Source of the DNA: Candidatus Poribacteria bacterium
GTDB lineage: Bacteria; Poribacteria; WGA-4E; PCPOR2b
Assembly (NCBI GenBank): GCA_965116925.1
Contig: OZ220744.1
Span: 704,001 to 768,000 of the forward strand
Length of the DNA: 64,000 bases
Direction of reading: 5' to 3'
How positions within the stretch are numbered: the first letter of the stretch is position 1; each line of letters opens with the position of its first letter. The notes below the pieces were generated by a model. The model saw nothing but the letters and a program-made list of their open reading frames with translations. It had not been told where the DNA came from and did no database searches. Of this stretch, positions 1-64,000 are shown in pieces. The translations under genes and the position numbers were made by a program.

Positions 1-1104
1 GAGGAGGAGGCTCGACCCGATGATCGGCTGCGCCTCGATCCCCAAGTTCACGACCTCAGCGTGACCGTTATCAGCATCTTGCAGCGGGGCGAAATTCCCT
101 ATGCCAGCAATAAGTATCCGCTCGGATTCATGACCGACTATTCGACCGCACACCATCTTGTCGATTGCGGCGAGGAGAATCGACATAACTCCCCTTACGG
201 CGGCGGCTCCGGGCACGTGATGTTCCTACATATCAATAATCTAGTCGAGCCTGTCAGTCGCGGTAATCTTGTCAGCGACTTTGATCCTGACTACCCGCCG
301 ATCTGTTACGCCTGCGACGATGCGAAACGACAGGGAGGGATTGTGCTGTGGTGCCATAACGGACGGGGAATGGAAGCACCGGTGGCGGCAGCACTAGGGA
401 AGTTGGATGCCTTTAATCTATTCGATCCCTCTTGGAAAGACCTTGAGTATGACATCTGGTATCACCTACTCAACTGTGGGATTCCGCTGCCTGCCTCGAC
501 CGGGACAGATTGGTTCATCTGTGCGAACAACCGCGTCTACGTCCAGACCGATGGAGAATTTACCTATGAAAACTGGTTGAGCGGTTTGCAGGCAGGACGT
601 ACCTTTATCACGAATGGACCAGCACTGTTTCTGAACCTTGATGGCGCAGCCCCCGGCAGCAGTATCACATCCCCGAATGGAAGTTCTCGCACGGTATCAG
701 GACAAATCTCATGGCAGTCGCACTACCCCCTCAACAGCGTCGAATTGGTTCACAACGGGACAGTGACACAAACGGTTCCGCTTGAGGGAAGGGGACACGG
801 TGGGGAGCGGTCATTTGACCTCAAGATCGAATCCGATGGCTGGGTCGCAGCACGTGCCTTCGGAGAAGCCCGTGACAGCTTTGCACAGCCGGTCTATGCA
901 CACACAAGTCCCATCTACATCGGCACAGGTCGTCCTGACAGCACCGTGCAGTCGTCAGCAGGGTTCTTTGTTCGCTCGATCGACAATGCAATGGAGATAG
1001 TGAACCGAGATTGGCGGTTTGCAAAGGATACACAGCGGGAAGAGGTCTTACACCTGTTCAACGAAGGACGCAAAGTTTACCAGAATCTAGCTAAATTGCG
1101 TTAG
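1..1104 (+). CDS. CehA/McbA-like PHP-fold metallohydrolase, 5' truncated by window edge
   Basis: Frame open from base 1; motifs GEENRH, GHV, WCH, STGTDW, GRTFITNGP and AHTSPIY are typical of this family. Confidence 0.65.
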   Translation, partial: EEEARPDDRLRLDPQVHDLSVTVISILQRGEIPYASNKYPLGFMTDYSTAHHLVDCGEENRHNSPYGGGSGHVMFLHINNLVEPVSRGNLVSDFDPDYPPICYACDDAKRQGGIVLWCHNGRGMEAPVAAALGKLDAFNLFDPSWKDLEYDIWYHLLNCGIPLPASTGTDWFICANNRVYVQTDGEFTYENWLSGLQAGRTFITNGPALFLNLDGAAPGSSITSPNGSSRTVSGQISWQSHYPLNSVELVHNGTVTQTVPLEGRGHGGERSFDLKIESDGWVAARAFGEARDSFAQPVYAHTSPIYIGTGRPDSTVQSSAGFFVRSIDNAMEIVNRDWRFAKDTQREEVLHLFNEGRKVYQNLAKLR

Positions 1105-2462
1105 GAGCGTGCCTCTTCAGGGGAAACCCGACGCTGGCCGCTCGCTTCCGTCGGAGCTGGTTCGATGGTCGGTGCCGCCTCACCTGCCTCAACCATGCGA
1201 CGAAGGAGACGTTCCCGCATCACCGCAGCAACCTCCTGATGCGACTCCCGTCCAATCAGGTTTGCCAACTCGTAAGGATCTGCCTGCAAGTCGTAAAGGG
1301 ACTCCTCGACATACTCCTCCGAACCTGCCCCTTGTGCACTACGTCCCCCCGGCGCAGCAACGCCGTACTTCCATCGGTGTGTGCGAACAGCGCGCCCTAC
1401 CTGCGCCTCGCTGACCTGAACGAAGACCTCCTCGGGCCACTCCTCCGTCTCACCCCTCGTCAATGGAAGGATTGAACGTCCTTGCATCTCTTCGGGCACA
1501 GGAATCCCCGCCGCATCGAGAAGGGTTGGGGGTAAGTCAACAAGACTGACCAGCTGTTGCAGCTGCCCCCCGCCATCGAAGCCGGGTCCATGTAACGCCG
1601 TTGGGACACGGATAGAACTTTCGTGACAGGAGCGTTTGTATTCCGCATTTCGCGTCTTGAAGTGACAGCCGTGATCCGATGTAAAGAGCAGAATCGTGTT
1701 ATCAAGTAGGTCGAGGCTCTTGAGTGCGTCTAATACCCTGCCGAGCGCCTCGTCAAGCCGTTTGACCATACCGTAATAGCCTGCGATGTGCTGATGTGTT
1801 GAGCCACCCAACGCAGCAAGATCCGGCGGAATCCACCGCCCCGCGTAGCGTTCACGGTAGCCATCGGGCGGTGGGTAATCATCAAGATGATTCTGATGGT
1901 GCGGTTCGATGTACGAGGTGAAAAGATAAAATGGATCGCCTTGGTGCGCGTCAATATAGCGGATCATAGAATCGGTGACAGCGTCCACACGGTAGCCGGG
2001 GAGTCTGACAGGTTGGTTGTCGTTGTTATAGAGTACGGTCGAGTAAGCGTCGGAGGTAAACTCAAGCACGTTGGAGGCAAGCCAATACTCATAACCACCA
2101 CGCGCAGATTCCGGGACAGGTCCCTCAACGCCCCTATCGTAGAGATGCCACTTGCCGATATAACCGGTCGTGTAGCCGCTTTCACGAAAATGGTGGGCAA
2201 GTGTCTTCAGATCGGACGGCAGTGGGATACCGTTTCGGTAACACCCCGTTTCAGTGGCGTAAAGCCCGGTTTGCAAGCAAGACCGCGCTGGACCACAAAC
2301 AGGCTGGCATGTAAACGAGTGGTGGACATGGGTTCCCCTTCGCGCCATCCGATCAAAATTCGGCGTCAAATCGAGCGGATTGCCGTGGACGCCCGTTGTG
2401 TCCCAACGTTGCTGGTCTGTGAAGAACACGATCACATTGGGCTGGTCTGAAGTTCTTGCCAT
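1101..2462 (-). CDS. Sulfatase (formylglycine-dependent)
   Basis: PNVIVFFTDQQ, CGPARS (CxPxR), GKWH, SDHG, LYDLQADPYE; start placed at ATG 2462 behind AGGAG. Confidence 0.93.
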   Translation of the reverse strand: MARTSDQPNVIVFFTDQQRWDTTGVHGNPLDLTPNFDRMARRGTHVHHSFTCQPVCGPARSCLQTGLYATETGCYRNGIPLPSDLKTLAHHFRESGYTTGYIGKWHLYDRGVEGPVPESARGGYEYWLASNVLEFTSDAYSTVLYNNDNQPVRLPGYRVDAVTDSMIRYIDAHQGDPFYLFTSYIEPHHQNHLDDYPPPDGYRERYAGRWIPPDLAALGGSTHQHIAGYYGMVKRLDEALGRVLDALKSLDLLDNTILLFTSDHGCHFKTRNAEYKRSCHESSIRVPTALHGPGFDGGGQLQQLVSLVDLPPTLLDAAGIPVPEEMQGRSILPLTRGETEEWPEEVFVQVSEAQVGRAVRTHRWKYGVAAPGGRSAQGAGSEEYVEESLYDLQADPYELANLIGRESHQEVAAVMRERLLRRMVEAGEAAPTIEPAPTEASGQRRVSPEEARS

Positions 2463-2567
2463 ATTATTGTTTCTCCTCTTCCTCAGCGCCGTTAAAGTTG
2501 ATTTGTCTAGTCGCTCCTCAAATTCAGCGAAGGCGCGACCTAAAATACAAGGCAATCTCCTGTTGGT

Positions 2568-3035
2568 CTACACACTTTCAATGTCTTGTGTGCCAAGTTT
2601 CGCTCTCAGATTGGATCCACTTAATCCTTCAAGGAGTCCCCTCAGAAAACGCTTATACAGATGTTCCGCTAAGAAGAAGAAGATTTCCTGTTGGGTCTTT
2701 TCTGATACCTGATTATCTGGTCCAAGTAGCCGGGAGATTTCTTCCTCTGCTTCATGTTTAAGTTCTGGATATTTACCGACAATAGATTCATGAAGATTCG
2801 CAAACCATTCTCCAGTATCGTTCAGCGGATCTAACGTTGCATTAAGAAAATCTGCAATCTCTGAAAGAATCGGATCCGTACATTCTTCTATGAAATTTTG
2901 ATTGACTCGGGTTAACTCGAAAAGCCACAGCAAGCTATCAGCCACTTCCGACCAATACTGAATTGAAAAATCAGGTGTTCTTATATCCTCAAGTGGGTTG
3001 CGTCTTTGCGGTGGAGGTGCATCCCTCTGTACCAT
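2568..3035 (-). CDS. Hypothetical protein (155 aa, helical)
   Basis: ORF with AGGAG ribosome-binding site; no recognised motif. Confidence 0.6.
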   Translation of the reverse strand: MVQRDAPPPQRRNPLEDIRTPDFSIQYWSEVADSLLWLFELTRVNQNFIEECTDPILSEIADFLNATLDPLNDTGEWFANLHESIVGKYPELKHEAEEEISRLLGPDNQVSEKTQQEIFFFLAEHLYKRFLRGLLEGLSGSNLRAKLGTQDIESV

Positions 3036-3141
3036 AATAATCTCCTATTGTTGTGAAGGTTTAATAAGTTCCTTACTCACTGTTGATATATTCCAAAACC
3101 TCCAATGATTGGAAGCATTCTATCATGGATCTGCTCCGAGG

Positions 3142-4263
3142 CTAATCAAAGCCGTCATCAAGACTTTTCAAGAACAAGCGACCGACATCAAGGTTATACG
3201 CGAAATCGCTTGCTATCCAAGGGCTGTTGTAGCCGATGACCGGTACTTTGCTCTCATGACGTGAACCGTGAGATCTAATATCGACAACTGTTTCCGTTTC
3301 GGTGAGTTCACCAAAAACGGTATCTCGATCTGCGAGGACGAAAATGTCTCCAATCCGATCCGGGTGAAGCCGAAATTGATGTGCTGCTTCATCAGAGGCA
3401 TAAACCTCTTCGACACCCGGCGCAGTGCCTAATGTTTCTATCGCCTTCGGAAGATCCGCCAATCTCTGTAGAAACACATACGCCGCCCCTCCCAAATTAC
3501 CGTGATGGGCGACATAACGGTCTTTGATGATGGGGATAGCGCTTGACGGGATGCTATGCTCGGTCAACCAACGCCCCGGATCGAGCGCGCGATTCTTTGG
3601 CAACATCGCGTGATCCGCTGTAATGTAAATCTCTCGTTCCGGGTTATCGTCCGCAATTTGCCCAATGAGTCGGTCCAATTCAGCGATATGTTGCAGCGAA
3701 TGTTCTTCCGTCGGGGCGTATTTGTGTTGATTCCAATCCGTGGTTGAGCAGTAGGCGAGTTGGGGGTCATGCTCGCGTAGAACCTCACGCAACGCCCGCA
3801 GCAACCACCAATTAATTTCCGACGAGTAGATATCCTCAACCGGTCCAACTGTTTCAACATATTCAGTGGGTGGATCTTCCGCAGCGATAGCGATATCCGT
3901 TCCTGCCTCAAGCATCCGTAGTAATTTTTTCTTCGTAACAAGCAGAGCGGTTTTCTCTGCGAAACCCGACAATTTTGCACGCTCAAATAGTGTCTGTGTG
4001 AGCAAAAAACGGTTATCCTCGATAAACTCTCCTTTCCCCGTCTCACGGTCAACATGGTAGTTGGTTGTAATGCCGTGTATCTCTGGGAAAGTCCCTGTCG
4101 CAAGACTCACATTATTGACATTTGTAACAGAGGGGATGACTGATCTCGCGTGTTGATAGAAGCCCTCCTCTGCTAGCTTTTGGATGTTTGGTATATCACT
4201 CGCATCAAGGTAGTCGTGCCCACCGGCGTCAATACAGATAATCAAAACTTTGCGCTGGCTCAA
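3142..4263 (-). CDS. phnA: Phosphonoacetate hydrolase-like alkaline phosphatase superfamily protein
   Basis: IICIDAG, PSVTNVNN (Thr nucleophile), TDWNQHKY, TADH, RSHG match PhnA-type metal sites. Confidence 0.7.
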   Translation of the reverse strand: MSQRKVLIICIDAGGHDYLDASDIPNIQKLAEEGFYQHARSVIPSVTNVNNVSLATGTFPEIHGITTNYHVDRETGKGEFIEDNRFLLTQTLFERAKLSGFAEKTALLVTKKKLLRMLEAGTDIAIAAEDPPTEYVETVGPVEDIYSSEINWWLLRALREVLREHDPQLAYCSTTDWNQHKYAPTEEHSLQHIAELDRLIGQIADDNPEREIYITADHAMLPKNRALDPGRWLTEHSIPSSAIPIIKDRYVAHHGNLGGAAYVFLQRLADLPKAIETLGTAPGVEEVYASDEAAHQFRLHPDRIGDIFVLADRDTVFGELTETETVVDIRSHGSRHESKVPVIGYNSPWIASDFAYNLDVGRLFLKSLDDGFD

Positions 4264-5369
4264 AATGATTTCCCCTCTAAGGTTGGATTAATGCCAACTC
4301 GGATCAGATCCCCTTGCATCGCGCAGTCAAATGCAGCATTGATTTCTCCCAATGGGTAGACTTTACCGACTAATTCCTTAAACGGATAACGCTCCCGCGT
4401 CGCCTCGACAAACCGAAGCGCGTCTCCTAGTGCAGATGGATGATAGTTGTGATTGCCTCGCACTGTCAAGCATTTTGTTACAATTTTGTGTGCGTCCACC
4501 GTGACATCTGCGTGTGGGAAAACGTAGCCGAGTGTTAAACAGTTACCGCCAATTCCCAGCCAGTCGAGAGAGTTGATCAGTGCAGCTTCTGCCCCGCTCA
4601 CCTCGACCGCGAAATCTACGCCGCGTTCCTCTGTTAAGTCGTGTAAGGCTTCCCCGATCCGATCGGCGGAATCTTTCGTGAGATCGAACGTATGCGTTGC
4701 TCCAAAGGCTTCCGCGATACGGAGACGCTCGGCGACGCGGTCTACGCAGGCGACAATTTCAAATCCGCGTTCGCGCAAACAGCACACAGCATAAATACCT
4801 AACATGCCCGCACCTTGAACGACTGCGCTAGATCTCCCTGTGGGGTCGAGGATTGCCAGCCCACCTAAAACCGTGGAGAGAGCGCAGTTAAGCGGTGCTG
4901 CCTCAATATCGCTGACGGCGTCGGGGATCCGGTAGATTGCAGTTCCCGGTCGAAGGCAAATCTGCTCTGCGAAACCGCCGTTGAGGAAATGAGGCGCAAC
5001 ACTCTGGGCATGTCCATACTTGAACAGCCGCTCACACTTCTGTGGCAGATTCCGGTCGTTACAATATTCGCAAGCACCACACGCAGCCATGATGCTCCAC
5101 GTCACGCGGTCGCCTTCGTGCAGAGGTTCGCCATACGCATCACGAACCTTCGTCGGGAGGGCAATGCGCCCAACCGCTTCGTGACCTAACACACACGGTG
5201 TTGGTGCGGTCCGTCGTCCTGCGAAGGTGTGTAGGTCTGAGCCACAGACAGTTGCTAGGGAGACTTGGACCAGTACCTCATCTATATTCGACGCTGCGAT
5301 GTTCCGTTTGCAAAGTTCAAATGGTTGACCTGCGCCGTGAAAGAGTGCAATCGAAGCTCGCTGACGCAT
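4260..5369 (-). CDS. Zn-dependent alcohol dehydrogenase, phosphonate-catabolism-associated type
   Basis: CGSDLH, GHE, CGACEYC...C, GAGMLG; 4-bp overlap with the phnA-like gene. Confidence 0.85.
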   Translation of the reverse strand: MRQRASIALFHGAGQPFELCKRNIAASNIDEVLVQVSLATVCGSDLHTFAGRRTAPTPCVLGHEAVGRIALPTKVRDAYGEPLHEGDRVTWSIMAACGACEYCNDRNLPQKCERLFKYGHAQSVAPHFLNGGFAEQICLRPGTAIYRIPDAVSDIEAAPLNCALSTVLGGLAILDPTGRSSAVVQGAGMLGIYAVCCLRERGFEIVACVDRVAERLRIAEAFGATHTFDLTKDSADRIGEALHDLTEERGVDFAVEVSGAEAALINSLDWLGIGGNCLTLGYVFPHADVTVDAHKIVTKCLTVRGNHNYHPSALGDALRFVEATRERYPFKELVGKVYPLGEINAAFDCAMQGDLIRVGINPTLEGKSF

Positions 5370-5470
5370 AAAATTTCCTTAAATCTGCCTGACTTGTTGA
5401 GATGTTTGTATTGATGGTGCCTTCCACAAATATGAGTGAGCAGCCAGCCTTCTTTTTTAAGTCTGGGATT

Positions 5471-5534
5471 AAATGAATATTCATTTTAAGTTGTCAGTTG
5501 GGTTTACTGTGTGTTATAATGTTTTATAATGTTT
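5471..5534 (+). promoter_or_regulatory. Promoter/operator region of the MTase gene
   Basis: 16-bp palindrome AAATGAATATTCATTT (5471-5486); TATAATGTTT x2 (5515-5534) containing -10 boxes; TTTACT upstream. Confidence 0.5.
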
Positions 5535-5567
5535 GTCTATTAAAAACCATATAAATAGGAGGGGCTT

Positions 5568-7883
5568 ATGGAAACTCAACATCAATATCTAACTATCAAA
5601 GAAGCTGCTGAATTATTAGGTGTGACACCCACAACCTTACGTAATTGGGATCGGTCAGGCAAATTAATCGCTCGGCGCGATCCTGTCAATGATTATCGTC
5701 TATATGCCGTTGAAGATATCTCACAGTTTTTAGGTGAACGAAGTGGAATCTATACCAGCGATCACGATACGACCCCTATCCAACCTGTCTTATTTCCGTT
5801 AGCTTCATCTACCTCTAATCCGAAAGAACCGTTAGATACGCGATCATTACGTCTATTAGTTCGTCAAATGAGTGCAGCTTTTCGTGATTCAATGGGTGGC
5901 AGCTTGCTGGAACGGTTTGAAGAAATCTCAAAGCTATTGTACTGCAAGCTGTATGATGAACGACAATCCCAAGTGTCAGAAAATTACCAATCATGCTTCC
6001 GGCATCAACATAGCGACTCCCTTGATGAAACTTATCTAAGAACTGCTAGGCTTTATCGCAATGCGATAAAGCTCTTACCGGATGTATTAACGGAAGGTTA
6101 TCAAAAATTAAGCGATGACAGAAAAGCAATTGTGCAAATTATTGAGATTTTACAAGATGTCAGTTTGATTAATGTTCCGGTAGATGTAAAAGGCACGGTT
6201 TATGAGGAGTTGATTCGCAATACATTTGAGAAGTCTGATAATCAGCAATTCTTTACGCCGCGCCCTGTTGTTGAGTTTATGGTGCAGTTTCTCAATCCTC
6301 AAGATGGTCAAATACTCTGCGATCCGGCGTGTGGTAGTGGTGGTTTTCTGATAGAAGCCTCAAAGCATATTCATAGAATTCTAGGCGTGCAAACGTCAGA
6401 AGATAGTACAGCGTACCTATCTGACCACATCATTGGATTAGAGATTGATAAGCGTATGGCTTGGGTTGCCCAAATGAATTTAATCATGCACGGTGATGGA
6501 CATGGCAATATTCATCATCTAAATGCCGGTGGTTCCTTAGGATTTTCAGATTATATAGATCGGTTGGTTCAACCTGACAGCCTTGATTTAATTTTGACTA
6601 ATCCGCCATTTGGGAGCGATTTTTCTGATGCAAGCCACCTTGTAAAATATCAACTTGGTCAAGGAAGACCATCTCGACGTCGGGGAATTCTTTTTATTGA
6701 ACGATGTATCGGTTGGCTAAAAAACGGCGGACGTTTAGGAATTATTATCGAAGATAGCGTATTGAATGGCACCTCAAACAGTGATGTACGTAATCTAATC
6801 CTTAAGCATTGTGTGGTGGAAGCCGTTGTTAGCTTACCAGATGTAACGTTTATGCCCTACTCTAGTGCGAAAACCTCTATCCTATTCTTACGCAAGGACC
6901 CTAATGCTAGAAAAGTACAGCCCCCAATTTTTATGGCGAATGTAGATCATGTGGGACGAAAACCAAATGGCGACCCACTTTACACAGTTGGTAGAGATGA
7001 AAACGGACGCCCATTGCTGCAGGATGAATTGCCAAGTGTAATTGATGCGTGGCAGATTTATGTTACGCAGGGCGAAGACGCTATTACTCATTTATCACCT
7101 AAAATTTATATTTGTCCGCCAGATCGATTTCAAAAAGATTTGGGAATGAGACTTGATGTTCAATTTCATCACCCTTCTCGTAAAGTCGCCGAGGATACAT
7201 TGCACAGATCTGTTTACCCAACACCAAAGTTGGCGGAACTCGTTGTTGTGCGAAATGTCACCGTTGTACCGAAAACACAAGATCCAGATGAAATTTGGCA
7301 CTATATCGGATTAGGAAATATCACCGCTGAAACAGGAGAGTATACCCAGTCCAGCATAATGGGAAGTCAAATCAAAAGTACGGTTCGTCTTTTTCACGCC
7401 GGAGATATTCTGTTTTCCAAGCTGCGTCCTGAACTCCGCAAGTGCGTCTTAATCCGCGAAGATGAGGATGAAGGTTATGCCTCATCTGAATGTTTGGTGT
7501 TCTGCACGTTAGCGGATGCGATGCACGATCCTCTATTGCATAACGTTGCCTATCAGAGGAGTCTCATGCAGCAGCATCAAATAGACCGTGAATATCTGGC
7601 GTTTATCTTACGTAGCGATATTGTTTTCGGACAACTAATTTATCAAATCACCGGCGTTGGTCGCCCCCGTGTCAGTCGGTCTGCGATACTTGGACTAAGA
7701 ATTCCAGTACCGCCTCTATCCATACAGCATGAAATTGTTACTGGATACAAGATAGCATGGAAACACTATCTTGAATGTCGTAAACGAAGTGCCGTGGCAC
7801 TGCGCGAAGGCGATACAGCTTTAAAGACAGCGTATACCCATACCTGTGAAAGGTTGTGTCCTACGCTACAACGCTTCGTCTAA
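5568..7883 (+). CDS. N6-adenine DNA methyltransferase with N-terminal MerR/excisionase-type HTH and C-terminal TRD (M-S fusion)
   Basis: LTIKEAAELLGVTPTTLRNWD HTH; QFFTPR, DPACGSGGF (motif I), NPPF (motif IV); GDILFSKLRPEL and IPVPPLSIQ resemble HsdS. Confidence 0.9.
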   Translation: METQHQYLTIKEAAELLGVTPTTLRNWDRSGKLIARRDPVNDYRLYAVEDISQFLGERSGIYTSDHDTTPIQPVLFPLASSTSNPKEPLDTRSLRLLVRQMSAAFRDSMGGSLLERFEEISKLLYCKLYDERQSQVSENYQSCFRHQHSDSLDETYLRTARLYRNAIKLLPDVLTEGYQKLSDDRKAIVQIIEILQDVSLINVPVDVKGTVYEELIRNTFEKSDNQQFFTPRPVVEFMVQFLNPQDGQILCDPACGSGGFLIEASKHIHRILGVQTSEDSTAYLSDHIIGLEIDKRMAWVAQMNLIMHGDGHGNIHHLNAGGSLGFSDYIDRLVQPDSLDLILTNPPFGSDFSDASHLVKYQLGQGRPSRRRGILFIERCIGWLKNGGRLGIIIEDSVLNGTSNSDVRNLILKHCVVEAVVSLPDVTFMPYSSAKTSILFLRKDPNARKVQPPIFMANVDHVGRKPNGDPLYTVGRDENGRPLLQDELPSVIDAWQIYVTQGEDAITHLSPKIYICPPDRFQKDLGMRLDVQFHHPSRKVAEDTLHRSVYPTPKLAELVVVRNVTVVPKTQDPDEIWHYIGLGNITAETGEYTQSSIMGSQIKSTVRLFHAGDILFSKLRPELRKCVLIREDEDEGYASSECLVFCTLADAMHDPLLHNVAYQRSLMQQHQIDREYLAFILRSDIVFGQLIYQITGVGRPRVSRSAILGLRIPVPPLSIQHEIVTGYKIAWKHYLECRKRSAVALREGDTALKTAYTHTCERLCPTLQRFV

Positions 7884-7886
7884 AAC

Positions 7887-8699
7887 TTATGTTTCATTAT
7901 GTTTACCCTTTCCTAAGCGATTTCTTGGGGACCGTTGATCGACTTGCTTAAGAAAATCCATGAATCTGCGTATGGTATCACTGAGCTCTTCCGAGTCCTG
8001 ACGCGTTGTATGAACGATTCGCCAGAATTTACCATAGTTCCCGGGATCAAGGACCCAATCCGCTTTTTTCTTGCTATATACGTACACTTGTTCGCCTTCA
8101 ATTTTTCCACCTGTTATTGTTAAGCGCTTATCACGTTCTCTGGCGATTTCTGCAGCTGGAAGAATAAGGCTTGCAAAGATGTGTGGGAATTCGCCAATGA
8201 CTTCCTTATCTTCTGAAACTATGTTTTTCCATTTCCAGCCGACTAATAACAACATATCTTTCAGCGGATCAATCCATATAGTTGGTGTACTGAAACGCGC
8301 TGCTTGTTCATCAGAGTCTGCATCAACTGCCTTCATCTCGATTCTAAGCAGAGCCGAGAATGTGTTATCGCGAAGATAGAAGTCCGGGTATTCATGAGAA
8401 GTAGCAAAGGTTAACAGATATTGATCATTATATCGTTCGTTAAGCAAACAAGCCATCGTTGTACTCAGAGCATATTCAAGGACTATTCCAATTCGTGTCC
8501 GATAGCTTGACAATTGACGCTTATCGGTTGGAAGTGGTTCGATTTGACGCGGTGATTTAGCAAGGTGCTTGGGCGAGAAATTAGCATTGACTTCTGCAAC
8601 CGCTTCCGTAAGCAAGGTGTTGAAATACGCAGAAATCCGATGAATATCCCAATCTTTCTGTGAAAGCAATTCTGGTAGTATCATAATTGTTGCTATCAA
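7887..8699 (-). CDS. Putative PD-(D/E)xK restriction endonuclease
   Basis: GIVLE...YPDF...IEMK motif; convergent with the MTase, stops 3 bp apart; start uncertain. Confidence 0.6.
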   Translation of the reverse strand: MIATIMILPELLSQKDWDIHRISAYFNTLLTEAVAEVNANFSPKHLAKSPRQIEPLPTDKRQLSSYRTRIGIVLEYALSTTMACLLNERYNDQYLLTFATSHEYPDFYLRDNTFSALLRIEMKAVDADSDEQAARFSTPTIWIDPLKDMLLLVGWKWKNIVSEDKEVIGEFPHIFASLILPAAEIARERDKRLTITGGKIEGEQVYVYSKKKADWVLDPGNYGKFWRIVHTTRQDSEELSDTIRRFMDFLKQVDQRSPRNRLGKGKHNET

Positions 8700-8726
8700 T
8701 CAACTAGGTTGTTCAATTCAAACCAT

Positions 8727-9902
8727 TTAGTAAGTGGTATCACGTTTTACTGTCCCACTTCGCCAAAGCTGAAACGCGAGTATCGCCGAAATAACAACCA
8801 TTCCAGCAGCCACAGTAAACGGCAAGGAGATAGCCACCGATTCGAGTCTCCCTCCAACCATGTGTCCTGAGAGGAAACCAGAACTCCACGCGAGATGGGT
8901 AATCCCAACCCCCCGTCCCTTCTCCTCTTTCGCAAAGAATTCATCAATAAGGCGAGGCATTGTGATTGAAACCGACCATGCTGCCCCCGCACCGAAGACC
9001 CCCAATACAAATAGCAGCGTTGTCGAGTCCGTATTTAGCGTAATCAGAACTACGTTCAGCGCGACCAGACAGGTTGCCACAAGGGCAGTGGGCTTAGCAC
9101 CGACAACGTCACAAATGCGGCCTGCTATCAGCTGGCAGCAGGCGGCAAACAGATCTCTTGATGCACCGTAGTATCCTGCCAGCCTAACACCGGAAGCGCG
9201 TGCCATTAGAACCGGCAGCAGGAGGCTAACTGTTCCCCAAGAGTAGGTCGGCAGAAAACGCATACCGAGCAGTAAGCGTACCTCTCGACGGCGGAGCATT
9301 TCCCCATACCCTGCTAACATTTGAGTGAAAGATTTCCGTTCATCCCCCCCGCGCGGCAGGCGAGGTAGAAGGATAAGTGCTACTAAAATGAGCAGGATCA
9401 TGACACAGATCGTCCCACTGCCAACGACTCCATAATTGAAGCGATCTATTAGCTCACCTCCAATTGCGCTGCCCACTGACCCCCCGAATGTGTACGTCAT
9501 GAAGTAGACAGCGGCAGCCAAACCGAGCCGATTCGCGTCAACGGCACTGATGAGATACGATTGGCCACCCGCTATACGGAAACCGGAGGCAATCCCCTGA
9601 TAGCACAGCACTCCCCAAATCAGCAACGGTTGTTTGCTTATGAACACGACTCCCACAACCAAGGCACCTGTCATGCCCAAGATTAGCGTGGACTTCCGAC
9701 CCAATCGATCGCTTAACGCGCCACCGACCAAAGCAAACAAACCACCGAGTGCGATTGGGATTGCGCGTAATAACGCGGCAAACCATACTGTTTTTCCCAA
9801 TGCCTCTTCCACGTAAACTGGGAACAAGAGCTCGATTGGTGCGGTGACAAGTCCTGCTGCAAGTAAGATAAGGCACAATGAGATGAATTGACGATTCCAC
9901 AT
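8727..9902 (-). CDS. MFS transporter
   Basis: GALSDRLGRK motif A; about 12 hydrophobic segments. Confidence 0.92.
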   Translation of the reverse strand: MWNRQFISLCLILLAAGLVTAPIELLFPVYVEEALGKTVWFAALLRAIPIALGGLFALVGGALSDRLGRKSTLILGMTGALVVGVVFISKQPLLIWGVLCYQGIASGFRIAGGQSYLISAVDANRLGLAAAVYFMTYTFGGSVGSAIGGELIDRFNYGVVGSGTICVMILLILVALILLPRLPRGGDERKSFTQMLAGYGEMLRRREVRLLLGMRFLPTYSWGTVSLLLPVLMARASGVRLAGYYGASRDLFAACCQLIAGRICDVVGAKPTALVATCLVALNVVLITLNTDSTTLLFVLGVFGAGAAWSVSITMPRLIDEFFAKEEKGRGVGITHLAWSSGFLSGHMVGGRLESVAISLPFTVAAGMVVISAILAFQLWRSGTVKRDTTY

Positions 9903-10134
9903 CAGATTACGGGCACCTGTCGCGGTTTAGATGAATTACACATAGGCAAATCTCCATTGGCAACTACGCCAAGGGCTTAATGGAAATCGAGAGTAACTGC
10001 ATTGTTGGTGGGTTCATTATACAGATTAATAAAAGGAATGCAAGGCTTTAATTGATGTTTGCCGTTGTATCGTGTGGAGAAAATATGATAAAATGACAGG
10101 CAAAATCGAACCAAGTTGTTAAAAGGAGAAAAAC

Positions 10135-11166
10135 ATGAATTATAGACGTTTAGGAAGAACTGGGCTTAAGGTTTCAGAGGTCTGTCTGGGTACAATGACC
10201 TTTGGGGCAGCCGGCTGGGGTAACAATGAAGCCGAATCGGATGCGATTTTCAACTTCGCGTTGGATGCTGGCATTAATTTTTATGATGTCGCGAATTCTT
10301 ACGCCGAAGGTCAATCGGAGACCATCTTGGGACGTATCATGAAAGGGAAGCGAGACAAACTGATTATCGCTACCAAAGTGTTCAACCCGATGGGAACGGA
10401 CATCAACGACTCTGGAACCTCGCGGGTGCATATCATGAGATCGGTAGAAGACAGTCTGAGGCGCCTGCAGATCGATCATATCGATCTCTACCTCATCCAT
10501 CATGTCGATCGGGAGACACCGACCGAGGAACGTTTACGTGCCCTCGACGATCTCGTGCATCAAGGCAAGGTCCGATACATCGGTTGTAGCAACGAGTACG
10601 CTTGGCGGTTGTGTGATGCCCTATGGATTAGCGAGGTGAATAATTTAGCGCGCTATGAAGCCCTTCAACCCCAGTACAATTTGTTGACACGGGATATCGA
10701 AGAAGAGATCTTGCCGGTCTGTCGTGATAAGGGAGTCGGCGTGTATGTCTGGGGACCATTGGCGTCCGGATACTTAACCGGAAAGTATAAGGCAGGCGAG
10801 CCACCTCCCGCAGATTCGCGCTTTGCTCGAAGGACGGAATCTTCAATGGATCGGTATCTTGATCCACGGATACAGAAAATCTTAGAAGCGGTCCAAGATG
10901 TAGCAGAGGGGTTAGGAAAGAGCATGGCACAGGTGGCTTTGCGGTGGATTCTGGAACAGGAGGGAATAACTTCAGTCATCGTTGGATCGACGAAGGTGGA
11001 ACAACTCCGAGATAATGTTGGTTGTTCGGGTTGGAGTCTGCCCGCTGATGCGTTGGCAAGGTTAAACGAAGCTTCCGCCCCTCCAGTCCGTTATCCGGAT
11101 TCGATGGAGCTGAATATCCACGAGCGTCGAGCGGGTGCTGTGGATATGCCGACACTGGAAGCGTAA
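10135..11166 (+). CDS. Aldo/keto reductase
   Basis: LGRTGLKVSEVCLGTMTFG, D..Y..K catalytic residues, IDLYLIH, QPQYNLL. Confidence 0.95.
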   Translation: MNYRRLGRTGLKVSEVCLGTMTFGAAGWGNNEAESDAIFNFALDAGINFYDVANSYAEGQSETILGRIMKGKRDKLIIATKVFNPMGTDINDSGTSRVHIMRSVEDSLRRLQIDHIDLYLIHHVDRETPTEERLRALDDLVHQGKVRYIGCSNEYAWRLCDALWISEVNNLARYEALQPQYNLLTRDIEEEILPVCRDKGVGVYVWGPLASGYLTGKYKAGEPPPADSRFARRTESSMDRYLDPRIQKILEAVQDVAEGLGKSMAQVALRWILEQEGITSVIVGSTKVEQLRDNVGCSGWSLPADALARLNEASAPPVRYPDSMELNIHERRAGAVDMPTLEA

Positions 11167-12479
11167 TGCGTAATTCGTCACAAAGAGGTGAAATCGTGAG
11201 TGGGACAAATTATCAAGTGGGTGTCGCGAAAATTGATATCACACCAGATTTTCCGGTGCGCCTCAGCGGTTATGGTGGACGGCGAGACGAGGCTGATAGC
11301 GTTGAACAGCGGATCTGGGCGAAGGCGTTAGCGATTCGCAATGGAGCCGAAAGCCCTGCCCTATTAATGACAGTGGATAACTGCGGCGTGCCAGATTACG
11401 TCACCGAGGCGGTCGCTGCGGAATTAAATCGAGATTCAGGTATTCCTCGCGAACAATTTGTTATCTGTTCAACCCATACCCACAGTGCGCCGTACCTTTC
11501 AGGTGTACTACGGACGCTTTTCGGGGAGCCAGTTCCTCAAGCACATCAGGCGAACATTGACCGGTATACTCGCGAATTGACGGAGAAACTGAAGCAGGCA
11601 GCGAAGGCAGCACTCGCAGATCTCTGTCCCGCTTCTCTTTCTTGGGGTGAGGGAAGGGTTGGGTTCGCCGAGAACCGTCGGACGCAGGGAGGTCCCGTTG
11701 ACCACGCCCTGCCGATGCTTCGTGCCACAGGAACTGACGGCCAGCTGCGGGCAATTCTTACTAGTTACGCTTGCCACTGCACCACGTTAGGCGGGGATTT
11801 CAATGCTATTTGTGGGGACTGGGCAGGCTACGCAAGTGCCTACATCGAAGCAGATTATCCCGATGCAACTGCCTTGGTGGCAATCGGGTGTGCAGGAGAT
11901 GCAAACCCCGCACCACGTACCGGACTGAACTTCGCACGGCAACATGGTCACGCGATTGCCGCCGAAGTGAATCGGCTTCTTGGGACCGACCTTGCCACGA
12001 TACAGGGAAAACTCAGCGGACAGGTCAAACAGATCGATCTGCCTTTCGACAAACTACCCACTCGTCAAGAGTGGGAAGAACGGGTAGAGGGCGGCGGGGC
12101 AATCGGTTACCATGCTCAGATCCAACTCGATCGACTGGACCGCGGTGAAGTTCTCCCAACAACGCTCCCTTATCCTATCCAGATCTGGAATTTTGCGGAT
12201 GAACTCGCAGTCGTTTTTCTTCCCGGCGAAGTCGTGGTTGATTATTCGATTCGTCTTAAGCGTGAGTGCGATGTATCGCGTCTGTGGGTCAATGCGTACT
12301 GTAACGACGTGCCGTGTTACATTCCTTCGAGACGCATTTTGAGGGAGGGTGGCTACGAAGGCGAAGGGGCAATGATCTACTACGATCGCCCAACGCGCTT
12401 CGCACCAGCCGTAGAGGATATGATTGTCCGTACTGTCCATGAACTGCTACCGGAGACGTTTCGTGTGGACAGCCTTTGA
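11166..12479 (+). CDS. Neutral/alkaline ceramidase N-terminal domain family hydrolase
   Basis: GVAKIDITP, STHTHSAP, YACHCT, GCAGD, PGEV, EGGYEG; may start at GTG 11196. Confidence 0.8.
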   Translation: MRNSSQRGEIVSGTNYQVGVAKIDITPDFPVRLSGYGGRRDEADSVEQRIWAKALAIRNGAESPALLMTVDNCGVPDYVTEAVAAELNRDSGIPREQFVICSTHTHSAPYLSGVLRTLFGEPVPQAHQANIDRYTRELTEKLKQAAKAALADLCPASLSWGEGRVGFAENRRTQGGPVDHALPMLRATGTDGQLRAILTSYACHCTTLGGDFNAICGDWAGYASAYIEADYPDATALVAIGCAGDANPAPRTGLNFARQHGHAIAAEVNRLLGTDLATIQGKLSGQVKQIDLPFDKLPTRQEWEERVEGGGAIGYHAQIQLDRLDRGEVLPTTLPYPIQIWNFADELAVVFLPGEVVVDYSIRLKRECDVSRLWVNAYCNDVPCYIPSRRILREGGYEGEGAMIYYDRPTRFAPAVEDMIVRTVHELLPETFRVDSL

Positions 12480-12572
12480 TAGGTGGAATCAGAAAGGTTT
12501 GTGCTTCTACGTCTGCTTCCCGTACTGCGGGGCCTTGCGCCATACAGTTTTGGTATATGCCGACAGCGCTCA

Positions 12573-12920
12573 CTATCCTTGTAGTGCAGCGATAGCTTCG
12601 GCCTCGCTTTCAAAGCGTTCAAAGGTAGTAATTAGTCTTCCTATTACAAGAAGGTTGTTAATACTGTTACTGACGTTAATCACACCGATCCGTCCCTCTT
12701 TGCGTGCAACGGATACGTGCAATCCTATCAGCGTTCCAAGGCCGGAGCTATCCATCCGAGACACATCGGCAAAATCAAATAGAAATTTGGGAGATTCGGA
12801 AGCGGTTTCTAGTTGCCCTTCAATTACCTGTCTGAGTTCACCACCTGCAATACCCACGATTCTTCCACCTAGCCTCAGAATGATAACGCCATCTCTGTGT
12901 TCAACATTGACATCCATCAC
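12573..12920 (-). CDS. STAS-domain anti-sigma factor antagonist
   Basis: MDSSGLG phospho-Ser motif; AGGAG upstream of GTG/ATG. Confidence 0.9.
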   Translation of the reverse strand: MMDVNVEHRDGVIILRLGGRIVGIAGGELRQVIEGQLETASESPKFLFDFADVSRMDSSGLGTLIGLHVSVARKEGRIGVINVSNSINNLLVIGRLITTFERFESEAEAIAALQG

Positions 12921-13046
12921 TTCTTCTCCTGAAATATTATTCGGCAAAAAGCCGGTTGTTCTAGTAAAGTACAGATTCACTATTGTCTATCTGCGCTCAT
13001 TCTAAACGATATACCATTTTTTGTCAAGCCTACTTTTCTAAAATTG

Positions 13047-13326
13047 TAGGGGCATTTAATTCTCCCCTATTATTGTCTGAATTATGGATAGACGCGGATT
13101 AACCGATTAGAAAGATAAAAGATGCTATCGACAGTTGGCGTAAGAACGCGCAATGAATTGCGCTACTACAAACGGTGGGGAGACCAGATACCTCGCCTAC
13201 GGGTTTGGGTCAGCCCGAACGGTCAAAAAATGGAAAACTATAGTAGATTTTAGAATTAATGGGACACGCCAAACCGGGGGGGCGCAAGTGTTTCTTTATT
13301 TTTTGAATTCACTATAAATAGCCCTA
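13047..13326. mobile_element. MITE family K copy 1 (composite; REP cargo plus family A inside the right TIR)
   Basis: Ends TAGGGGCATTTA / TAAATAGCCCTA; exact 9-bp flanking duplication CTAAAATTG. Confidence 0.8.
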
Positions 13327-13449
13327 CTAAAATTGGTGAGGTACTTGACAAGATCGAGATTGAGCGTGACGAGATTCTCGTGCATTCAGAGAAAAGAATC
13401 AAAAAACGCGAGAGTTCGTTGATTTATCCAAATTTGTCAGGATCAAACC

Positions 13450-13479
13450 TTGACAAAGCCATCCCTTTGATGATACTAT
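13450..13479 (+). promoter_or_regulatory. Sigma70-type promoter of rplM-rpsI
   Basis: TTGACA (13450) with TGn-TACTAT extended -10. Confidence 0.6.
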
Positions 13480-13525
13480 TTCAGGCTGTCGTGCCTAGCT
13501 TTCGAGATAGGATAGCGCAAGGTGC

Positions 13526-13608
13526 TAGAGCAGGTTGACATTTCGCTGTAACAGATTCGAGCAACACAGTAATCACTGTGTAATTCCTCCAAATGTCAAC
13601 AGAACCGA
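13526..13608. mobile_element. Short family E MITE in the rplM leader
   Basis: TAGAGCAGGTTGACATTT...AAATGTCAACAGAACC matches the ends of 53363-53856. Confidence 0.6.
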
Positions 13609-13708
13609 CCTATTCTCCATTGGGAGATAGGTGGCAAATTGGATGAAGATAGTTGTCGAAAATCTCCCGCTGCGGTGGGAAGTTGTTGAAGGTAAAATTA
13701 TGTTATCA

Positions 13709-14134
13709 ATGAAAACATCTTTTGTGGGATCGGATACGGATATCAAATGGTGTGTTGTGGATGCGAATGGGAAGGTACTCGGACGTTTAGCCACTCAAAT
13801 TGCGATGGTCCTTCGGGGGAAACATCACCCCACTTTCACCCCACATGCCGATATGGGCTATCGTGTGGCTGTGATTAACGCAGAAAAAGTCATTGTCACG
13901 GGAAACAAAGCGACAGGCAAAACTTATTTTCGCTATAGCGGTTACCCCGGTGGGGCAAAAGTGAGAACTTTTGAAGAGCAGATGCAGATAAAACCGGAAG
14001 AAATCCTACGGCACGCTGTCAAAGGGATGCTCCCCAAAAATCGCTTGGGCCGCAAACTGATTAAAAAGCTAAAAATCTATGTGGGTCCAAACCACCCTCA
14101 CCAAGCACAGAGCCCGGAAGTGTTAGATGTGTAA
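13709..14134 (+). CDS. rplM: 50S ribosomal protein L13
   Basis: [30 protein letters not shown]; start ATG 13700 or 13709. Confidence 0.98.
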
Positions 14135-14151
14135 TTCTTAGAGGAGGAAGT

Positions 14152-14547
14152 ATGGCTGTAGAACAGTATTGGGGAACGGGTAGACGCAAAACATCTGTTG
14201 CGCGTGTGCGCGTGATTCCAGAAGGCTCAGGCCAATTCGTCGTTAATAAAAAACCGATTGAGGCCTATTTTGATCGGGATGATCTGATCCAGTTGGCTAA
14301 ACAACCGACGGAATTAACAAACAAAAGTAGCGCGTATGATGTATTTGTTAATGCACGAGGAGGCGGTATATCGGGCCAAGCCGGTGCTATTTTGCACGGT
14401 CTCGCGCGTGCGCTTGTTAAGGCAGACGAATCTCTGAAACCGGCTTTGAAGAAAGCCGGATTTCTTACCCGTGATTCCCGTATGGTTGAACGTAAAAAAT
14501 ATGGACAAAAAGGTGCGCGGGCACGGTTCCAATTTTCCAAGCGTTAA
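14152..14547 (+). CDS. rpsI: 30S ribosomal protein S9
   Basis: [34 protein letters not shown]-terminus. Confidence 0.99.
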
Positions 14548-14577
14548 GAATCAGCCCGATTACGGATTGGGTTTTGA

Positions 14578-15891
<1,314 letters not shown>

Positions 15892-15924
15892 TTGTTCGAT
15901 GGGCAGACAATAGCCATTTTAAGG

Positions 15925-15954
15925 TTGACAATCTCTAAGCGCATTAGGTATTAT
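15925..15954 (+). promoter_or_regulatory. Promoter of the tRNA pair
   Basis: TTGACA-18 bp-TATTAT about 30 bp upstream of tRNA-Lys. Confidence 0.6.
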
Positions 15955-15985
15955 TTCTGCTCGTTTTTGCTAATAGATCCATCGA

Positions 15986-16058
15986 GGGCCGTTAGCTCAG
16001 TAGGTAGAGCATCTGACTTTTAATCAGGTGGTCACAGGTTCGATTCCTGTACGGCTCA
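15986..16058 (+). tRNA. tRNA-Lys(UUU), CCA not encoded
   Basis: Acceptor GGGCCGT/ACGGCTC, anticodon loop CTTTTAA, GTTCGA T-loop. Confidence 0.97.
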
Positions 16059-16064
16059 CTTGTT

Positions 16065-16139
<75 letters not shown>

Positions 16140-16145
16140 TTTTTT

Positions 16146-16182
16146 AGCCCTTTCCACATTCGATATGGAAAGGGCTTTTTTT
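16146..16182 (+). terminator. Rho-independent terminator of the tRNA operon
   Basis: AGCCCTTTCCA/TGGAAAGGGCT stem followed by a T run. Confidence 0.85.
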
Positions 16183-16184
16183 AT

Positions 16185-17585
16185 CGAAAAAACCTTTAGG
16201 TCTAAAACCCCAACATTTATGTTTGGGATACAGACGGCTTTAGCGGTTTTTCTTGAGCCTCTGTGCAAAATATGGTACAGTTGTCTTGTCTTTCGTGGGA
16301 GAATGCTACCCCTATCGCACGATAGGGTCTCCTACACTCCCGTAGCATAGGCATGAAAGCCAGAAAGACAGTCCCTGATGAAAACCTACAAGTTCAAGTT
16401 GTATAGTAATCACGGTAATCGTGAGTTGCACAAGACAATAGACGGTCATGCTGATGTGTGGAATCATTGCGTTGCGCTTCAGCGTCGGTACTACGCAATC
16501 TATAGCAAATATATCAGCAAGTTTAGACTGATAAATCACATCTCTAAGTTGAAACGATTGCCTCGGTTTACCCATTGGAATCAGTTGCCCAGCCAAGCGA
16601 TTCAAGACGTAGCATCACGAATCGACAAAGGCTACCGGGCAATGTTTGAAGCGAGGGCACAAGGCAAAGCGTGGGGTCGTCCTCGCTTCAAGCCCCGTCG
16701 TAAATACAAATCATTCACATTGCTTCAAGCGGGTTGGCAACTGTTACCGGGCAACCGTATCAAAATAGGTAAAGGTATCTATCAGTATTTCAAATCCCGT
16801 GACGTGCGTGGCAACCCCAAGCGTTGCACAATCAAACGGGACGCTATCGGTGATGTCTATATCTGTATCTTAACTGACTATGTAGAACCGGACTTAAATC
16901 GACTCACGACGGGTAAAATCGCGGGGTTTGATTTCGGTCTGAAAAGGTATCTTACCGGTCATAACGGACACGATATAGAATCGCCACAGTTTTTTAAGCG
17001 CAGTATCCATTCTATCAAACGTGCAAACCGCGCGCATTCACGGAAAAAGAAAAAATCAAAGAACCGTGAACGTGCACGGCTTGACTTGGCACGAAAACAC
17101 CGCAAGATTGAACGCCAACGGGCGGATTTCCATTGGAAGTTGGCACACCAACTGACAGATGAATACGACGAGATACGCCTTGAGGACTTGAACCTACAAG
17201 GCATGAAATCCCTCTGGGGGCGTAAGGTCAGTGACCTGGGCTTTGCCGATTTTGTCAAAAAGTTGGTGTATATCGCCTCGAAAAAAGGTGTCAAAATCAC
17301 CTTCATTGATAAGTGGTATCCTTCGAGTAAAACTTGCTCGGTCTGCGGTGCGGTCAATGAAGCGTTGAATCTGCGGGATAGAACTTGGCAGTGTAACGAT
17401 TGTGGCACGGTGCATGACCGAGACCGCAACGCTGCAATTAATATCTACCGGGTTGGGGCGTCAACCCATGAAGGAGAGGACATAAGACCCGATTCGTCGG
17501 GCAATCCTTGTTGATAGCACAATTCCACTCCTATTGGCAAGGGACTCGTAAGAATCCCAATCCTTTAGGTTTGGGAGTACGTCAA
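16185..17585 (+). mobile_element. IS200/IS605-family element carrying tnpB only (IS1341-like)
   Basis: Left end after TTTAT with hairpin CCCCAACATTTATGTTTGGG; right end GAAT-CCCAATCCTTTAGGTTTGGG...TCAA as in IS608; no tnpA. Confidence 0.85.
16378..17514 (+). CDS. tnpB: RNA-guided endonuclease TnpB
   Basis: KTYKFKLY; RuvC D (GFDFG), E (LEDLN), D (DRDRNAAINI); CSVC/CNDC zinc finger. Confidence 0.95.
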   Translation: MKTYKFKLYSNHGNRELHKTIDGHADVWNHCVALQRRYYAIYSKYISKFRLINHISKLKRLPRFTHWNQLPSQAIQDVASRIDKGYRAMFEARAQGKAWGRPRFKPRRKYKSFTLLQAGWQLLPGNRIKIGKGIYQYFKSRDVRGNPKRCTIKRDAIGDVYICILTDYVEPDLNRLTTGKIAGFDFGLKRYLTGHNGHDIESPQFFKRSIHSIKRANRAHSRKKKKSKNRERARLDLARKHRKIERQRADFHWKLAHQLTDEYDEIRLEDLNLQGMKSLWGRKVSDLGFADFVKKLVYIASKKGVKITFIDKWYPSSKTCSVCGAVNEALNLRDRTWQCNDCGTVHDRDRNAAINIYRVGASTHEGEDIRPDSSGNPC

Positions 17586-17620
17586 TTACACTCCGAAATA
17601 CTCACTGAATATCTGCCTAC

Positions 17621-19615
17621 CTATACCAACTCCTCAAAACCCAACTCGTGCGGAGATTCATAGAAAATGGGACGCATCTGCAGATTCGTCTGGATAGGCG
17701 TTGCTTCCAGATCGACAGGCAAATAAATCGAGAACGTTGTCCCGTGCCCTTCCTCGCTGTGGAGATCTATTCTGCCTCGATGGTCACGGATCGTTCGTTG
17801 GACAATGTTCAAACCAAAGCCGCTCCCGTGCTGTTTGAGCGTGTATCCGGGTTGGTAGAGTTGGTCACGCACTTCATAGGGGATGCCAACCCCTGTGTCG
17901 ATAAAGGAGATTTGGATCTGGGACGATTCTGGTAGGTAGGCAGTTTTGATCTGGAGAAAGCCACCGCCTTCCATCGCGTCAACAGCATTAATAATTAGAT
18001 TGTTAAATGCTTCCTTCAACTGGCTAGAGTCCCCTTTGACCGGGGGCAGGCGTGTATCGAAAATTTGCTGGCACTCAATGTCTTTAGCTTCAAAAATAGG
18101 CATCAAGTTTCGCAATAATGTATCAAGGATTCTGTTAATATCAGTTAGCCCAAAGACCGGTTCTTCCATACGTAACTGCTGTAAAAGTTCAACCATTTCG
18201 TTATAGCACCCCTCATGTTGCGTGAGGATCTGATTGAGGGTGGTGTGCAGCTTGGAATCCGGTTCCGCTTGACGAGATGCAGATCGCAGTTGTCCGCCGG
18301 TTGCACTAACCAAGTTTTTCAGGCGGTGCAGTTGGGAGTAGAGACTCTGATACGCTTCCGCTCGCGCAACATCCATCAATGAAAGCGTGAGGTGAAAAAT
18401 GATATGTGCAGCTGTCTGTGGTTCCGCCTCTAACCATGCTTGCAGATCTTTCAGGATTTCTTCATCCCGCTCGTAGAAGTAGAGTTTGGCAAGATTATGA
18501 TAAGGTGATTCATAATCCGGGTAACGTTGGATAACCTGCTTAAATTCTGCGGCAGCCTTATCAATCATGTTTTTTTGGAGATAGAGGAGGCCAAGATTAT
18601 TTTGCGCTTGCGGTGAGGGAGCATGTTCCAAGCCGGTTTTGTAGGCATAAATTGCGAGGTCTGCATCTTCTGGGCGGTCATCATACAGGCTTCCAAGAAC
18701 AAAGAACACCTGACCGAGCAGCTCAAAGGTCTGTAATTCATCGTCACGCTTGATTAGTTCGATAAATTGATCGATCGCCTGTTGACGACATTCTGGGCGC
18801 GTATACCGATGTTTCGCATAAAGCAATCCAAGTTCAAATCGAGCGTCCAAATGTTCAGGATCTCGTTCAATCGCGTACTGCAAGCAGTGGATCGCTCGAT
18901 CCACATCGCCATATAGATTTAAGTAAATTTCTGCTAGGTGATAGTGGGCATCTGGTTCCCGTGGCTCAACTTCAAGGATTCCTTCAAAAACCCGCTCTGC
19001 GTCTTCCCACTGTTGCCGTTTAATGTACAAGACCCCAAGGTTATGGCGTGCCGCATGAAACGCCGGCGCGCGGCTGACAACCTGCTTGAAGTCCTCGCAC
19101 GCTTTCTCAAGATCGCCTAGTTTCTCGTAAAGTAAACCCCGATTGTACCATGCTTCAATGTATGAGGAATCCAACTCGATTGCGCGAGTAAATTCGTGGA
19201 TTGCCTGCCCCCATGCCCCCTCAAGTTCCGTCCAATCTTCTAACAACTGCCCCAAAACATAATGGTAGTTTGCATTCTGTGGATTCAATTCAATTGCTTT
19301 TTGGAGTGCTTCTTGGGCAAGATCAAACTCACCTTCTTTATAATATGCGAAACCGAGACTGTGGTGGACCGCTGCACAGGCTGGATCAAACTCAAGTGCG
19401 CGTTTATAGGCATTGACTGCAAGGGAATACTGACGCTGGACAGGCTCTAAATACCAATTGCCAAGCGCGTATTGATCGCGCGCTTCCTTGGAGGTGGGCA
19501 AGGCAGATTCGGTAGTGGAAACGGGAGGGGCAGGCTCTCCGCTGGCAGCGGGTGAAGTATCGTGAAGTTCATGTCCCTGGAAGTGTGATTTCACGGTGGG
19601 CTTTGCGTTGGACAT
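17621..19615 (-). CDS. TPR-repeat histidine kinase (soluble)
   Basis: About 10 TPR units; H-box-like HRLKNL; NLIINAVDA, DTGVGI, GSGFGL, GTTF HATPase boxes. Confidence 0.85.
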   Translation of the reverse strand: MSNAKPTVKSHFQGHELHDTSPAASGEPAPPVSTTESALPTSKEARDQYALGNWYLEPVQRQYSLAVNAYKRALEFDPACAAVHHSLGFAYYKEGEFDLAQEALQKAIELNPQNANYHYVLGQLLEDWTELEGAWGQAIHEFTRAIELDSSYIEAWYNRGLLYEKLGDLEKACEDFKQVVSRAPAFHAARHNLGVLYIKRQQWEDAERVFEGILEVEPREPDAHYHLAEIYLNLYGDVDRAIHCLQYAIERDPEHLDARFELGLLYAKHRYTRPECRQQAIDQFIELIKRDDELQTFELLGQVFFVLGSLYDDRPEDADLAIYAYKTGLEHAPSPQAQNNLGLLYLQKNMIDKAAAEFKQVIQRYPDYESPYHNLAKLYFYERDEEILKDLQAWLEAEPQTAAHIIFHLTLSLMDVARAEAYQSLYSQLHRLKNLVSATGGQLRSASRQAEPDSKLHTTLNQILTQHEGCYNEMVELLQQLRMEEPVFGLTDINRILDTLLRNLMPIFEAKDIECQQIFDTRLPPVKGDSSQLKEAFNNLIINAVDAMEGGGFLQIKTAYLPESSQIQISFIDTGVGIPYEVRDQLYQPGYTLKQHGSGFGLNIVQRTIRDHRGRIDLHSEEGHGTTFSIYLPVDLEATPIQTNLQMRPIFYESPHELGFEELV

Positions 19616-19634
19616 GGGGCATCACCTTGGCGGC

Positions 19635-21254
19635 CTATATCAGCATTTCATCCCCAATTGGGAAAAACTGATCTGCAATCCGCTGCAGATCCATCGATGT
19701 ATTATGTTCAAAAGCTGCAACCTCGATGCGCTTTCCGTGCTGTTTAATCAGTTCCGCAAGCGCACAGAAATCGCCATCCCCGCTTGCCAAAATCACAATA
19801 TCGAGTGCATCAAGCATCGACACTATATCGATGGCAATTCCGACATCCCAGTCTCCCTTAGCGGATCCATCGCCGCGCATCCGCAGGTCCTTACTCTTGA
19901 TCGTGTAGCCGTTATGTTCAAGAAGCGATAAAAATCCAGCCTGATTAATTTCGGGGATTTGGACAACATAAGCGTAAGCGGCGACCAGATTCCGAGGGCC
20001 AACGATGAGATCTAGTAGCTTAATATAGTCAAGCCGTCTCGCGTAGCGATCTTTTGCAGCATAGAACATATTCTGGACATCAACAAAAACGCCAACGCGT
20101 GGCTGCTCTGCCAGCATACGGTTTGCGCTTGCAGTGCTGCGCTGTCCTGAGAGACTTGTAATTTTTTGGCGCGCCCTTGTGATGACGGTCTTGTATTCCT
20201 CGTTGACCCCCCGCAGATAGGAGAATTGAGAATAGAAATTGGATTGTATCTGTTCAAGCACTTGCTGTGAATGATATGCCATCTCCTCAACCGATTTCAA
20301 TTCCACTGTTATCTTTTCCTTCTGTGCTTGCAGTTCGTGAAATTCACAAAGTTGGTTTGAAAACTTTTCCACATCCCGTTTGAGACCTATATTCTCACGG
20401 TTGAGTTGATCAATACGCAATTCGCTTTCCGCATACAATTCCTCTCTATTTTGTAAAACTTTGTTTTCTTCGACCAATGTTGTTATTTTCTCTTTGAGCC
20501 TGTCATTTTCATTTTGTAGAACCGTATATCCATTTTTCAGTTCAGAAAGCGCACTATAAAGTTTGTTAATCTGCTGCTGGTTTTGCTTTAGCTCATCGCT
20601 TAGGCGGGATTGCCGTTCTGTATCTAAATCTGTTTCAGAAATAGGTGTAATTTTAAGATACTCAGGGTCATTGGCAGGCAAAGCGGTAGAGGACTCAGTG
20701 GATTCAGAAATTGGTTCTTCATCATGAGTACGATTTAGCGAGGTGCTCTGGTTTGTCGTGTCTGATTCCGATCGTGCTGCCTCCTGTGCAGCATCCACTG
20801 GTGAAGTGTAGTTTCTATCCTCAGGCGGAGGAGGAGAAGGAGGAACAGATTGTTCATGGTCGGCAAGCAGCCTGTGACCGTGCTTCTGTACATCTTCGCG
20901 CGAATCAACCAACAGTGCCCATAAAATCTCGCCTAACTCACCTTCTGCGCGAAGTTGTTCCGCGCTTCTCAAGAAGATCCGAATTTCCTTTACCTCCATG
21001 AATTGGACTCGACGAGCGGCTTGTTCTGCCTTTTTTGCTAAGTGTTGACTCACGATGTCTTCGGTCAGAGCGCGGTTAAAAAAACATGCTGCTAAATCGT
21101 AGGCAATCCAATCTTTACGAATCCTAGTCCTGTGTTGGCTGTCGTGTAGGAGACCGCACTGATTCGCCATCGTGATAATTTCTTCCTCACCAAAACAATC
21201 GGTGATGATCCAAGCTAGTTGGTGGGTAGCAATGTGTGTTTTTGCTGGAACCAT
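19635..21254 (-). CDS. NYN (LabA/DUF88) nuclease domain fused to a long coiled coil and an N-terminal helical domain
   Basis: VFVDVQN, KGDWDV, SGDGDF acidic motifs; heptad-rich central region. Confidence 0.85.
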   Translation of the reverse strand: MVPAKTHIATHQLAWIITDCFGEEEIITMANQCGLLHDSQHRTRIRKDWIAYDLAACFFNRALTEDIVSQHLAKKAEQAARRVQFMEVKEIRIFLRSAEQLRAEGELGEILWALLVDSREDVQKHGHRLLADHEQSVPPSPPPPEDRNYTSPVDAAQEAARSESDTTNQSTSLNRTHDEEPISESTESSTALPANDPEYLKITPISETDLDTERQSRLSDELKQNQQQINKLYSALSELKNGYTVLQNENDRLKEKITTLVEENKVLQNREELYAESELRIDQLNRENIGLKRDVEKFSNQLCEFHELQAQKEKITVELKSVEEMAYHSQQVLEQIQSNFYSQFSYLRGVNEEYKTVITRARQKITSLSGQRSTASANRMLAEQPRVGVFVDVQNMFYAAKDRYARRLDYIKLLDLIVGPRNLVAAYAYVVQIPEINQAGFLSLLEHNGYTIKSKDLRMRGDGSAKGDWDVGIAIDIVSMLDALDIVILASGDGDFCALAELIKQHGKRIEVAAFEHNTSMDLQRIADQFFPIGDEMLI

Positions 21255-21293
21255 GGTAAATCTCCCGAATCGTATTATATCTTTCTATCGGTT

Positions 21294-21346
21294 TTGACGT
21301 ACTCCCAAACCTAAAGGATTGGGATTTAGACCTAAAGGGTTTTTCG
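21294..21346 (-). mobile_element. 53-bp solo-hairpin derivative of the IS200/IS605 element
   Basis: Reverse complement CGAAAAACCCTTTAGGTCTAAAT-CCCAATCCTTTAGGTTTGGG-AGTACGTCAA joins the left and right tips of 16185-17585. Confidence 0.85.
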
Positions 21347-22741
21347 TTAAATTTTTAGGATTTTGTTCCGGTTTTGTATAACTGATTTTGTTGCGTTTCG
21401 TGTGTCTACTACCGCAGTGGCGTGATCTACAAGCCAACAGTAATCAATATCGGCATGATCTGTCATAATCACCACACAATCAACACGCTGTACCAATTCC
21501 GCACTCAACTTTGCACAAAGATAACGCGCAGGCTGCCGGTTCTTCGGGGTGAAATCTTCAACCTCCAATTCTGGTACATACGGATCGTGGTATAAAATCT
21601 CACCCCCGCGTTGTGCAAGCATCCGGATGACATCAATAGCCGGTGATTCGCGGACATCCCCAACATTCTTCTTATAGGCAACGCCCATAATCAAGATTTT
21701 CGATCCGTTGATCGCTTTCTGGTGTTGGTTGAGTGCATCGATAGTTTTGCTGAGTACATACTCTGGCATTGAGCCGTTGATTTCACTTGCAAGCTCGATG
21801 AAACGCGCGTGAAACTCGTAAGTTTTTGCTTTCCACGACAGGTAATGTGGATCGACGGGAATACAGTGGCCGCCTAGCCCCGGCCCCGGGTAGAACGGCA
21901 TAAATCCAAACGGTTTTGTGGCGGCAGCATCGACAATTTCCCATACGTCCAATCCCATCTGGTCGCACATCAGTGCCATTTCGTTGACGAGACCGATATT
22001 GACGCTCCGGAAGGTATTTTCCAAGAGCTTGGCCATTTCCGCTACTCTTGTCGAAGAGACTGCATGAACTTCCTGAATGAACTGCTTATAAAAGTGTTGG
22101 GCGACCTGCGTGCATGTAGGCGTTATCCCCCCAACGATTTTCGCCGTGTTTGCGGTGGAGTATGTTGCATTACCCGGATCGATCCGTTCAGGAGAAAAAG
22201 CGAGAAAAAAATCTTCACCGACCTGCAAGCCGCTTTTTTCAAGCTTCGGCAGCACAACCTCCTCTGTTGTACCGGGGTAGGTTGTACTCTCCAAAATAAT
22301 CAACTGATCTTTGCGTAAATATTGCGCGATTTCATCTACTGCGGAGATGATAAAACTCATATCCGGATCCTTACTCTTGCGCAACGGTGTGGGTACGCAA
22401 ATATTAATCGTATCTAATTCTCTCAGGATCCGATAGTCGGTTGTCGCTTGAATCTGCCCTCGATGGACGAAGGACACAAGATCTTCAGATGGAACATCGG
22501 AGACAACCGAAATCCCGTTCTGAATACATTTAACCTTGCGACGGTCCACATCGATACCGGTAACAGAAAAACCGGCTTTTGCCATGGTTACCGCAAGTGG
22601 AAGCCCGACATAGCCAAGTCCGATAACGCCTGCGTATGCAGTCTGATTTTCGATTTTCTTTTCGATCATCTGCTGAGGGCTTTCACGATTTTTGGGGCTT
22701 CGATCCCGATCTTTTAGATCGAGGCTCAGACTCTCGGTCAA
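21347..22741 (-). CDS. UDP-N-acetylhexosamine/nucleotide-sugar 6-dehydrogenase (WbpA/WecC-like)
   Basis: GLGYVGLP, CVPTP, ESTTYPGTT, SPERIDPG, GGHCIPVDP; start uncertain. Confidence 0.93.
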   Translation of the reverse strand: MTESLSLDLKDRDRSPKNRESPQQMIEKKIENQTAYAGVIGLGYVGLPLAVTMAKAGFSVTGIDVDRRKVKCIQNGISVVSDVPSEDLVSFVHRGQIQATTDYRILRELDTINICVPTPLRKSKDPDMSFIISAVDEIAQYLRKDQLIILESTTYPGTTEEVVLPKLEKSGLQVGEDFFLAFSPERIDPGNATYSTANTAKIVGGITPTCTQVAQHFYKQFIQEVHAVSSTRVAEMAKLLENTFRSVNIGLVNEMALMCDQMGLDVWEIVDAAATKPFGFMPFYPGPGLGGHCIPVDPHYLSWKAKTYEFHARFIELASEINGSMPEYVLSKTIDALNQHQKAINGSKILIMGVAYKKNVGDVRESPAIDVIRMLAQRGGEILYHDPYVPELEVEDFTPKNRQPARYLCAKLSAELVQRVDCVVIMTDHADIDYCWLVDHATAVVDTRNATKSVIQNRNKILKI

Positions 22742-22899
22742 AACCTGAAGATTCTCGATTTTGCCGGAACCTTATGGGGTCTACTATAAATACTATCATA
22801 TCGTTGTGAGATACATCAATGCTTAATGTGAAAGACAGGGGGCTTAATGCACCAAATTGATACGACTTACCCCGAATGAACCAATCCCATTACCACGTT

Positions 22900-23748
22900 T
22901 CATGCCTCCCGCGGTACAAACTTCTGTATCCGCTGCCCCGCTAACACCTCACCTACATAGAGTGCATCTTGAGAATCTGTCCAGACCGCGTGAGGCGCGA
23001 CAAACTCACCGGGAGCGTGACTTGATTCACCGCCCATCCTTGTTAGAACTGCCCCGTCGAGGTTTAGGATACTGACCCGGTGCTGTAGTTCAGAAACGTA
23101 GAAACGCCCATCCGCATCGAGGAAGAAATCGGTTGGTTGGCGAAATCCTGTCCACTGATCGATGAACCCGCCTTGAGGGTCGAAAATCTGAATACGATGA
23201 TTCTCCCGATCTGCGACATAGACGCGATCGTTGTCATTGACCCAGATGCTGTGAGGCAGATTGAATTCACCGGGACCGTCACCGGGCGTACCCCACGATA
23301 GAAGATGTTCTCCTTCGGCGGAGAATTTGTGTACTCGTGTGTTTCCGTAGCCATCGGAAACATAAATTTCACCGGCGGATGACAACGCGGCATCCGTCGG
23401 ATGATTAAACGGTTCACCGTCAGAGGGTTGATCAAGCGTGCCTATCGTCATCAGAAGTTCGCCCTCCGGCGTATATTTCAATACTGCATGCAACCACCGG
23501 TCAACAAGATAGATCATATCTGTCTCGTCAATGAAGATACCGTGTGCATGCTTCAAAAATCCTTCTCCCCAGGTATTGAGTATGTTGCCGTCGCTGTCAA
23601 AAACAATCATGGGGTGCTCCCCACGATTGTAAACGTAAATTCGATCTTGGGAATCAACAGCAACTCCAGCTACCTGTGTGAACTCCCACCCTTCTGGAAG
23701 TTGTCCCCATCCTTCGACAACCTGATATGTAAGGCTATGAGATGCCAT
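22900..23748 (-). CDS. NHL-repeat protein, peptidyl-alpha-hydroxyglycine lyase-like
   Basis: YVSDGYGN, FNLPH, VADRENHRIQ NHL repeats. Confidence 0.85.
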   Translation of the reverse strand: MASHSLTYQVVEGWGQLPEGWEFTQVAGVAVDSQDRIYVYNRGEHPMIVFDSDGNILNTWGEGFLKHAHGIFIDETDMIYLVDRWLHAVLKYTPEGELLMTIGTLDQPSDGEPFNHPTDAALSSAGEIYVSDGYGNTRVHKFSAEGEHLLSWGTPGDGPGEFNLPHSIWVNDNDRVYVADRENHRIQIFDPQGGFIDQWTGFRQPTDFFLDADGRFYVSELQHRVSILNLDGAVLTRMGGESSHAPGEFVAPHAVWTDSQDALYVGEVLAGQRIQKFVPREA

Positions 23749-23961
23749 GCGATAACTTCTCCTGTTCTGGTCTAACTATTCGTCCATAAGAATGTTCTGT
23801 AACATTGTGCGTCTAGGACGTGATACAATCGCGCTTTTCTCACGTCTCACGCATTACTTTATCGTGGAAAAAAATAGTTAGGAGCTCTGCCCCGCTTTCA
23901 TCTTTATTTTTATAGTGTCGCAGAAATTTATCCGTTTGTCAATAGAATACTTTGTGATGAT

Positions 23962-24285
23962 TAGGGGCATTTAATTCTCCGTATATTATTGTCTGAATCG
24001 CGGATTAACACGGATTAACGGATTACACGGATTAAAGACGACAGCCATACCGACCTTAACAATGTACAATGAATGCGCGACGCCCAACGGCGGGGAGACC
24101 AGATGCCCCGCCTACCGGGTGTGGATAGAATGTGCGACTACGAACAACGGGACATGACCTAAAATCGAAAACTATAGTAGATTTTAGAATTAATGGGACA
24201 CGCCAAACCGGTGCGGTTACAAACCGCACCTACCGGGGGGGTGCCAGTGTTTCTTTATTTTTTGAATTCACTATAAATGACCCTA
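23962..24285. mobile_element. MITE family K copy 2 (family A inside the right TIR)
   Basis: TAGGGGCATTTA...TAAATGACCCTA; flanks TTGTGATGAT / TTGTGATGAC. Confidence 0.75.
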
Positions 24286-24317
24286 TTGTGATGACAAGAT
24301 TGGGCAAATCTGATATA

Positions 24318-24658
24318 ATAGCGCAAGTTGCTAGTACTCAGTCATATAAGTTTTGCATATCAACAAGGGGTTCGGGTGACCCGACCCCTACGAAGTATTA
24401 TGAGTCTCAATCCATATAGACAATCATAATTTGCCTGACAGTGTACTAGTTGATAGACCAAGCAGTATAAACCGAGTTTTTTCTTCAAAACTCGGTTTCT
24501 GTCTGATTCTAACGACTTGAGTTATGTTATAGAATCCCAGTAGTAGTGCACATGTTGCCAATCGTGGTGCAGATTGCCTAATCTGCGATCCTCCGCATTG
24601 TATTACGTTTCGTTTCACGATTCAAACAAACACCGGAACAACTAGCAACTTAGGTTAT
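24318..24658. mobile_element. MITE family F with REP cargo
   Basis: ATAGCGCAAGTTGCTAG / CTAGCAACTTAGGTTAT imperfect TIR; second copy at 34235-34465. Confidence 0.55.
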
Positions 24659-24760
24659 AATAGGCATTAAGTATCGTCTATCAACAAAAAATGGACGAGC
24701 AAGCAGGGATAAAGGTTTGCTCGTCCTTAAATTTTATAAAGGCACACATTATACAGATTT

Positions 24761-24981
24761 TATAGTAGATTTTAGAATTAATGGGACACGCCAAACCGGT
24801 GCGGTTACATGAAAATTAAAAAAACAGTTCGGTAATTTGCTAACGACGCCGGCGCGGTTGAAAACCGCGCCTACCGTGTGTTTCGAGGAAAATCGGGATT
24901 ACCGATTTAAATACTTAAATCTCATCAAACCGCACCTACCGGGGGAGCGCAAGTGTTTCTTTATCTTTTGAATTTACTATA
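24761..24981. mobile_element. MITE family A (TA-flanked) with nested family B at 24809-24925
   Basis: TATAGTAGATTTTAGAAT...GAATTTACTATA; other A copies at 13239-13316, 24173-24275, 40582-40794, 46808-47026, 51302-51403, 52130-52283. Confidence 0.8.
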
Positions 24982-25007
24982 GTTTCGACATCAAAACCTA
25001 AAACAAA

Positions 25008-26009
25008 TTGGCTATGCTCAACCGGAAACCGTGTTTCGTTATCTTCTTATGTCTTATGAATTTGATGAGCGTCTGCGATGCCGATGAAAATGACGCTTGG
25101 GACAAACCCTTGGAATCTTTCACACTGGAGGGACATAGTGCTGCAGTATTTTCTGTTGTTTTCTCCCCCGATGGTGAAATTTTGGCAAGCGGAAGCAGCG
25201 ATAAGACGGTCAAGCTGTGGGACGTGAACACTCGGAAATTGAAACGAACGCTGGAGGGACATGCCGAGATGGTGACGGCAGTCGGTTTCTCGCCAGACGG
25301 AAAGACGCTAGCGAGCGGGAGTTGGGACAAAACTGTACAGCTATGGGACATACAGACAGGAAAGCAGAAAGCGGTGCTAAAACACAGCGGTCGGGTGCAT
25401 GCGTTAGCCTTCTCAGGGAGTGGAGCGATACTCGCAAGTGGAGATTCTGACGAGATAGTGAGGTTATGGAACGCACAGACCGGTGGGCTGAGACAAACGC
25501 TAACGGGGAGCAATGGTCCAGTGTTAGCAGTTGCCTTCTCGCCCGATGGCAGAACGCTGGCGAGCGGAGGCGAACTGGATAACACCGTGGTCAGACTATG
25601 GGATGTACAGACCGGGAGGTTAGAAAGAACGCTAAAATGGCGGAGAGTTGAGGCTGTGAGAGGAATAGCTTTTTCTCCTGATGGGCTGATCTTAGCAAAC
25701 GGGAGCAGTCGCCCGGAAGAAAATACAATAAGATTCTGGGACACGCGGACATGGGAACCGGTCCGAGCGGTCACAGGGCATCGGCAGGGAGTGACCTCCG
25801 TAGTTTTCTCACCTGACAACAAAATTCTGGCGAGTGGAAGTTGGGACAGGCATGTACAATTGTGGGATGTACAAACCGGAGGGTTCATGCAGGCGTTGAG
25901 TGGGCATAGCGGTGCGGTATTTTCTGTTGTTTTCTCGCCCGATGGCAAAATGTTGGCGAGTGGAAGTGCTGACAAGACTGTGAGACTGTGGAAAATCGCT
26001 ATGCAGTAA
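25008..26009 (+). CDS. WD40-repeat beta-propeller protein with putative signal peptide
   Basis: Seven GH...FSPDG..LASGS.D..V.LW repeats; hydrophobic N-terminus. Confidence 0.93.
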   Translation: MAMLNRKPCFVIFLCLMNLMSVCDADENDAWDKPLESFTLEGHSAAVFSVVFSPDGEILASGSSDKTVKLWDVNTRKLKRTLEGHAEMVTAVGFSPDGKTLASGSWDKTVQLWDIQTGKQKAVLKHSGRVHALAFSGSGAILASGDSDEIVRLWNAQTGGLRQTLTGSNGPVLAVAFSPDGRTLASGGELDNTVVRLWDVQTGRLERTLKWRRVEAVRGIAFSPDGLILANGSSRPEENTIRFWDTRTWEPVRAVTGHRQGVTSVVFSPDNKILASGSWDRHVQLWDVQTGGFMQALSGHSGAVFSVVFSPDGKMLASGSADKTVRLWKIAMQ

Positions 26010-26038
26010 AATTGGGTGTATACAAAGGAATCCGACTA

Positions 26039-27478
26039 ATGCTAAAAAAGAAACACTTTCGTTATCGAGATATTGATGCACTACGGGCTGAGATTGCCGA
26101 ACTTGGACTGAGCATCCGCCTCGAAGAAAAGATTGAAAAACTCCTTGAGCCTGTCCGAATTGGGCACAAAATCGCCGGTAACGCATTCGGTATCCACCCG
26201 ATGGAGGGATGTGACGGCACACTTGACGGCAAACCGAGCGAACTCACCATTCGTCGTTGGGAGCGATTTGGACGTGGCGGTGCAAAGTTGATATGGGGCG
26301 AAGCGACAGCACTCTTCGATGAAGTGAAGTCAAACAGTCGTCAATTGGTGATTAACGACGAGACTGCGAGTTCGATGGAGTCGATACTCAATTTAACGCG
26401 CAACGCTCACCGAGAGGAGTTCGGTCCCAATGAAGAAATCATCGTTGGAATGCAGCTGACCCATTCAGGGCGGTATAGCTATCAGAAACCGTTAATCGCT
26501 TTTCGCCACCCTGTTGTTGACAAAGTTACACTAATCGATAAGAAAAACAAAATTCCTATCCCTGATGACTATCCTGTACTGAGCGATGATTATCTGGAGC
26601 GTCAGGAGGATATCTTTGTAGAAGCCGCTAAGTTGGCGTGGAAGACAGGGTTCGACTTTGTTGACCTCAAACAGTGTCATACTTACCTGCTCTCCGAACT
26701 TTTAGCAGCCAAAACACGAGAAGGAAAGTACGGCGGCAGTTTTGAGAACCGCACTCGGTTTATCCGCAACATTGTCGGTAAGATTCGAGCGGAAGTTGGA
26801 GATGATCTTATCCTTGCCACGCGCCTCAACGTCTACGACGGTGTGGCTTACATGGAGGATCCAGAGACAACGGTAGGGATTCCACGGGACATCCCAAGGC
26901 CCTATCTTTACGGGTTCGGTGTTGACGAAAATAATCCGCCACAGCCGGATATGAGTGAGCCAATCAAGCTGGTCGGAGTCCTCAAGGAACTTGGGGTGAA
27001 ATTGGTTAACGTCACCACAGGAAGTCCGTATTTCAATCCACATATCGGTCGTCCATTTGAACGTCCACCGATTGACGGTTACGAAACCCCCGAACACCCA
27101 CTGATCGGTGTGGATCGACATATCCGACTGACGGGAGAAATCCAGCGAGCGTACCCAGGCCTACCAGTGGTCGGCACAGGCTACAGTTGGCTGCAGCAGT
27201 ATCTGGTCAACGCCGCTGAGGCGAACCTTCGAGATGGGCGTGTCAGTTTTGTTGCAGTAGGACGTGGTGCGTTGGCATACCCCGACTACGCAAGGGATAC
27301 GATTGAAGGGGGAGAAATGGTTAAGCAAAAGGTCTGCGTTGCGGTCAGCTACTGTACCGCGTTGATGCGTGCAAAAGCGAATCCGCTTGGACAATTTGCC
27401 GCCGGCTGCGTTCCCCGCGATAAAATTTACGCCCCGATTTACAAAGAAGCGGAAAGAACGCTGACCCAACGCGACTGA
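26039..27478 (+). CDS. NADH:flavin oxidoreductase (Old Yellow Enzyme superfamily)
   Basis: HPMEGCD, QLTHSGR, GFDFVDLKQCHTYL, YGGSFENRTRF. Confidence 0.9.
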   Translation: MLKKKHFRYRDIDALRAEIAELGLSIRLEEKIEKLLEPVRIGHKIAGNAFGIHPMEGCDGTLDGKPSELTIRRWERFGRGGAKLIWGEATALFDEVKSNSRQLVINDETASSMESILNLTRNAHREEFGPNEEIIVGMQLTHSGRYSYQKPLIAFRHPVVDKVTLIDKKNKIPIPDDYPVLSDDYLERQEDIFVEAAKLAWKTGFDFVDLKQCHTYLLSELLAAKTREGKYGGSFENRTRFIRNIVGKIRAEVGDDLILATRLNVYDGVAYMEDPETTVGIPRDIPRPYLYGFGVDENNPPQPDMSEPIKLVGVLKELGVKLVNVTTGSPYFNPHIGRPFERPPIDGYETPEHPLIGVDRHIRLTGEIQRAYPGLPVVGTGYSWLQQYLVNAAEANLRDGRVSFVAVGRGALAYPDYARDTIEGGEMVKQKVCVAVSYCTALMRAKANPLGQFAAGCVPRDKIYAPIYKEAERTLTQRD

Positions 27479-27515
27479 CCGTTAACGATTTATTTTTGCA
27501 GAAAGAATGAGATAA

Positions 27516-28625
27516 ATGCCCACACGAGAATTGCCCCTTAAAGCCGCCATGGTTGGTCTTCACATCCATGCCGGCAGCCTTCACCCCGATAAAAACCACG
27601 GTCTGCTCAAATCGTTCAAAGGGCAGGAAGGTGTTGAGATTGTAGCGTACTGCGAATCCTCACCCGATCAGGCAGAGGTACTAGATGAAATTCGTCTCGC
27701 CGATCCAGGTGCCCGTATCTACACCGACCTCGACAGTTTGATGGCGAACGAGGATTTCGACTTTGCTGTCATTATGCTGCCCCCCAATGAGGCAACGCCC
27801 GCGGCCCTACAGCTAGCGGAGTCAGGCAAACACCTCTTCATTGAAAAACAGGCTGCGCGTACCGCCGCAGATATGCGAGAACTCTGCGATGTCGTTGCGG
27901 ACAAAGCGTTGGTGACGCAGGTAGGCTACCCGTGGTCCCATCACCCCGTGCCAATCGAGATGAAACGTCTCATTGATGCCGGTGCCCTTGGACGGTTGGT
28001 GGATATGGAGGCGCGCCTCGTTACGGTTCAGGTGAAGCCGGGACTCCGTGAACCGGATTTCTGGATGTATCGAAGCGAGAGCGAAGGAGGCGGTATCCTT
28101 CATATGGAAGGTGGGCACTGGCTGACACTGTTCCGCTTTTTCAGCGACGCGGAGGTGAAATCGGTGACAGCACTCTGTGGAAGGGGGACAGGCTACATCG
28201 AGGAAGGCTTGGAGGATGTGGCGACGGTTGCGCTAGAGTTTGACAACGGTGTCCACGCCTGCTTGCACATGGGGTATCTACTGTCCGGCGCAGGACCCCG
28301 GAATGATACCTACTTTGGACTTCGGGGAACACTCGGTGCTGCGACGTGGCAGCCCACCGGCGAAGGCAACTTCACCGTTAACAGCATGGCACCGGGCTGG
28401 GAGGCTGCGCCGGAGCGGCAATTCAGCATGGAAATCGCAAAACGTCCGGTATATGCGGATCAGTGGGGCTACGAGTTCGTCGCCGAATTTATCCGTGCGA
28501 TTCGTCAAGGTGGCGAGATAACGGTCAGCATCCACGATGCCTATCGCGTGATGCAGATTATCGACGCCAGCTACGAATCTTCTCGGACCGGACGGCGAAT
28601 CGAGTTGAGTTCATCTCTTGGATGA
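27516..28625 (+). CDS. Gfo/Idh/MocA oxidoreductase
   Basis: GKHLFIEK, GGGIL...H, ASYESSRTG. Confidence 0.88.
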   Translation: MPTRELPLKAAMVGLHIHAGSLHPDKNHGLLKSFKGQEGVEIVAYCESSPDQAEVLDEIRLADPGARIYTDLDSLMANEDFDFAVIMLPPNEATPAALQLAESGKHLFIEKQAARTAADMRELCDVVADKALVTQVGYPWSHHPVPIEMKRLIDAGALGRLVDMEARLVTVQVKPGLREPDFWMYRSESEGGGILHMEGGHWLTLFRFFSDAEVKSVTALCGRGTGYIEEGLEDVATVALEFDNGVHACLHMGYLLSGAGPRNDTYFGLRGTLGAATWQPTGEGNFTVNSMAPGWEAAPERQFSMEIAKRPVYADQWGYEFVAEFIRAIRQGGEITVSIHDAYRVMQIIDASYESSRTGRRIELSSSLG

Positions 28626-28682
28626 TGTGATTTGTGAAGCGGGACGTTGCTATTCTAAGATCATTAAGCAGGAGGATATGCG

Positions 28683-30098
28683 GTGGCAACCATAATTCCT
28701 TTTTTTGAACAGGTCAACCTGAACTTTGATAAAGCTGCGCGGTTCACCAAACATTCCGAAGGTCTGCTACAGCAGATTAAAATTTGCAATAGCGTTTATC
28801 ACATGACCTTCCCGATTAAAAAGGACGATGGAACAATCGAGACAATTCACGCATGGCGAGCGGAGCATAGTCAACATAAACTCCCAACGAAAGGTGGAAT
28901 CCGTTACAGTACGTTGGTAAATGAAGATGAAGTGATGGCACTTGCGGCGTTGATGACGTACAAATGTGCCATCGTTGATGTGCCCTTCGGTGGGGCAAAA
29001 GGCGGCGTGCAGATCGACCGCAAACGATATTCTCTGAGTGAGTTGGAGCGCATCACCCGGCGTTATACCTACGAATTGATCCAGAAGAATTTCATCGGAC
29101 CGGGAGTAGATGTTCCGGCACCGGATTTCGGTACGGGGGAACGCGAAATGGCATGGATTCTGGACACGTATAAGACAATGACGGCTGAAAAATTAGATGT
29201 GGCCGCGTGCGTTACTGGAAAGCCAATCGCTGAGGAGGGGGTGCATGGGAGACAGGAAGCGACGGGTAGAGGGATTTACTTCGGACTTCAAGAGGTGTGT
29301 CGCTCTGCTGAAGATATGAAAGCACTCGGTCTGCAGCCGGGTTTGGCGGGAAAGTCGGTTGCCGTGCAAGGGTTCGGCAATGTCGGTTATCACGCTGCGA
29401 AATTTTTGCAGGAAGGTGGTGCCCTTATCGTTGGTATAGCGGAACAGACTGGTGCCATTCATAATCCCAAGGGGTTAGATGTAGAAAAAGTTTTCTCGTA
29501 TCGTAACGAAACGGGTTCAATCCTCAACTTTCCCGGCGCAACCACATACCAGAATCCTGCCGACGTTCTTGAGTTGGAATGCGATATACTGATTCCAGCG
29601 GCACTTGAAAATCAGATTACCGATGAGAACGCCGACCGGATTAAAGCCAAAATCATCGGCGAAGCCGCGAACGGTCCCACAACTTTTGAAGCGAATGAGT
29701 CCCTTAGAAAAAGAGGCGTGATGGTTATTCCCGATACTTACCTGAATGCGGGTGGCGTAACAGTTTCCTATTTTGAATGGCTTAGAAACCTTTCACATGT
29801 GCGATTTGGACGGTTGGGAAAACGGTTTGAGGAGAGTGTCCATACAAATATGCTAAAGGTAATTGAGAAGATAACGGGGAAGGAACTTACCCCGGCGGAG
29901 ATGCAACAGTTAGCACATGGGCCGGATGAAGCGGACTTAGTCAACTCCGGGCTTGAAGATACGATGATTGTTGCATATAATGAGATTCGGGAGACCCAAA
30001 AGCAGAACAGAGAAGAGGTCGACTTGAGAACGGCTGCGTTTATCAATGCAATTAACATAATCGCGACATCCTATATGGAATTAGGTATCTTTCCGTAA
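28683..30098 (+). CDS. gdhA: Glutamate dehydrogenase (Glu/Leu/Phe/Val family)
   Basis: [48 protein letters not shown]. Confidence 0.95.
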
Positions 30099-30114
30099 AT
30101 TACCTGAAGGAGTT

Positions 30115-31242
30115 TTGATGAAAATTACACATATCGGTTCAGTCCTGTTGAAACCCACCGGTTGGGTGCTAATCAAAGTCAAGACCGATGAAGGCATCAC
30201 CGGTATCGGGGAAGCCTACCACGGGGCAGGGGTCCATCAAATCGCCGTAGACGAGCGGTTGACGCGACCATTAATCGGTCAAGACCCACGTAACGTCGAT
30301 AAACTGTTCCGCGATATGATGGGTGCTATGTCCGCGTCCGGTTTTTATCAAGGTGCCGTGATGAGTGCTATCAGCGGGATAGAAAGTGCACTGTGGGACA
30401 TCACCGGACAGGCGGCTGGCGTTCCGATTTGGCAGCTACTCGGAGGCAAGTTTCGCGATAAAATACGGATTTATAACGATTGTCATGCCGGCGAAACAGA
30501 GACCCCCGAAGCTTACGCAGCCAAAGCGCGGGAAGTTGAAGCGCGGGGTTTTACCGCCATCAAGTTTGACATTGACCCGCTGCCGTCCCGCCGAGACCGA
30601 TACAATCGCTGCATCAGCAACGACGACATCGCCCACTATGTCGAGATAGTAACCGCTGTCCGCGAAAGTTTAGATTCTAACACCGACCTCGCGATAGATG
30701 CCCACTGGTTTTACGCTCCGGTGGACATTCTGAAAGTCGCACACGCCTTTGAGGATCTCGATCTACTCTGGTTGGAAGATCCCATCCCACCCGAAAACAT
30801 AGCAGCGATGGAAGGTGTCACGAAATCCACGCGCACGCCGATCTGCACCGGCGAGAATTTCTACACCCGATTTGGCTTCCGAGACCTGATCGAAACCCAA
30901 GCAGCAGACATTATTTCGCCAGATATGGCAAAGGCGGGAGGGCTTTTAGAGGGCAGACGCATCGCAGACCTAGCGGATATGTACTACATCCCCATCGCTC
31001 CACACAATATCGGCAGTCCCATCCAAACTGTTGCAAACTGTCATGTGATGGCGGCGGTGCCTAACTTCCTTGTCTTGGAATTCCATCACTTGGACAACGC
31101 GTTTTGGGCAGGTATCATTAATGAAGGACCTTTAATTGAAGAAGGTCACATTGATGTGCCAAATCTACCCGGATTGGGGGTCACTTTGAATGAGGATCTA
31201 CTTAAAAATAACTTCAGGGAAGAATTCGGATTCTTTGATTGA
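30115..31242 (+). CDS. Mandelate racemase/muconate lactonizing enzyme family dehydratase
   Basis: ALWDITG, KFD, DAH, WLEDP, TGEN, APHN. Confidence 0.92.
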   Translation: MMKITHIGSVLLKPTGWVLIKVKTDEGITGIGEAYHGAGVHQIAVDERLTRPLIGQDPRNVDKLFRDMMGAMSASGFYQGAVMSAISGIESALWDITGQAAGVPIWQLLGGKFRDKIRIYNDCHAGETETPEAYAAKAREVEARGFTAIKFDIDPLPSRRDRYNRCISNDDIAHYVEIVTAVRESLDSNTDLAIDAHWFYAPVDILKVAHAFEDLDLLWLEDPIPPENIAAMEGVTKSTRTPICTGENFYTRFGFRDLIETQAADIISPDMAKAGGLLEGRRIADLADMYYIPIAPHNIGSPIQTVANCHVMAAVPNFLVLEFHHLDNAFWAGIINEGPLIEEGHIDVPNLPGLGVTLNEDLLKNNFREEFGFFD

Positions 31243-31519
31243 ATCAGAAGAAATTACAACTAACGCAGGCTGCCATCTATAGTAATAACCAATGGTGCTA
31301 GTACTCTGTCACATAAGTTTTGGAATTATTATATATGTGAGGGGTGTGCATGTGTAGCCATCTTAGTAGATTAACCGTATTGCTGTGCATACACATTGCG
31401 CTCCGCATGAAGATTAATTTATTAATTGGGTAATTTCCGAAGCAACTTGGAGTACAACTAGGCAAACTGTACGCGGCGACAGTCGCGGTACGGTTTGGAT
31501 GGGAGGAAAATTGCATTAA

Positions 31520-32578
31520 ATGGACAATCAATCGAACAACAAAATCAGAATTTCGCCTGAACCCTTTCGCCAGTTTACAAGTGCTCTTTATCAAAGTGCA
31601 GGCGTTCCTAAGGTGGATGCCGATGCCGTCGCCCGGATGCAGGTTGAAACAGATGAGCGGGGTGTGTTTTCGCATGGAACTCGTGCGCTCCCCGGCTATG
31701 TGCGCGGCATCCTCAACGGTGAGATCAATCCGAAGCCGACACCGCAGGTTCTGACGGATGCGCCGAGCACCGCGCTCGTTGATGCGGATAATAGCCTTGG
31801 GCATGTCGCTGGGATATACGCAATGAATATGGCGATTGAAAAGGCTGAGACCACAGGTTTCGCATCGGTTGCGGTTCGCAATAGCAACCATTACGGCGCA
31901 GCGGCGTGTTTCGCGATGATGGCGTTATCAAAGGGAATGATCGGCTTCAGCACTACCAAAACGGGTGGGGCAAGCGTCGTACCGCATGGCGGGATGTCGG
32001 GGCTGCTCGGTAACCATCCTGTTGGTTACGCGATACCGACTAAAACGGAGCTGCCGATTGTGTTGGATATGGCGGTTGGGCAGATTGCGTGGGGACATGT
32101 TGGGACGTATGCGATGGAGGGGAAACAGCTGCCGCCCGGATATGTGTTGGACGCGGACGGCAAGCCGACACAAGATCCGCGTCAAGCGAGCGGGATGCTG
32201 CCCTTTGGGGGGTATAAGGGGCACGGTTTGGCAATTGTGATGAGCATCCTCAGCGGTGTGATGACCGGGGGACCGGCAGCCTGCAATCGGATGCCGGAGA
32301 CACCGCCTGACTTAGCAAGACGGGGGCATTTCTTCTTCGCGCTTAAGGTCAGTAACTTCTGTCCGTTGGACGAATTTACGGAAGCGGTGGATGCAGAGAT
32401 TCGTACTGTCCGCGACGCGCCACGCGCCGAAGGCGTTGAACGGATCTATCTTCCCGGCGAGCTTGAGTGGTTGCATCAGCAGGATGCGTTGCGTAATGGC
32501 ATCCCGCTGCATCCGACGCATCTGAAATCGTTGGCAGCACTCGCGGATGAATTGGATGTCGAGGTTTTCTGGCGATGA
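31520..32578 (+). CDS. Ldh_2-family (malate/L-lactate/ureidoglycolate) dehydrogenase
   Basis: GVFSHG, NSNHYG, LDMA, GGYKGHGL, YLPGE. Confidence 0.92.
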   Translation: MDNQSNNKIRISPEPFRQFTSALYQSAGVPKVDADAVARMQVETDERGVFSHGTRALPGYVRGILNGEINPKPTPQVLTDAPSTALVDADNSLGHVAGIYAMNMAIEKAETTGFASVAVRNSNHYGAAACFAMMALSKGMIGFSTTKTGGASVVPHGGMSGLLGNHPVGYAIPTKTELPIVLDMAVGQIAWGHVGTYAMEGKQLPPGYVLDADGKPTQDPRQASGMLPFGGYKGHGLAIVMSILSGVMTGGPAACNRMPETPPDLARRGHFFFALKVSNFCPLDEFTEAVDAEIRTVRDAPRAEGVERIYLPGELEWLHQQDALRNGIPLHPTHLKSLAALADELDVEVFWR

Positions 32579-32581
32579 TAG

Positions 32582-34051
32582 CTACGGTTTATACCCTGAA
32601 CGGTCCGTATTTCCGCCGTATTTCATCGTATAAATGAGCAGATTCGTCATGAAGCGATGGACATCTTTCGAGCGACGCATCCGCAACATGGTTCGGCTAC
32701 TGATCTCCACCGTCTCCATCGCGCACAGATAGTCTTTGCGGTTATAGACGACGCCGAGCCGATTGTTGACAGTAACACCTTTTTGGTATTTGAATTTCGA
32801 CGGTTTCGGATGGTTTTCAGACTTCCAGAAAACATCACCACCTGTTGGAGGCAGGGGGAGATCGTAGTAGATGGTATAGATTTGATGGGTGTGCATCAGG
32901 TTCTGGAGGGGGTATTCGGGAAAGATTCTATACAACTCATTAGCAACGGTTGCGGCAAGTAATCCGTTCATACCACAGTCATCGTAAAATAGCATTCCGC
33001 CTCGCTCAACGACATATTTTCGCAGTGCTGCCCGTTCTTCCGAGGTAAAGTGCGGTGCTAGCGGTGCCTCTTTACGATCCGGCGTGGCGAGATTACGTCC
33101 AACAGTTATGTCCTTGTCGTGCCCCGTCATGATGACCATCGGCGCATTAAGGATGCGCGAATCTGTTAGATGCAGTGCTCCGCCTGCATATTTCATGTCG
33201 GCGCGGAGATTGGTATTCTCTTCAAGCCACTGTGCAAAACTGGGTATCGCGCTTGGGTCTTGCCACCAGTCAGAAAGGGAATGTTTAAGTCGGACTAGGC
33301 GAATATGGCCACGAATGTCCATACCTTCTCCCTCCAGAATTGCTCCCAAGCGATCTTCAGGGACTAGCTTTTCATCCGACAACCCGAGTGCTTCATCCGG
33401 AGCGAGTGCCAAATCTGAGCCTGCGGCTGTGCCTCCTTTCCCTTCTCCATACGTGCCGCCAATAATTGGGCCACTCGCACCTCCGCTAGGAGCAGAACGG
33501 GTATAACTCCCCCGGTCAAGTCTACGTTCTGTCGAGGAGTCAGGGAGAAGCGTTTCTGTATCCCCGCGTTGCTGTGTTTCCACTTCGCTAACTCCCAAAT
33601 CTTGGAGAACCTCCGCTTCTAACAGAGGAGGTTCTTGGGTATTGGGTGCTGAAATTATCGGCACTATCACCTTTGCCTGTGTGGGCACTGTCCTTGTATC
33701 ATCGTTTTGGGCTTTCGCTGCTTCTTCGATTGGGCGGGGCTTGACCAATGTACGAGCTGGTGGTGGCAATTCAACCCATTCAACGTGGATGACATCGTCT
33801 TCTACAATATACTCTCGGATCGATTGTATCACAAAAAACGCAGCGATAAGATGCAATATGAGGGCGGTAGCCAATGCGAACCGGTTTCGCCGTCGATGCT
33901 CGGTACGACGAACACTGTGCCGTGTATTAAAATCTGGTAAGTGCCTGATTGGTTGCTGTCTGGTTTCTTGCCTTTGTATCCACGTTTTTGAGAGACGGGA
34001 ACTGACGCGAACCCGTGGTAAGTCTTTGGTTACTTGTTTTTGGCCTTGCAC
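32582..34051 (-). CDS. Membrane-anchored DUF4159-domain protein
   Basis: Single TM (LILHLIAAFF), Pro/Gly linker, then WWQDP, MTGH, GGMLFYDDCG. Confidence 0.7.
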   Translation of the reverse strand: MQGQKQVTKDLPRVRVSSRLSKTWIQRQETRQQPIRHLPDFNTRHSVRRTEHRRRNRFALATALILHLIAAFFVIQSIREYIVEDDVIHVEWVELPPPARTLVKPRPIEEAAKAQNDDTRTVPTQAKVIVPIISAPNTQEPPLLEAEVLQDLGVSEVETQQRGDTETLLPDSSTERRLDRGSYTRSAPSGGASGPIIGGTYGEGKGGTAAGSDLALAPDEALGLSDEKLVPEDRLGAILEGEGMDIRGHIRLVRLKHSLSDWWQDPSAIPSFAQWLEENTNLRADMKYAGGALHLTDSRILNAPMVIMTGHDKDITVGRNLATPDRKEAPLAPHFTSEERAALRKYVVERGGMLFYDDCGMNGLLAATVANELYRIFPEYPLQNLMHTHQIYTIYYDLPLPPTGGDVFWKSENHPKPSKFKYQKGVTVNNRLGVVYNRKDYLCAMETVEISSRTMLRMRRSKDVHRFMTNLLIYTMKYGGNTDRSGYKP

Positions 34052-34611
34052 TGTACGTCCTTTCCAAACAGGATTGGTTCATGCACTAATGGCGCGAAGC
34101 GCAATTCGATTTGTAGGTCGGTAATTTATCGTCTGGCTCATGAATTCATTGCTCACCTTTTTGCTTTTAACATTTTTCCTCTCTGAATCGGATATGACAG
34201 GAAAATGTCGCGGGACAATTATGAGGATCTTACTATAACACAAGCTGCTAGATAACCTGTAAGTCGAGTTTTCATGCCCGATACCTATCAGAAGCGACCG
34301 AATTGACGACACACATGTCACCCCTCAGGGGCTTGGGGGAATTGGTTTACAGATGTGCTATACACATATCGCCCCGCTGGGGCTTTGTAGATCGGGCAAG
34401 ATGCCCGACCTACGGGTATAAGGGTTAATTTTATCGATCCACACATCTCTAGCAACTTAGGTTATTTTATTTCACCAACAACGTAGGTTATTGTTCCGGA
34501 AAAATATCACTTACAAATTGTTATAATTCTAACGGTTGCCTACAATGATACCAACGCCTACTAGTTCTTGGCAAATTAAATTTGTAGCTAATCGTCCAAT
34601 ATTGAGATATT

Positions 34612-34702
34612 GGCTCATATAAAAAGAAAGTGCAAAATGCGAAGCGCGGGCGGGGAGACCCCGCCCCTACGGTTTCTGTTGCACCCTTTCTTAACATGAG
34701 CC
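34612..34702. mobile_element. MITE family D (IS1595-like ends) copy 1
   Basis: GGCTCAT...ATGAGCC TIR; exact 8-bp TSD GAGATATT. Confidence 0.85.
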
Positions 34703-34717
34703 GAGATATTAAGTAAA

Positions 34718-36091
34718 ATGCAATCTATTCCAAGCATACCCTTACGTCAAAATCTACCGCAGCCGCAGCTAATCCGTCAACTCCATGCGTTCGCGGCAGA
34801 GCGAGGGGTTCAACTCTACCTTGTCGGCGGTTCCGTCCGAGCCTTGCTACTTAACCGGTCCCTCACGGATCTTGATTTCGCGCTTGCTGATGATGCGATT
34901 GTTTTTGCCCAAGCCTTCGCGGATAAAATTGGTGAGGCGTTTGTCAAATTGGAAGAACAACCACCAATCGCACGGATTGTCATCAGAGAAACGCGGCTCA
35001 CCTTAGACTTCGCCGGATTTCGTGCCGAGACTTTGGAGGCAGATTTGCGGCTGCGCGATTTGACAATCAACGCAATGGCACTGGATCTTTCATTACTCTT
35101 GACAAAGCCGGCGGTGAATTTGATTGATCCGTGCGGCGGTTTCTCCGACCTCAAAGCGCAAACGCTGCGCTTCCCAAGCGAAAGGGTAGTAATAGATGAT
35201 CCGTTACGGCTGCTGAGGGTATACCGTTTTGCGGCGCAGTTGGGGTTTGAAATCCCTGAAGTGACAATCGCTTTCGTTCGCCGACATAGGGATCGGTTGC
35301 CACAGGTTTCATCTGAACGCATTTGCGATGAATTGATTAAAATATTAAACGTTAAAAATGCGACTGCTTATCTGCGCCGAATGGACAAAACGCGCCTCCT
35401 TTCGCAAGTTATCCCAGAAATTGAGAAGATACGCGGGTTAGGGCAGGACACTCTTGATCATTCGCTGCTCGGTCTCGAAATGTTTGAGACAGAACCAACA
35501 CCGGATGTACTACAACCATATCAATCGCAAATTCAAGCATACCTGCGCGAAGAACTAGTTTACGATCTAGACCGGGGACAGATTCTCAAGCTAGCTCTGT
35601 TACTGTACAAAGGCGGAACAAAAATGGCTGTCCGAATAACGAATCGTTTGCGGCTCGGCAGGAGAGCCGCACAGTTGATGCGCTGCCTTGTACAGAATCA
35701 CCTGTCCTTGATGGATTTGATCAGTACTGATGGTCAAACAGAGCGTCGGACGACGATTCGTTTCTTAAGGGACACCGGAGACGACTGGTTAGGTGTCCTT
35801 TTGCTATTTTATGCAAATCTCCGAGCGTCGCATGGGGATATGCCTCAAGTCAATGAACTGATGAAACAGATTGCCGACCTGTATTATGGCGAAATCTGTC
35901 CGATAATAGAGCAAGGTAGATTAATCACTGGCGACGATATTTTACAAGCATTTGGGGTGGTGCCCGGTGTCAAAATTGGACGTATTCTACGGCACATTGA
36001 GGATCTTCAGTTTGAAGGAGAGATCCAAACACCAGAGGAGGCATTGGAGGCTGCACGCGCCTTTTTGCAAAACAATGGAACGGAGACTTAG
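34718..36091 (+). CDS. Class II tRNA nucleotidyltransferase, probably CC-adding
   Basis: LVGGSVR, DLDF, RDLTINAMA, DDPLRLLR, SERI; flexible loop absent. Confidence 0.85.
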   Translation: MQSIPSIPLRQNLPQPQLIRQLHAFAAERGVQLYLVGGSVRALLLNRSLTDLDFALADDAIVFAQAFADKIGEAFVKLEEQPPIARIVIRETRLTLDFAGFRAETLEADLRLRDLTINAMALDLSLLLTKPAVNLIDPCGGFSDLKAQTLRFPSERVVIDDPLRLLRVYRFAAQLGFEIPEVTIAFVRRHRDRLPQVSSERICDELIKILNVKNATAYLRRMDKTRLLSQVIPEIEKIRGLGQDTLDHSLLGLEMFETEPTPDVLQPYQSQIQAYLREELVYDLDRGQILKLALLLYKGGTKMAVRITNRLRLGRRAAQLMRCLVQNHLSLMDLISTDGQTERRTTIRFLRDTGDDWLGVLLLFYANLRASHGDMPQVNELMKQIADLYYGEICPIIEQGRLITGDDILQAFGVVPGVKIGRILRHIEDLQFEGEIQTPEEALEAARAFLQNNGTET

Positions 36092-36093
36092 TT

Positions 36094-37179
36094 ATGAAAC
36101 AGATTGAACTACACCCAGAGGATTACCTTCCGGCGGCCCCACCACAGGAGATTGTGCAACGCTATGGTATCGGCATCGTTGGATGTGGGAACATCGCCCG
36201 GAACACACATCTGCCCGCCTATCATAAGTTCGGATATCGCGTCGTTGCGGCTTGCGATGTTATTGAGGAGAAAGCGCGAGCGGTTGCCGAAGAATACGGT
36301 ATCCCCTTCTGGACTGCCAATATTGAAGCGATAATTGATCGGCGTGATGTCGATATTGTTGATCTCGCAGTGCGCCCGGAAGATCGCTTGGCAGCGGTTG
36401 AACGGTTGGCACGTGCTGGTAAGCACATTCTTTCTCAAAAGCCACTGGCACCGACATTAGCGGAAGCGGAACGCATTGTGGAGGTATGTGAAGAAGCCGG
36501 TATCACGCTGATGATCAACCAGCAAGCACGTTGGGCACCGTATCACACCGCGATGAAGGTACTGATTGACCGCGGCTGTTTCGGTCACCTATACAGCGTC
36601 TTACATGTCCATCGCCAGTTTCAAGATAGCAGTGATTCCACGTGGTTGACAACGCCTGACTTCACCATCATAGATAACGGGATTCATTATGTCGATCTCT
36701 CCCGCTACTTTACTGGTCGGACGCCGCGATGGGTGAAAACGACAACCACCCGTGTTCCGGGTCAGTATGCGATGGATCCGATGATCTACTCAATCCTTTG
36801 CGAATATGAACCGGCTGACTTGATGTCTACACTGCATTTCAACAACATCGCGCCGGCACTTCACCATAGCCCGTATCTGTGGCACATTGATGGCACAGAA
36901 GCCTCCGCTTCGATCGCGCGATATGGACCTCTCCGTGATGGACGGACGGAGCTCACCATTTCGTTCAAAGCGGATCCTGACCGGCGGCAGGTATTTCATA
37001 TCCACGGCAGCTGGTTTCCCGATGCGTGGGGCGGGACGATGGGAGAGATGCAGCGTGCGCTCGCAGCGGGTGTCGAACCGCAAGTCTCAGGACGGGACAA
37101 CTTGAATTCCATCCGTATCACCAATGCTGCGGTTGAATCGTCCAAGAGCGGTCAGACGGTAGAAATTCCGCCTGAGTAG
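36094..37179 (+). CDS. Gfo/Idh/MocA oxidoreductase
   Basis: GIVGCGNIA, GKHILSQKP, DNGIHYVD. Confidence 0.9.
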   Translation: MKQIELHPEDYLPAAPPQEIVQRYGIGIVGCGNIARNTHLPAYHKFGYRVVAACDVIEEKARAVAEEYGIPFWTANIEAIIDRRDVDIVDLAVRPEDRLAAVERLARAGKHILSQKPLAPTLAEAERIVEVCEEAGITLMINQQARWAPYHTAMKVLIDRGCFGHLYSVLHVHRQFQDSSDSTWLTTPDFTIIDNGIHYVDLSRYFTGRTPRWVKTTTTRVPGQYAMDPMIYSILCEYEPADLMSTLHFNNIAPALHHSPYLWHIDGTEASASIARYGPLRDGRTELTISFKADPDRRQVFHIHGSWFPDAWGGTMGEMQRALAAGVEPQVSGRDNLNSIRITNAAVESSKSGQTVEIPPE

Positions 37180-37322
37180 GACTTACGCAAATTTAGCACA
37201 CGAGGGGTAGATTTTTGATTTTTAACCCCCTAAATCACCTAACCCCTAACCCCCTAGCCCCCCTTATCAGGGGGGAATTGTTGGTCTGGCTTATCAGGAG
37301 AAAACCTTTGTCAGGGGACTTC
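37177..37322. repeat. Family C left end plus CCCCCTTATCAGGGGG hairpin repeat
   Basis: TAGGACTTACGCA start; similar to 58409-58511 and 40333-40472. Confidence 0.65.
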
Positions 37323-37391
37323 TAGTGAGTAGATAATGAGCAGTTGAACGAGAACACCCAATCGAAAACAGAAAAACAGAGAGGATAAAAA

Positions 37392-38333
37392 ATGGAGTAT
37401 TTCCACGTCGATATACATCAACGCCCTGAACCGAAGTCAATTGCACCCCGGTTTACCAGCGTCAAGATACGGTGGAAGGGACGAGCGATAACCGATTTGA
37501 CTCAGGGCATTCACCGGTGTTATCTGTTCCCGGTATACTCCCCTGCGGGTGTATCGCTGACCTCTGAAAGCCCGGTAGATCACCCGCATCACAATTCAAT
37601 CACCGTCAGTGCTGATGTCTTTTTTGTCCAGTTGCCGCCACTCTCTCCAGCGATTTCCACATTAGTAGAGGAGGCGACATATAATTTCTACGTCAACAAT
37701 ATTTTCCAAGGGCGTGCCCCGGGCAGGATTTGGGTGGTTGGAGTTGACAGCGAGGAGATTTCCGAGAATCATCTTAGGGTTGTGCAGAGTATTCAGTGGC
37801 AGGGTCCTGAAGAGTGGGGTGCACCGGCGGACATTGGTCGTCGGGTATTGGCTGAGGAGACGCGGACCATCGACATCTATCCGGGCGAAGTTGCTAACGT
37901 CATAGACATCCGATCTCAGCTGAGGCCAACTGATTGGGATGTCACCATCGGTACGACGCGCCACGCTTATTTTACGATTCGGATGGCGGATGAGCTGCGT
38001 CCTGCCAACGGCGGAAAACTAATTGATTCGGAAGGCAGAGTCGGTCAGGAGGAGGTGTGTAATCAGCTTGCGGATTGGGTTGATATATCGGGTCCCGCGG
38101 TGGGCGGTCAAAAAGCAGGGATAACTGTGATTCCACACGCTTCCGCCACTGGCATCGAATGGTTCTGTTTTGACTACGGGACGATGTTAGTCAACCCATT
38201 TATGAGAGAGAAGGGGATACTGAATCGGGGTGATGAATTAGATCTCGGCATACGCATCTTGGCTCACGATGGGGATGCGACAGAGGCGGGTGTGGTGGAT
38301 CTGTATGCAGCGTTCAAACGGGAAGGGAAATAG
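37392..38333 (+). CDS. PmoA-family (DUF6807-like) protein of unknown function
   Basis: YLFPVYSPAG, DHPHHNS, IRMA, WVDISG pattern. Confidence 0.65.
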   Translation: MEYFHVDIHQRPEPKSIAPRFTSVKIRWKGRAITDLTQGIHRCYLFPVYSPAGVSLTSESPVDHPHHNSITVSADVFFVQLPPLSPAISTLVEEATYNFYVNNIFQGRAPGRIWVVGVDSEEISENHLRVVQSIQWQGPEEWGAPADIGRRVLAEETRTIDIYPGEVANVIDIRSQLRPTDWDVTIGTTRHAYFTIRMADELRPANGGKLIDSEGRVGQEEVCNQLADWVDISGPAVGGQKAGITVIPHASATGIEWFCFDYGTMLVNPFMREKGILNRGDELDLGIRILAHDGDATEAGVVDLYAAFKREGK

Positions 38334-38454
38334 TCTGTACTCCCCTCTATCCCCTCGCAAGCAGGAGGAAGGAAGAACGCGCAATGAATTGCGCTACTAC
38401 AAACTGAAGTGCGTAACTCCTAAATCTGTTCCGCTTTCCACTCTCCAGTGTTTG

Positions 38455-40218
38455 CTATCCTGGGGCGATCACGGTCATGTCCCAATCACCGAGGGCGAGC
38501 AGCGGTTTTGTCCAATCGCCAAGCGGGGGTTCTCCCGTCTGCACCCACTCCGCAATTTCTTCACGATGCCCAAGACGCCGGAGTGCGTTCCACATCGGCT
38601 GGTAGTTCGCTCGACCGCCCGGACCGGCGCAATCCCAGAAGAAGAGGCGATCTGCGCCTGCGCCGTAGAGCATGTGAGCGTTGCGCCGAAAATCTTCGGG
38701 ACTCTGATGGCGGGGCATGACATTCGGTGCAAGTACGCATGAAGTTCCCTGAGTCGCACGGACAAAAGGCTGAAGCTGTGATGGATTTGACCAGATGTCC
38801 TCTTCGGTTGGCATTGCGAGTGGTGCTGGACTGTACGGAATCAGGACATCGATTAATCCTTCTTTCGCCCAAGCAGCGACATCAAGACCGAAGTAGCGAT
38901 TCTCCTCCTCTAAACCCAACACGCACGCGGATACCTCAATCCTCCGCCCCCGTCCTTGTTCGCGTGTAATTGCATCCATTTCTTCGCGCACACGGCGCAT
39001 AAAGTCTGTCATGATTCCTCCGCAAAACTCAAGCCACGTTGGATCAGTATCCGCAAGTTCTCGCGGGTCGCTGCCGTGGGCGGCTGCAAACGCCTCAAGC
39101 AGCGGTGTTTCGTATGCGATGTAGGGCGGGCGTCGGTTGAAGAGCAGACAGACTCCATCGATCGGGTATTCAGCCATTTCGCGTAGCAGTGCCAGACAGT
39201 AGTCCTGTATCTCACGAAAGGCGTAGGAGAGCCGCGGCAAGCGTTTTCCGTCTCGGTCAACACAGTGTAGCTCTGGATGGTTCTGGTAGTACCCTCCTCG
39301 GAAATTATGGTCGAGCGGGGGTGGATAGGTCCACCCCGCCAGTCGATAGGCTGCGTGGAATTCAAGACCGATAGCGTGTGTGTGTTCGAGTGCTATTGCA
39401 AACGGGTCAAGTCCTGCCTTGAGGTAGCTGCGCCAGCTTTCTGCTACCAGTCGGTCACCGACCCGCGCAAACTCTATGATATTAGGAATATCGGGCGTGC
39501 GTCCAATTTTGGTGGGGTAATGCAGGACATCGCCGCTCCCGCTCTCCCAATACATGCGTGAAAAGTCGGTGTCTCGATACGGCTCAACCTCGCGGCGCAA
39601 TTCTTCAGCGGAGGTAGGACGATAGAGGAAGTGCGGTCCGTGTGAGTCGTTATGCGCGAAGAGACCATGGTGTGCACCACCTCCTTGTTCGGCGTGTAGT
39701 GCATCAACTTCGGTCGGAGTGAGTGGCACGAGTTTGATGTAGGCGATGCGTACACCGCCGCATTGCACTGAACCGAAGCCGTCCCCTGGATCAATGCGGC
39801 GCGCCAATTGGCAGAAGTCAACTGCCTGTCCGTTTAGATCCGCGACCTTCCAGAAAATCTCTTGGAGCTGCTTGCGCCGTAGGTGGTGTCCTCCGGTGTC
39901 CCATGTAAGTACGGAGTAAGTGTTATCGCCGCTTAACTTGACGAGTGCTTGAGGTAATCCCTCCTCGCTGGTTGGGTGTATACCGATGGAGATTGCATGC
40001 CAGCCGTTTATGCTTAGCGGGTAACGGATTTCTGGGGCACGGGTTTCTGGACCTGCCTTTAGCATGACACCGGAAAAGCCTTCAGCTTCATAGGGGATGG
40101 TGTGCCAGCGGTGGGCCCCGCCGTCGGGAGAGAGTCTGTCTGCGGGTTGGCAGCGTTCTAGGTCGGTCACATAGATTGGTGAGGCACTGAAACTGCGATC
40201 GGCAATGAAGTCAGCCAT
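38455..40218 (-). CDS. Glycoside hydrolase-like TIM-barrel protein (GHL10-like)
   Basis: HTHAIGLEFHA, LSYAFREIQDY, YPIDGVCLLFNR, GADRLFFWD; ATG 40218 behind GGAGG. Confidence 0.5.
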   Translation of the reverse strand: MADFIADRSFSASPIYVTDLERCQPADRLSPDGGAHRWHTIPYEAEGFSGVMLKAGPETRAPEIRYPLSINGWHAISIGIHPTSEEGLPQALVKLSGDNTYSVLTWDTGGHHLRRKQLQEIFWKVADLNGQAVDFCQLARRIDPGDGFGSVQCGGVRIAYIKLVPLTPTEVDALHAEQGGGAHHGLFAHNDSHGPHFLYRPTSAEELRREVEPYRDTDFSRMYWESGSGDVLHYPTKIGRTPDIPNIIEFARVGDRLVAESWRSYLKAGLDPFAIALEHTHAIGLEFHAAYRLAGWTYPPPLDHNFRGGYYQNHPELHCVDRDGKRLPRLSYAFREIQDYCLALLREMAEYPIDGVCLLFNRRPPYIAYETPLLEAFAAAHGSDPRELADTDPTWLEFCGGIMTDFMRRVREEMDAITREQGRGRRIEVSACVLGLEEENRYFGLDVAAWAKEGLIDVLIPYSPAPLAMPTEEDIWSNPSQLQPFVRATQGTSCVLAPNVMPRHQSPEDFRRNAHMLYGAGADRLFFWDCAGPGGRANYQPMWNALRRLGHREEIAEWVQTGEPPLGDWTKPLLALGDWDMTVIAPG

Positions 40219-40905
40219 GTGCGATCCTCCGAACGAAGGGAATAACGTGAAACGTGATGCCCCGATAAATCCCCGATACATCGGGACAGGCGGGACAGGC
40301 TGTGAAACGTGAAAACAATTTGTTCATTGGTTTCAGGATCTACGCAAATTTAGTACGCGGCGCGCGATTCTCTTGCTATTAACCCCCTAAACCCCTAACC
40401 CCCCTAGCCCCCCTTATCAGGGGGGAATTGTTCGTCTGGCTTATCGGGGGGAAACCTCTGTCAGGGGGACTTATGAGCTCGATCAGTTTCTGTTGCACGA
40501 TTGCTTAACATGAACCAAGCACACAAAACCGCAGCTCTCCTGTTCAATCTACTTCTAGTCCGAAGGTCTCAATGTGAAATTTATAGTAGATTTTAGAATT
40601 ATAGTGGACCTTAGAATAAATGAGACACTCTAAACCGGCGCAGTTGGAAACAGCGCCTACCAAACATGGGGGCGAAAGTGTCTATTTATTTTTAGAATTC
40701 ACTATCAATAAGACATTCCAAATCGGCGCAGTTGGAAACAGCGCCTACCAAACATGGGGGCGAAAGTGTCTATTTATTTTTAGAATTCACTATAATTCTC
40801 CCGTAGCTTCGATCTCCCGGTCAAGGCTACGGCGGGGAAACCCGATGCCCCGCCTACGGATTCGGGTCATTCCGATTTTGGTATTCAACAGACATAGCAC
40901 TCCTC

Positions 40906-41022
40906 ATGAAAATTAAAAAAATAATTCGGTAATTTGCTAGCGACGCCGGCGCGGTTTTCAACCGCGCCTACCGTATGTTTCGAGGAAAATAGGGATTACC
41001 GATTTAAATACTTAAACTTCAT
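40906..41022. mobile_element. Family B 117-bp element
   Basis: ATGAAAATTAA...AAACTTCAT inside the AGCACTCC-TCT-GGAGTGCT hairpin; other copies at 24809-24925, 46856-46972, 60933-61049. Confidence 0.85.
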
Positions 41023-41054
41023 CTGGAGTGCTGGTTTTGGGACATACCATCTTC

Positions 41055-41435
41055 TATAGACATATCGCTCCTTCGGAGCGAAAGCCGAATCTTATACCCA
41101 ACGGGCGAGGTGACCTCGCCCCTACGATTACAAATATGCCTCACATAACTGTCAACACGCCCTAGACGCTTATACCTTCAAATGCCCTTCATAGATATAT
41201 CGCTCCTCCAGAGCGAAAGCCGAATCCTATACCCAACGGGCGAGGTGACCTCGCCCCTACGATTACAGACATGCCTCACATAACTGTCAACACGCCCTAG
41301 ACGCTTATACCTTCAAATGCCCTTCATAGATATATCGCTCCTCCAGAGCGAAAGCCGAATCCTATACCCAACGGGCGAGGTGACCTCGCCCCTACGATTA
41401 CAAACATGCCTCATATAACTGTCAACAGAACCTAG
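41055..41435. repeat. Tandem repeat, 135-bp unit, about 2.8 copies
   Basis: CCTAG at 41161, 41296, 41431; each unit has two hairpins and a family E end. Confidence 0.9.
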
Positions 41436-41458
41436 GTGCATAGACTTTCAAGCGTCCT

Positions 41459-42526
41459 TCATGGTAGTTGAGGGATAACCTCTTTTGCCATCAGCTCCAT
41501 GGATCGGCGCATCTTCGCCTTGTCGTCCCAATCGTGACCAATCATGAGTACTGTGCCGAAACCGCCGGTCAGGTCGTAGAGGTCTTGCAGCTTTCGTGTG
41601 ACGGTGTCGACGCTGCCGACGATGGCGATGTTGTCGATGATATATTCGGCGTTGATTGCTTCGTCAGGCATCTCCGGCTCCCATTTCAGCAGATCCTGCA
41701 TCCGGGCAAGCGTGAGCATCCCGCGCAGGTAGATAAGTGAGGCGGCAAATGCACCGCTCAACGCGTGTTCCCGTGCTTCTGCATCCGATTCTGCGACGAA
41801 GATGCTGCGGGAGATACGCCATTCTGAACGGTCAGGTTCGCGTCCGGCTTCGAGGGCTCCTTGGGAGTAGAGTTCCCACTGCCGTTTCACCTTGTGCGGC
41901 GGTGCCATGTTGATGCTGATTGGAATGAATCCCCGCTGCCCGCCGGTTGTAGCAGCCATAGACTCTTCCCTGACGATACTCATCGCGATTGGTGGGTGCG
42001 GTTTCTGATACGGTTGCAGCACCTGACCGAGTCCAAGTTCGGGAATCTTTTCGTCGAGTTTGAGGTTCCAGTAATCTCCCTTGAATTCAAAGGGGCCATC
42101 CTCTTGCCAGAGTTTGAGGACGATGTCCATTGCCTCAAGGGTCATCAGTCCCTGCGTCCGTGGATCGGGTAGGTCGAACAGTGCCCAATCGGTTGGGACA
42201 CCGCCCTGCCCAAAACCGACGTTGAGTCTGCCTTTAGCGAGGTGATCGAGATAGGCAAGTCTGACGGCGACGTTGGCGGGGTGGTGTTGGGTGATGATAG
42301 TCACGCCGGTGCCCAAGCGAATGTTTTTCGTCTGGGGCAGCATGTGGGCGATGAAGACATCGTTGGAGGGAATCGGCTCCCACCCTGCGGTATGGTGCTG
42401 CCCAATCCACGCTTCACTAAATCCCAGTTGGTCTGCCCAAATGACACATTCTACGTCCTCTTCAAATGTCTGTGTCCGATCCTTTTCCGGCGGATGCAGC
42501 GGCATCATAAATGTTCCGACTTTCAT
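41459..42526 (-). CDS. Luciferase-like flavin monooxygenase (LLM class)
   Basis: FMMPLHP, AWIGQHH, IRLGTGV, HPANVA, PYQKPHPP. Confidence 0.92.
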   Translation of the reverse strand: MKVGTFMMPLHPPEKDRTQTFEEDVECVIWADQLGFSEAWIGQHHTAGWEPIPSNDVFIAHMLPQTKNIRLGTGVTIITQHHPANVAVRLAYLDHLAKGRLNVGFGQGGVPTDWALFDLPDPRTQGLMTLEAMDIVLKLWQEDGPFEFKGDYWNLKLDEKIPELGLGQVLQPYQKPHPPIAMSIVREESMAATTGGQRGFIPISINMAPPHKVKRQWELYSQGALEAGREPDRSEWRISRSIFVAESDAEAREHALSGAFAASLIYLRGMLTLARMQDLLKWEPEMPDEAINAEYIIDNIAIVGSVDTVTRKLQDLYDLTGGFGTVLMIGHDWDDKAKMRRSMELMAKEVIPQLP

Positions 42527-42879
42527 AAATTCACCTCATATCATTCAAGTCTTTTTTTTGAAATATCAAGAGAATTGCTCGACTGACGCGTGAAACGTAA
42601 AGCGTAATGAGTAATACTTAAAAAAATGAAGCATTATGTATTATTGCTTTGAATGAACTAATGAACCAACTGTGTAAGTTCTAAGTTGGTTCATTCATTC
42701 TTCTTACGTTTCCCCCTTCGGATACACATGTCGCCTCTCTGGGGCTTTGGGTATGGCGCGGGTTACGGCATACGGAGTATGCCTATTACTATTCTATAGA
42801 CATGTCGCCCCTCTGGGGCTAAATGAACCAATGGTTTTCCCATATCACATTACCAACAGTTGCAAACTCGCAAAGGTTT

Positions 42880-42905
42880 TAGGACTTACGCATGTGTAAC
42901 TCCTA
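42880..42905. mobile_element. Minimal family C element (two TIRs only)
   Basis: TAGGACTTACGCA-TGTGTAACTCCTA with 5-bp TSD GGTTT. Confidence 0.7.
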
Positions 42906-42923
42906 GGTTTATTATCTCGGCGG

Positions 42924-43808
42924 TTACGTGCGAATCTCTACGCCCCCCCGTTCTTCCTGAAGCCGCGCTACCGAGACCGATGCAAGCTGTCCCCAACCTC
43001 GGTTTCGTGCTTCGGTGAAACGCTGTTCGATGATGTTGGCGAGTTCCATCGGCAGGCGTAGTTGACGGGCCAGTTCGGTTGCCAGACCGACATCTTTCGC
43101 ACCCAAGTCTAGCTGAAACCCCGGCTCAAAATTGCCTTGAAATAGACTTGCGGGAAATTCCTGCATACACTCGGTATTGCCGGAGCTGTGAGAGATCGCT
43201 TCAAACATGGTTTCTGTTTGGGCACCGGCTTTGAGTCCCAGCGTCAGTGCTTCTGATACCAGAACGTAGTTGCCAAGATTGATGAGGTTATTGACAATTT
43301 TGCAGACGGCTCCCATGCCCTGCTCGCCGCAGTACATGACTTTTTCCCCGATGAGGTCGAGGACGGGTTTGTAAGACGTATAAACCGACTCATCGCCTCC
43401 GACCATGATACACAGTGTTGCCTGCTCGGCACCGGTGACACCGCCGCTGACTGGAGCGTCTAGCACATGGACGCCTTTGGGTTTTGCGGCAGCAGCTATG
43501 CGATGGATGGTATCTGGATCGGTGGTGCTCAGGTCAAAATATGCCAAGCCGGGTGCAGCACCGCTGAGGATACCGGAATCTCCTAGGGCGACCGCTTCCA
43601 CATCTTGGGGACGGGGCAGTGCTGTGAAGACGACTTGACTCGCCACCGCTACGGCCCCTGGGCTATCCGCCCATAATGCGCCCTGTGACAGCAACTCTTC
43701 GGCTGCTTCCCTGTGTGTATCAAATATCGTTAGGGTGTGACCGCCTTTGGCAAGGTTTCGTGCCATGAAGCGTCCCATACGCCCAATACCGATGAACCCG
43801 ATATTCAT
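42924..43808 (-). CDS. Beta-hydroxyacid dehydrogenase (3-hydroxyisobutyrate DH family)
   Basis: IGFIGIGRMG, DAPVSGG, KIVNN, KD; start overlaps the upstream stop. Confidence 0.92.
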   Translation of the reverse strand: MNIGFIGIGRMGRFMARNLAKGGHTLTIFDTHREAAEELLSQGALWADSPGAVAVASQVVFTALPRPQDVEAVALGDSGILSGAAPGLAYFDLSTTDPDTIHRIAAAAKPKGVHVLDAPVSGGVTGAEQATLCIMVGGDESVYTSYKPVLDLIGEKVMYCGEQGMGAVCKIVNNLINLGNYVLVSEALTLGLKAGAQTETMFEAISHSSGNTECMQEFPASLFQGNFEPGFQLDLGAKDVGLATELARQLRLPMELANIIEQRFTEARNRGWGQLASVSVARLQEERGGVEIRT

Positions 43809-44713
43809 ACCTGAGCCTCCGAGTATCGGCGCAGCCCGCTCGGTAATCCCTCTTGGTCGGACGCCGGTGGTTTGACGGGGGCTTCGCAGGGCCAGCATTG
43901 ACCGCCGGTGTGTTGATAATCTTCGCCGGCTAACCAACTGAACATTTCAGCCGCGGCGATGCCACATTTGAACTGCTCAAAGTGAGGCTCGCCGCCGAAG
44001 GTGGGCCAAGAGAAGTCGAAATCGGGGTCAATGATCCAGTCACGACGCGGTTCGGTTGTCCGCCAGTAGTTATACTTGAACAGGTTGCGGAAGCCGTTGA
44101 TGGTGCTTCTGCCCTTGCGGTGCCATATTGAGTAAACGGTGATGAAGATAGAGCCTGCGGGTGCGGTGGTTGGTACGGAGAGTTTCACACTGCGTAGGTG
44201 CGCCATGTAGTTGGCTTTGGTACGAAGAAAGTGGGAGCCGGGGATTACTTCGGTGGGGCCCGCCTCCTTCGGCGTGTCCTGTGGGTAATAGAACACTTGC
44301 AGGTAGTCTAAGCGTGGGGTGTAGATTGATCCGCCGTCACGATGCCACCCTTGGGGCGGTGCTGGACATGAGGCGCGGTGATTGCACAGTGTCTGGGGCA
44401 GCTTGAAGTCTTTGCCGAGCAACGATCTGACAGCACCCGCCGCTTGTGGATTTTTGAACACGCCGTCAACAAACCAGTCTTCGGTCAGGAGTTCGAGGGG
44501 TTGATGCTCCGGGTGTTCGTCCACGAAGTCCATCATACGGTGATTGACCACGTCTTCGACCACACCTTCAAGCAGCAGATACCCTTTACGGCAAAATTCA
44601 AATACCTCTTGATCGTTCAGCGTGGGTTCACAGTCGTAGGTGCTTCCTATTGTCGTCTCGCTGTGTGGGATTCTGATTTGTTCAACCGGGGAGGATGTCG
44701 TCGGATTCATCAA
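43805..44713 (-). CDS. Phytanoyl-CoA dioxygenase (PhyH) family Fe/2OG enzyme
   Basis: GYLLLEG, WHRDG, GPTEVIPGSH, WHR. Confidence 0.88.
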   Translation of the reverse strand: MMNPTTSSPVEQIRIPHSETTIGSTYDCEPTLNDQEVFEFCRKGYLLLEGVVEDVVNHRMMDFVDEHPEHQPLELLTEDWFVDGVFKNPQAAGAVRSLLGKDFKLPQTLCNHRASCPAPPQGWHRDGGSIYTPRLDYLQVFYYPQDTPKEAGPTEVIPGSHFLRTKANYMAHLRSVKLSVPTTAPAGSIFITVYSIWHRKGRSTINGFRNLFKYNYWRTTEPRRDWIIDPDFDFSWPTFGGEPHFEQFKCGIAAAEMFSWLAGEDYQHTGGQCWPCEAPVKPPASDQEGLPSGLRRYSEAQV

Positions 44714-44767
44714 AAAGCTCCTTCTTTGCGGAACGCAGATCTGCGTTCCCTACAAATGGTCACGGTT

Positions 44768-45139
44768 TCAGGTTAATTTTTCGAGGATAAATTCGCATCC
44801 GAGGCCAAAGGTTTTGTCTTCTTGGAGCAGCAGCGCCATTTCCGGGAACTTGATTATCCGCCAACCGTCGTTCATCGCTTCGAGTACGGAGTTGTAGGGC
44901 CATTCGTCCACATCGTCGGGTGCTTCGAGGATTTCACCGTTCTCTACCAGTGCCATGCCGAGGACTTGGGAATCGACACCGGTGTTGCCGGTGTTCAGAT
45001 ACAGCAGTCGCTGCTGCTTGGGTGAGTCGTCGTCCGGAGCCTTGTCGAGACAGTCTAATGCCTGTTGAAGATCTGCTTCTACTAGTGTGCCGGCGCGTAG
45101 CTTGTCTAGCCAACCTTGGATCTGTTGTTTGTCAGGCAT
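44768..45139 (-). CDS. Hypothetical protein (123 aa)
   Basis: ORF with RBS, co-oriented with PhyH. Confidence 0.7.
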   Translation of the reverse strand: MPDKQQIQGWLDKLRAGTLVEADLQQALDCLDKAPDDDSPKQQRLLYLNTGNTGVDSQVLGMALVENGEILEAPDDVDEWPYNSVLEAMNDGWRIIKFPEMALLLQEDKTFGLGCEFILEKLT

Positions 45140-45197
45140 CCTGGACTTCCTCTATCTGGTGTTTTTCTATATTTATCATGAACCCATTTGCTGCGAC

Positions 45198-45947
45198 ACA
45201 CATGTCGCCCCGCTGGGGCTTTGGTTATTAGTATAGATCGGGTTTCTATAAACATGTCGCCCCGCTGGGGCTATCGGTCGGGCAAGATGCCCGACCTACG
45301 GGTATGGGGACAGTCGGGCGAGATGCCCGACCTACGGGTGTGGTGCGGGTTACGGCATACGGAGTATGCCTACTACTAGCAATTTGCGTTGAAATAAGTT
45401 TCATCTGTTGGTTTGCAACTTGGGATCACAATCTAACAGATTGTGGTACAAAAAACTATCTACTTTTAATGTCTGCTTATTTTTAGAATTCACTATAAAC
45501 ACATGTCGCCCCGCTGGGGCTTTGGTTATTAGTATAGATCGGGTTTCTATAAACATATCGCCCCGCTGGGGCTATCGGTCGGGCAAGATGCCCGACCTAC
45601 GGGTATGGGGACAGTCGGGCGAGATGCCCGACCTACGGGTGTGGTGCGGGTTACAGCATACGGAGTATGCCTACTACTAGCAATTTGCGTTGAAATAAGT
45701 TTCATCTGTTGGTTTGCAACTTGGGATCACAATCTAACAGATTGTGGTACAAAAAACTATCTACTTTTAATGTCTGCTTATTTTTAGAATTCACTATAAA
45801 CACATGTCGCCCCGCTGGGGCTTTGGTTATTAGTATAGATCGCGTTTCTATAAACATGTCGCCCCGCTGGGGCTATGGGTCGGGCAAGATGCCCGACCTA
45901 CGGGTGTGGTGCGGGTTACGGCATACGGAGTATGCCTACTACTAGCA
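45198..45947. repeat. Tandem repeat, 301-bp unit, about 2.4 copies of a REP mosaic
   Basis: CATGTCGCCCCGCTGGGGCTTTGG at 45201, 45502, 45803. Confidence 0.9.
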
Positions 45948-45948
45948 G

Positions 45949-46701
45949 TTACGCGCGTCCGACATAGGGCATCTTTGTCGCCATGACGGTTATGAATAGT
46001 ACGTTTGCCTCTAAGGGTAGGCTTGCCATGAACACGACAGCACCTGCAATATCGTCCGTGTCCATCCGTGGCTCGACCATGAGCGTTCCATTCGGTTGGA
46101 GGCTGCCGGTATCGCTTCTCTGTTCGGCGTCGATCGATGCATTGCCGATGTCAATTTGTCCACACGCAATATCGTATTTACGTCCGTCAAGGGAGGTCGA
46201 TTTTGTTAGCCCGGTCAGCGCGTGTTTGGTGGAAGCGTAGGGTGCGGAGTTGACGCGCGGCACGTGTGCTGATACGGAACCGTTATTTATGATGCGCCCG
46301 CCTCTGGGGTCTTGATCCTTCATAATCTTGAACGCTTCTTGCGTACACAGGAATGAGCCGGTTAGGTTGGTGTCCACGACCGTTTTCCACTGCTCGTAGG
46401 TCAGGTCTTCTAGGTTGACGCCCGGCGCACCGACTCCTGCGTTATTAAAGAGTAGGTCGAGCCTGCCAAAGGTCTCTTTGGTTTTGGCGAATAGGGCTTT
46501 GATGGAGTCGTGATCTGTTACATCTGTGGGGACAATCAATGTTCGCGAACTCGCTTCTCCCGCTTGATTGACCGTATCCTCTAGTGCTTCCGGGCGTCGC
46601 CCAGCTAGTGTAACGGAATACCCTTCATTTAGCAGTGCAAGCACCGTTCGCTGACCGATGTTGGAACCGGCACCTGTAACGATAGCAACTTTTGTACTCA
46701 T
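45949..46701 (-). CDS. Short-chain dehydrogenase/reductase
   Basis: [17 protein letters not shown]. Confidence 0.93.
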
Positions 46702-47244
46702 ATGTTATATCTCCTCATTTTATTCTATGGATTGGATATTGTTTCGAGACGATGAAACGTGAAGCGTAAAACGTGAAAGCTCTTTGTTCATTGGTACATT
46801 GGTTCATTATCGTGGATCTTGGAATTAATGAGACACTCCAAACCGGTACGGTTAGATGAAGATAAAAAAACAGTTCGGTAATTTGCTAGCGACGCCGGCG
46901 CGGTTGAAAACCGCGCCTACCGTATGTTTGGAGGAAAATAGGGATTACCGATTTAAATACTTACAATCTCATGAAACCGCACCTACCGGGGGCGAAAGTG
47001 TCTATTTATTTTTGGTGTTCACCATAAGTTTTTAGCACGGACCGGCGGGGAAACCAGATGCCCCGCCTACGATTTTATAGAGTAAATCCGGGCGGGGTGC
47101 AACAGAAACCGAGTTTTCGAGAAAAAACTCGGTTTCTCCTGAAAATAACGGATTTCCCCTGCCCTGATAAATCGAGACCAGGGTACATTCTAATCTATTG
47201 GAACCGACCCCTCCGTTTCGATGGCCCATCAACACGATTCGGCA

Positions 47245-47492
47245 ATTTGGCAGGGCACTGGCAGGTCCAAAAAAAAATTTAACCTCACATCGGAGGGGTC
47301 ATCATTAGCCGATGTCTCTCTGAACCCTGATGGGGCCTAGCTTCAGCGCATTTGTAGATTTGTACCACGCAAGAGAAGGGGCGTCCAGACGGCTTTTTGA
47401 CCTGCCAAATACGCACTGTTTATGAACCGTTTTTCACTGAAATAGCACCATAACCAAGCCAAATGGCAGGATTTGGCAGGGCACTGACAGGT
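47245..47492. repeat. Cluster of TGGCAGG motifs including a 22-bp direct repeat
   Basis: ATTTGGCAGGGCACTG(G/A)CAGGT at 47245 and 47471; extra copies at 47464 and inverted at 47401. Confidence 0.6.
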
Positions 47493-48015
47493 GAAAAAAC
47501 TATTTTACGCTCTATAAACATGTCGCCCCTCTGGGGCTAAATGAACCAACACACCTTTTCCCGTCCCGATTTGATTGAGGCTCCCAAGAATCGGGATTTT
47601 CACGCATCATGTATTGTGTTTCTATCATAGCACCGGAGGGAGAGTAGGTCAAGTGAAAATTCATAGTGCCACAGAAACCAAGTTTTCCAAAAAAAACTCG
47701 GTTTCTCTTCCCGTTTTGCACTTTCTTTTTATATGAGGGGTGTGCATGTGTAGCCATCTTAGTAGATTAACCCTATTGCTGTGCATACACATTGCGCTCC
47801 GCTGGAGCGCAGGCATTGACTTTATCGCCTTCTATAGACATATCGCTCCGCTGGAGCGAAGGTTTCTGTCGAATCACCGGGACTTCTGTGTATTCAACTT
47901 GTTGAAGGAACGTAAGTCCGGTAGCAGCTTTGTTTGCTTATCAATGTTTTCTGGGTAATCAGCTGACTCCGTGATTCAAACAATAATGATGCACCCCCCT
48001 CTTTTTATATGAATC

Positions 48016-48393
48016 TCACCTCTCCTTCTCAAAGTTCTCGACTAACTCAACCAACACCGCATAGTTCGTTGGATCCTTATCACAATCCGCAGCGTGTGTG
48101 GACAGCGGTAAGCCCTGTTTTTTACGATTCTTACAGCTGCAAACTAGTCCCGCTGCTGTGAGGGGGGCAAGATGCCATCGAAAATCCGGTTCGACACTAT
48201 CCATCACAACGTAAGGAATTGTATCCTCAGGCACCCCATCCCACCATTTTGTCTTTGGGTTATAGCGCAGCCCTTCAACATCCACCCATTCTCCCGGTGC
48301 ATGGGATCGTTTCTCAACTGGGGACTGTTGAGGTATGTCATACCGTTTTAGTGTGTTTCGTTTAACTCGCCTCACTTTCCACTCTCCTTTCAT
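48016..48393 (-). CDS. Hypothetical protein
   Basis: ORF overlapping the upstream gene end; no recognised motif. Confidence 0.55.
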   Translation of the reverse strand: MKGEWKVRRVKRNTLKRYDIPQQSPVEKRSHAPGEWVDVEGLRYNPKTKWWDGVPEDTIPYVVMDSVEPDFRWHLAPLTAAGLVCSCKNRKKQGLPLSTHAADCDKDPTNYAVLVELVENFEKER

Positions 48394-48829
48394 CGTCTGA
48401 AATCAGACCGAGCAGCTCCTGTACCCACATACGCGTTTCCCGATAAACCATCACAACCCTTCTGAGCTCCTTCCAATCGACCTCATCTGTTTTTTGCAGT
48501 GCGGCTAATTTCTGACCCACCAAACACTGAATCTGCTGTGCATGTTCAAAGTCCATATCGGTAAAGGCGTTTACTTCCTCTTGCCTTTTTTGGATCAGTT
48601 GATTAAGGGCTTCCTGTGCCTGTTTTTTATCAAATGCTTCTGCACGCTCTACCCAATGATAATCGCTGCTATACCGATACAATGTCCGAGGTGCACTTTT
48701 TTTTCCATTGACATTTGCTTGGCATAGTTTCTCAACGGATCGAGGTGTTGGCATTCCGAGGTAAGCCTGAAAACACTCAAAAGCACGTGGACTTTCTCCA
48801 TCAATGGGTGTGTCGAATTGTATACCCAT
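48362..48829 (-). CDS. Phage terminase small subunit-like hypothetical protein
   Basis: GESPRAFECFQAY...RS...WVERAEAFD recalls phage TerS-like proteins; AGGAGG RBS. Confidence 0.45.
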   Translation of the reverse strand: MGIQFDTPIDGESPRAFECFQAYLGMPTPRSVEKLCQANVNGKKSAPRTLYRYSSDYHWVERAEAFDKKQAQEALNQLIQKRQEEVNAFTDMDFEHAQQIQCLVGQKLAALQKTDEVDWKELRRVVMVYRETRMWVQELLGLISDDERRVESEAS

Positions 48830-49160
48830 AGTGTAATACCCTCCTTTTGCCCAATTATATCATATTGTTATGCAAGATGCAACGACGTGATATGGTCGTT
48901 ATGGTCATTTATGGTAGATTTTAGAATTAATTGAAGGGTGTTCATAATTATATTGTCTGAATCGCGGATTAGGAAGATGACACAGATTACACGGATTATT
49001 GCCTCGATGAATCCCCGGCCGGGACAGGCGGAACGGAATAGGCGGGATTCAGGGCGATCTGAATCGGGATTTTCAGGATCTGTGTCCCTCCTAAACCGTG
49101 CGTGTGACTTTTACTCCGCACGACTTTCATAGTCATAAATTGATGGTGTCGTTTAATGAT

Positions 49161-49529
49161 TAGGGCGTGTTGACATTTTGAAGCTGCTCATTCAGCAGAC
49201 GCTGTAAGCATCAGGCAAGATGCCATAAGTAGCGCGAACTGTTAGTTTGCTGGCGGGGATCACAATCTAACAGATCGTGGTACAAAAGGAGATTGTCGGT
49301 TGAGATTCATATCTCGACAGAATATCCAGCGTGCCGTGCAACAATCCGGGTTTATTGAGTCAAAACTATCGCGCTATGTCCTTAGGTGGTGTCGATTTTG
49401 GAAAATCGACCTACAGAAATCCGAAGCCATCTCTGATGTGTGAACAAAAGGTTGGGTGACCTAACCCCTACGAAGGGTTATGTGTTTGTGTGCCCCCTTG
49501 ATTGTCTGATTGCGATGAAATGTCAACAG
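49161..49529. mobile_element. MITE family E (IS5-like ends), right end truncated
   Basis: TAGGGCGTGTTGACATT start; collinear with 53363-53856. Confidence 0.75.
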
Positions 49530-49810
49530 CGCGGGTTACGGCATACGGAGTATGCCTATTACTATTCTATAGACATGCCGCTCCTCTGGGGCTTTGGGTA
49601 TGGCGCGGGTTACGGCATACGGAGTATGCCTATTACTATTCTATAGACATGTCGCCCCGCTGGGGCTAAATGAATCGCTGAACTAATGATTTTTACGTTT
49701 CACGTTTCACGTTATCAACAGCTGCAAACTAGCACCATCGGTTTTTTTAACCCCCCTAGCCCCCCTTATCAGGGGGGACTTATGGACTAGCTGCGTAAGT
49801 CCTATCCGTT

Positions 49811-50608
49811 TTATCCGACCCGTGCGCTTAAGCCGCCATCAACGGGCAGAAGTACCCCTGTGATGTAGCGTGCATCGTCGGAGGCGAGGAACGCGGCTGC
49901 AGCAGCGACATCCCAGCCGGTGCCCATCTTTTGGAGAAGCGGTACGTCTTCGTCGCGTTCCTTACGGATAACTTCGTGGCTCACTCCGCGCTCTGCTACC
50001 CGTCGCTCAATCGCCATAGGGGTATCCATCAGACCGGGTAAGATAGCGTTTACGCGAACCCCGTATTCCGCATTTTCGATGGCGAGGTTTTGTGTCATCG
50101 CATTGATTGCGGCTTTGCTAGTTTTGTATGCGAGCATGGTCGGTCGCGTGCAGAGCGACGCCGTCGAGGAGATATTGATAATGACTCCCGATCCTTGAGC
50201 TCGCATCACCGGCAGGACGTGCTTGATGGTGAGAAACATGCCTTTGAGGTTGACCTCCATCAATAGTTCCCAATTTGCCTCAGTCACATCAGTCGTGTCA
50301 GCATCACCCGCTGCGATCCCGACGTTGTTATGCAGGATATCGATACGTCCGTAGCGAGCAACACAGTCTTCGACGATCATCTGACAGTCCGCTTCAACGG
50401 TGATGTCCGCACCGAAAACTGAGGCTTTACCGTCAACTGCTTTTATCATCTGGGCGGTATCTTCGGCGGATTCGGGTCGTTTGTCAACGAGAAGCACCCG
50501 CGCCCCCTCCTTTGCGAAACGGATCGCGGTTGCCCTGCCGTTGCCGATGGTTTCGCCCGGTGTTTGTCCGGCACCAACGACGATTGCAACCTTGTTACTA
50601 AGCCCCAT
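49811..50608 (-). CDS. Short-chain dehydrogenase/reductase
   Basis: VVGAG...IGNG, HNNVG, YKTSK, PVDGG. Confidence 0.92.
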   Translation of the reverse strand: MGLSNKVAIVVGAGQTPGETIGNGRATAIRFAKEGARVLLVDKRPESAEDTAQMIKAVDGKASVFGADITVEADCQMIVEDCVARYGRIDILHNNVGIAAGDADTTDVTEANWELLMEVNLKGMFLTIKHVLPVMRAQGSGVIINISSTASLCTRPTMLAYKTSKAAINAMTQNLAIENAEYGVRVNAILPGLMDTPMAIERRVAERGVSHEVIRKERDEDVPLLQKMGTGWDVAAAAAFLASDDARYITGVLLPVDGGLSARVG

Positions 50609-50638
50609 ACACAATCTCCTTTCGTTCAAAACGTTCTG

Positions 50639-51247
50639 TTAATCTTTCTTTGCTTCAGTACCAACGAACGGTGCACTCTCACCGGTGGGGACCGGCACCT
50701 CGAATACATTTAGTGTCATTGACACGAGTGTGTAGTAACCGAGCAGGATTACTAGCTCCGCAACCCCTGTTTCACCGAGCAGCTCAATCGCTTCAGCGTA
50801 CAGATTGTCTGAGACGCGATGTTCGTCGAGCAATTCGCGGGCAAAGTTGTAGACCACCGCCTCGGTTGGATTAGAGAAATCTGGGAGTGTTTCCGCTTTG
50901 ATGCTTTCTATTACCCCTTCGTCCAAACCCTCGCGTCTTGCGATTCTTTCGTGCGCCCACCACTCGTATTGTGCCTTCCATTTGGCGGCAACGATTAAAA
51001 TTGCGAGTTCTCGTAGTTGTGGCAGGAGAGTGCTTTCAAAACGGACGGTTTCGCCGAGCCGTTGTGCTGCATCGCCCAGCACTGGGCTTCTGAGCCACGG
51101 ATTGAATGGACCGCTCATCCCTCCTTCTGAGTTGAGGAGATCTTCGGGAGCCCGTCCTTCGCCGCGCTTGCCACCGGTGATGTTTTTGAAAAGACGCTCT
51201 TGCGCTTCGGTAAAGTTTTCAGGCGTGATGTATGATATTCGACTCAT
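50639..51247 (-). CDS. Carboxymuconolactone decarboxylase/AhpD-like protein
   Basis: GPFNPWLRSP, RELAIL, YEWWAH, GYYTLV. Confidence 0.85.
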   Translation of the reverse strand: MSRISYITPENFTEAQERLFKNITGGKRGEGRAPEDLLNSEGGMSGPFNPWLRSPVLGDAAQRLGETVRFESTLLPQLRELAILIVAAKWKAQYEWWAHERIARREGLDEGVIESIKAETLPDFSNPTEAVVYNFARELLDEHRVSDNLYAEAIELLGETGVAELVILLGYYTLVSMTLNVFEVPVPTGESAPFVGTEAKKD

Positions 51248-51640
51248 TACTCGATTCCTTTTTGCTTACGTTAATGGTCAGGAGCTGCACATTTTCAGTT
51301 CTATAGTGGATCTTAGAATTAATGAGACACGCCAAACCGGTGCGGTTAGAAACCGCACCTACCGGGGGACGAAAGTGTCTATTTATTTTTAGAATTCACC
51401 ATAAAAGCAGAGAGGGACGCAGTTTCCCACGATAAGATCGGCATTCAATACAACTTGAATACTATAGACATGTCGCCCCGCTGGGGCTAAATGCACTAAT
51501 GCACCGCATCCCGTTTCACGCTTCGTTTTCTATTCTGTAAATCCTTCAATCCAGAGAATCCTGATTCAGACAATAATTATGAGCACGCCGCATATAACCA
51601 TCCGAATGATTTCGATGAACTGATGTGAAGAAAAGCGAAA

Positions 51641-51731
51641 GGCTCATGTAAAAAGAAAGTGCAAAGCACGAAGAGAAACCGAGTTTTCAAGAAAAAACTC
51701 GGTTTCTTTGCACTAAATCTTAACATGAGTG
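51641..51731. mobile_element. MITE family D copy 2
   Basis: GGCTCATG...CATGAGTG; exact 8-bp TSD AAGCGAAA. Confidence 0.85.
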
Positions 51732-51893
51732 AAGCGAAATTACTGTATCACGCCCCCTACACGGCGTCAAGCGTAAAGTAGTGCAACGGGCGGGGGGACC
51801 CCGCCCCTACGATTGGGGTAGGTCTTCATTTGCAGCCGTAAGGATTGGGTCTCCCAACCTATTAAGCATGGGTATTTTGTCGAGATATGAATA

Positions 51894-52039
51894 TAGATCT
51901 ACAGTTGATGCCGGGCAAGTACAGGTTGGAAACCTGTACCCACGAGGGGATAAGGTGGAGCCCTCATTGTCGTTGAGAGGGATTTGTTTCTAGCCTTTCA
52001 ACCCAACCTACGGATTAGCAAATGTCAACCGTAGATCTG
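51894..52039. mobile_element. Putative MITE (family I) with hairpin cargo
   Basis: TAGATCTACAGTTGA / TCAACCGTAGATCTG inverted ends; single copy, no clear TSD. Confidence 0.45.
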
Positions 52040-52302
52040 AAGTTTTTGATAGCGTCCCCACCACATTTGTGATACCATCCGAGAGAACAAAAATATACCG
52101 TGTAAGACTTTGGCACATTTTCATAAGTTTATAGTGGATCTTAGAATTAATGAGACACGCCAAACCGGTGCGGGGAAAAACGCACCGAATCGGCGCAGTT
52201 AAAAACAGTGCCTACCAAATCCCGATTTATCGAGATTGAAACCGAGTGGCGAAAGTGTCTATTTATTTTTAGAATTCACCATAATAGATGCAGGAGGAGA
52301 CA

Positions 52303-53361
52303 ATGAAGACCTACCGAGTGGCGATTGTGGGGCTGGGGCGTATGGGCAGTACACTTGATCAATCAATTGCGTCGGCGTCCCATGTGAGTGAAAGGCTTGA
52401 AGTGGTGGCAGGAGCGGAAACGATTCCGGAACGGCGGACGGCATTCCAAGAGAAATGGGGCGTAGAAACGGTTTATGAAGACTATCAAGAGATGATTGAG
52501 AAGGAGCAGCCGGATCTGGTGGGGGTGTGTACCACGGCAACAGGTTTGCCCAAACCGGGCAATCGTGCGCCATCGACCGCTTTTCGGGACGACGCACATG
52601 CGGATATGGCGGTTTATGCAGCGAACGCCGGTGTGCCGATGCTGTTCGTGGAGAAGGCGATATCCTGTTCTGTGGAGAAGGCTGATGAAGTCCTCGAAGC
52701 CTGTCGCAAACATAGCACCGCGTTCAACACCGGTGTATTAAGGCGTTTTAGCGGGCGGTACAAGCGGATACGGGAGATGATTGCGCGAGGGGATATCGGT
52801 GAACCGCAATCGGCGGTGGTCTATGGAGCTGCCAGCCTGATGCACGTGCACATCCACTGGATGGATACCCTTTCCTACCTGCTCGGCGATCCAGAGATTG
52901 CAGCAGTACGCGGGGATCTGTTGCCCAGAAGTATCGAGGTTAAGGACAATCGGCTGGAGGAAGATCCGCAGGGACTTTTTCAGCTTGTTTTCGCCAACGG
53001 AATTGAAGCGTGGTCGGTGCCGGATGGGGGGCGAGAGTATGAGATCGTCGGGACGGAAGGCACCCTCCGATCGATGTGGGATGGTGCAGCGGTGACTTTC
53101 CGGAAGCTGAATGGCGCCGATGATTGGCCCCTACAATGGGAAGGGGAGGCATTTCCAGAGGAGACTCCGGTCAGCACGGTTGTTTCTTTGCTAGAGGACT
53201 TGGTAAACTCGCATGAATCGGGAAAGCCGTCAATTGGCAATATTGAGGTCACTCATCCAATCACAGAGGCGTGCATCACTGTAGCGGAGAGCCATCGGCA
53301 GGGTGGTCGGTGGATTGATTTACCGATGCAGAATCGGGATTTGTATGTGTTTCATGTTTAG
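52303..53361 (+). CDS. Gfo/Idh/MocA oxidoreductase
   Basis: AIVGLGRMG, VEKA, IHWMD. Confidence 0.88.
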   Translation: MKTYRVAIVGLGRMGSTLDQSIASASHVSERLEVVAGAETIPERRTAFQEKWGVETVYEDYQEMIEKEQPDLVGVCTTATGLPKPGNRAPSTAFRDDAHADMAVYAANAGVPMLFVEKAISCSVEKADEVLEACRKHSTAFNTGVLRRFSGRYKRIREMIARGDIGEPQSAVVYGAASLMHVHIHWMDTLSYLLGDPEIAAVRGDLLPRSIEVKDNRLEEDPQGLFQLVFANGIEAWSVPDGGREYEIVGTEGTLRSMWDGAAVTFRKLNGADDWPLQWEGEAFPEETPVSTVVSLLEDLVNSHESGKPSIGNIEVTHPITEACITVAESHRQGGRWIDLPMQNRDLYVFHV

Positions 53362-53362
53362 C

Positions 53363-53856
53363 TAGGGCGTGTTGACATTTTGATGCTGCTTATTCGGCAA
53401 ACGCTGTAAGCAGCAGGCAATTTGCCAAATGTAGCGCGAACTGTTAGTTTGCAAGCGGGGATCACAATCTAACAGATCGTGGTACAAAAGTAGATTGTAG
53501 GTCGAGATTCATATCTCAACAGAATACATAGCGTGGCGTGCAACAATCCGGGTTGATTGAGCCCAAACTATCGCGCGATATTCTCAGTGGTGTCGATTTT
53601 GGAAAATTGACCTACAGAAATCCGAAGCTATCTCTGATGTGTGAACAAAGGGTTGGGAGACCCAACCCCTACGAAGGGCTGTGAATAAAGGGTTGGGAGA
53701 CCCAACCCCTACGAAGGGCTGTGAATAAAGGGTTGGGAGACCCAACCCCTACGAAGGGCTGTGAACAAAGGGTTGGGAGACTCAACCCCTACGAAGGGCT
53801 ATGTGTCTGTGTGCCTTCTTGATTATCTGATTGCGATGAAATGTCAACAGAACCTA
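53363..53856. mobile_element. MITE family E full copy containing a 4 x 40-bp REP tandem (53641-53800)
   Basis: TAGGGCGTGTTGACATT / AATGTCAACAGAACCTA TIR. Confidence 0.8.
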
Positions 53857-53857
53857 A

Positions 53858-53975
53858 TAACCTTTGGTGCTAATTTAGTGAGAAAGTCGTTTCCACATAG
53901 TTCAAGCTGAAAATCCCGATTTATCGGGGAATCACGTTTCAAGCTATCAACAGCTGCAAGCTAGCACCATTGGTT
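53858..53975. mobile_element. Putative MITE family J
   Basis: TAACCTTTGGTGCTA / TAGCACCATTGGTTA TIR; lone ends near 31286 and 49728. Confidence 0.55.
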
Positions 53976-54007
53976 AATATGGATGAACCTCTCGATGCTG
54001 AGGAACG

Positions 54008-55666
54008 ATGAATCGGAGCGACAACATGGCTTACCGTGACATACTAGAACAAATTCGACTTGCTTTCCCCCAACCGGTATCCGACGCAATCCATGATTCG
54101 TACTTCGTGCATTCGATTATGCGCGCCTTGGATCAGGTTGATGACTTGAAAACACATCTGCCGATGCTTGGTGAGATTGTCGCTGGTGACTTCGAGAAGG
54201 CTAGGCAAACGACGTTACCGGATACGATGACTTCGATTGAGGATGTTACGGCTGACCTTGTGAGTTACCTCCGAGGGATGACCCTGTTTGGGCATCCCCG
54301 GACGCAACAGAACGTTATTCCGCCGCCGACAATTCCAAGTGTGATAGGGGTACTCCTTGCGTCTCTGTATAATCCAAATCTGGTTTGGGATGAATACAGT
54401 CGCTTGGTGGCGTTGGCTGAAGTTGAAGCGGTCGCCATGGCGTCGCAATTGATTGGATACGATCCGGAACAGGCGAGCGGTGTGTTTACTTTTGGGGGCA
54501 CCGCAACGACGCTCTACGGTGTGAAGTTGGGTCTTGAAAAGGCTTGTCCGGGAACGATGCAGAACGGTACACCTGAAGACGCTGTCGTGTTTGTATCAGA
54601 TGCGGGTCACTACTGTGCTGCTAACATTGTCGGTTGGCTCGGAATAGGAACGAACAACCTGATTACGATTCCGACGACAGTCGAGAACGAAATGGATCTC
54701 GTGCAACTTGAGGAAGAAGCACGGACAGCATTAGAGAATGGAAAAAAGATTGCCGCCATCATTGCGACGTTGGGCACTACCGACGCGTTCGGTTTGGACG
54801 ATTTAGTACACATTGTGGCGTTACGAGACACGCTCGTTGATGACTTCCAACTTGACTATCAGCCACACATTCACACGGATGCAGCTATTGGGTGGGCTTG
54901 GTCTGTTTTCAACGACTACGATTTTGAGAATAACCCTCTCGGTTTTCGCCCGCGTACCGTCCGTGCCTTGGCAGGTGCCTCCCGGCGCATACGGCATTTA
55001 TCCCTAGCAGATTCGGTTGGCATTGACTTTCACAAAACCGGTTTTACACCTTATATCTCCAGCCTCGTCCTCTTTAAGAACCGAGCGGACTTGGAACTGG
55101 TGAAACGTCAACCGGAGCAGATGCCGTATCTCTACCAATTTGGGGAACATCGCCCTGGAATGTATACGCTTGAAACCTCTAGAGCCGGGACAGGTCCCCT
55201 TGCTGCACTCGCCAATTTTCGATTGTTCGGTGAGCAGGGGTTACGAGTCATCCTCGGACACATCGTTGAAATGACACAACTCCTGCGGGAACATCTGGAA
55301 GGGCACGAAGGTACAACCGTGCTGAACCGAGAAAATTTTGGAACTGTCACACTCTTCCGCGCCTATCCCGTCGGTGTGGATACCTTCTCAATCAAGGGGC
55401 ATGAATTTGAGGATGCCGCCTATCGCGATAGTTTGCTCGCACATAACGACTACAACCGAGAGATCTCTCAATACGTACATTCGGAGGCGATGGAGGGCAG
55501 AGGGGTTGTGATTTCTATTACAGACTGCTATCGTCGAACCCAATACGGCGAGCCGATTGTAGCCTTAAAATCTTTCATCTTATCCCCGTTTGTTGATGAA
55601 GCCGATGTCGAAATGGTCGTTTCAAAGGTCTTGGAGGCTAGGGGAAAGGTGAGTGGTTCGTGTTAA
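54008..55666 (+). CDS. Group II PLP-dependent amino acid decarboxylase
   Basis: FTFGGT, GHY, GTTD, HTDAA, DFHK (PLP lysine). Confidence 0.9.
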   Translation: MNRSDNMAYRDILEQIRLAFPQPVSDAIHDSYFVHSIMRALDQVDDLKTHLPMLGEIVAGDFEKARQTTLPDTMTSIEDVTADLVSYLRGMTLFGHPRTQQNVIPPPTIPSVIGVLLASLYNPNLVWDEYSRLVALAEVEAVAMASQLIGYDPEQASGVFTFGGTATTLYGVKLGLEKACPGTMQNGTPEDAVVFVSDAGHYCAANIVGWLGIGTNNLITIPTTVENEMDLVQLEEEARTALENGKKIAAIIATLGTTDAFGLDDLVHIVALRDTLVDDFQLDYQPHIHTDAAIGWAWSVFNDYDFENNPLGFRPRTVRALAGASRRIRHLSLADSVGIDFHKTGFTPYISSLVLFKNRADLELVKRQPEQMPYLYQFGEHRPGMYTLETSRAGTGPLAALANFRLFGEQGLRVILGHIVEMTQLLREHLEGHEGTTVLNRENFGTVTLFRAYPVGVDTFSIKGHEFEDAAYRDSLLAHNDYNREISQYVHSEAMEGRGVVISITDCYRRTQYGEPIVALKSFILSPFVDEADVEMVVSKVLEARGKVSGSC

Positions 55667-55686
55667 AAGAAAAGGAGGGACATCCC

Positions 55687-56928
55687 ATGGGTGAGCGTTT
55701 GGCTATTAATGGTGGAACCCCGGTGCGTACGCAGCCGTTTGGACCGTCTCACGATTTTGGTGATGAAGATATCGCAGCACTCGCCGAAGTTATTCGTTCA
55801 GGCAACATCGGTAAGGGACCGCAGGTTGCCCAATTTGAGCGTGAGTTTGCTGCCAAACATGGCGTCAAACATGCCATCTCAGTCACTTCCGGTACGGCGG
55901 CGATGCACGTCTGCATTGGAGCGATCAATCCCGACCCCGGCGACGAGATTATCGTTTCGCCTTGGACCGCTGGCGGCAGCTTCATCGGTGCGCTGTTGCA
56001 CAACTGTGTTCCCGTATTCGCCGATATTGACGACACTTTTACCCTTGACCCGAAGGCCGTCGAGGCGAAGATCACGCCACGGACGCGGGCGATTATCGCG
56101 GTGCATCTGTTTGGCAACCCTTGCAACATGGATGCACTGCGGGAGATTGCACAACGGCACCAGCTTTTCTTGATTGAGGACTGTTGTCAGGCTCATTTTG
56201 CGGAATATCAAGGCAAGACCGTCGGCACGCTTGGCGATATCAACGGCTTTAGCTTTGGCGGAAAACACCTTTCGGCGGGCATGGGTGGTATGGTCTTGAC
56301 CAATGATGAGGGACTCTGGGAACGCGGTGTTCTCTTTGCTGATGCCGCGCTGCCTCGCGCCAACGGACCGTATGAAGGGCTGCCTTACGCGAACTATTTC
56401 CTAGCACCGAACTATAAGATTAACGACCTGATTGCGGCGGTGTTGCTCACACAACTCAAGAAGGTTGATGGCTATATTGCGAATAAGATCCGTGCTGCCC
56501 AGCAGATTATTGAGGGACTTGCTGACATTGAGGAGATTACGCCTCAGCAGGTTCGACCGGGTGACCGCCACACCTACTGGGTCCTGGGTTTTACGATTGA
56601 TACCAATCAACTCAACTGCTCCGCCGGGGAGTTCGCCGAAGCGGTAAGCAGAGAGGGAGTCCCGCTGTCGGGACCGTACATCGGATCCGGGAAGGAGGGT
56701 CCTCTTTACCGCAACCCGTTTCTCGCTGAACCGGACTGCTACGGTCGCACCCGCTTCCCATTCGACTATGAACGGGAAAAGCCGATTGACTACCGGCTTG
56801 CCGAATGTTCGTATGGCGAAGCCTTGATGTGCCGAGGTGTCAATCTCAGTATGCTCCCGAGCTTTACCGATGGGGACATTGCGGACATCGTCCGAGCAAT
56901 TCGCAAAGTAGCCCTCCATTATCGCTAG
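55687..56928 (+). CDS. DegT/DnrJ/EryC1/StrS aminotransferase
   Basis: LAINGGTP, SGTAA, VHLFG, IEDCCQAH, FSFGGK. Confidence 0.92.
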   Translation: MGERLAINGGTPVRTQPFGPSHDFGDEDIAALAEVIRSGNIGKGPQVAQFEREFAAKHGVKHAISVTSGTAAMHVCIGAINPDPGDEIIVSPWTAGGSFIGALLHNCVPVFADIDDTFTLDPKAVEAKITPRTRAIIAVHLFGNPCNMDALREIAQRHQLFLIEDCCQAHFAEYQGKTVGTLGDINGFSFGGKHLSAGMGGMVLTNDEGLWERGVLFADAALPRANGPYEGLPYANYFLAPNYKINDLIAAVLLTQLKKVDGYIANKIRAAQQIIEGLADIEEITPQQVRPGDRHTYWVLGFTIDTNQLNCSAGEFAEAVSREGVPLSGPYIGSGKEGPLYRNPFLAEPDCYGRTRFPFDYEREKPIDYRLAECSYGEALMCRGVNLSMLPSFTDGDIADIVRAIRKVALHYR

Positions 56929-58073
56929 AACAAGCCCTCCGGCTCCAGACCTAAGAAAAACTGACCCGCTGTCTCATAGTGCGCCATCCGTCCCTGAATC
57001 TGCTGCGTGATAACATGTGCGTCTTGAAACCGGCGTTGAATCGGCTTATGCTCGAAAATGGAGTCAGAACCGCACACCTCATAGACAATATCAACTGCTG
57101 CCGCCGCCATGCGGATGGCGTGAGTTGCAGCCAGTCGTAATCGGATGCGTTCCTCAACCGTCAGGGCGTGAACCTTGCGGGCACTCTCCCACGCTGCGGT
57201 TGCGGCTTCAAGCAGAAATGCGCGCGCCGATCCCCAGATAGCCTCGGCTCTGCCGATTTCGCGTTGGACGATGGGTTTATCTCGCAATAGATTTTGATCA
57301 AAACGCGGACGCTTCCCGCCCGCCAACTCAACCGCGGCATCCAGCGCGGAACGGGCAACGCCGAGTGCCGTGCATGCAAACCCGGAAGCGAACAGCAGCA
57401 GCATCGGCATCACATACAGTGGTCCCTCCTCACGCGGAGAATCTGCCATATTGAAGGTGCGCTCGCTAGGGACGAAGACATCCTCGACCTCAAAGCTGAA
57501 AGTTCCAGTTCCCCGAAGTCCATTGACCTGCCAGACATCTACGAGAGTCACCTGTTCTTTCGGCATGATTAGCATCCGATCCTCCCTCTTGTCGGTCGAA
57601 GGATTTTTGACGGGAGCGGCTGCTGCCATCCAAGTCGCATGGCGGCAGCCGCTGCTAAAATTCCACCGGCCTGTGAGATGGTATCCCCCATTGACTGGAA
57701 CAGCAGAGGCGTTTGTTGGGGGACCGTTTGCGACCACCGCTCGCGGGGCATCCCAAATCTCTCGCGCTAACGGCTTAGGCATTTTTGCAGAGATGGTCGC
57801 AAACACATTATTTTGGTTGATGCACCAAGCGGTGCTACCGTCAACTTCAGCGAAGGTCTGAACGATGGAAAGATGCTCTAGATAGTCGATCTCTCCACCG
57901 CCAAGTGAGCGAGGTACGAGCAGGCGGAAGAAGCCCTTGTCCGCAAGTTCTGCAAAAAGTGCATCGGGTAGCTCCCGTTCGCGATCGATCTCGTCGGTGA
58001 GTGCTGCAACACGGGGCACGAGTTCACGTGCTGCGGTAAGATAGGAGGTGGGATTGTTTTGAGCGGATGCCAT
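56925..58073 (-). CDS. Acyl-CoA dehydrogenase-fold flavin-dependent hydroxylase (HsaA-like oxygenase component)
   Basis: VPRSLGGGE, DGSTAW, GRWNFSSGC, WQVNGLRGTG, RRFQDAH. Confidence 0.88.
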   Translation of the reverse strand: MASAQNNPTSYLTAARELVPRVAALTDEIDRERELPDALFAELADKGFFRLLVPRSLGGGEIDYLEHLSIVQTFAEVDGSTAWCINQNNVFATISAKMPKPLAREIWDAPRAVVANGPPTNASAVPVNGGYHLTGRWNFSSGCRHATWMAAAAPVKNPSTDKREDRMLIMPKEQVTLVDVWQVNGLRGTGTFSFEVEDVFVPSERTFNMADSPREEGPLYVMPMLLLFASGFACTALGVARSALDAAVELAGGKRPRFDQNLLRDKPIVQREIGRAEAIWGSARAFLLEAATAAWESARKVHALTVEERIRLRLAATHAIRMAAAAVDIVYEVCGSDSIFEHKPIQRRFQDAHVITQQIQGRMAHYETAGQFFLGLEPEGLF

Positions 58074-58169
58074 TTTTTACCTTCACTTTCCGATTAGGGT
58101 TTTTACGGTCGATCTCAGGTCAGATTGTGCGCTATAGTATCACAGATTGGCGTAATGCTTCAACCCTTC

Positions 58170-58198
58170 TTGACAACAGACTTGCATGATGCTACACT
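58170..58198 (+). promoter_or_regulatory. Sigma70-type promoter
   Basis: TTGACA-17 bp-TACACT. Confidence 0.6.
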
Positions 58199-58248
58199 CA
58201 TTCGGCAATGGGGATTATCGTGAATGTAGTAGAACACCAAAAATTGGT

Positions 58249-58384
58249 GGCTCATGTTAAGAAATCGTGCAACAGAAGCCGAATTTTCGTAGGGGTTGGG
58301 TCACCCAACCCCGATAAATCGGGGCGGGGCAACCCCGCCCCTACGATTTCGCTTCATATTTTGCACTTTCTTTTTATATGAGCG
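58249..58384. mobile_element. MITE family D copy 3 (inverted) with paired REPs
   Basis: GGCTCATG...TATGAGCG; flanks AAATTGGT / GAATTGGT. Confidence 0.8.
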
Positions 58385-58408
58385 GAATTGGTTTGAGGAC
58401 AATGGAGT

Positions 58409-58511
58409 CAGGACTTACGCAAATTTAGCACACAAGGGGTAGATTTTTGATTTTTAACCCCCTAAATCCCCCTTATCAGGGGGACTTACTGAACGTGCTG
58501 CGTGAGTCCTA
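58409..58511. mobile_element. MITE family C
   Basis: CAGGACTTACGCA / TGCGTGAGTCCTA; 5-bp TSD GGAGT. Confidence 0.8.
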
Positions 58512-58522
58512 GGAGTGCTTAA

Positions 58523-60460
58523 TTGCAAGAGACCTCTGAACGCAGAAAATATGAGGGCGCGACAGCGCGCGCAATACAGATTGGTCTGTTTTTAGTCGCC
58601 GCCAACGTCTATTGGGTGACACTTGTGGAGATGAAGTACCGTGCGGAGGCGACCGCCCTGCCGATATTCATCTATCCCATCTTTATTCTGTTCTGCCTTG
58701 TCGTTTTCAACAACTGCCTGTCAAAGGTGTGGCAGCGGATCCGTTTATCGCCTGGGGAGCTGCTTACCATCTATTCGATGCTTGTGATTTCGACTTCGAT
58801 TGCGTCGTATGGAATGTTGCAGGACCTGTTCGCCTTCTTCCTTCATCCGTACCAATTCGCCTCGCCCGAAAATGAGTGGAAGGAACTCTTTTTTCATTAT
58901 ATCCCGCCTTGGTTCACCGCCAACGCGCCTCATGACATACTCGCTGAGTACTACGAAGGCGATTCAACGCTTTACAAAGCAAAGCACCTTAACGCTTGGA
59001 TGAGACCCATATTGGTCTGGACAGTCTTCACGTTGGTGTTGCTATATATGCTTCACTGCATGAACACTCTCGTGCGTCGGCAGTGGGTGCAGACGGAACG
59101 ACTGGCGTTTCCGATCATCCAGCTGCCGGTAGCGATGGTGCAATCATCAAGCTTCCTTCGGAACGGTTTTCTATGGGTCGGTTTCGCTATCCCTGCTGTT
59201 CTTGATCTCATGAACGGGTTGCATGTTCTTTATCCCTCCGTGCCATATCTCCATCTCAAGTTGACCTCTATCAGCCAATATTTCTCCGAGAAACCGTGGA
59301 GTGCGGTAGCAGGTACGCGGCTCTCCTTTTATCCGTTCATGATCGGGCTCGGATTTTTCCTGCCGCTTGACCTCTCCTTTACCTGTTGGTTTTTCTATGT
59401 GCTGCGCCGGCTAATCAGTGTGGTGGTCACCTATTTGGGACTTACGCATCTCCCCGGTTTTCCATACTTTCATGAACAAGCTGGCGGTGGTTGGTTCTGC
59501 CTATTCTTTATTGCGGTATGGGCAACACGGAGGCATTTGGCTTTTGTATTTCGGACTGCGTTTTCTGTGACTTCATCGGTTGATGCGGATGAGCCGATGC
59601 GGTATCGAACGGCACTGATCGGGTTGGTGGGCGGATTTCTGTTCATGGCTATCTTCTCCGCTCAAGCTGGTATGTCAATGATTGCTATCCCCATCTTCTT
59701 TGCCCTCTATTTTGCCATCGCCATTGTTATCACCCGTTTACGGGCAGAATTTGGGGCACCTCACAGGATATCCAATAATCCGATGGACGTGATGGTGACC
59801 TGTTTCGGAACGCTGGCTTGGGGTGGGCGCAACCTGACTGTGATGAGTTTCTATCAGTGGTTTAACCGGAGCTATCGTTCACACGCAAATCCGAATCAGT
59901 TTGAACCGCTCAAGATGGCAGAGGTCGCTAATATCAACAGCCGCCGATTGGTTTGGGCGATGATGCTTGGATCTGCTGTCGCTCTTATTGTGGGGATGTG
60001 GACAAACCTGGACATGATGTATCGTGACGGGGCAATTGCACGGGTGTTGTTCTTCAAGATCTGGGTTGCCAATACAGCATTCCGACGTTTGGAAACATGG
60101 CTGTATCATCCGATGCCCGTCGATTCGCTGCGCATGGCGTTTATGGGAGGTGGGATGGTGCTGACCTTGATTTTGTTTGTCTTGCGAATGCGTTTCTTTT
60201 GGTGGCCTCTTCATCCTGCTGGTTATCCACTCGCCCTCAGTTCCTCAATCGATTACTTCTGGTTTACTTTTTTCATTAGCTGGGGGTTAAAAGCGGTTAT
60301 CCTGAAGTATGGCAAAGTTAGGGGGTATCAACGCGCCATTCCGTTCTTCTTCGGCTTGATTTTGGGGGATTTCATCACAGGTGGGCTCTGGATGGTGTAC
60401 GGTGTTTTGACCCAGCAGCAGGTCTATATGATCTACTTGAATGGGGGGACGTGGTATTGA
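58523..60460 (+). CDS. Polytopic membrane protein (DUF6785/DUF6784-like, putative transporter)
   Basis: Many TM segments; QW...ERLAFPI, RLRAEFG, WWPLHPAGY motifs. Confidence 0.7.
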   Translation: MQETSERRKYEGATARAIQIGLFLVAANVYWVTLVEMKYRAEATALPIFIYPIFILFCLVVFNNCLSKVWQRIRLSPGELLTIYSMLVISTSIASYGMLQDLFAFFLHPYQFASPENEWKELFFHYIPPWFTANAPHDILAEYYEGDSTLYKAKHLNAWMRPILVWTVFTLVLLYMLHCMNTLVRRQWVQTERLAFPIIQLPVAMVQSSSFLRNGFLWVGFAIPAVLDLMNGLHVLYPSVPYLHLKLTSISQYFSEKPWSAVAGTRLSFYPFMIGLGFFLPLDLSFTCWFFYVLRRLISVVVTYLGLTHLPGFPYFHEQAGGGWFCLFFIAVWATRRHLAFVFRTAFSVTSSVDADEPMRYRTALIGLVGGFLFMAIFSAQAGMSMIAIPIFFALYFAIAIVITRLRAEFGAPHRISNNPMDVMVTCFGTLAWGGRNLTVMSFYQWFNRSYRSHANPNQFEPLKMAEVANINSRRLVWAMMLGSAVALIVGMWTNLDMMYRDGAIARVLFFKIWVANTAFRRLETWLYHPMPVDSLRMAFMGGGMVLTLILFVLRMRFFWWPLHPAGYPLALSSSIDYFWFTFFISWGLKAVILKYGKVRGYQRAIPFFFGLILGDFITGGLWMVYGVLTQQQVYMIYLNGGTWY

Positions 60461-60629
60461 AAAAATGCGAGCTGTCACCTCCCATCCGAATCTGGTTTTA
60501 TGGAACGTGAAACGTGAAAATTATTTGTTCATTAGTTCATTGAACTGTGCCCCGTAGACATATTGTCCGGTTAGGGTTCTGGGGGATAGCTTGAGTTAAA
60601 CTATATCGACTGTGTTAAACATTATGCAA

Positions 60630-60814
60630 TAGGACTTACGCAGTTGCACGCTCCCCCGCCCTGTTTGGAGAGTCTTAGACTTGCGGTTGGGCGATTTATC
60701 GTTACAGGACACCGTTGCCAACGCCCGATAAATTGGGCAACTCCAGCAGAGACACCCTCAAGGAGTTCGTAGGGAACGCAGATCTGCGTTCCCTACGGAA
60801 GTGCGTAACTCCTA
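60630..60814. mobile_element. MITE family C with different cargo
   Basis: TAGGACTTACGCA / TGCGTAACTCCTA; 6-bp duplication ATGCAA. Confidence 0.75.
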
Positions 60815-61126
60815 ATGCAATAGAAACCGAGTTTTTGGCTGAAGATTAAAAAAACAGTTCGGTAATTTGTTATCGACACCAGCGCGGTTGAAAACCGCGC
60901 CTACCGGGTTGGAGTGAATACGGTGCGGTTGGATGAAAATAAAAAAAACAGTTCGGTAATTTGCTAGCGACGCCGGCGCGGTTTTCAACCGCGCCTACCG
61001 TATGTTTCGAGGAAAATAGGGATTACCGATTTAAATACTTAAACTTCATGCAAAAACTTGGTTATCTTCGTCCCTTGTAATTTCTTTTTACATGAACCCA
61101 CAATTATAAAAAAAGAAGGTGTTTTT

Positions 61127-62569
61127 ATGGTATCACACATCTCGAACAGTCGACCTGATCCGGATCCGATACTTGTTGACATCGCTGCGTATGTCGCACA
61201 GGAGGTTATTGACAGCGACCTCGCTTATGAAACGGCCCGGTACTGCTTGATGGATTCGCTCGGCTGTGCGTTGTTGGCGTTGCGCTATCCCGAATGTACG
61301 AAACATTTGGGACCAACGGTTCCCGGTACATATATCCCACACGGTGCCCGCGTTCCGGGGACACAATTTGAATTAGATCCGGTACAGGCAGCCTACAATA
61401 TTGGCTGTCTGATTCGCTGGCTGGACTATAACGACACATGGCTTGCGGCAGAGTGGGGGCATCCGTCCGATAATCTAGGTGGTTTCCTTGCGGTCGCAGA
61501 TCACTTGAGTCGCCGGAATCTAGCAGATGGACATTCGCCGCTTTTGATGCGAGATCTCCTCACGGCGATGATCAAAGCGCACGAAATTCAGGGTGTCCTC
61601 GCACTGGAAAACAGTTTGAACCGCGTTGGCTTGGATCATGTACACTTTGTGAAAGTTGCATCAACTGCGGTGATAACGGGGCTGCTGGGTGGTGGAGAGG
61701 CGGAGATTATCGATGCCGTTTCCAATGCCTTCGCTGACGGGGGCAGCTTACGGGTTTATCGACAGGCACCAAACACTGGTTCACGTAAATCGTGGGCGGC
61801 GGGCGATGCGACTAGTCGTGCGGTGTGGCTGGCGTTGATGGCGATGAAGGGGGAAATGGGGTATCCGTCCGTACTGTCTGCCGAGGGGTGGGGTTTTTAT
61901 GATGTACAATTCAACGGGAAACCGTTCGTCTGCCAGCAGCCCTATGGCACTTACGTGATGGAGAATATTCTGTTCAAGATTGCGTTCCCGGCAGAATTTC
62001 ACGCCCAGACAGCGGTGGAATGTGCTTTCCAACTGCATGAGAGCGTGAAAGATCGTTTGGATGAGATCAATGAGATTACGATCACAACGCATGAGTCCGC
62101 GATTCGCATCATTTCAAAAACGGGACTGCTGCATAACCCTGCTGATCGCGATCATTGTCTTCAATACATGGCAGCGATTGGACTGATCTACGGCAGACTT
62201 ACCGCTGATCACTATGAAGATGAAGTGGCGGCGGATCCGCGCATTGACCTCTTGCGCGAAAAGATGACCGTCGTAGAAAATCCGCAGTATAGCAAAGACT
62301 ATCTCGACCCGGACAAACGCTCAATTGCCAATGCGCTCCAGATTCGTTTCAAGGATGGTTCAACCACTGAAAAGGTTGAGGTCGAATATCCGATTGGGCA
62401 TCGTCGTCGCCGCGCGGAAGGGATTCCGTTGCTAGAGGAAAAGTTTGTCAATAACCTAGCGACCCGTTTTCCGGTGAAACAGGTGGAGGCAATTATGGAG
62501 CTGTGCTTGAACAGGGAGCAACTGGAAGTTACGCCGGTGAATGAATTCATGGGGATGTTTGTTATCTAA
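61127..62569 (+). CDS. prpD: 2-methylcitrate dehydratase
   Basis: [48 protein letters not shown]. Confidence 0.96.
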
Positions 62570-62920
62570 CCACCCTAATCAGGTGGAAGCGAGGGAGCGA
62601 GTGTGTGAGGAAGCGGGGAAGCGTGTAAAAACTCACCTCCCCGCCACCTCTGGTTCTCAGGGGGTCTTTTGAGACTGCGCGAAGGTTAGAGTTATTGGTA
62701 AATGTCTACTTATTTTTACAATTCACTATGGTTATTGTTAGCCCTTCCGCTTTAATGGTTTGACGTACTTTGCATAGTAGGCGAATTTAACGAAACTGAA
62801 TGGGGGGAGCTCTCGTTTGTTAAACAGGATGTACCACAAGATATTGGGTTGTTAAGCCCAATGGCACACAAGAAAGTTGCCAAAAAACGCTGAAACCCGC
62901 ATTGCCACTGTCTTTTTCGC

Positions 62921-62949
62921 TTGACACGCTAATGTGTGTGTAGTATAAT
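62921..62949 (+). promoter_or_regulatory. Consensus sigma70 promoter of hup
   Basis: TTGACA-17 bp-TATAAT. Confidence 0.8.
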
Positions 62950-63003
62950 TGGCTCAGTTTGTAGTATAATTTTTAAGTTTTTTTCATCCATTAGGAGGAT
63001 AAT

Positions 63004-63282
63004 ATGGCTGACGTTAGTAAGCAAGACGTTGTCGATGCCGTTGCTGATGCGACAGGATCGAGTAAAGCAGACGCAAATAGAGCGGTTGACGCCGTTATTG
63101 ATTGTATCAAAGGTTCTTTAGCCGCTGGTAAATCTGTGGGGCTAATTGGTTTTGGTACTTTTGAAGTTAGAGAGAGAGCCGCCCGTGAAGGTCGCAATCC
63201 CCAAACGGGAGCCACGATTAAAATTGAAGCGAAGAAGGTTCCTGCCTTCAAAGCTGGCAAAGGGCTCAGAGACGCTGTTTAA
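63004..63282 (+). CDS. hup: DNA-binding protein HU
   Basis: GFGTF, GRNPQTG, PAFKAGK. Confidence 0.97.
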
Positions 63283-63647
63283 TAAGTAGTCATAGCGATC
63301 GCCTTGGTTTCCTTAAAATATGTTCTGAGAGTTGTTGAGTTTGTCTTAAGTAAGCCTTGGTGGTCGCTTTCCCTTCCGTCGCCTTCCCCATTACACTTCC
63401 CTCCAATCTATATCCCAAGCGAAACCTCCCAAAAACGCTGAACACTCCTCACTTTATCCTTCAATTTCACTCCCCCAATTTGTGTATTCCTTCGCTGATT
63501 CAAAAAGCAATCCTTGACGCCGTGTTACAAAATAGGCTACACTTATAGACAGATGTCGAGTGTACATGGTAGAGCAGGGCGGCCCGTCGTAGGAAGTGCC
63601 GCTGTGTGGGGTCCATTTAGAATCTACCTGTAAAAGATTAGTAATCC

Positions 63648-64000
63648 ATGGAGAACGAACAGTTGAACGCCACCAATTCCGTTGATGTACCAGATGCAGA
63701 TTTAGAAGCTGCAGAATTTCTGAAAAATGCGCGAGAATCAATTTTGAATGAACTCAAGAAACGAATCGTTGGTCAACAAGCGGTTATCGATGAATTGTTG
63801 ATTGCGCTTTTTTCGCAAGGACACTGTTTACTTGTGGGAGTGCCCGGGCTAGCCAAGACGCTGCTTATCAATAGTCTGGCTCAAATTTTAGATCTTGACT
63901 TTAGTCGTATCCAATTCACGCCGGATCTGATGCCGTCAGACATCATCGGTACTGACATCATTCAGGACGATGTGGAGACCGGCAGACGATTTTTTCGGTT
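63648..64000 (+). CDS. MoxR-family AAA+ ATPase, 3' truncated (not in the ORF track)
   Basis: Manual translation gives [33 protein letters not shown]. Confidence 0.93.

What the first reader, a model, noticed from the sequence alone, without database searches (positions are those of the whole stretch)
21294..21351. Solo-hairpin IS605 relic whose guide tetramer covaries with its target site
Seen: 53 bp joining the left tip and right tip of the tnpB element through one hairpin, inserted right after the TTTAA that ends the sugar dehydrogenase gene. The full element has AAAA at the hairpin foot and TTAT at the site; the relic has AAAT and TTAA; the full right end has GAAT and TCAA. Established: the IS608 guide rule (AAAG-TTAC, GAAT-TCAA) predicts all three pairs. 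Inference: either left/right hairpin recombination deleted tnpB (solo-LTR analogue), or this is a minimal mobile unit using one hairpin for both cuts (with one mismatch at its TCAA end).
Basis: partly seen in the sequence, partly recalled or inferred. Interest (0 to 1): 0.7.

Follow-up and report, generated by a model that had tools for sequence, protein, structure and literature searches.

The report
Collapsed IS605 transposon stub in Poribacteria
The 53-base hairpin is real: it is what remains when an IS605-type jumping gene loses everything between its two near-identical end hairpins, a kind of stub described in salt-loving archaea in 2011, and whether such stubs can still jump remains untested.

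Summary
Observation confirmed: a 53-bp one-hairpin unit (window 21294-21346, minus strand) sits precisely 3' of TTAA; 18 of 19 same-genus genomes have the site empty. The genome holds 8 near-identical copies, all AAAT/TTAA. Guide and target covary by the IS608 rule in 66 of 71 ends, but this belongs to the parents: full tnpB elements and 450-500-bp derivatives with the same AAAT guide, TTAA site and left hairpin occur in this genome and four relatives. The window's own tnpB element is not the parent (TnpB 23% identical). All 11 AAAT stubs are exact single-crossover products of parental left and right hairpins, in four variants, which points to repeated core deletions; no same-site full allele was found. 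This is the 'terminal-only PATE' of Haloquadratum (52 bp, Dyall-Smith 2011), and this scan has noted the kind in several other genomes. Self-mobility is unlikely (one-end TnpA complexes are inactive; no stub repaired its right-end mismatch; no cognate TnpA found here) but not excluded: 8 stubs face one surviving parent. New member of a known kind.

The parts
21294..21346 (-). 53-bp terminal-only (core-deleted) IS605-family remnant: left tip fused to right tip through one hairpin
   Evidence: 8 near-identical copies in the genome
21347..21350 (-). Target tetramer TTAA (left cleavage site); its TAA is the stop codon of the dehydrogenase gene; present in 18 of 19 orthologous sites
21328..21346 (-). 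19-nt left-end linker, identical to that of the one surviving AAAT-type full element of this genome (G000 3784054-3785560, where a MITE interrupts it at the guide)
21324..21327 (-). Guide tetramer AAAT (left-end type); predicts TTAA; mismatched to TCAA at one of three pairs
   Evidence: pairing scheme from PMC3201880
21304..21323 (-). Single imperfect hairpin, a crossover product of the parental left and right hairpins
21294..21303 (-). 10-nt right-end tail ending in the right cleavage site TCAA (same 10-nt spacing as IS608)
16185..17585 (+). Full tnpB-only IS605-family element (TTAT site, AAAA left guide, GAAT right guide); related subfamily, not the parent; precisely absent from the ~99% identical strain of run X1
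16378..17514 (+). tnpB, 378 aa (PF01385, PF07282)
21347..22741 (-). Upstream gene: UDP-glucose/GDP-mannose dehydrogenase family, 464 aa
19635..21254 (-). Downstream co-directional gene with a NYN domain, 539 aa, starting 39 bp after the remnant

Best explanation
An IS605-family element of a Poribacteria subfamily with left guide AAAT (a ~1.4-kb tnpB element or a 450-500-bp PATE-like derivative) was inserted 3' of TTAA by a Y1 TnpA supplied in trans (site and precise boundaries shown; enzyme inferred from the IS608 mechanism and from autonomous relatives). In this subfamily the left and right guide-plus-hairpin 24-mers are near-identical direct repeats (19-21 of 24 positions, shown). A deletion between them removed the core and left one hybrid hairpin with the left linker and guide and the right tail (inferred from crossover patterns). 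This happened repeatedly and independently, like solo-LTR formation. The stubs are most likely dead ends: the guide still matches the left site because it is the parent's guide, not because the stub chose the site.
For: Parents with the same guide and left hairpin type exist: 15 fetched AAAT elements in G018, G005, G007, G014 (13 of them at TTAA) plus one in G000. 11 of 11 AAAT stubs are exact single-crossover products of those parents' end pairs, in four hairpin variants; the 8 copies of G000 fall into 5 linker/hairpin combinations. In G018 the stubs' linkers match parents in the same genome. Single stubs from other subfamilies occur in G000, G012, G014, G019 and G003, so the collapse recurs. 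0 of 11 changed the right end to TTAA or the guide to GAAT. TnpA complexes with one end are inactive; two ends are needed (PMC3201880). Same process described for 52-bp PATEs, with complete versus deleted alleles at the same site in four cases (PMC3119063).
Against: No same-site full or PATE allele was found for any stub, so deletion in place is not shown here. G000 has 8 stubs but only 1 surviving AAAT parent (G018: 3 stubs, 11 fetched parents), which needs a high collapse rate or a purge of parents. Five of the 8 share one hairpin and three are identical over 53 bp, which also fits amplification of one stub.
Confidence: 0.78

Rival explanations
1. Some stubs are themselves mobile: after one deletion the 53-mer was moved by TnpA in trans, its own AAAT guide choosing TTAA targets, and the second cut was guided either by the same hairpin type with one mismatch at TCAA or by a second hairpin bound in trans on the TnpA dimer.
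For: 8 stubs against 1 parent in G000, three identical. Right ends with guide CAAT (same position mismatched to TCAA) stand in 4 AAAT-clade elements of 2 genomes (L018, L024, L028, L136) and in 2 right ends of another family, so this mismatch may be tolerated. Complexes of two like ends are active in IS608. In Haloquadratum all six strain-specific ISHwa23 insertions were the 52-bp form, which the authors took as a hint of mobility.
Against: One-end complexes are inactive. In ISGst2, changing the left site to the right-site sequence abolished excision, and a mutated right site sent the cut to another matching site downstream (PMC10055086 section 6); no stub carries such captured 3' flank. The four hairpin variants are all explained by parents without mutation. 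No cognate TnpA found in G000. The CAAT ends could have spread by gene conversion.
Confidence: 0.15
2. A variant of the best explanation as to route: stubs are products of cut-short gap repair. TnpA excises the parent, TnpB cuts the empty site, both broken ends copy only the tips of the element from the sister chromosome and anneal at the first shared homology, the hairpins. The stub then separates the target motif from the guide-matching flank and protects the site from re-cutting. (Confidence is for this route among deletion routes.)
For: TnpB is reported to cut vacant donor sites and drive retention by break-stimulated recombination (search listing only; PMC10055086 passages). It would explain a high stub-to-parent ratio and the six stub-only insertions of ISHwa23. 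The analogy with abortive gap repair of P and Ac/Ds elements is recalled, from no call.
Against: No direct evidence here; ordinary slippage or recombination between ~24-nt direct repeats gives the same sequence. Target motifs of these TnpBs were not measured.
Confidence: 0.2
3. The stub derives from the window's own AAAA/TTAT element by a crossover inside the guide tetramer, creating a hybrid AAAT guide that then redirected insertion to TTAA (the reading in which covariation proves mobility).
For: AAAT is the formal hybrid of AAAA and GAAT; the right 33 nt equal the window element's right end.
Against: AAAT/TTAA exists in intact elements of five genomes; the stub's linker differs from the window element's and matches the AAAT parent's; the two TnpBs are only 22.9% identical over 315 aa.
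Confidence: 0.03

Closest known systems
Terminal-only PATEs of Haloquadratum walsbyi: 52-bp forms of HqIRS46 and of the tnpB-only transposon ISHwa23 (Dyall-Smith et al. 2011, PMC3119063; passages read, supplements not readable)
   Same: Size (52-54 bp), fused termini with one copy of the near-terminal palindrome, origin by deletion between 19-22-bp repeats, several copies per genome, mobility left open.
   Different: Host is a sponge-associated bacterium (Ca. Poribacteria); the repeats here are imperfect (19-21 of 24), so crossover points can be read; a same-site complete allele was not found here.
IS608 of Helicobacter pylori, IS200/IS605 family (He et al. 2011, PMC3201880; parts 1-3 of 5 read)
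   Same: Guide tetramer 5' of the hairpin foot pairs with the cleavage tetramer; right end TCAA 10 nt from the foot; many parental left ends have ATAC after the hairpin; no target duplication.
   Different: IS608 has two hairpins and two guides; the stub has one. Left linker plus guide is 23 nt here against 19 nt. Targets here are TTAA, TTAT, TTAG and TTAC depending on subfamily.
ISGst1-5 and their PATE-like derivatives of Geobacillus stearothermophilus (Meers et al. 2023 preprint, PMC10055086; passages and section 6 read)
   Same: Natural covariation of target and end motifs with DNA guides among subfamilies in one genome; tnpB-only and gene-less elements moved in trans.
   Different: No single-hairpin form appears in the passages read; their motifs are 5 nt.
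REP sequences and TnpA-REP (search listing only; single-hairpin cleavage on both sides is recalled)
   Same: One hairpin with a tetramer at its foot.
   Different: The stub keeps IS605 linkers, a fixed TTAA target and a fixed TCAA end, and has IS605 parents; nothing links it to the RAYT-like genes of this genome.

Membership tests
IS200/IS605 family derivative | Insertion 3' of a fixed tetramer, no target duplication, precise empty site | tested here: met
   8 of 8 copies follow TTAA; empty site exact in G001 and G005, and within one base in 18 of 19 relatives
IS200/IS605 family derivative | Guide 5' of the hairpin foot complementary to the left cleavage site | tested here: met
   66 of 71 ends complementary at guide 4 / site 4, 63 of 71 at all three pairs; shuffle mean 31.5, maximum 45 of 20,000
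IS200/IS605 family derivative | Ends shared with tnpB or tnpA-tnpB elements | tested here: met
   Parents with tnpB (PF01385, PF07282) and autonomous relatives with Y1 TnpA (PF01797)
Terminal-only PATE (Dyall-Smith 2011) | About 52 bp, only fused termini, one palindrome, no ORF, no terminal inverted repeats | tested here: met
Terminal-only PATE (Dyall-Smith 2011) | Parent whose two near-terminal palindromes form a direct repeat | tested here: met
   19-21 of 24 identical positions in 16 parents; 11 of 11 stubs are crossover products
Terminal-only PATE (Dyall-Smith 2011) | Complete allele at the same site in another strain | tested here: inconclusive
   None in 19 relatives for two sites or in 5 relatives for seven sites; contigs of the conspecific run X1 break inside the stub
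Transposition-competent IS605 mini-element | Two hairpins, each with its own guide | tested here: not met
   One hairpin, one guide; two-end complex required in IS608
Transposition-competent IS605 mini-element | Right guide complementary to TCAA | tested here: not met
   AAAT against TCAA mismatches at guide 1 / site 2 in 11 of 11 stubs
Transposition-competent IS605 mini-element | TnpA-dependent excision and reintegration | not testable with these tools
   Needs an assay; cognate TnpA not found in G000 with this query

The most novel reading that the evidence does not exclude
The 53-bp stub is the smallest IS605 mobile unit: one hairpin and one guide, with the second cut made through a tolerated mismatch or through a guide borrowed in trans from another element's hairpin on the same TnpA dimer. 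Such units would be a living intermediate between two-ended IS200/IS605 elements and single-hairpin REPs, and the Poribacteria set (stub, parents and a 137-aa cognate TnpA in relatives) is a ready test of the question left open in 2011.
Probability: 0.15. Interest if true: 0.65.

Novelty: new member of a known kind. Interest (0 to 1): 0.2.

Why it matters
As found, it is an ordinary decay product that extends terminal-only PATEs to a bacterial phylum and shows the IS608 guide rule across four natural guide classes. Its modest value is that imperfect end repeats let the crossover points be read, which favours repeated deletion over stub mobility, a question the 2011 description left open. If stubs do move, or are made by TnpB-triggered repair, that would change how single-hairpin repeats are thought to arise.

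Tried and rejected
Relic as daughter of the window's tnpB element: rejected. Selection for collapse in operons: among TTAA-target elements 5 of 11 stubs against 7 of 27 parents lie within 60 bp downstream of a co-directional ORF, Fisher P 0.27 (P 0.49 at 150 bp, 0.72 at any distance, crude ORF calls); the apparent bias is confounded by TAA stops. Terminator or promoter role: none found in 21200-21450. Rfam: only two tRNAs in 15900-21500. Replication-strand bias: cumulative GC skew gave no usable origin and terminus. JGI metagenome scan: 11 hits, all chance matches without the element. Viral contigs: 0. GTDB-wide scan with the family-specific stub pattern: 4 hits, all Poribacteria. Broader stub pattern in the genus: 35 hits; of the 21 outside G000 and G018 that were inspected, 4 were stubs and 17 ordinary right ends; 4 G002 hits had no locus and were not inspected. 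One search used a pattern of wrong length and found nothing; one search replaces it. The 'id' column was out of register and is not used. Empty alleles in runs X15 and X16 carry one extra base like the alleles of more distant species, so they are not taken as excision products. Literature searches for single-hairpin or terminal-only IS605 forms and for gap-repair origin found only PMC3119063 for the stub; most subscription papers are not in the library.

Full report
What is there. On the minus strand, window 21346-21294 is a 53-bp unit made of a 19-nt linker, the tetramer AAAT, a 20-nt imperfect hairpin and a 10-nt tail ending in TCAA (fold). It follows TTAA, whose TAA ends a UDP-glucose/GDP-mannose dehydrogenase-family gene, and lies 39 bp before a co-directional NYN-domain gene. 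Its halves match the two ends of a tnpB-only element at 16185-17585. The window is G000:C1:704001-768000. Same-genus genomes are titled Candidatus Poribacteria and the runs that hold the stretch are mostly sponge metagenomes.

It is an insertion. The orthologous site was found in 19 of 19 same-genus genomes. It is empty in 18 (exact in 5, including the two closest; one extra base in 13) and holds an unrelated 148-bp repeat in one. None holds the stub or a parent. In run X1, a strain about 99% identical, contigs enter the stub from both sides but break inside it, so stub and full allele cannot be told apart; the same strain lacks the window's full element precisely (1401-bp skip).

Copies. G000 has 8 near-identical copies, all with AAAT and TTAA, and a ninth stub with a left-type hairpin at a TTAT site. 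The family-specific pattern finds stubs in 3 of 20 genus genomes (G000 8, G018 3, G012 1; reversed control 0). A broader pattern and an orthologue search add one each in G014, G019 and G003. For the seven other AAAT stubs, 5 relatives each were searched: exact or near-exact empty sites were seen for four of them, three were only partly resolved, and no parent allele was seen at any.

Covariation. The pairing scheme (guide 1 with site 2, guide 2 with site 1, guide 4 with site 4) was taken from PMC3201880 (parts 1-3 of 5 read). The census covered all left ends and stubs found in G000 and loci L001-L051, which I chose by guide type (about 50 of some 170 matches, not a random sample). Of 76 rows, 5 were dropped (4 with guide GTAT, 1 false hit). 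Of the remaining 71, 66 are complementary at guide 4 / site 4 and 63 at all three pairs; shuffles gave mean 31.5 and maximum 45 of 20,000. The shuffle ignores that guides are inherited within four classes. Exceptions: two AAAC/TTAT in G000, two AAAT/TTAC at contig ends of G019, one AAAT/TTAG in G018. Guide position 3 varies freely (AAAT and AAGT both give TTAA; AAAA and AAGA both TTAT). Such natural covariation is already reported for ISGst1-5 (PMC10055086, passages).

The parent is not the window's element. G018, G005, G014 and G007 hold full tnpB elements of 1385-1467 bp and gene-less derivatives of 452-500 bp that already carry AAAT and the stub's type of hairpin at their left end, 13 of 15 at TTAA. 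G000 keeps one such full element at 3784054-3785560, with the stub's exact linker, interrupted by a MITE at the guide and with its TTAA lost in an adjacent 58-bp deletion. Its TnpB is 22.9% identical to the window's over 315 aa. So the stub's guide matches its site because the parent chose that site.

How it formed. In 16 AAAT parents the left and right guide-plus-hairpin 24-mers agree at 19-21 of 24 positions. All 11 AAAT stubs, in four hairpin variants, are exact single-crossover products of such pairs. The variants include one with the whole right hairpin, one switched in the loop and one with a whole left hairpin of another parent type, so at least four events are implied. In G018 the stub linkers match parents of the same genome. 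Five single stubs from other subfamilies show that the collapse recurs. These are inferences from sequence; the direct proof, a full allele at a stub site, was not found.

Can it move? Against: in IS608 only the complex with two ends cleaves; the stub's one guide mismatches TCAA at one of three pairs and 0 of 11 have repaired this; in ISGst2 a mutated right site moved the cut to another matching site and changing the left site to the right-site sequence blocked excision (section 6). The cognate Y1 TnpA (137 aa) has close copies in G005, G018, G014 and G006 but was not found in G000; the five PF01797 matches of G000 look RAYT-like or broken (my reading of the translations). For: 8 stubs against 1 parent in G000, three of them identical; right ends with guide CAAT, mismatched at the same position, in four AAAT-clade elements; two like ends form active complexes in IS608. 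I put mobility at about 0.15. A TnpB-triggered gap-repair route to the stub is a testable idea of mine with no direct evidence.

Comparison with what is known. PMC3119063 (main-text passages) describes 52-bp terminal-only forms of HqIRS46 and ISHwa23 made by repeat-mediated deletion between 22- and 19-bp palindrome repeats, with complete versus deleted alleles in four cases, and notes that six strain-specific ISHwa23 insertions are all 52-bp forms, which may indicate mobility. Its supplements (Tables S6, S9, Text S1) could not be read and may bear on guide and site details. I reached this paper before looking up earlier notes of this scan, which record the same kind in phages, Asgard archaea and a Dependentiae bacterium (unchecked AI notes). 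Searches found no other description and none for Poribacteria; the library lacks most subscription papers.

Verdict. Observation confirmed; interpretation partly supported. New member of a known kind, interest 0.2. The most novel reading left open, a one-hairpin mobile unit, has probability about 0.15 and would deserve about 0.65.

Noticed in passing
G000:C1:5860269-5860322 (L133) and L147 (G003): Two unrelated 54-bp stubs occupy the identical TTAT nucleotide between two ribosomal-protein genes (by their sequences rplF and rplR; names are my reading) in two species, while 17 of 19 relatives are empty and one is unresolved: independent insertions at a hotspot, both collapsed.
   Followed up: partly
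G000:C1:3848854, 571521, 3884806, 5860288: Left ends whose guide reads GTAT, the complement of the ATAC behind the hairpin, extending the palindrome and destroying the guide: looks like quasi-palindrome correction that immobilises the element.
   Followed up: no
L018, L024, L028, L136; L181, L186: Right-end guide CAAT instead of GAAT with TCAA kept, in several elements and two families; possible tolerance of a mismatch at guide position 1.
   Followed up: partly
G000:C1:402163, 2585579, 3016047, 4472937, 5588956: Another left-end group with foot CAAT, several preceded by TGAA some 11-12 nt upstream, which also fits the guide rule.
   Followed up: no
L003, L029 (G019 contig ends): Two left ends with AAAT at TTAC sites, against the rule; could be assembly chimeras at contig ends.
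   Followed up: no
window 16185-17585: The full tnpB element sits just behind two tRNA genes (15986-16058, 16065-16139) and is precisely absent in the ~99% identical strain of run X1.
   Followed up: partly
G000:C1:367445-367466: An 11-bp tandem duplication spanning the target and first bases of the stub, absent from relatives.
   Followed up: partly
L011, L013, L014, L022, L023, L027: 450-500-bp gene-less AAAT/TTAA derivatives, three identical in G018, with a long right part that may encode a guide RNA without TnpB.
   Followed up: no
window 21294-21328: Run X1 shows a contig joint that goes back 35 bases, suggesting a tandem of hairpin plus right tail somewhere in that sample (letters between not known).
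   Followed up: no
window 13226-60960: Many REP-like and MITE-like repeat families (D1-D20) fill the intergenic spaces.
   Followed up: no

Follow-up and report, generated by a model that had tools for sequence, protein, structure and literature searches.

Hairpin-axis insertions of a 117-bp repeat and a related 1241-bp IS630-derived element in a Candidatus Poribacteria genome

The window, a 64,000-nucleotide stretch of a Candidatus Poribacteria genome, contains four copies of a 117-bp element (MITE), all of them present where a sequence-only reading of this DNA had placed them. Part of a further copy, two host repeats and several hairpins accompany them. The features are as follows.

24210..24230, no strand assigned: empty target hairpin with an ACA loop, of the REP family of sites 1 and 3
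24761..24981, plus strand: TA-ended repeat that hosts copy 1 and carries the target REP (families D3, D5 and D12)
24809..24925, plus strand: MITE copy 1, which splits a GTAG-type REP hairpin (loop ACA) at its apex; C is duplicated at 24808 and 24926
24851..24871, plus strand: REP-like hairpin within MITE copy 1, with a 9-bp stem and a GAA loop, followed by TAC
40906..41022, plus strand: MITE copy 2, inside a AGCACTCC-TCT-GGAGTGCT hairpin; C is duplicated
46808..47026, plus strand: TA-ended repeat that hosts copy 3 (families D3 and D5)
46856..46972, plus strand: MITE copy 3, at a REP apex with loop AGA; G is duplicated at 46855 and 46973
47104..47137, no strand assigned: empty member of the site-4 hairpin family; its centre is the common 6-nt one and not the 3-nt variant that was used
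51339..51359, no strand assigned: empty target hairpin with an AGA loop, of the REP family of sites 1 and 3
60839..60909, plus strand: left portion of an additional MITE copy, with C in place of A as its first base; it makes the outer left junction GAGTTTTT GG
60933..61049, plus strand: MITE copy 4, a full 117-bp copy whose own two flanks are asymmetric (composite site)

The ends of all four window copies are ATGAA...TCAT. The TIRs of ~28 bp are imperfect, as originally read, with 18-21 of 28 ungapped matches in three of the copies, and that of copy 3 has a one-base offset in an A-run. The element is classed as a MITE: it is short, non-coding, TIR-bounded and multicopy, and has its ends in common with an autonomous element described below. 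The genome holds 94 full copies of 115-117 bp, and matches were found in 18 of the 28 other genomes of the family. MITEs of the Correia/RUP type, which derive from IS630 elements, are non-autonomous, short, TIR-bounded, present in about 100 intergenic copies and mobilised in trans. The present system is similar in that many of its targets lie within TA-ended relatives found in this genome, and we take the TA-ended host repeat of copy 1 to resemble Correia elements. Unlike the Correia/RUP MITEs, which insert at TA, the 117-bp element does not. The REP-like hairpin inside the MITE is itself a target elsewhere in the genome, where both full IS copies and several MITEs are found at its apex. REP/RAYT elements are moved by an HUH Y1 transposase and have REP motifs, not TIRs, at their boundaries; membership of this group was considered and rejected, because the element is bounded by TIRs and has its ends in common with a DDE insertion sequence, the REP being internal cargo and target.

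With the element represented by a slash, copy 1 (24809) interrupts GCGGTT AC/CA AACCGC, copy 2 (40906) interrupts AGCACTCC TC/CT GGAGTGCT and copy 3 (46856) interrupts ACGGTT AG/GA AACCGC. Site 4 is a composite of the partial copy at 60839-60909 and the full copy at 60933. The right flank of copy 4, GC AAAAACTT, pairs with the outer left flank of the site, and the outer junction reads GAGTTTTT GG/GC AAAAACTT. Three uninterrupted hairpins in the window had been proposed as empty targets; those near 24211 and 51341 match the family of sites 1 and 3, but the one at 47104 has a 6-nt centre in place of the 3-nt loop used.

Empty sites were sought in relatives. Site 2 is empty in genome G085 (locus L287), where the sequence is AGCACTCC TCT GGAGTG. 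This intact hairpin, held by one of the 17 orthologous loci examined, confirms the 1-bp duplication at site 2. Among 19 loci orthologous to site 4 the same hairpin family occurs only in G124, with a different 6-nt centre. The 11 orthologues of a non-REP site vary in sequence and lend the duplication weak support: G084 has the length that a 1-bp duplication would require, and G124 exceeds it by 2 nt. The predicted 4-nt centres, AGCA or AACT, were not found in G097 or G044 among 2, 13 and 4 matches. Read and contig joints that bypass the element (window positions 45960-47420) have sides of at most 40 nt and probably come from paralogous empty repeats; the reads yielded no sign of excision specific to this locus.

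Across the genome, 95 of 105 elements have at least 6 of 8 stem pairs at the exact apex register. Shifting the register by plus or minus 1 reduces this number to 2-3 of 105, and only 0.46% of 200,000 random positions reach the same threshold. The apex register is not due to chance. After two end-register corrections 97 of the 105 elements lie on the hairpin axis, so most copies are neither off-centre nor outside palindromes; apex insertion, proposed from four sites, thus extends to the whole genome and is also found in related genomes. All observed sites are old, selected insertions in repeat-rich intergenic DNA, and random insertion with survival only in repeats, or palindromes created by the insertion itself, could be invoked. 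We find this barely credible, because no selection can bring about a register exact to one base, intact empty hairpins are present in the genome by the hundred, and the empty orthologue of site 2 is already palindromic.

The proposed 1-bp duplication stands for the majority of the symmetric sites, 78 of 97, where one base, of any kind, is duplicated, but it is absent at the other 19, and there is none on 4-nt T-NN-A centres. Outside the variable-loop REP family it is found at 41 of 43 symmetric sites; the main REP family has it at only 37 of 54, and 14 junctions there are unexplained. Three sites are one base off, without duplication. Most duplicated junctions (69 of 78) rebuild a loop that is present empty in the genome. 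A blunt reading is best for one site, TC/CA, where 46 of the family's 51 empty copies are TCCA. AGGA/TCCT loops make up 7 of the 12 four-nt loops, and an excision-footprint reading was considered for them; no footprint is present for the commonest filled loop (ACCA).

The stems used comprise 26 variants in this genome. Pooled across genomes there are 14 non-redundant stems. A minimum of 5 of 6 pairs was required for inclusion, which leaves only the cross-family figure informative, and this pairing has a mean of 1.46 of 6, near chance. No common consensus therefore explains the symmetry. Loops of 3 nt constitute 853 of 1824 repeated empty hairpins compared to 77 of 78 duplicated junctions. Longer loops are avoided, and in families that mostly have 4- or 6-nt centres the rare 3-nt variants are picked. 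The majority of targets resemble REPs, and many have a GTAG/CTAC tag, but axial insertion has also occurred in a weak, AT-rich palindrome that lies upstream of a gene and has no recognisable REP character. Three abundant 3-nt-loop families closing with GG..CC (244 empty copies) have no insertions at all, and the 28 arm readings never have C at -2 or G at -4, and have a pyrimidine at -3 in 21 cases. Target choice is thus not sequence-blind, and some sequence preference exists. The earlier suggestion that the targets have symmetry but no common sequence holds genome-wide and in relatives, with the reservation that the GG..CC families are spared and longer loops avoided. As its insertion sites show, the lineage places its elements on the axis of symmetry of short inverted repeats, whose stems measure ~5-10 bp; it accepts many stems that are unrelated to one another and has a strong preference for 3-nt loops.

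These target properties bear on two other explanations, both of which we consider unlikely. An otherwise ordinary transposase might be recruited to the apex by a protein that sits on the REP hairpins, either one of the host or a RAYT (TnpA-REP). The REP-like character and the tags of the targets agree with this, as do five Y1-transposase matches in the genome, one of them ~2.5 kb before the window. Recruitment of this kind is at odds with the hits on apparently non-REP palindromes in the same register, with the sparing of abundant GTAG-tagged families closing with GG..CC, and with the fact that the behaviour goes with the transposase clade in genomes that differ in their repeat families. Alternatively, the enzyme might respond to a loose symmetric sequence or to the bendability of the duplex, with no hairpin formed. 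Weak positional biases in the arms, the short CCTAG context of a TA-using relative and the preference of mariner enzymes for bendable targets (PMC5481204) point in this direction. A positional consensus, however, cannot make left arms complement their own right arms when cross-family pairing is at chance, and a fixed duplex stagger does not predict a duplication length that varies with the length of the centre.

The enzyme had been expected to lie outside the window, and all 12 IS630-family matches are indeed elsewhere in the genome. A search for long elements with the same termini found an intact 1241-bp insertion sequence in two copies (G000:C1:1430426-1431666 and 4122211-4123451), which agree at 1224 of 1241 bases and have imperfect TIRs of ~28 bp and a single transposase gene. 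In three window copies 20-27 of 28 bases of the MITE ends are identical to the IS ends, and the left end of the IS matches the MITE at 24-27 of 28 in three copies. The transposase has 384 residues and is a DDE enzyme of the IS630/Tc1-mariner type with catalytic residues D190, D272 and E333; across 78 sequences D272 and E333 are invariant and D190 nearly so. It matches NF033545 at 161.8 bits (cut-off 100), IS630 being the only family above the NCBIfam cut-off, and has DDE_3 and HTH domains in Pfam. The predicted structure (pLDDT 94) has an RNase H, Mos1-like fold, and its best structural matches are Mos1 complexes (VIA, Z 13.5, rmsd 5.4, 296 residues aligned). A sequence search of the PDB with the transposase gave nothing significant. 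Plasmid and phage collections yielded only distant IS630 proteins (less than 28% identity among the 40 matches listed) or, at stricter cut-offs, nothing; viral contigs gave one weak match.

A spacing of 34-36 residues between the second D and the E is the norm of the IS630 family. The parent transposase has 60. Among the 95 scoreable of 153 proteins, 33 have 34-36 residues, 60 have 58-63 and two are longer; an insertion of ~25 residues between D272 and E333 marks the hairpin-targeting clade (DD58-63E). The element does not insert at TA with a 2-bp duplication and is therefore classed apart from canonical IS630, in an IS630-derived subgroup.

Other Poribacteria provided 70 full IS copies, 44 of these 70 from one genome; 64 are at symmetric sites, 48 of the 64 with a duplication. 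At 34 further loci at least 5 of 8 pairs were found in 29 and a duplication in 27. The hairpin-targeting clade extends into metagenomes, where insertion is mostly duplication-free at the centres of T-NN-A hairpins. Of 47 metagenome loci, only 19 reach a symmetry of 6 of 8 pairs or better, probably because of chimeric short-read flanks; five of the 47 read TA/TA. A DD35E relative with similar ends (ATGAA..TTCAT) reads TA/TA in six of six cases, and the other IS630 elements of this genome (L103-L109) insert at TA. The closest sister of the Poribacteria clade, as placed by a quick tree (L164, L166 and L170; spacing 65-69), has non-palindromic TT/TA or TA/TA flanks. The insertion between D272 and E333 is not sufficient, since a few relatives that bear it still use TA.

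The single ORF, the ~28-bp TIRs, the NF033545 and DDE_3 matches and the predicted Mos1-like fold are all as in IS630/Tc1-mariner elements, which integrate strictly at TA with a 2-bp stagger (PMC5481204). Unlike them, this clade has no TA requirement, duplicates 1 or 0 bp, targets hairpin axes and has the longer spacing given above. The window insertions had been compared with IS1397 and ISKpn1 of the IS3 family; this comparison failed, because the parent is related to IS630. REP-targeting IS3 elements of the IS1397 type have TG..CA ends and a 3-4-bp duplication. A reading of the MITE with TGA..TCA ends was tried and discarded, because its 3-bp flanks mismatch (ACA/TCA, TCA/TCT and AGA/TGA) and the transposase is of the IS630 type. 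The known REP-targeting elements include IS1397, ISKpn1 and ISPsy8 (IS3), ISPa11, ISPpu9, ISPpu10 and IS621 (IS110), ISRm22, and members of IS4, IS5 and IS256. They enter a fixed point of REP palindromes, ISPsy8 and ISRm22 at the symmetry axis, and each has one conserved target consensus and repeats of 0, 2, 3 or 6 bp (PMC1525189), whereas here one enzyme uses at least 14 unrelated stems. The main text of PMC1525189 lists IS3, IS110, IS4, IS256 and IS5 and does not mention IS630. Structure-guided targeting has been proposed for IS1272 of the IS1182 family ('replacement by structure-dependent transposition'). That element has a different transposase family and is reported to delete and replace the stem-loop, whereas here the stem stays and is split at its axis, with duplication of one base; membership of this group was rejected, with only IS630 above the NCBIfam cut-off and stems kept on both sides. 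A literature search found no paper on structure-guided hairpin targeting by IS630.

The explanation that best joins these data, and that we consider probable, is that the 117-bp repeat is a non-autonomous MITE mobilised in trans by the 1241-bp IS, whose lineage would have abandoned the TA target of the IS630 family for integration at hairpin apices by putative hairpin capture. A transposase dimer would capture the target either as two extruded hairpins (a cruciform) or as a bubble at the loop. On each strand one transposon 3' end would be joined at a point two nucleotides 5' to the downstream stem arm, and the gap would then be filled by host repair. One rule, by which each flank retains two bases of the centre, fits the three types of centre: it gives 1 bp on 3-nt loops, 0 on T-NN-A and 2 bp at the TA of the TA-using relative. 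We infer that the enzyme would recognise a cruciform and that the ~25-residue insertion may help to hold the looped target. For a cruciform to be extruded stably, stems of 5-9 bp are short. Target DNA is bent by Mos1, and its TA becomes unpaired (PMC5481204), which makes an unpaired centre a plausible next step. REP hairpins would provide safe, abundant intergenic landing sites, and the MITE, through its internal REP-like hairpin, would carry and spread its own landing pad.

The hairpin could instead form in single-stranded DNA at the replication fork, on the lagging-strand template, the second junction being completed by replication or repair. Element orientation tracks the local GC skew (51/73 and 16/21, in 100-kb half-windows), and at 11 of 64 symmetric IS sites and 5 of 97 sites in this genome the junction is of the TG/CA or GT/AC kind. 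There the two bases on the left are the reverse complement of those on the right, a pattern that templating of both sides by a single hairpin arm would leave. Five of six other empty repeat patterns, however, share the orientation lean (63-71%), so that the bias is not specific, and most junctions have a two-strand duplication pattern. We judge this route very unlikely.

The near-constant insertion at hairpin tips of many unrelated sequences, with one base duplicated in place of the usual TA target, suggests that the enzyme may read the shape of DNA rather than its sequence. A wider reading, to which we give an even chance, is that a widespread and apparently undescribed DD58-63E, IS630-derived clade encodes a DDE integrase of one protein, by which the secondary structure of DNA is read. 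The enzyme would dock on both tips of a small cruciform and join its ends two bases from the stem, loop length setting the duplication (2 bp at TA, 1 bp at a triloop, 0 bp at T-NN-A), and the insertion in the catalytic domain would be the switch from TA to hairpin reading.

IS630/Tc1/mariner elements are the standard example of strict TA targeting and widely used integration tools. Here a natural branch uses hairpin tips in place of TA, and it has TA-using relatives with common ends and a discrete difference of ~25 residues. With this branch, direct tests can address how the target specificity and stagger of a DDE transposase come to change, and whether REP palindromes, short as they are, extrude in vivo. 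If secondary structure is indeed read, a landing site could be designed from any short palindrome that has a 3-nt loop, and maps of insertions would serve as a readout of hairpin extrusion in vivo. For the sponge-symbiont lineage the finding explains nested repeat structures, with a DDE element that spreads REP hairpins, its own landing sites.

The four 117-bp copies of the non-autonomous element (MITE) have the length and positions that the sequence-only reading had given them (24809-24925, 40906-41022, 46856-46972 and 60933-61049). Three of the four split a hairpin cleanly, with junctions AC/CA (24809), TC/CT (40906) and AG/GA (46856), where the slash stands for the element between its two left and two right neighboring bases. 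The fourth is joined to a partial copy (60839-60909), and in this composite the outer junction, GG/GC, is the only symmetric one. The proposed 1-bp duplication at the hairpin apex is present at copies 1-3 and at the outer junction of copy 4, the own flanks of which are not symmetric. The empty hairpins have 9-11-bp stems, 3-nt loops and folding z-scores of -3.1 to -3.9. The orthologue of the second site in a related genome, G085, lacks the element and reads AGCACTCC TCT GGAGTG, the hairpin being present in 1 of 17 orthologous loci. The host of copies 1 and 3 is a REP-like hairpin inside a TA-ended repeat. Such repeats, which we take to be Correia-like, carry interchangeable REP cargo or none, and occupy these window positions:

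13238-13316, TA-ended repeat
24172-24275, TA-ended repeat
40599-40794, TA-ended repeat
51301-51403, TA-ended repeat
52129-52283, TA-ended repeat

Their likely partners are the TA-type IS630 elements of the source genome (loci L103-L109), the TATRGT ends of which are similar. Other hairpin repeats form dense arrays at 34305-53800, with 301-bp, 135-bp and 40-bp tandem units among families D2, D4, D6 and D9. A Y1/RAYT-like transposase match lies about 2.5 kb ahead of the window start (G000:C1:701269-701556, G000 being the source genome and C1 its contig); there are 5 such matches genome-wide.

The genome searched is a single contig of 6.47 Mb. BLAST found 146 MITE loci, of which 99 have the two ends intact in the match, and 94 full-length MITEs of 115-117 bp in two subfamilies; pairing by terminus profile gave 105 elements. 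In the symmetry test the two bases adjoining the element were left out on each side, and complementarity was required for 6 or more of 8 stem pairs. At the exact register 95/105 elements are symmetric, and 2-3/105 when it is shifted by one base in either direction. Apex insertion on the symmetry axis extends genome-wide, to 97 of the 105 elements after correction of two ends, compared to 0.46% of 200,000 random positions. A one-base repeat is found at 78 of the 97 symmetric sites (37/54 in the main REP family, 41/43 elsewhere), and for 69 of the 78 the rebuilt 3-nt loop occurs empty on the same stems elsewhere in the genome. The non-duplicated symmetric sites comprise 14 without explanation and 5 reverse-complement junctions, at which, speculatively, one hairpin arm could template repair. 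The 8 asymmetric sites are the window composite, one damaged end, three where a TA-ended element adjoins a single remaining half of the hairpin, and three with a one-base shift without duplication. AGGA/TCCT accounts for 7 of the 12 four-nt loops in the main REP family and equals a filled AG/GA junction minus the element. These loops are possible excision footprints; the expected ACCA footprint loop is absent from this family in the source genome.

The claim that the targets share symmetry but not sequence is borne out by 26 stem variants in the source genome. Together with other genomes there are 14 non-redundant stems; pairing between arms of different families averages 1.46/6, about chance, and the symmetry is therefore a property of each site, not the product of a consensus. 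Loops of 3 nt constitute 853 of 1824 repeated empty hairpins, yet nearly all insertions fall there, including into rare 3-nt variants within families dominated by 4- or 6-nt centers. An on-axis insertion also occurs in a weak palindrome, AT-rich in sequence, that lies upstream of a gene. Empty members of the family with the TC/CA junction read TCCA in 46/51, so that blunt insertion is the best reading of this junction. Target sequence matters to some degree besides symmetry. The logo of the target arms has weak biases, and three 3-nt-loop families closed by GG..CC (111, 91 and 42 empty copies) contain zero insertions.

As the sequence-only reading had held, the enzyme is not in the window, where 0 of the 12 IS630 matches of the genome fall. 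The parent insertion sequence lies elsewhere:

G000:C1:1430426-1431666, full IS copy 1, 1241 bp, same ends as the MITE
G000:C1:4122211-4123451, full IS copy 2, 1241 bp, same ends as the MITE
G000:C1:4122104-4123578, three-layer nest (L307) of REP, 115-bp MITE, 117-bp MITE and full IS

The two copies match at 1224/1241 bases and encode an intact 384-residue transposase that exceeds the NF033545 cut-off and has a predicted Mos1-like fold. Both are inserted at the apex of an internal MITE hairpin. In the nest, each layer sits at the hairpin apex of the next-outer layer with a one-base repeat (junctions TC/CT, GG/GA and AA/AA). The remaining IS630 elements of the genome are TA-ended. A third MITE family, of 147 bp, has the same ends and another interior (G000:C1:949181-949327 and 3411772-3411918); the latter copy links the apexes of two neighboring REPs, the spacer between which is gone.

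Within Poribacteria, the transposase has matches at 1e-30 in 35 of 151 genomes searched. Of the 79 loci retrieved, 3 were partial and were skipped, and 6 were dropped because an end was missing or miscalled. Symmetry is found at 64 of the other 70, comprising 48 sites with a duplication, 11 with a reverse-complement junction and 5 others; 44 of the 70 come from a single genome, G097. This genome has undergone a big full-IS expansion (141 first-look candidates) and is a good source of insertion sites. Further loci (56-77% identity, n=34) have at least 5/8 pairs in 29 and a duplication in 27. In one genome (G076), cyclic re-pairing of the flanks of three asymmetric loci (L127-L129) restores perfect hairpins with a 1-bp repeat, a sign of flank exchange among IS copies or of misassembly. 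A TA-using relative is 35-37% identical over residues 1-287 and has similar ATGAA..TCAT ends, with TA/TA flanks at 6/6 loci. Its spacing between the second catalytic D and E is 35 residues, compared to 59-60 in the hairpin clade. The extra ~25 residues are modeled confidently as a loop without regular structure, running from a helix to the strand preceding the WxNPIE motif.

Over 95 scoreable of 153 proteins this spacing is bimodal (34-36 in 33, 58-63 in 60). A quick tree splits the insertion type (58 rows) from DD35E (18 rows) with an SH-aLRT of 96, and the Poribacteria clade (support 100) is nested within the former, adjoining three longer-insertion proteins. The flanks of these three (L164, L166 and L170; spacing 65-69) are TA-like and non-palindromic, possibly a reversion to TA targeting. 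The catalytic insertion therefore accompanies hairpin targeting but may not suffice for it. From the best 80 of 494 metagenome matches, 62 were analyzed and 47 were scoreable; nearly all elements in this sample have ATG..CAT ends, and 45/47 loci have T-N/N-A junctions. Symmetry of at least 6/8 is found in 19/47 and TA/TA in 5/47. Twenty-four of the 47 are compatible with blunt insertion into TGAA, TTCA, TAAA or TTTA, which rank among the commonest empty hairpin centers of these contigs.

The repeat is 2 bp at TA, 1 bp at a triloop and 0 bp at T-NN-A, and a single geometric rule, in which two center bases stay with each flank, covers all three. Each transposon end would be joined, on its own strand, at a point 2 nt to the 5' side of the downstream arm. 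The transposase dimer probably docks on the tips of extruded hairpins, or on a bubble of unpaired bases flanked by paired arms; this is the simplest reading because the arms can be nearly any complementary pair. Mos1 bends its target and flips out target adenines (PMC5481204). Duplex readout of the target and a choice of apex through recruitment by RAYT or host proteins are weaker explanations than tip or bubble binding. So is single-strand capture at forks: element orientation is biased with GC skew, as that explanation has it, but the bias is common to most other repeats tested.

Like IS1272 (PMC5678879), the element picks unrelated inverted repeats, and like ISPsy8 and ISRm22 (PMC1525189), it strikes the REP axis. 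It belongs to none of their families, and its junction outcome differs from theirs. The supplements of PMC1525189 contain insertion-site lists that might bear on family coverage. No title or abstract opening on hairpin, REP or palindrome targeting by IS630 was found in the literature searched, and earlier cataloguing, in ISfinder or in subscription papers, is possible. The transposase is IS630 by protein, yet it has neither the TA duplication nor the DD35E spacing, and the MITE/IS pair is for that reason filed as an IS630-derived subgroup. The phenomenon is real and extends past the window: the MITE and its IS belong to a hairpin-targeting branch of a family otherwise noted for inserting strictly at TA.
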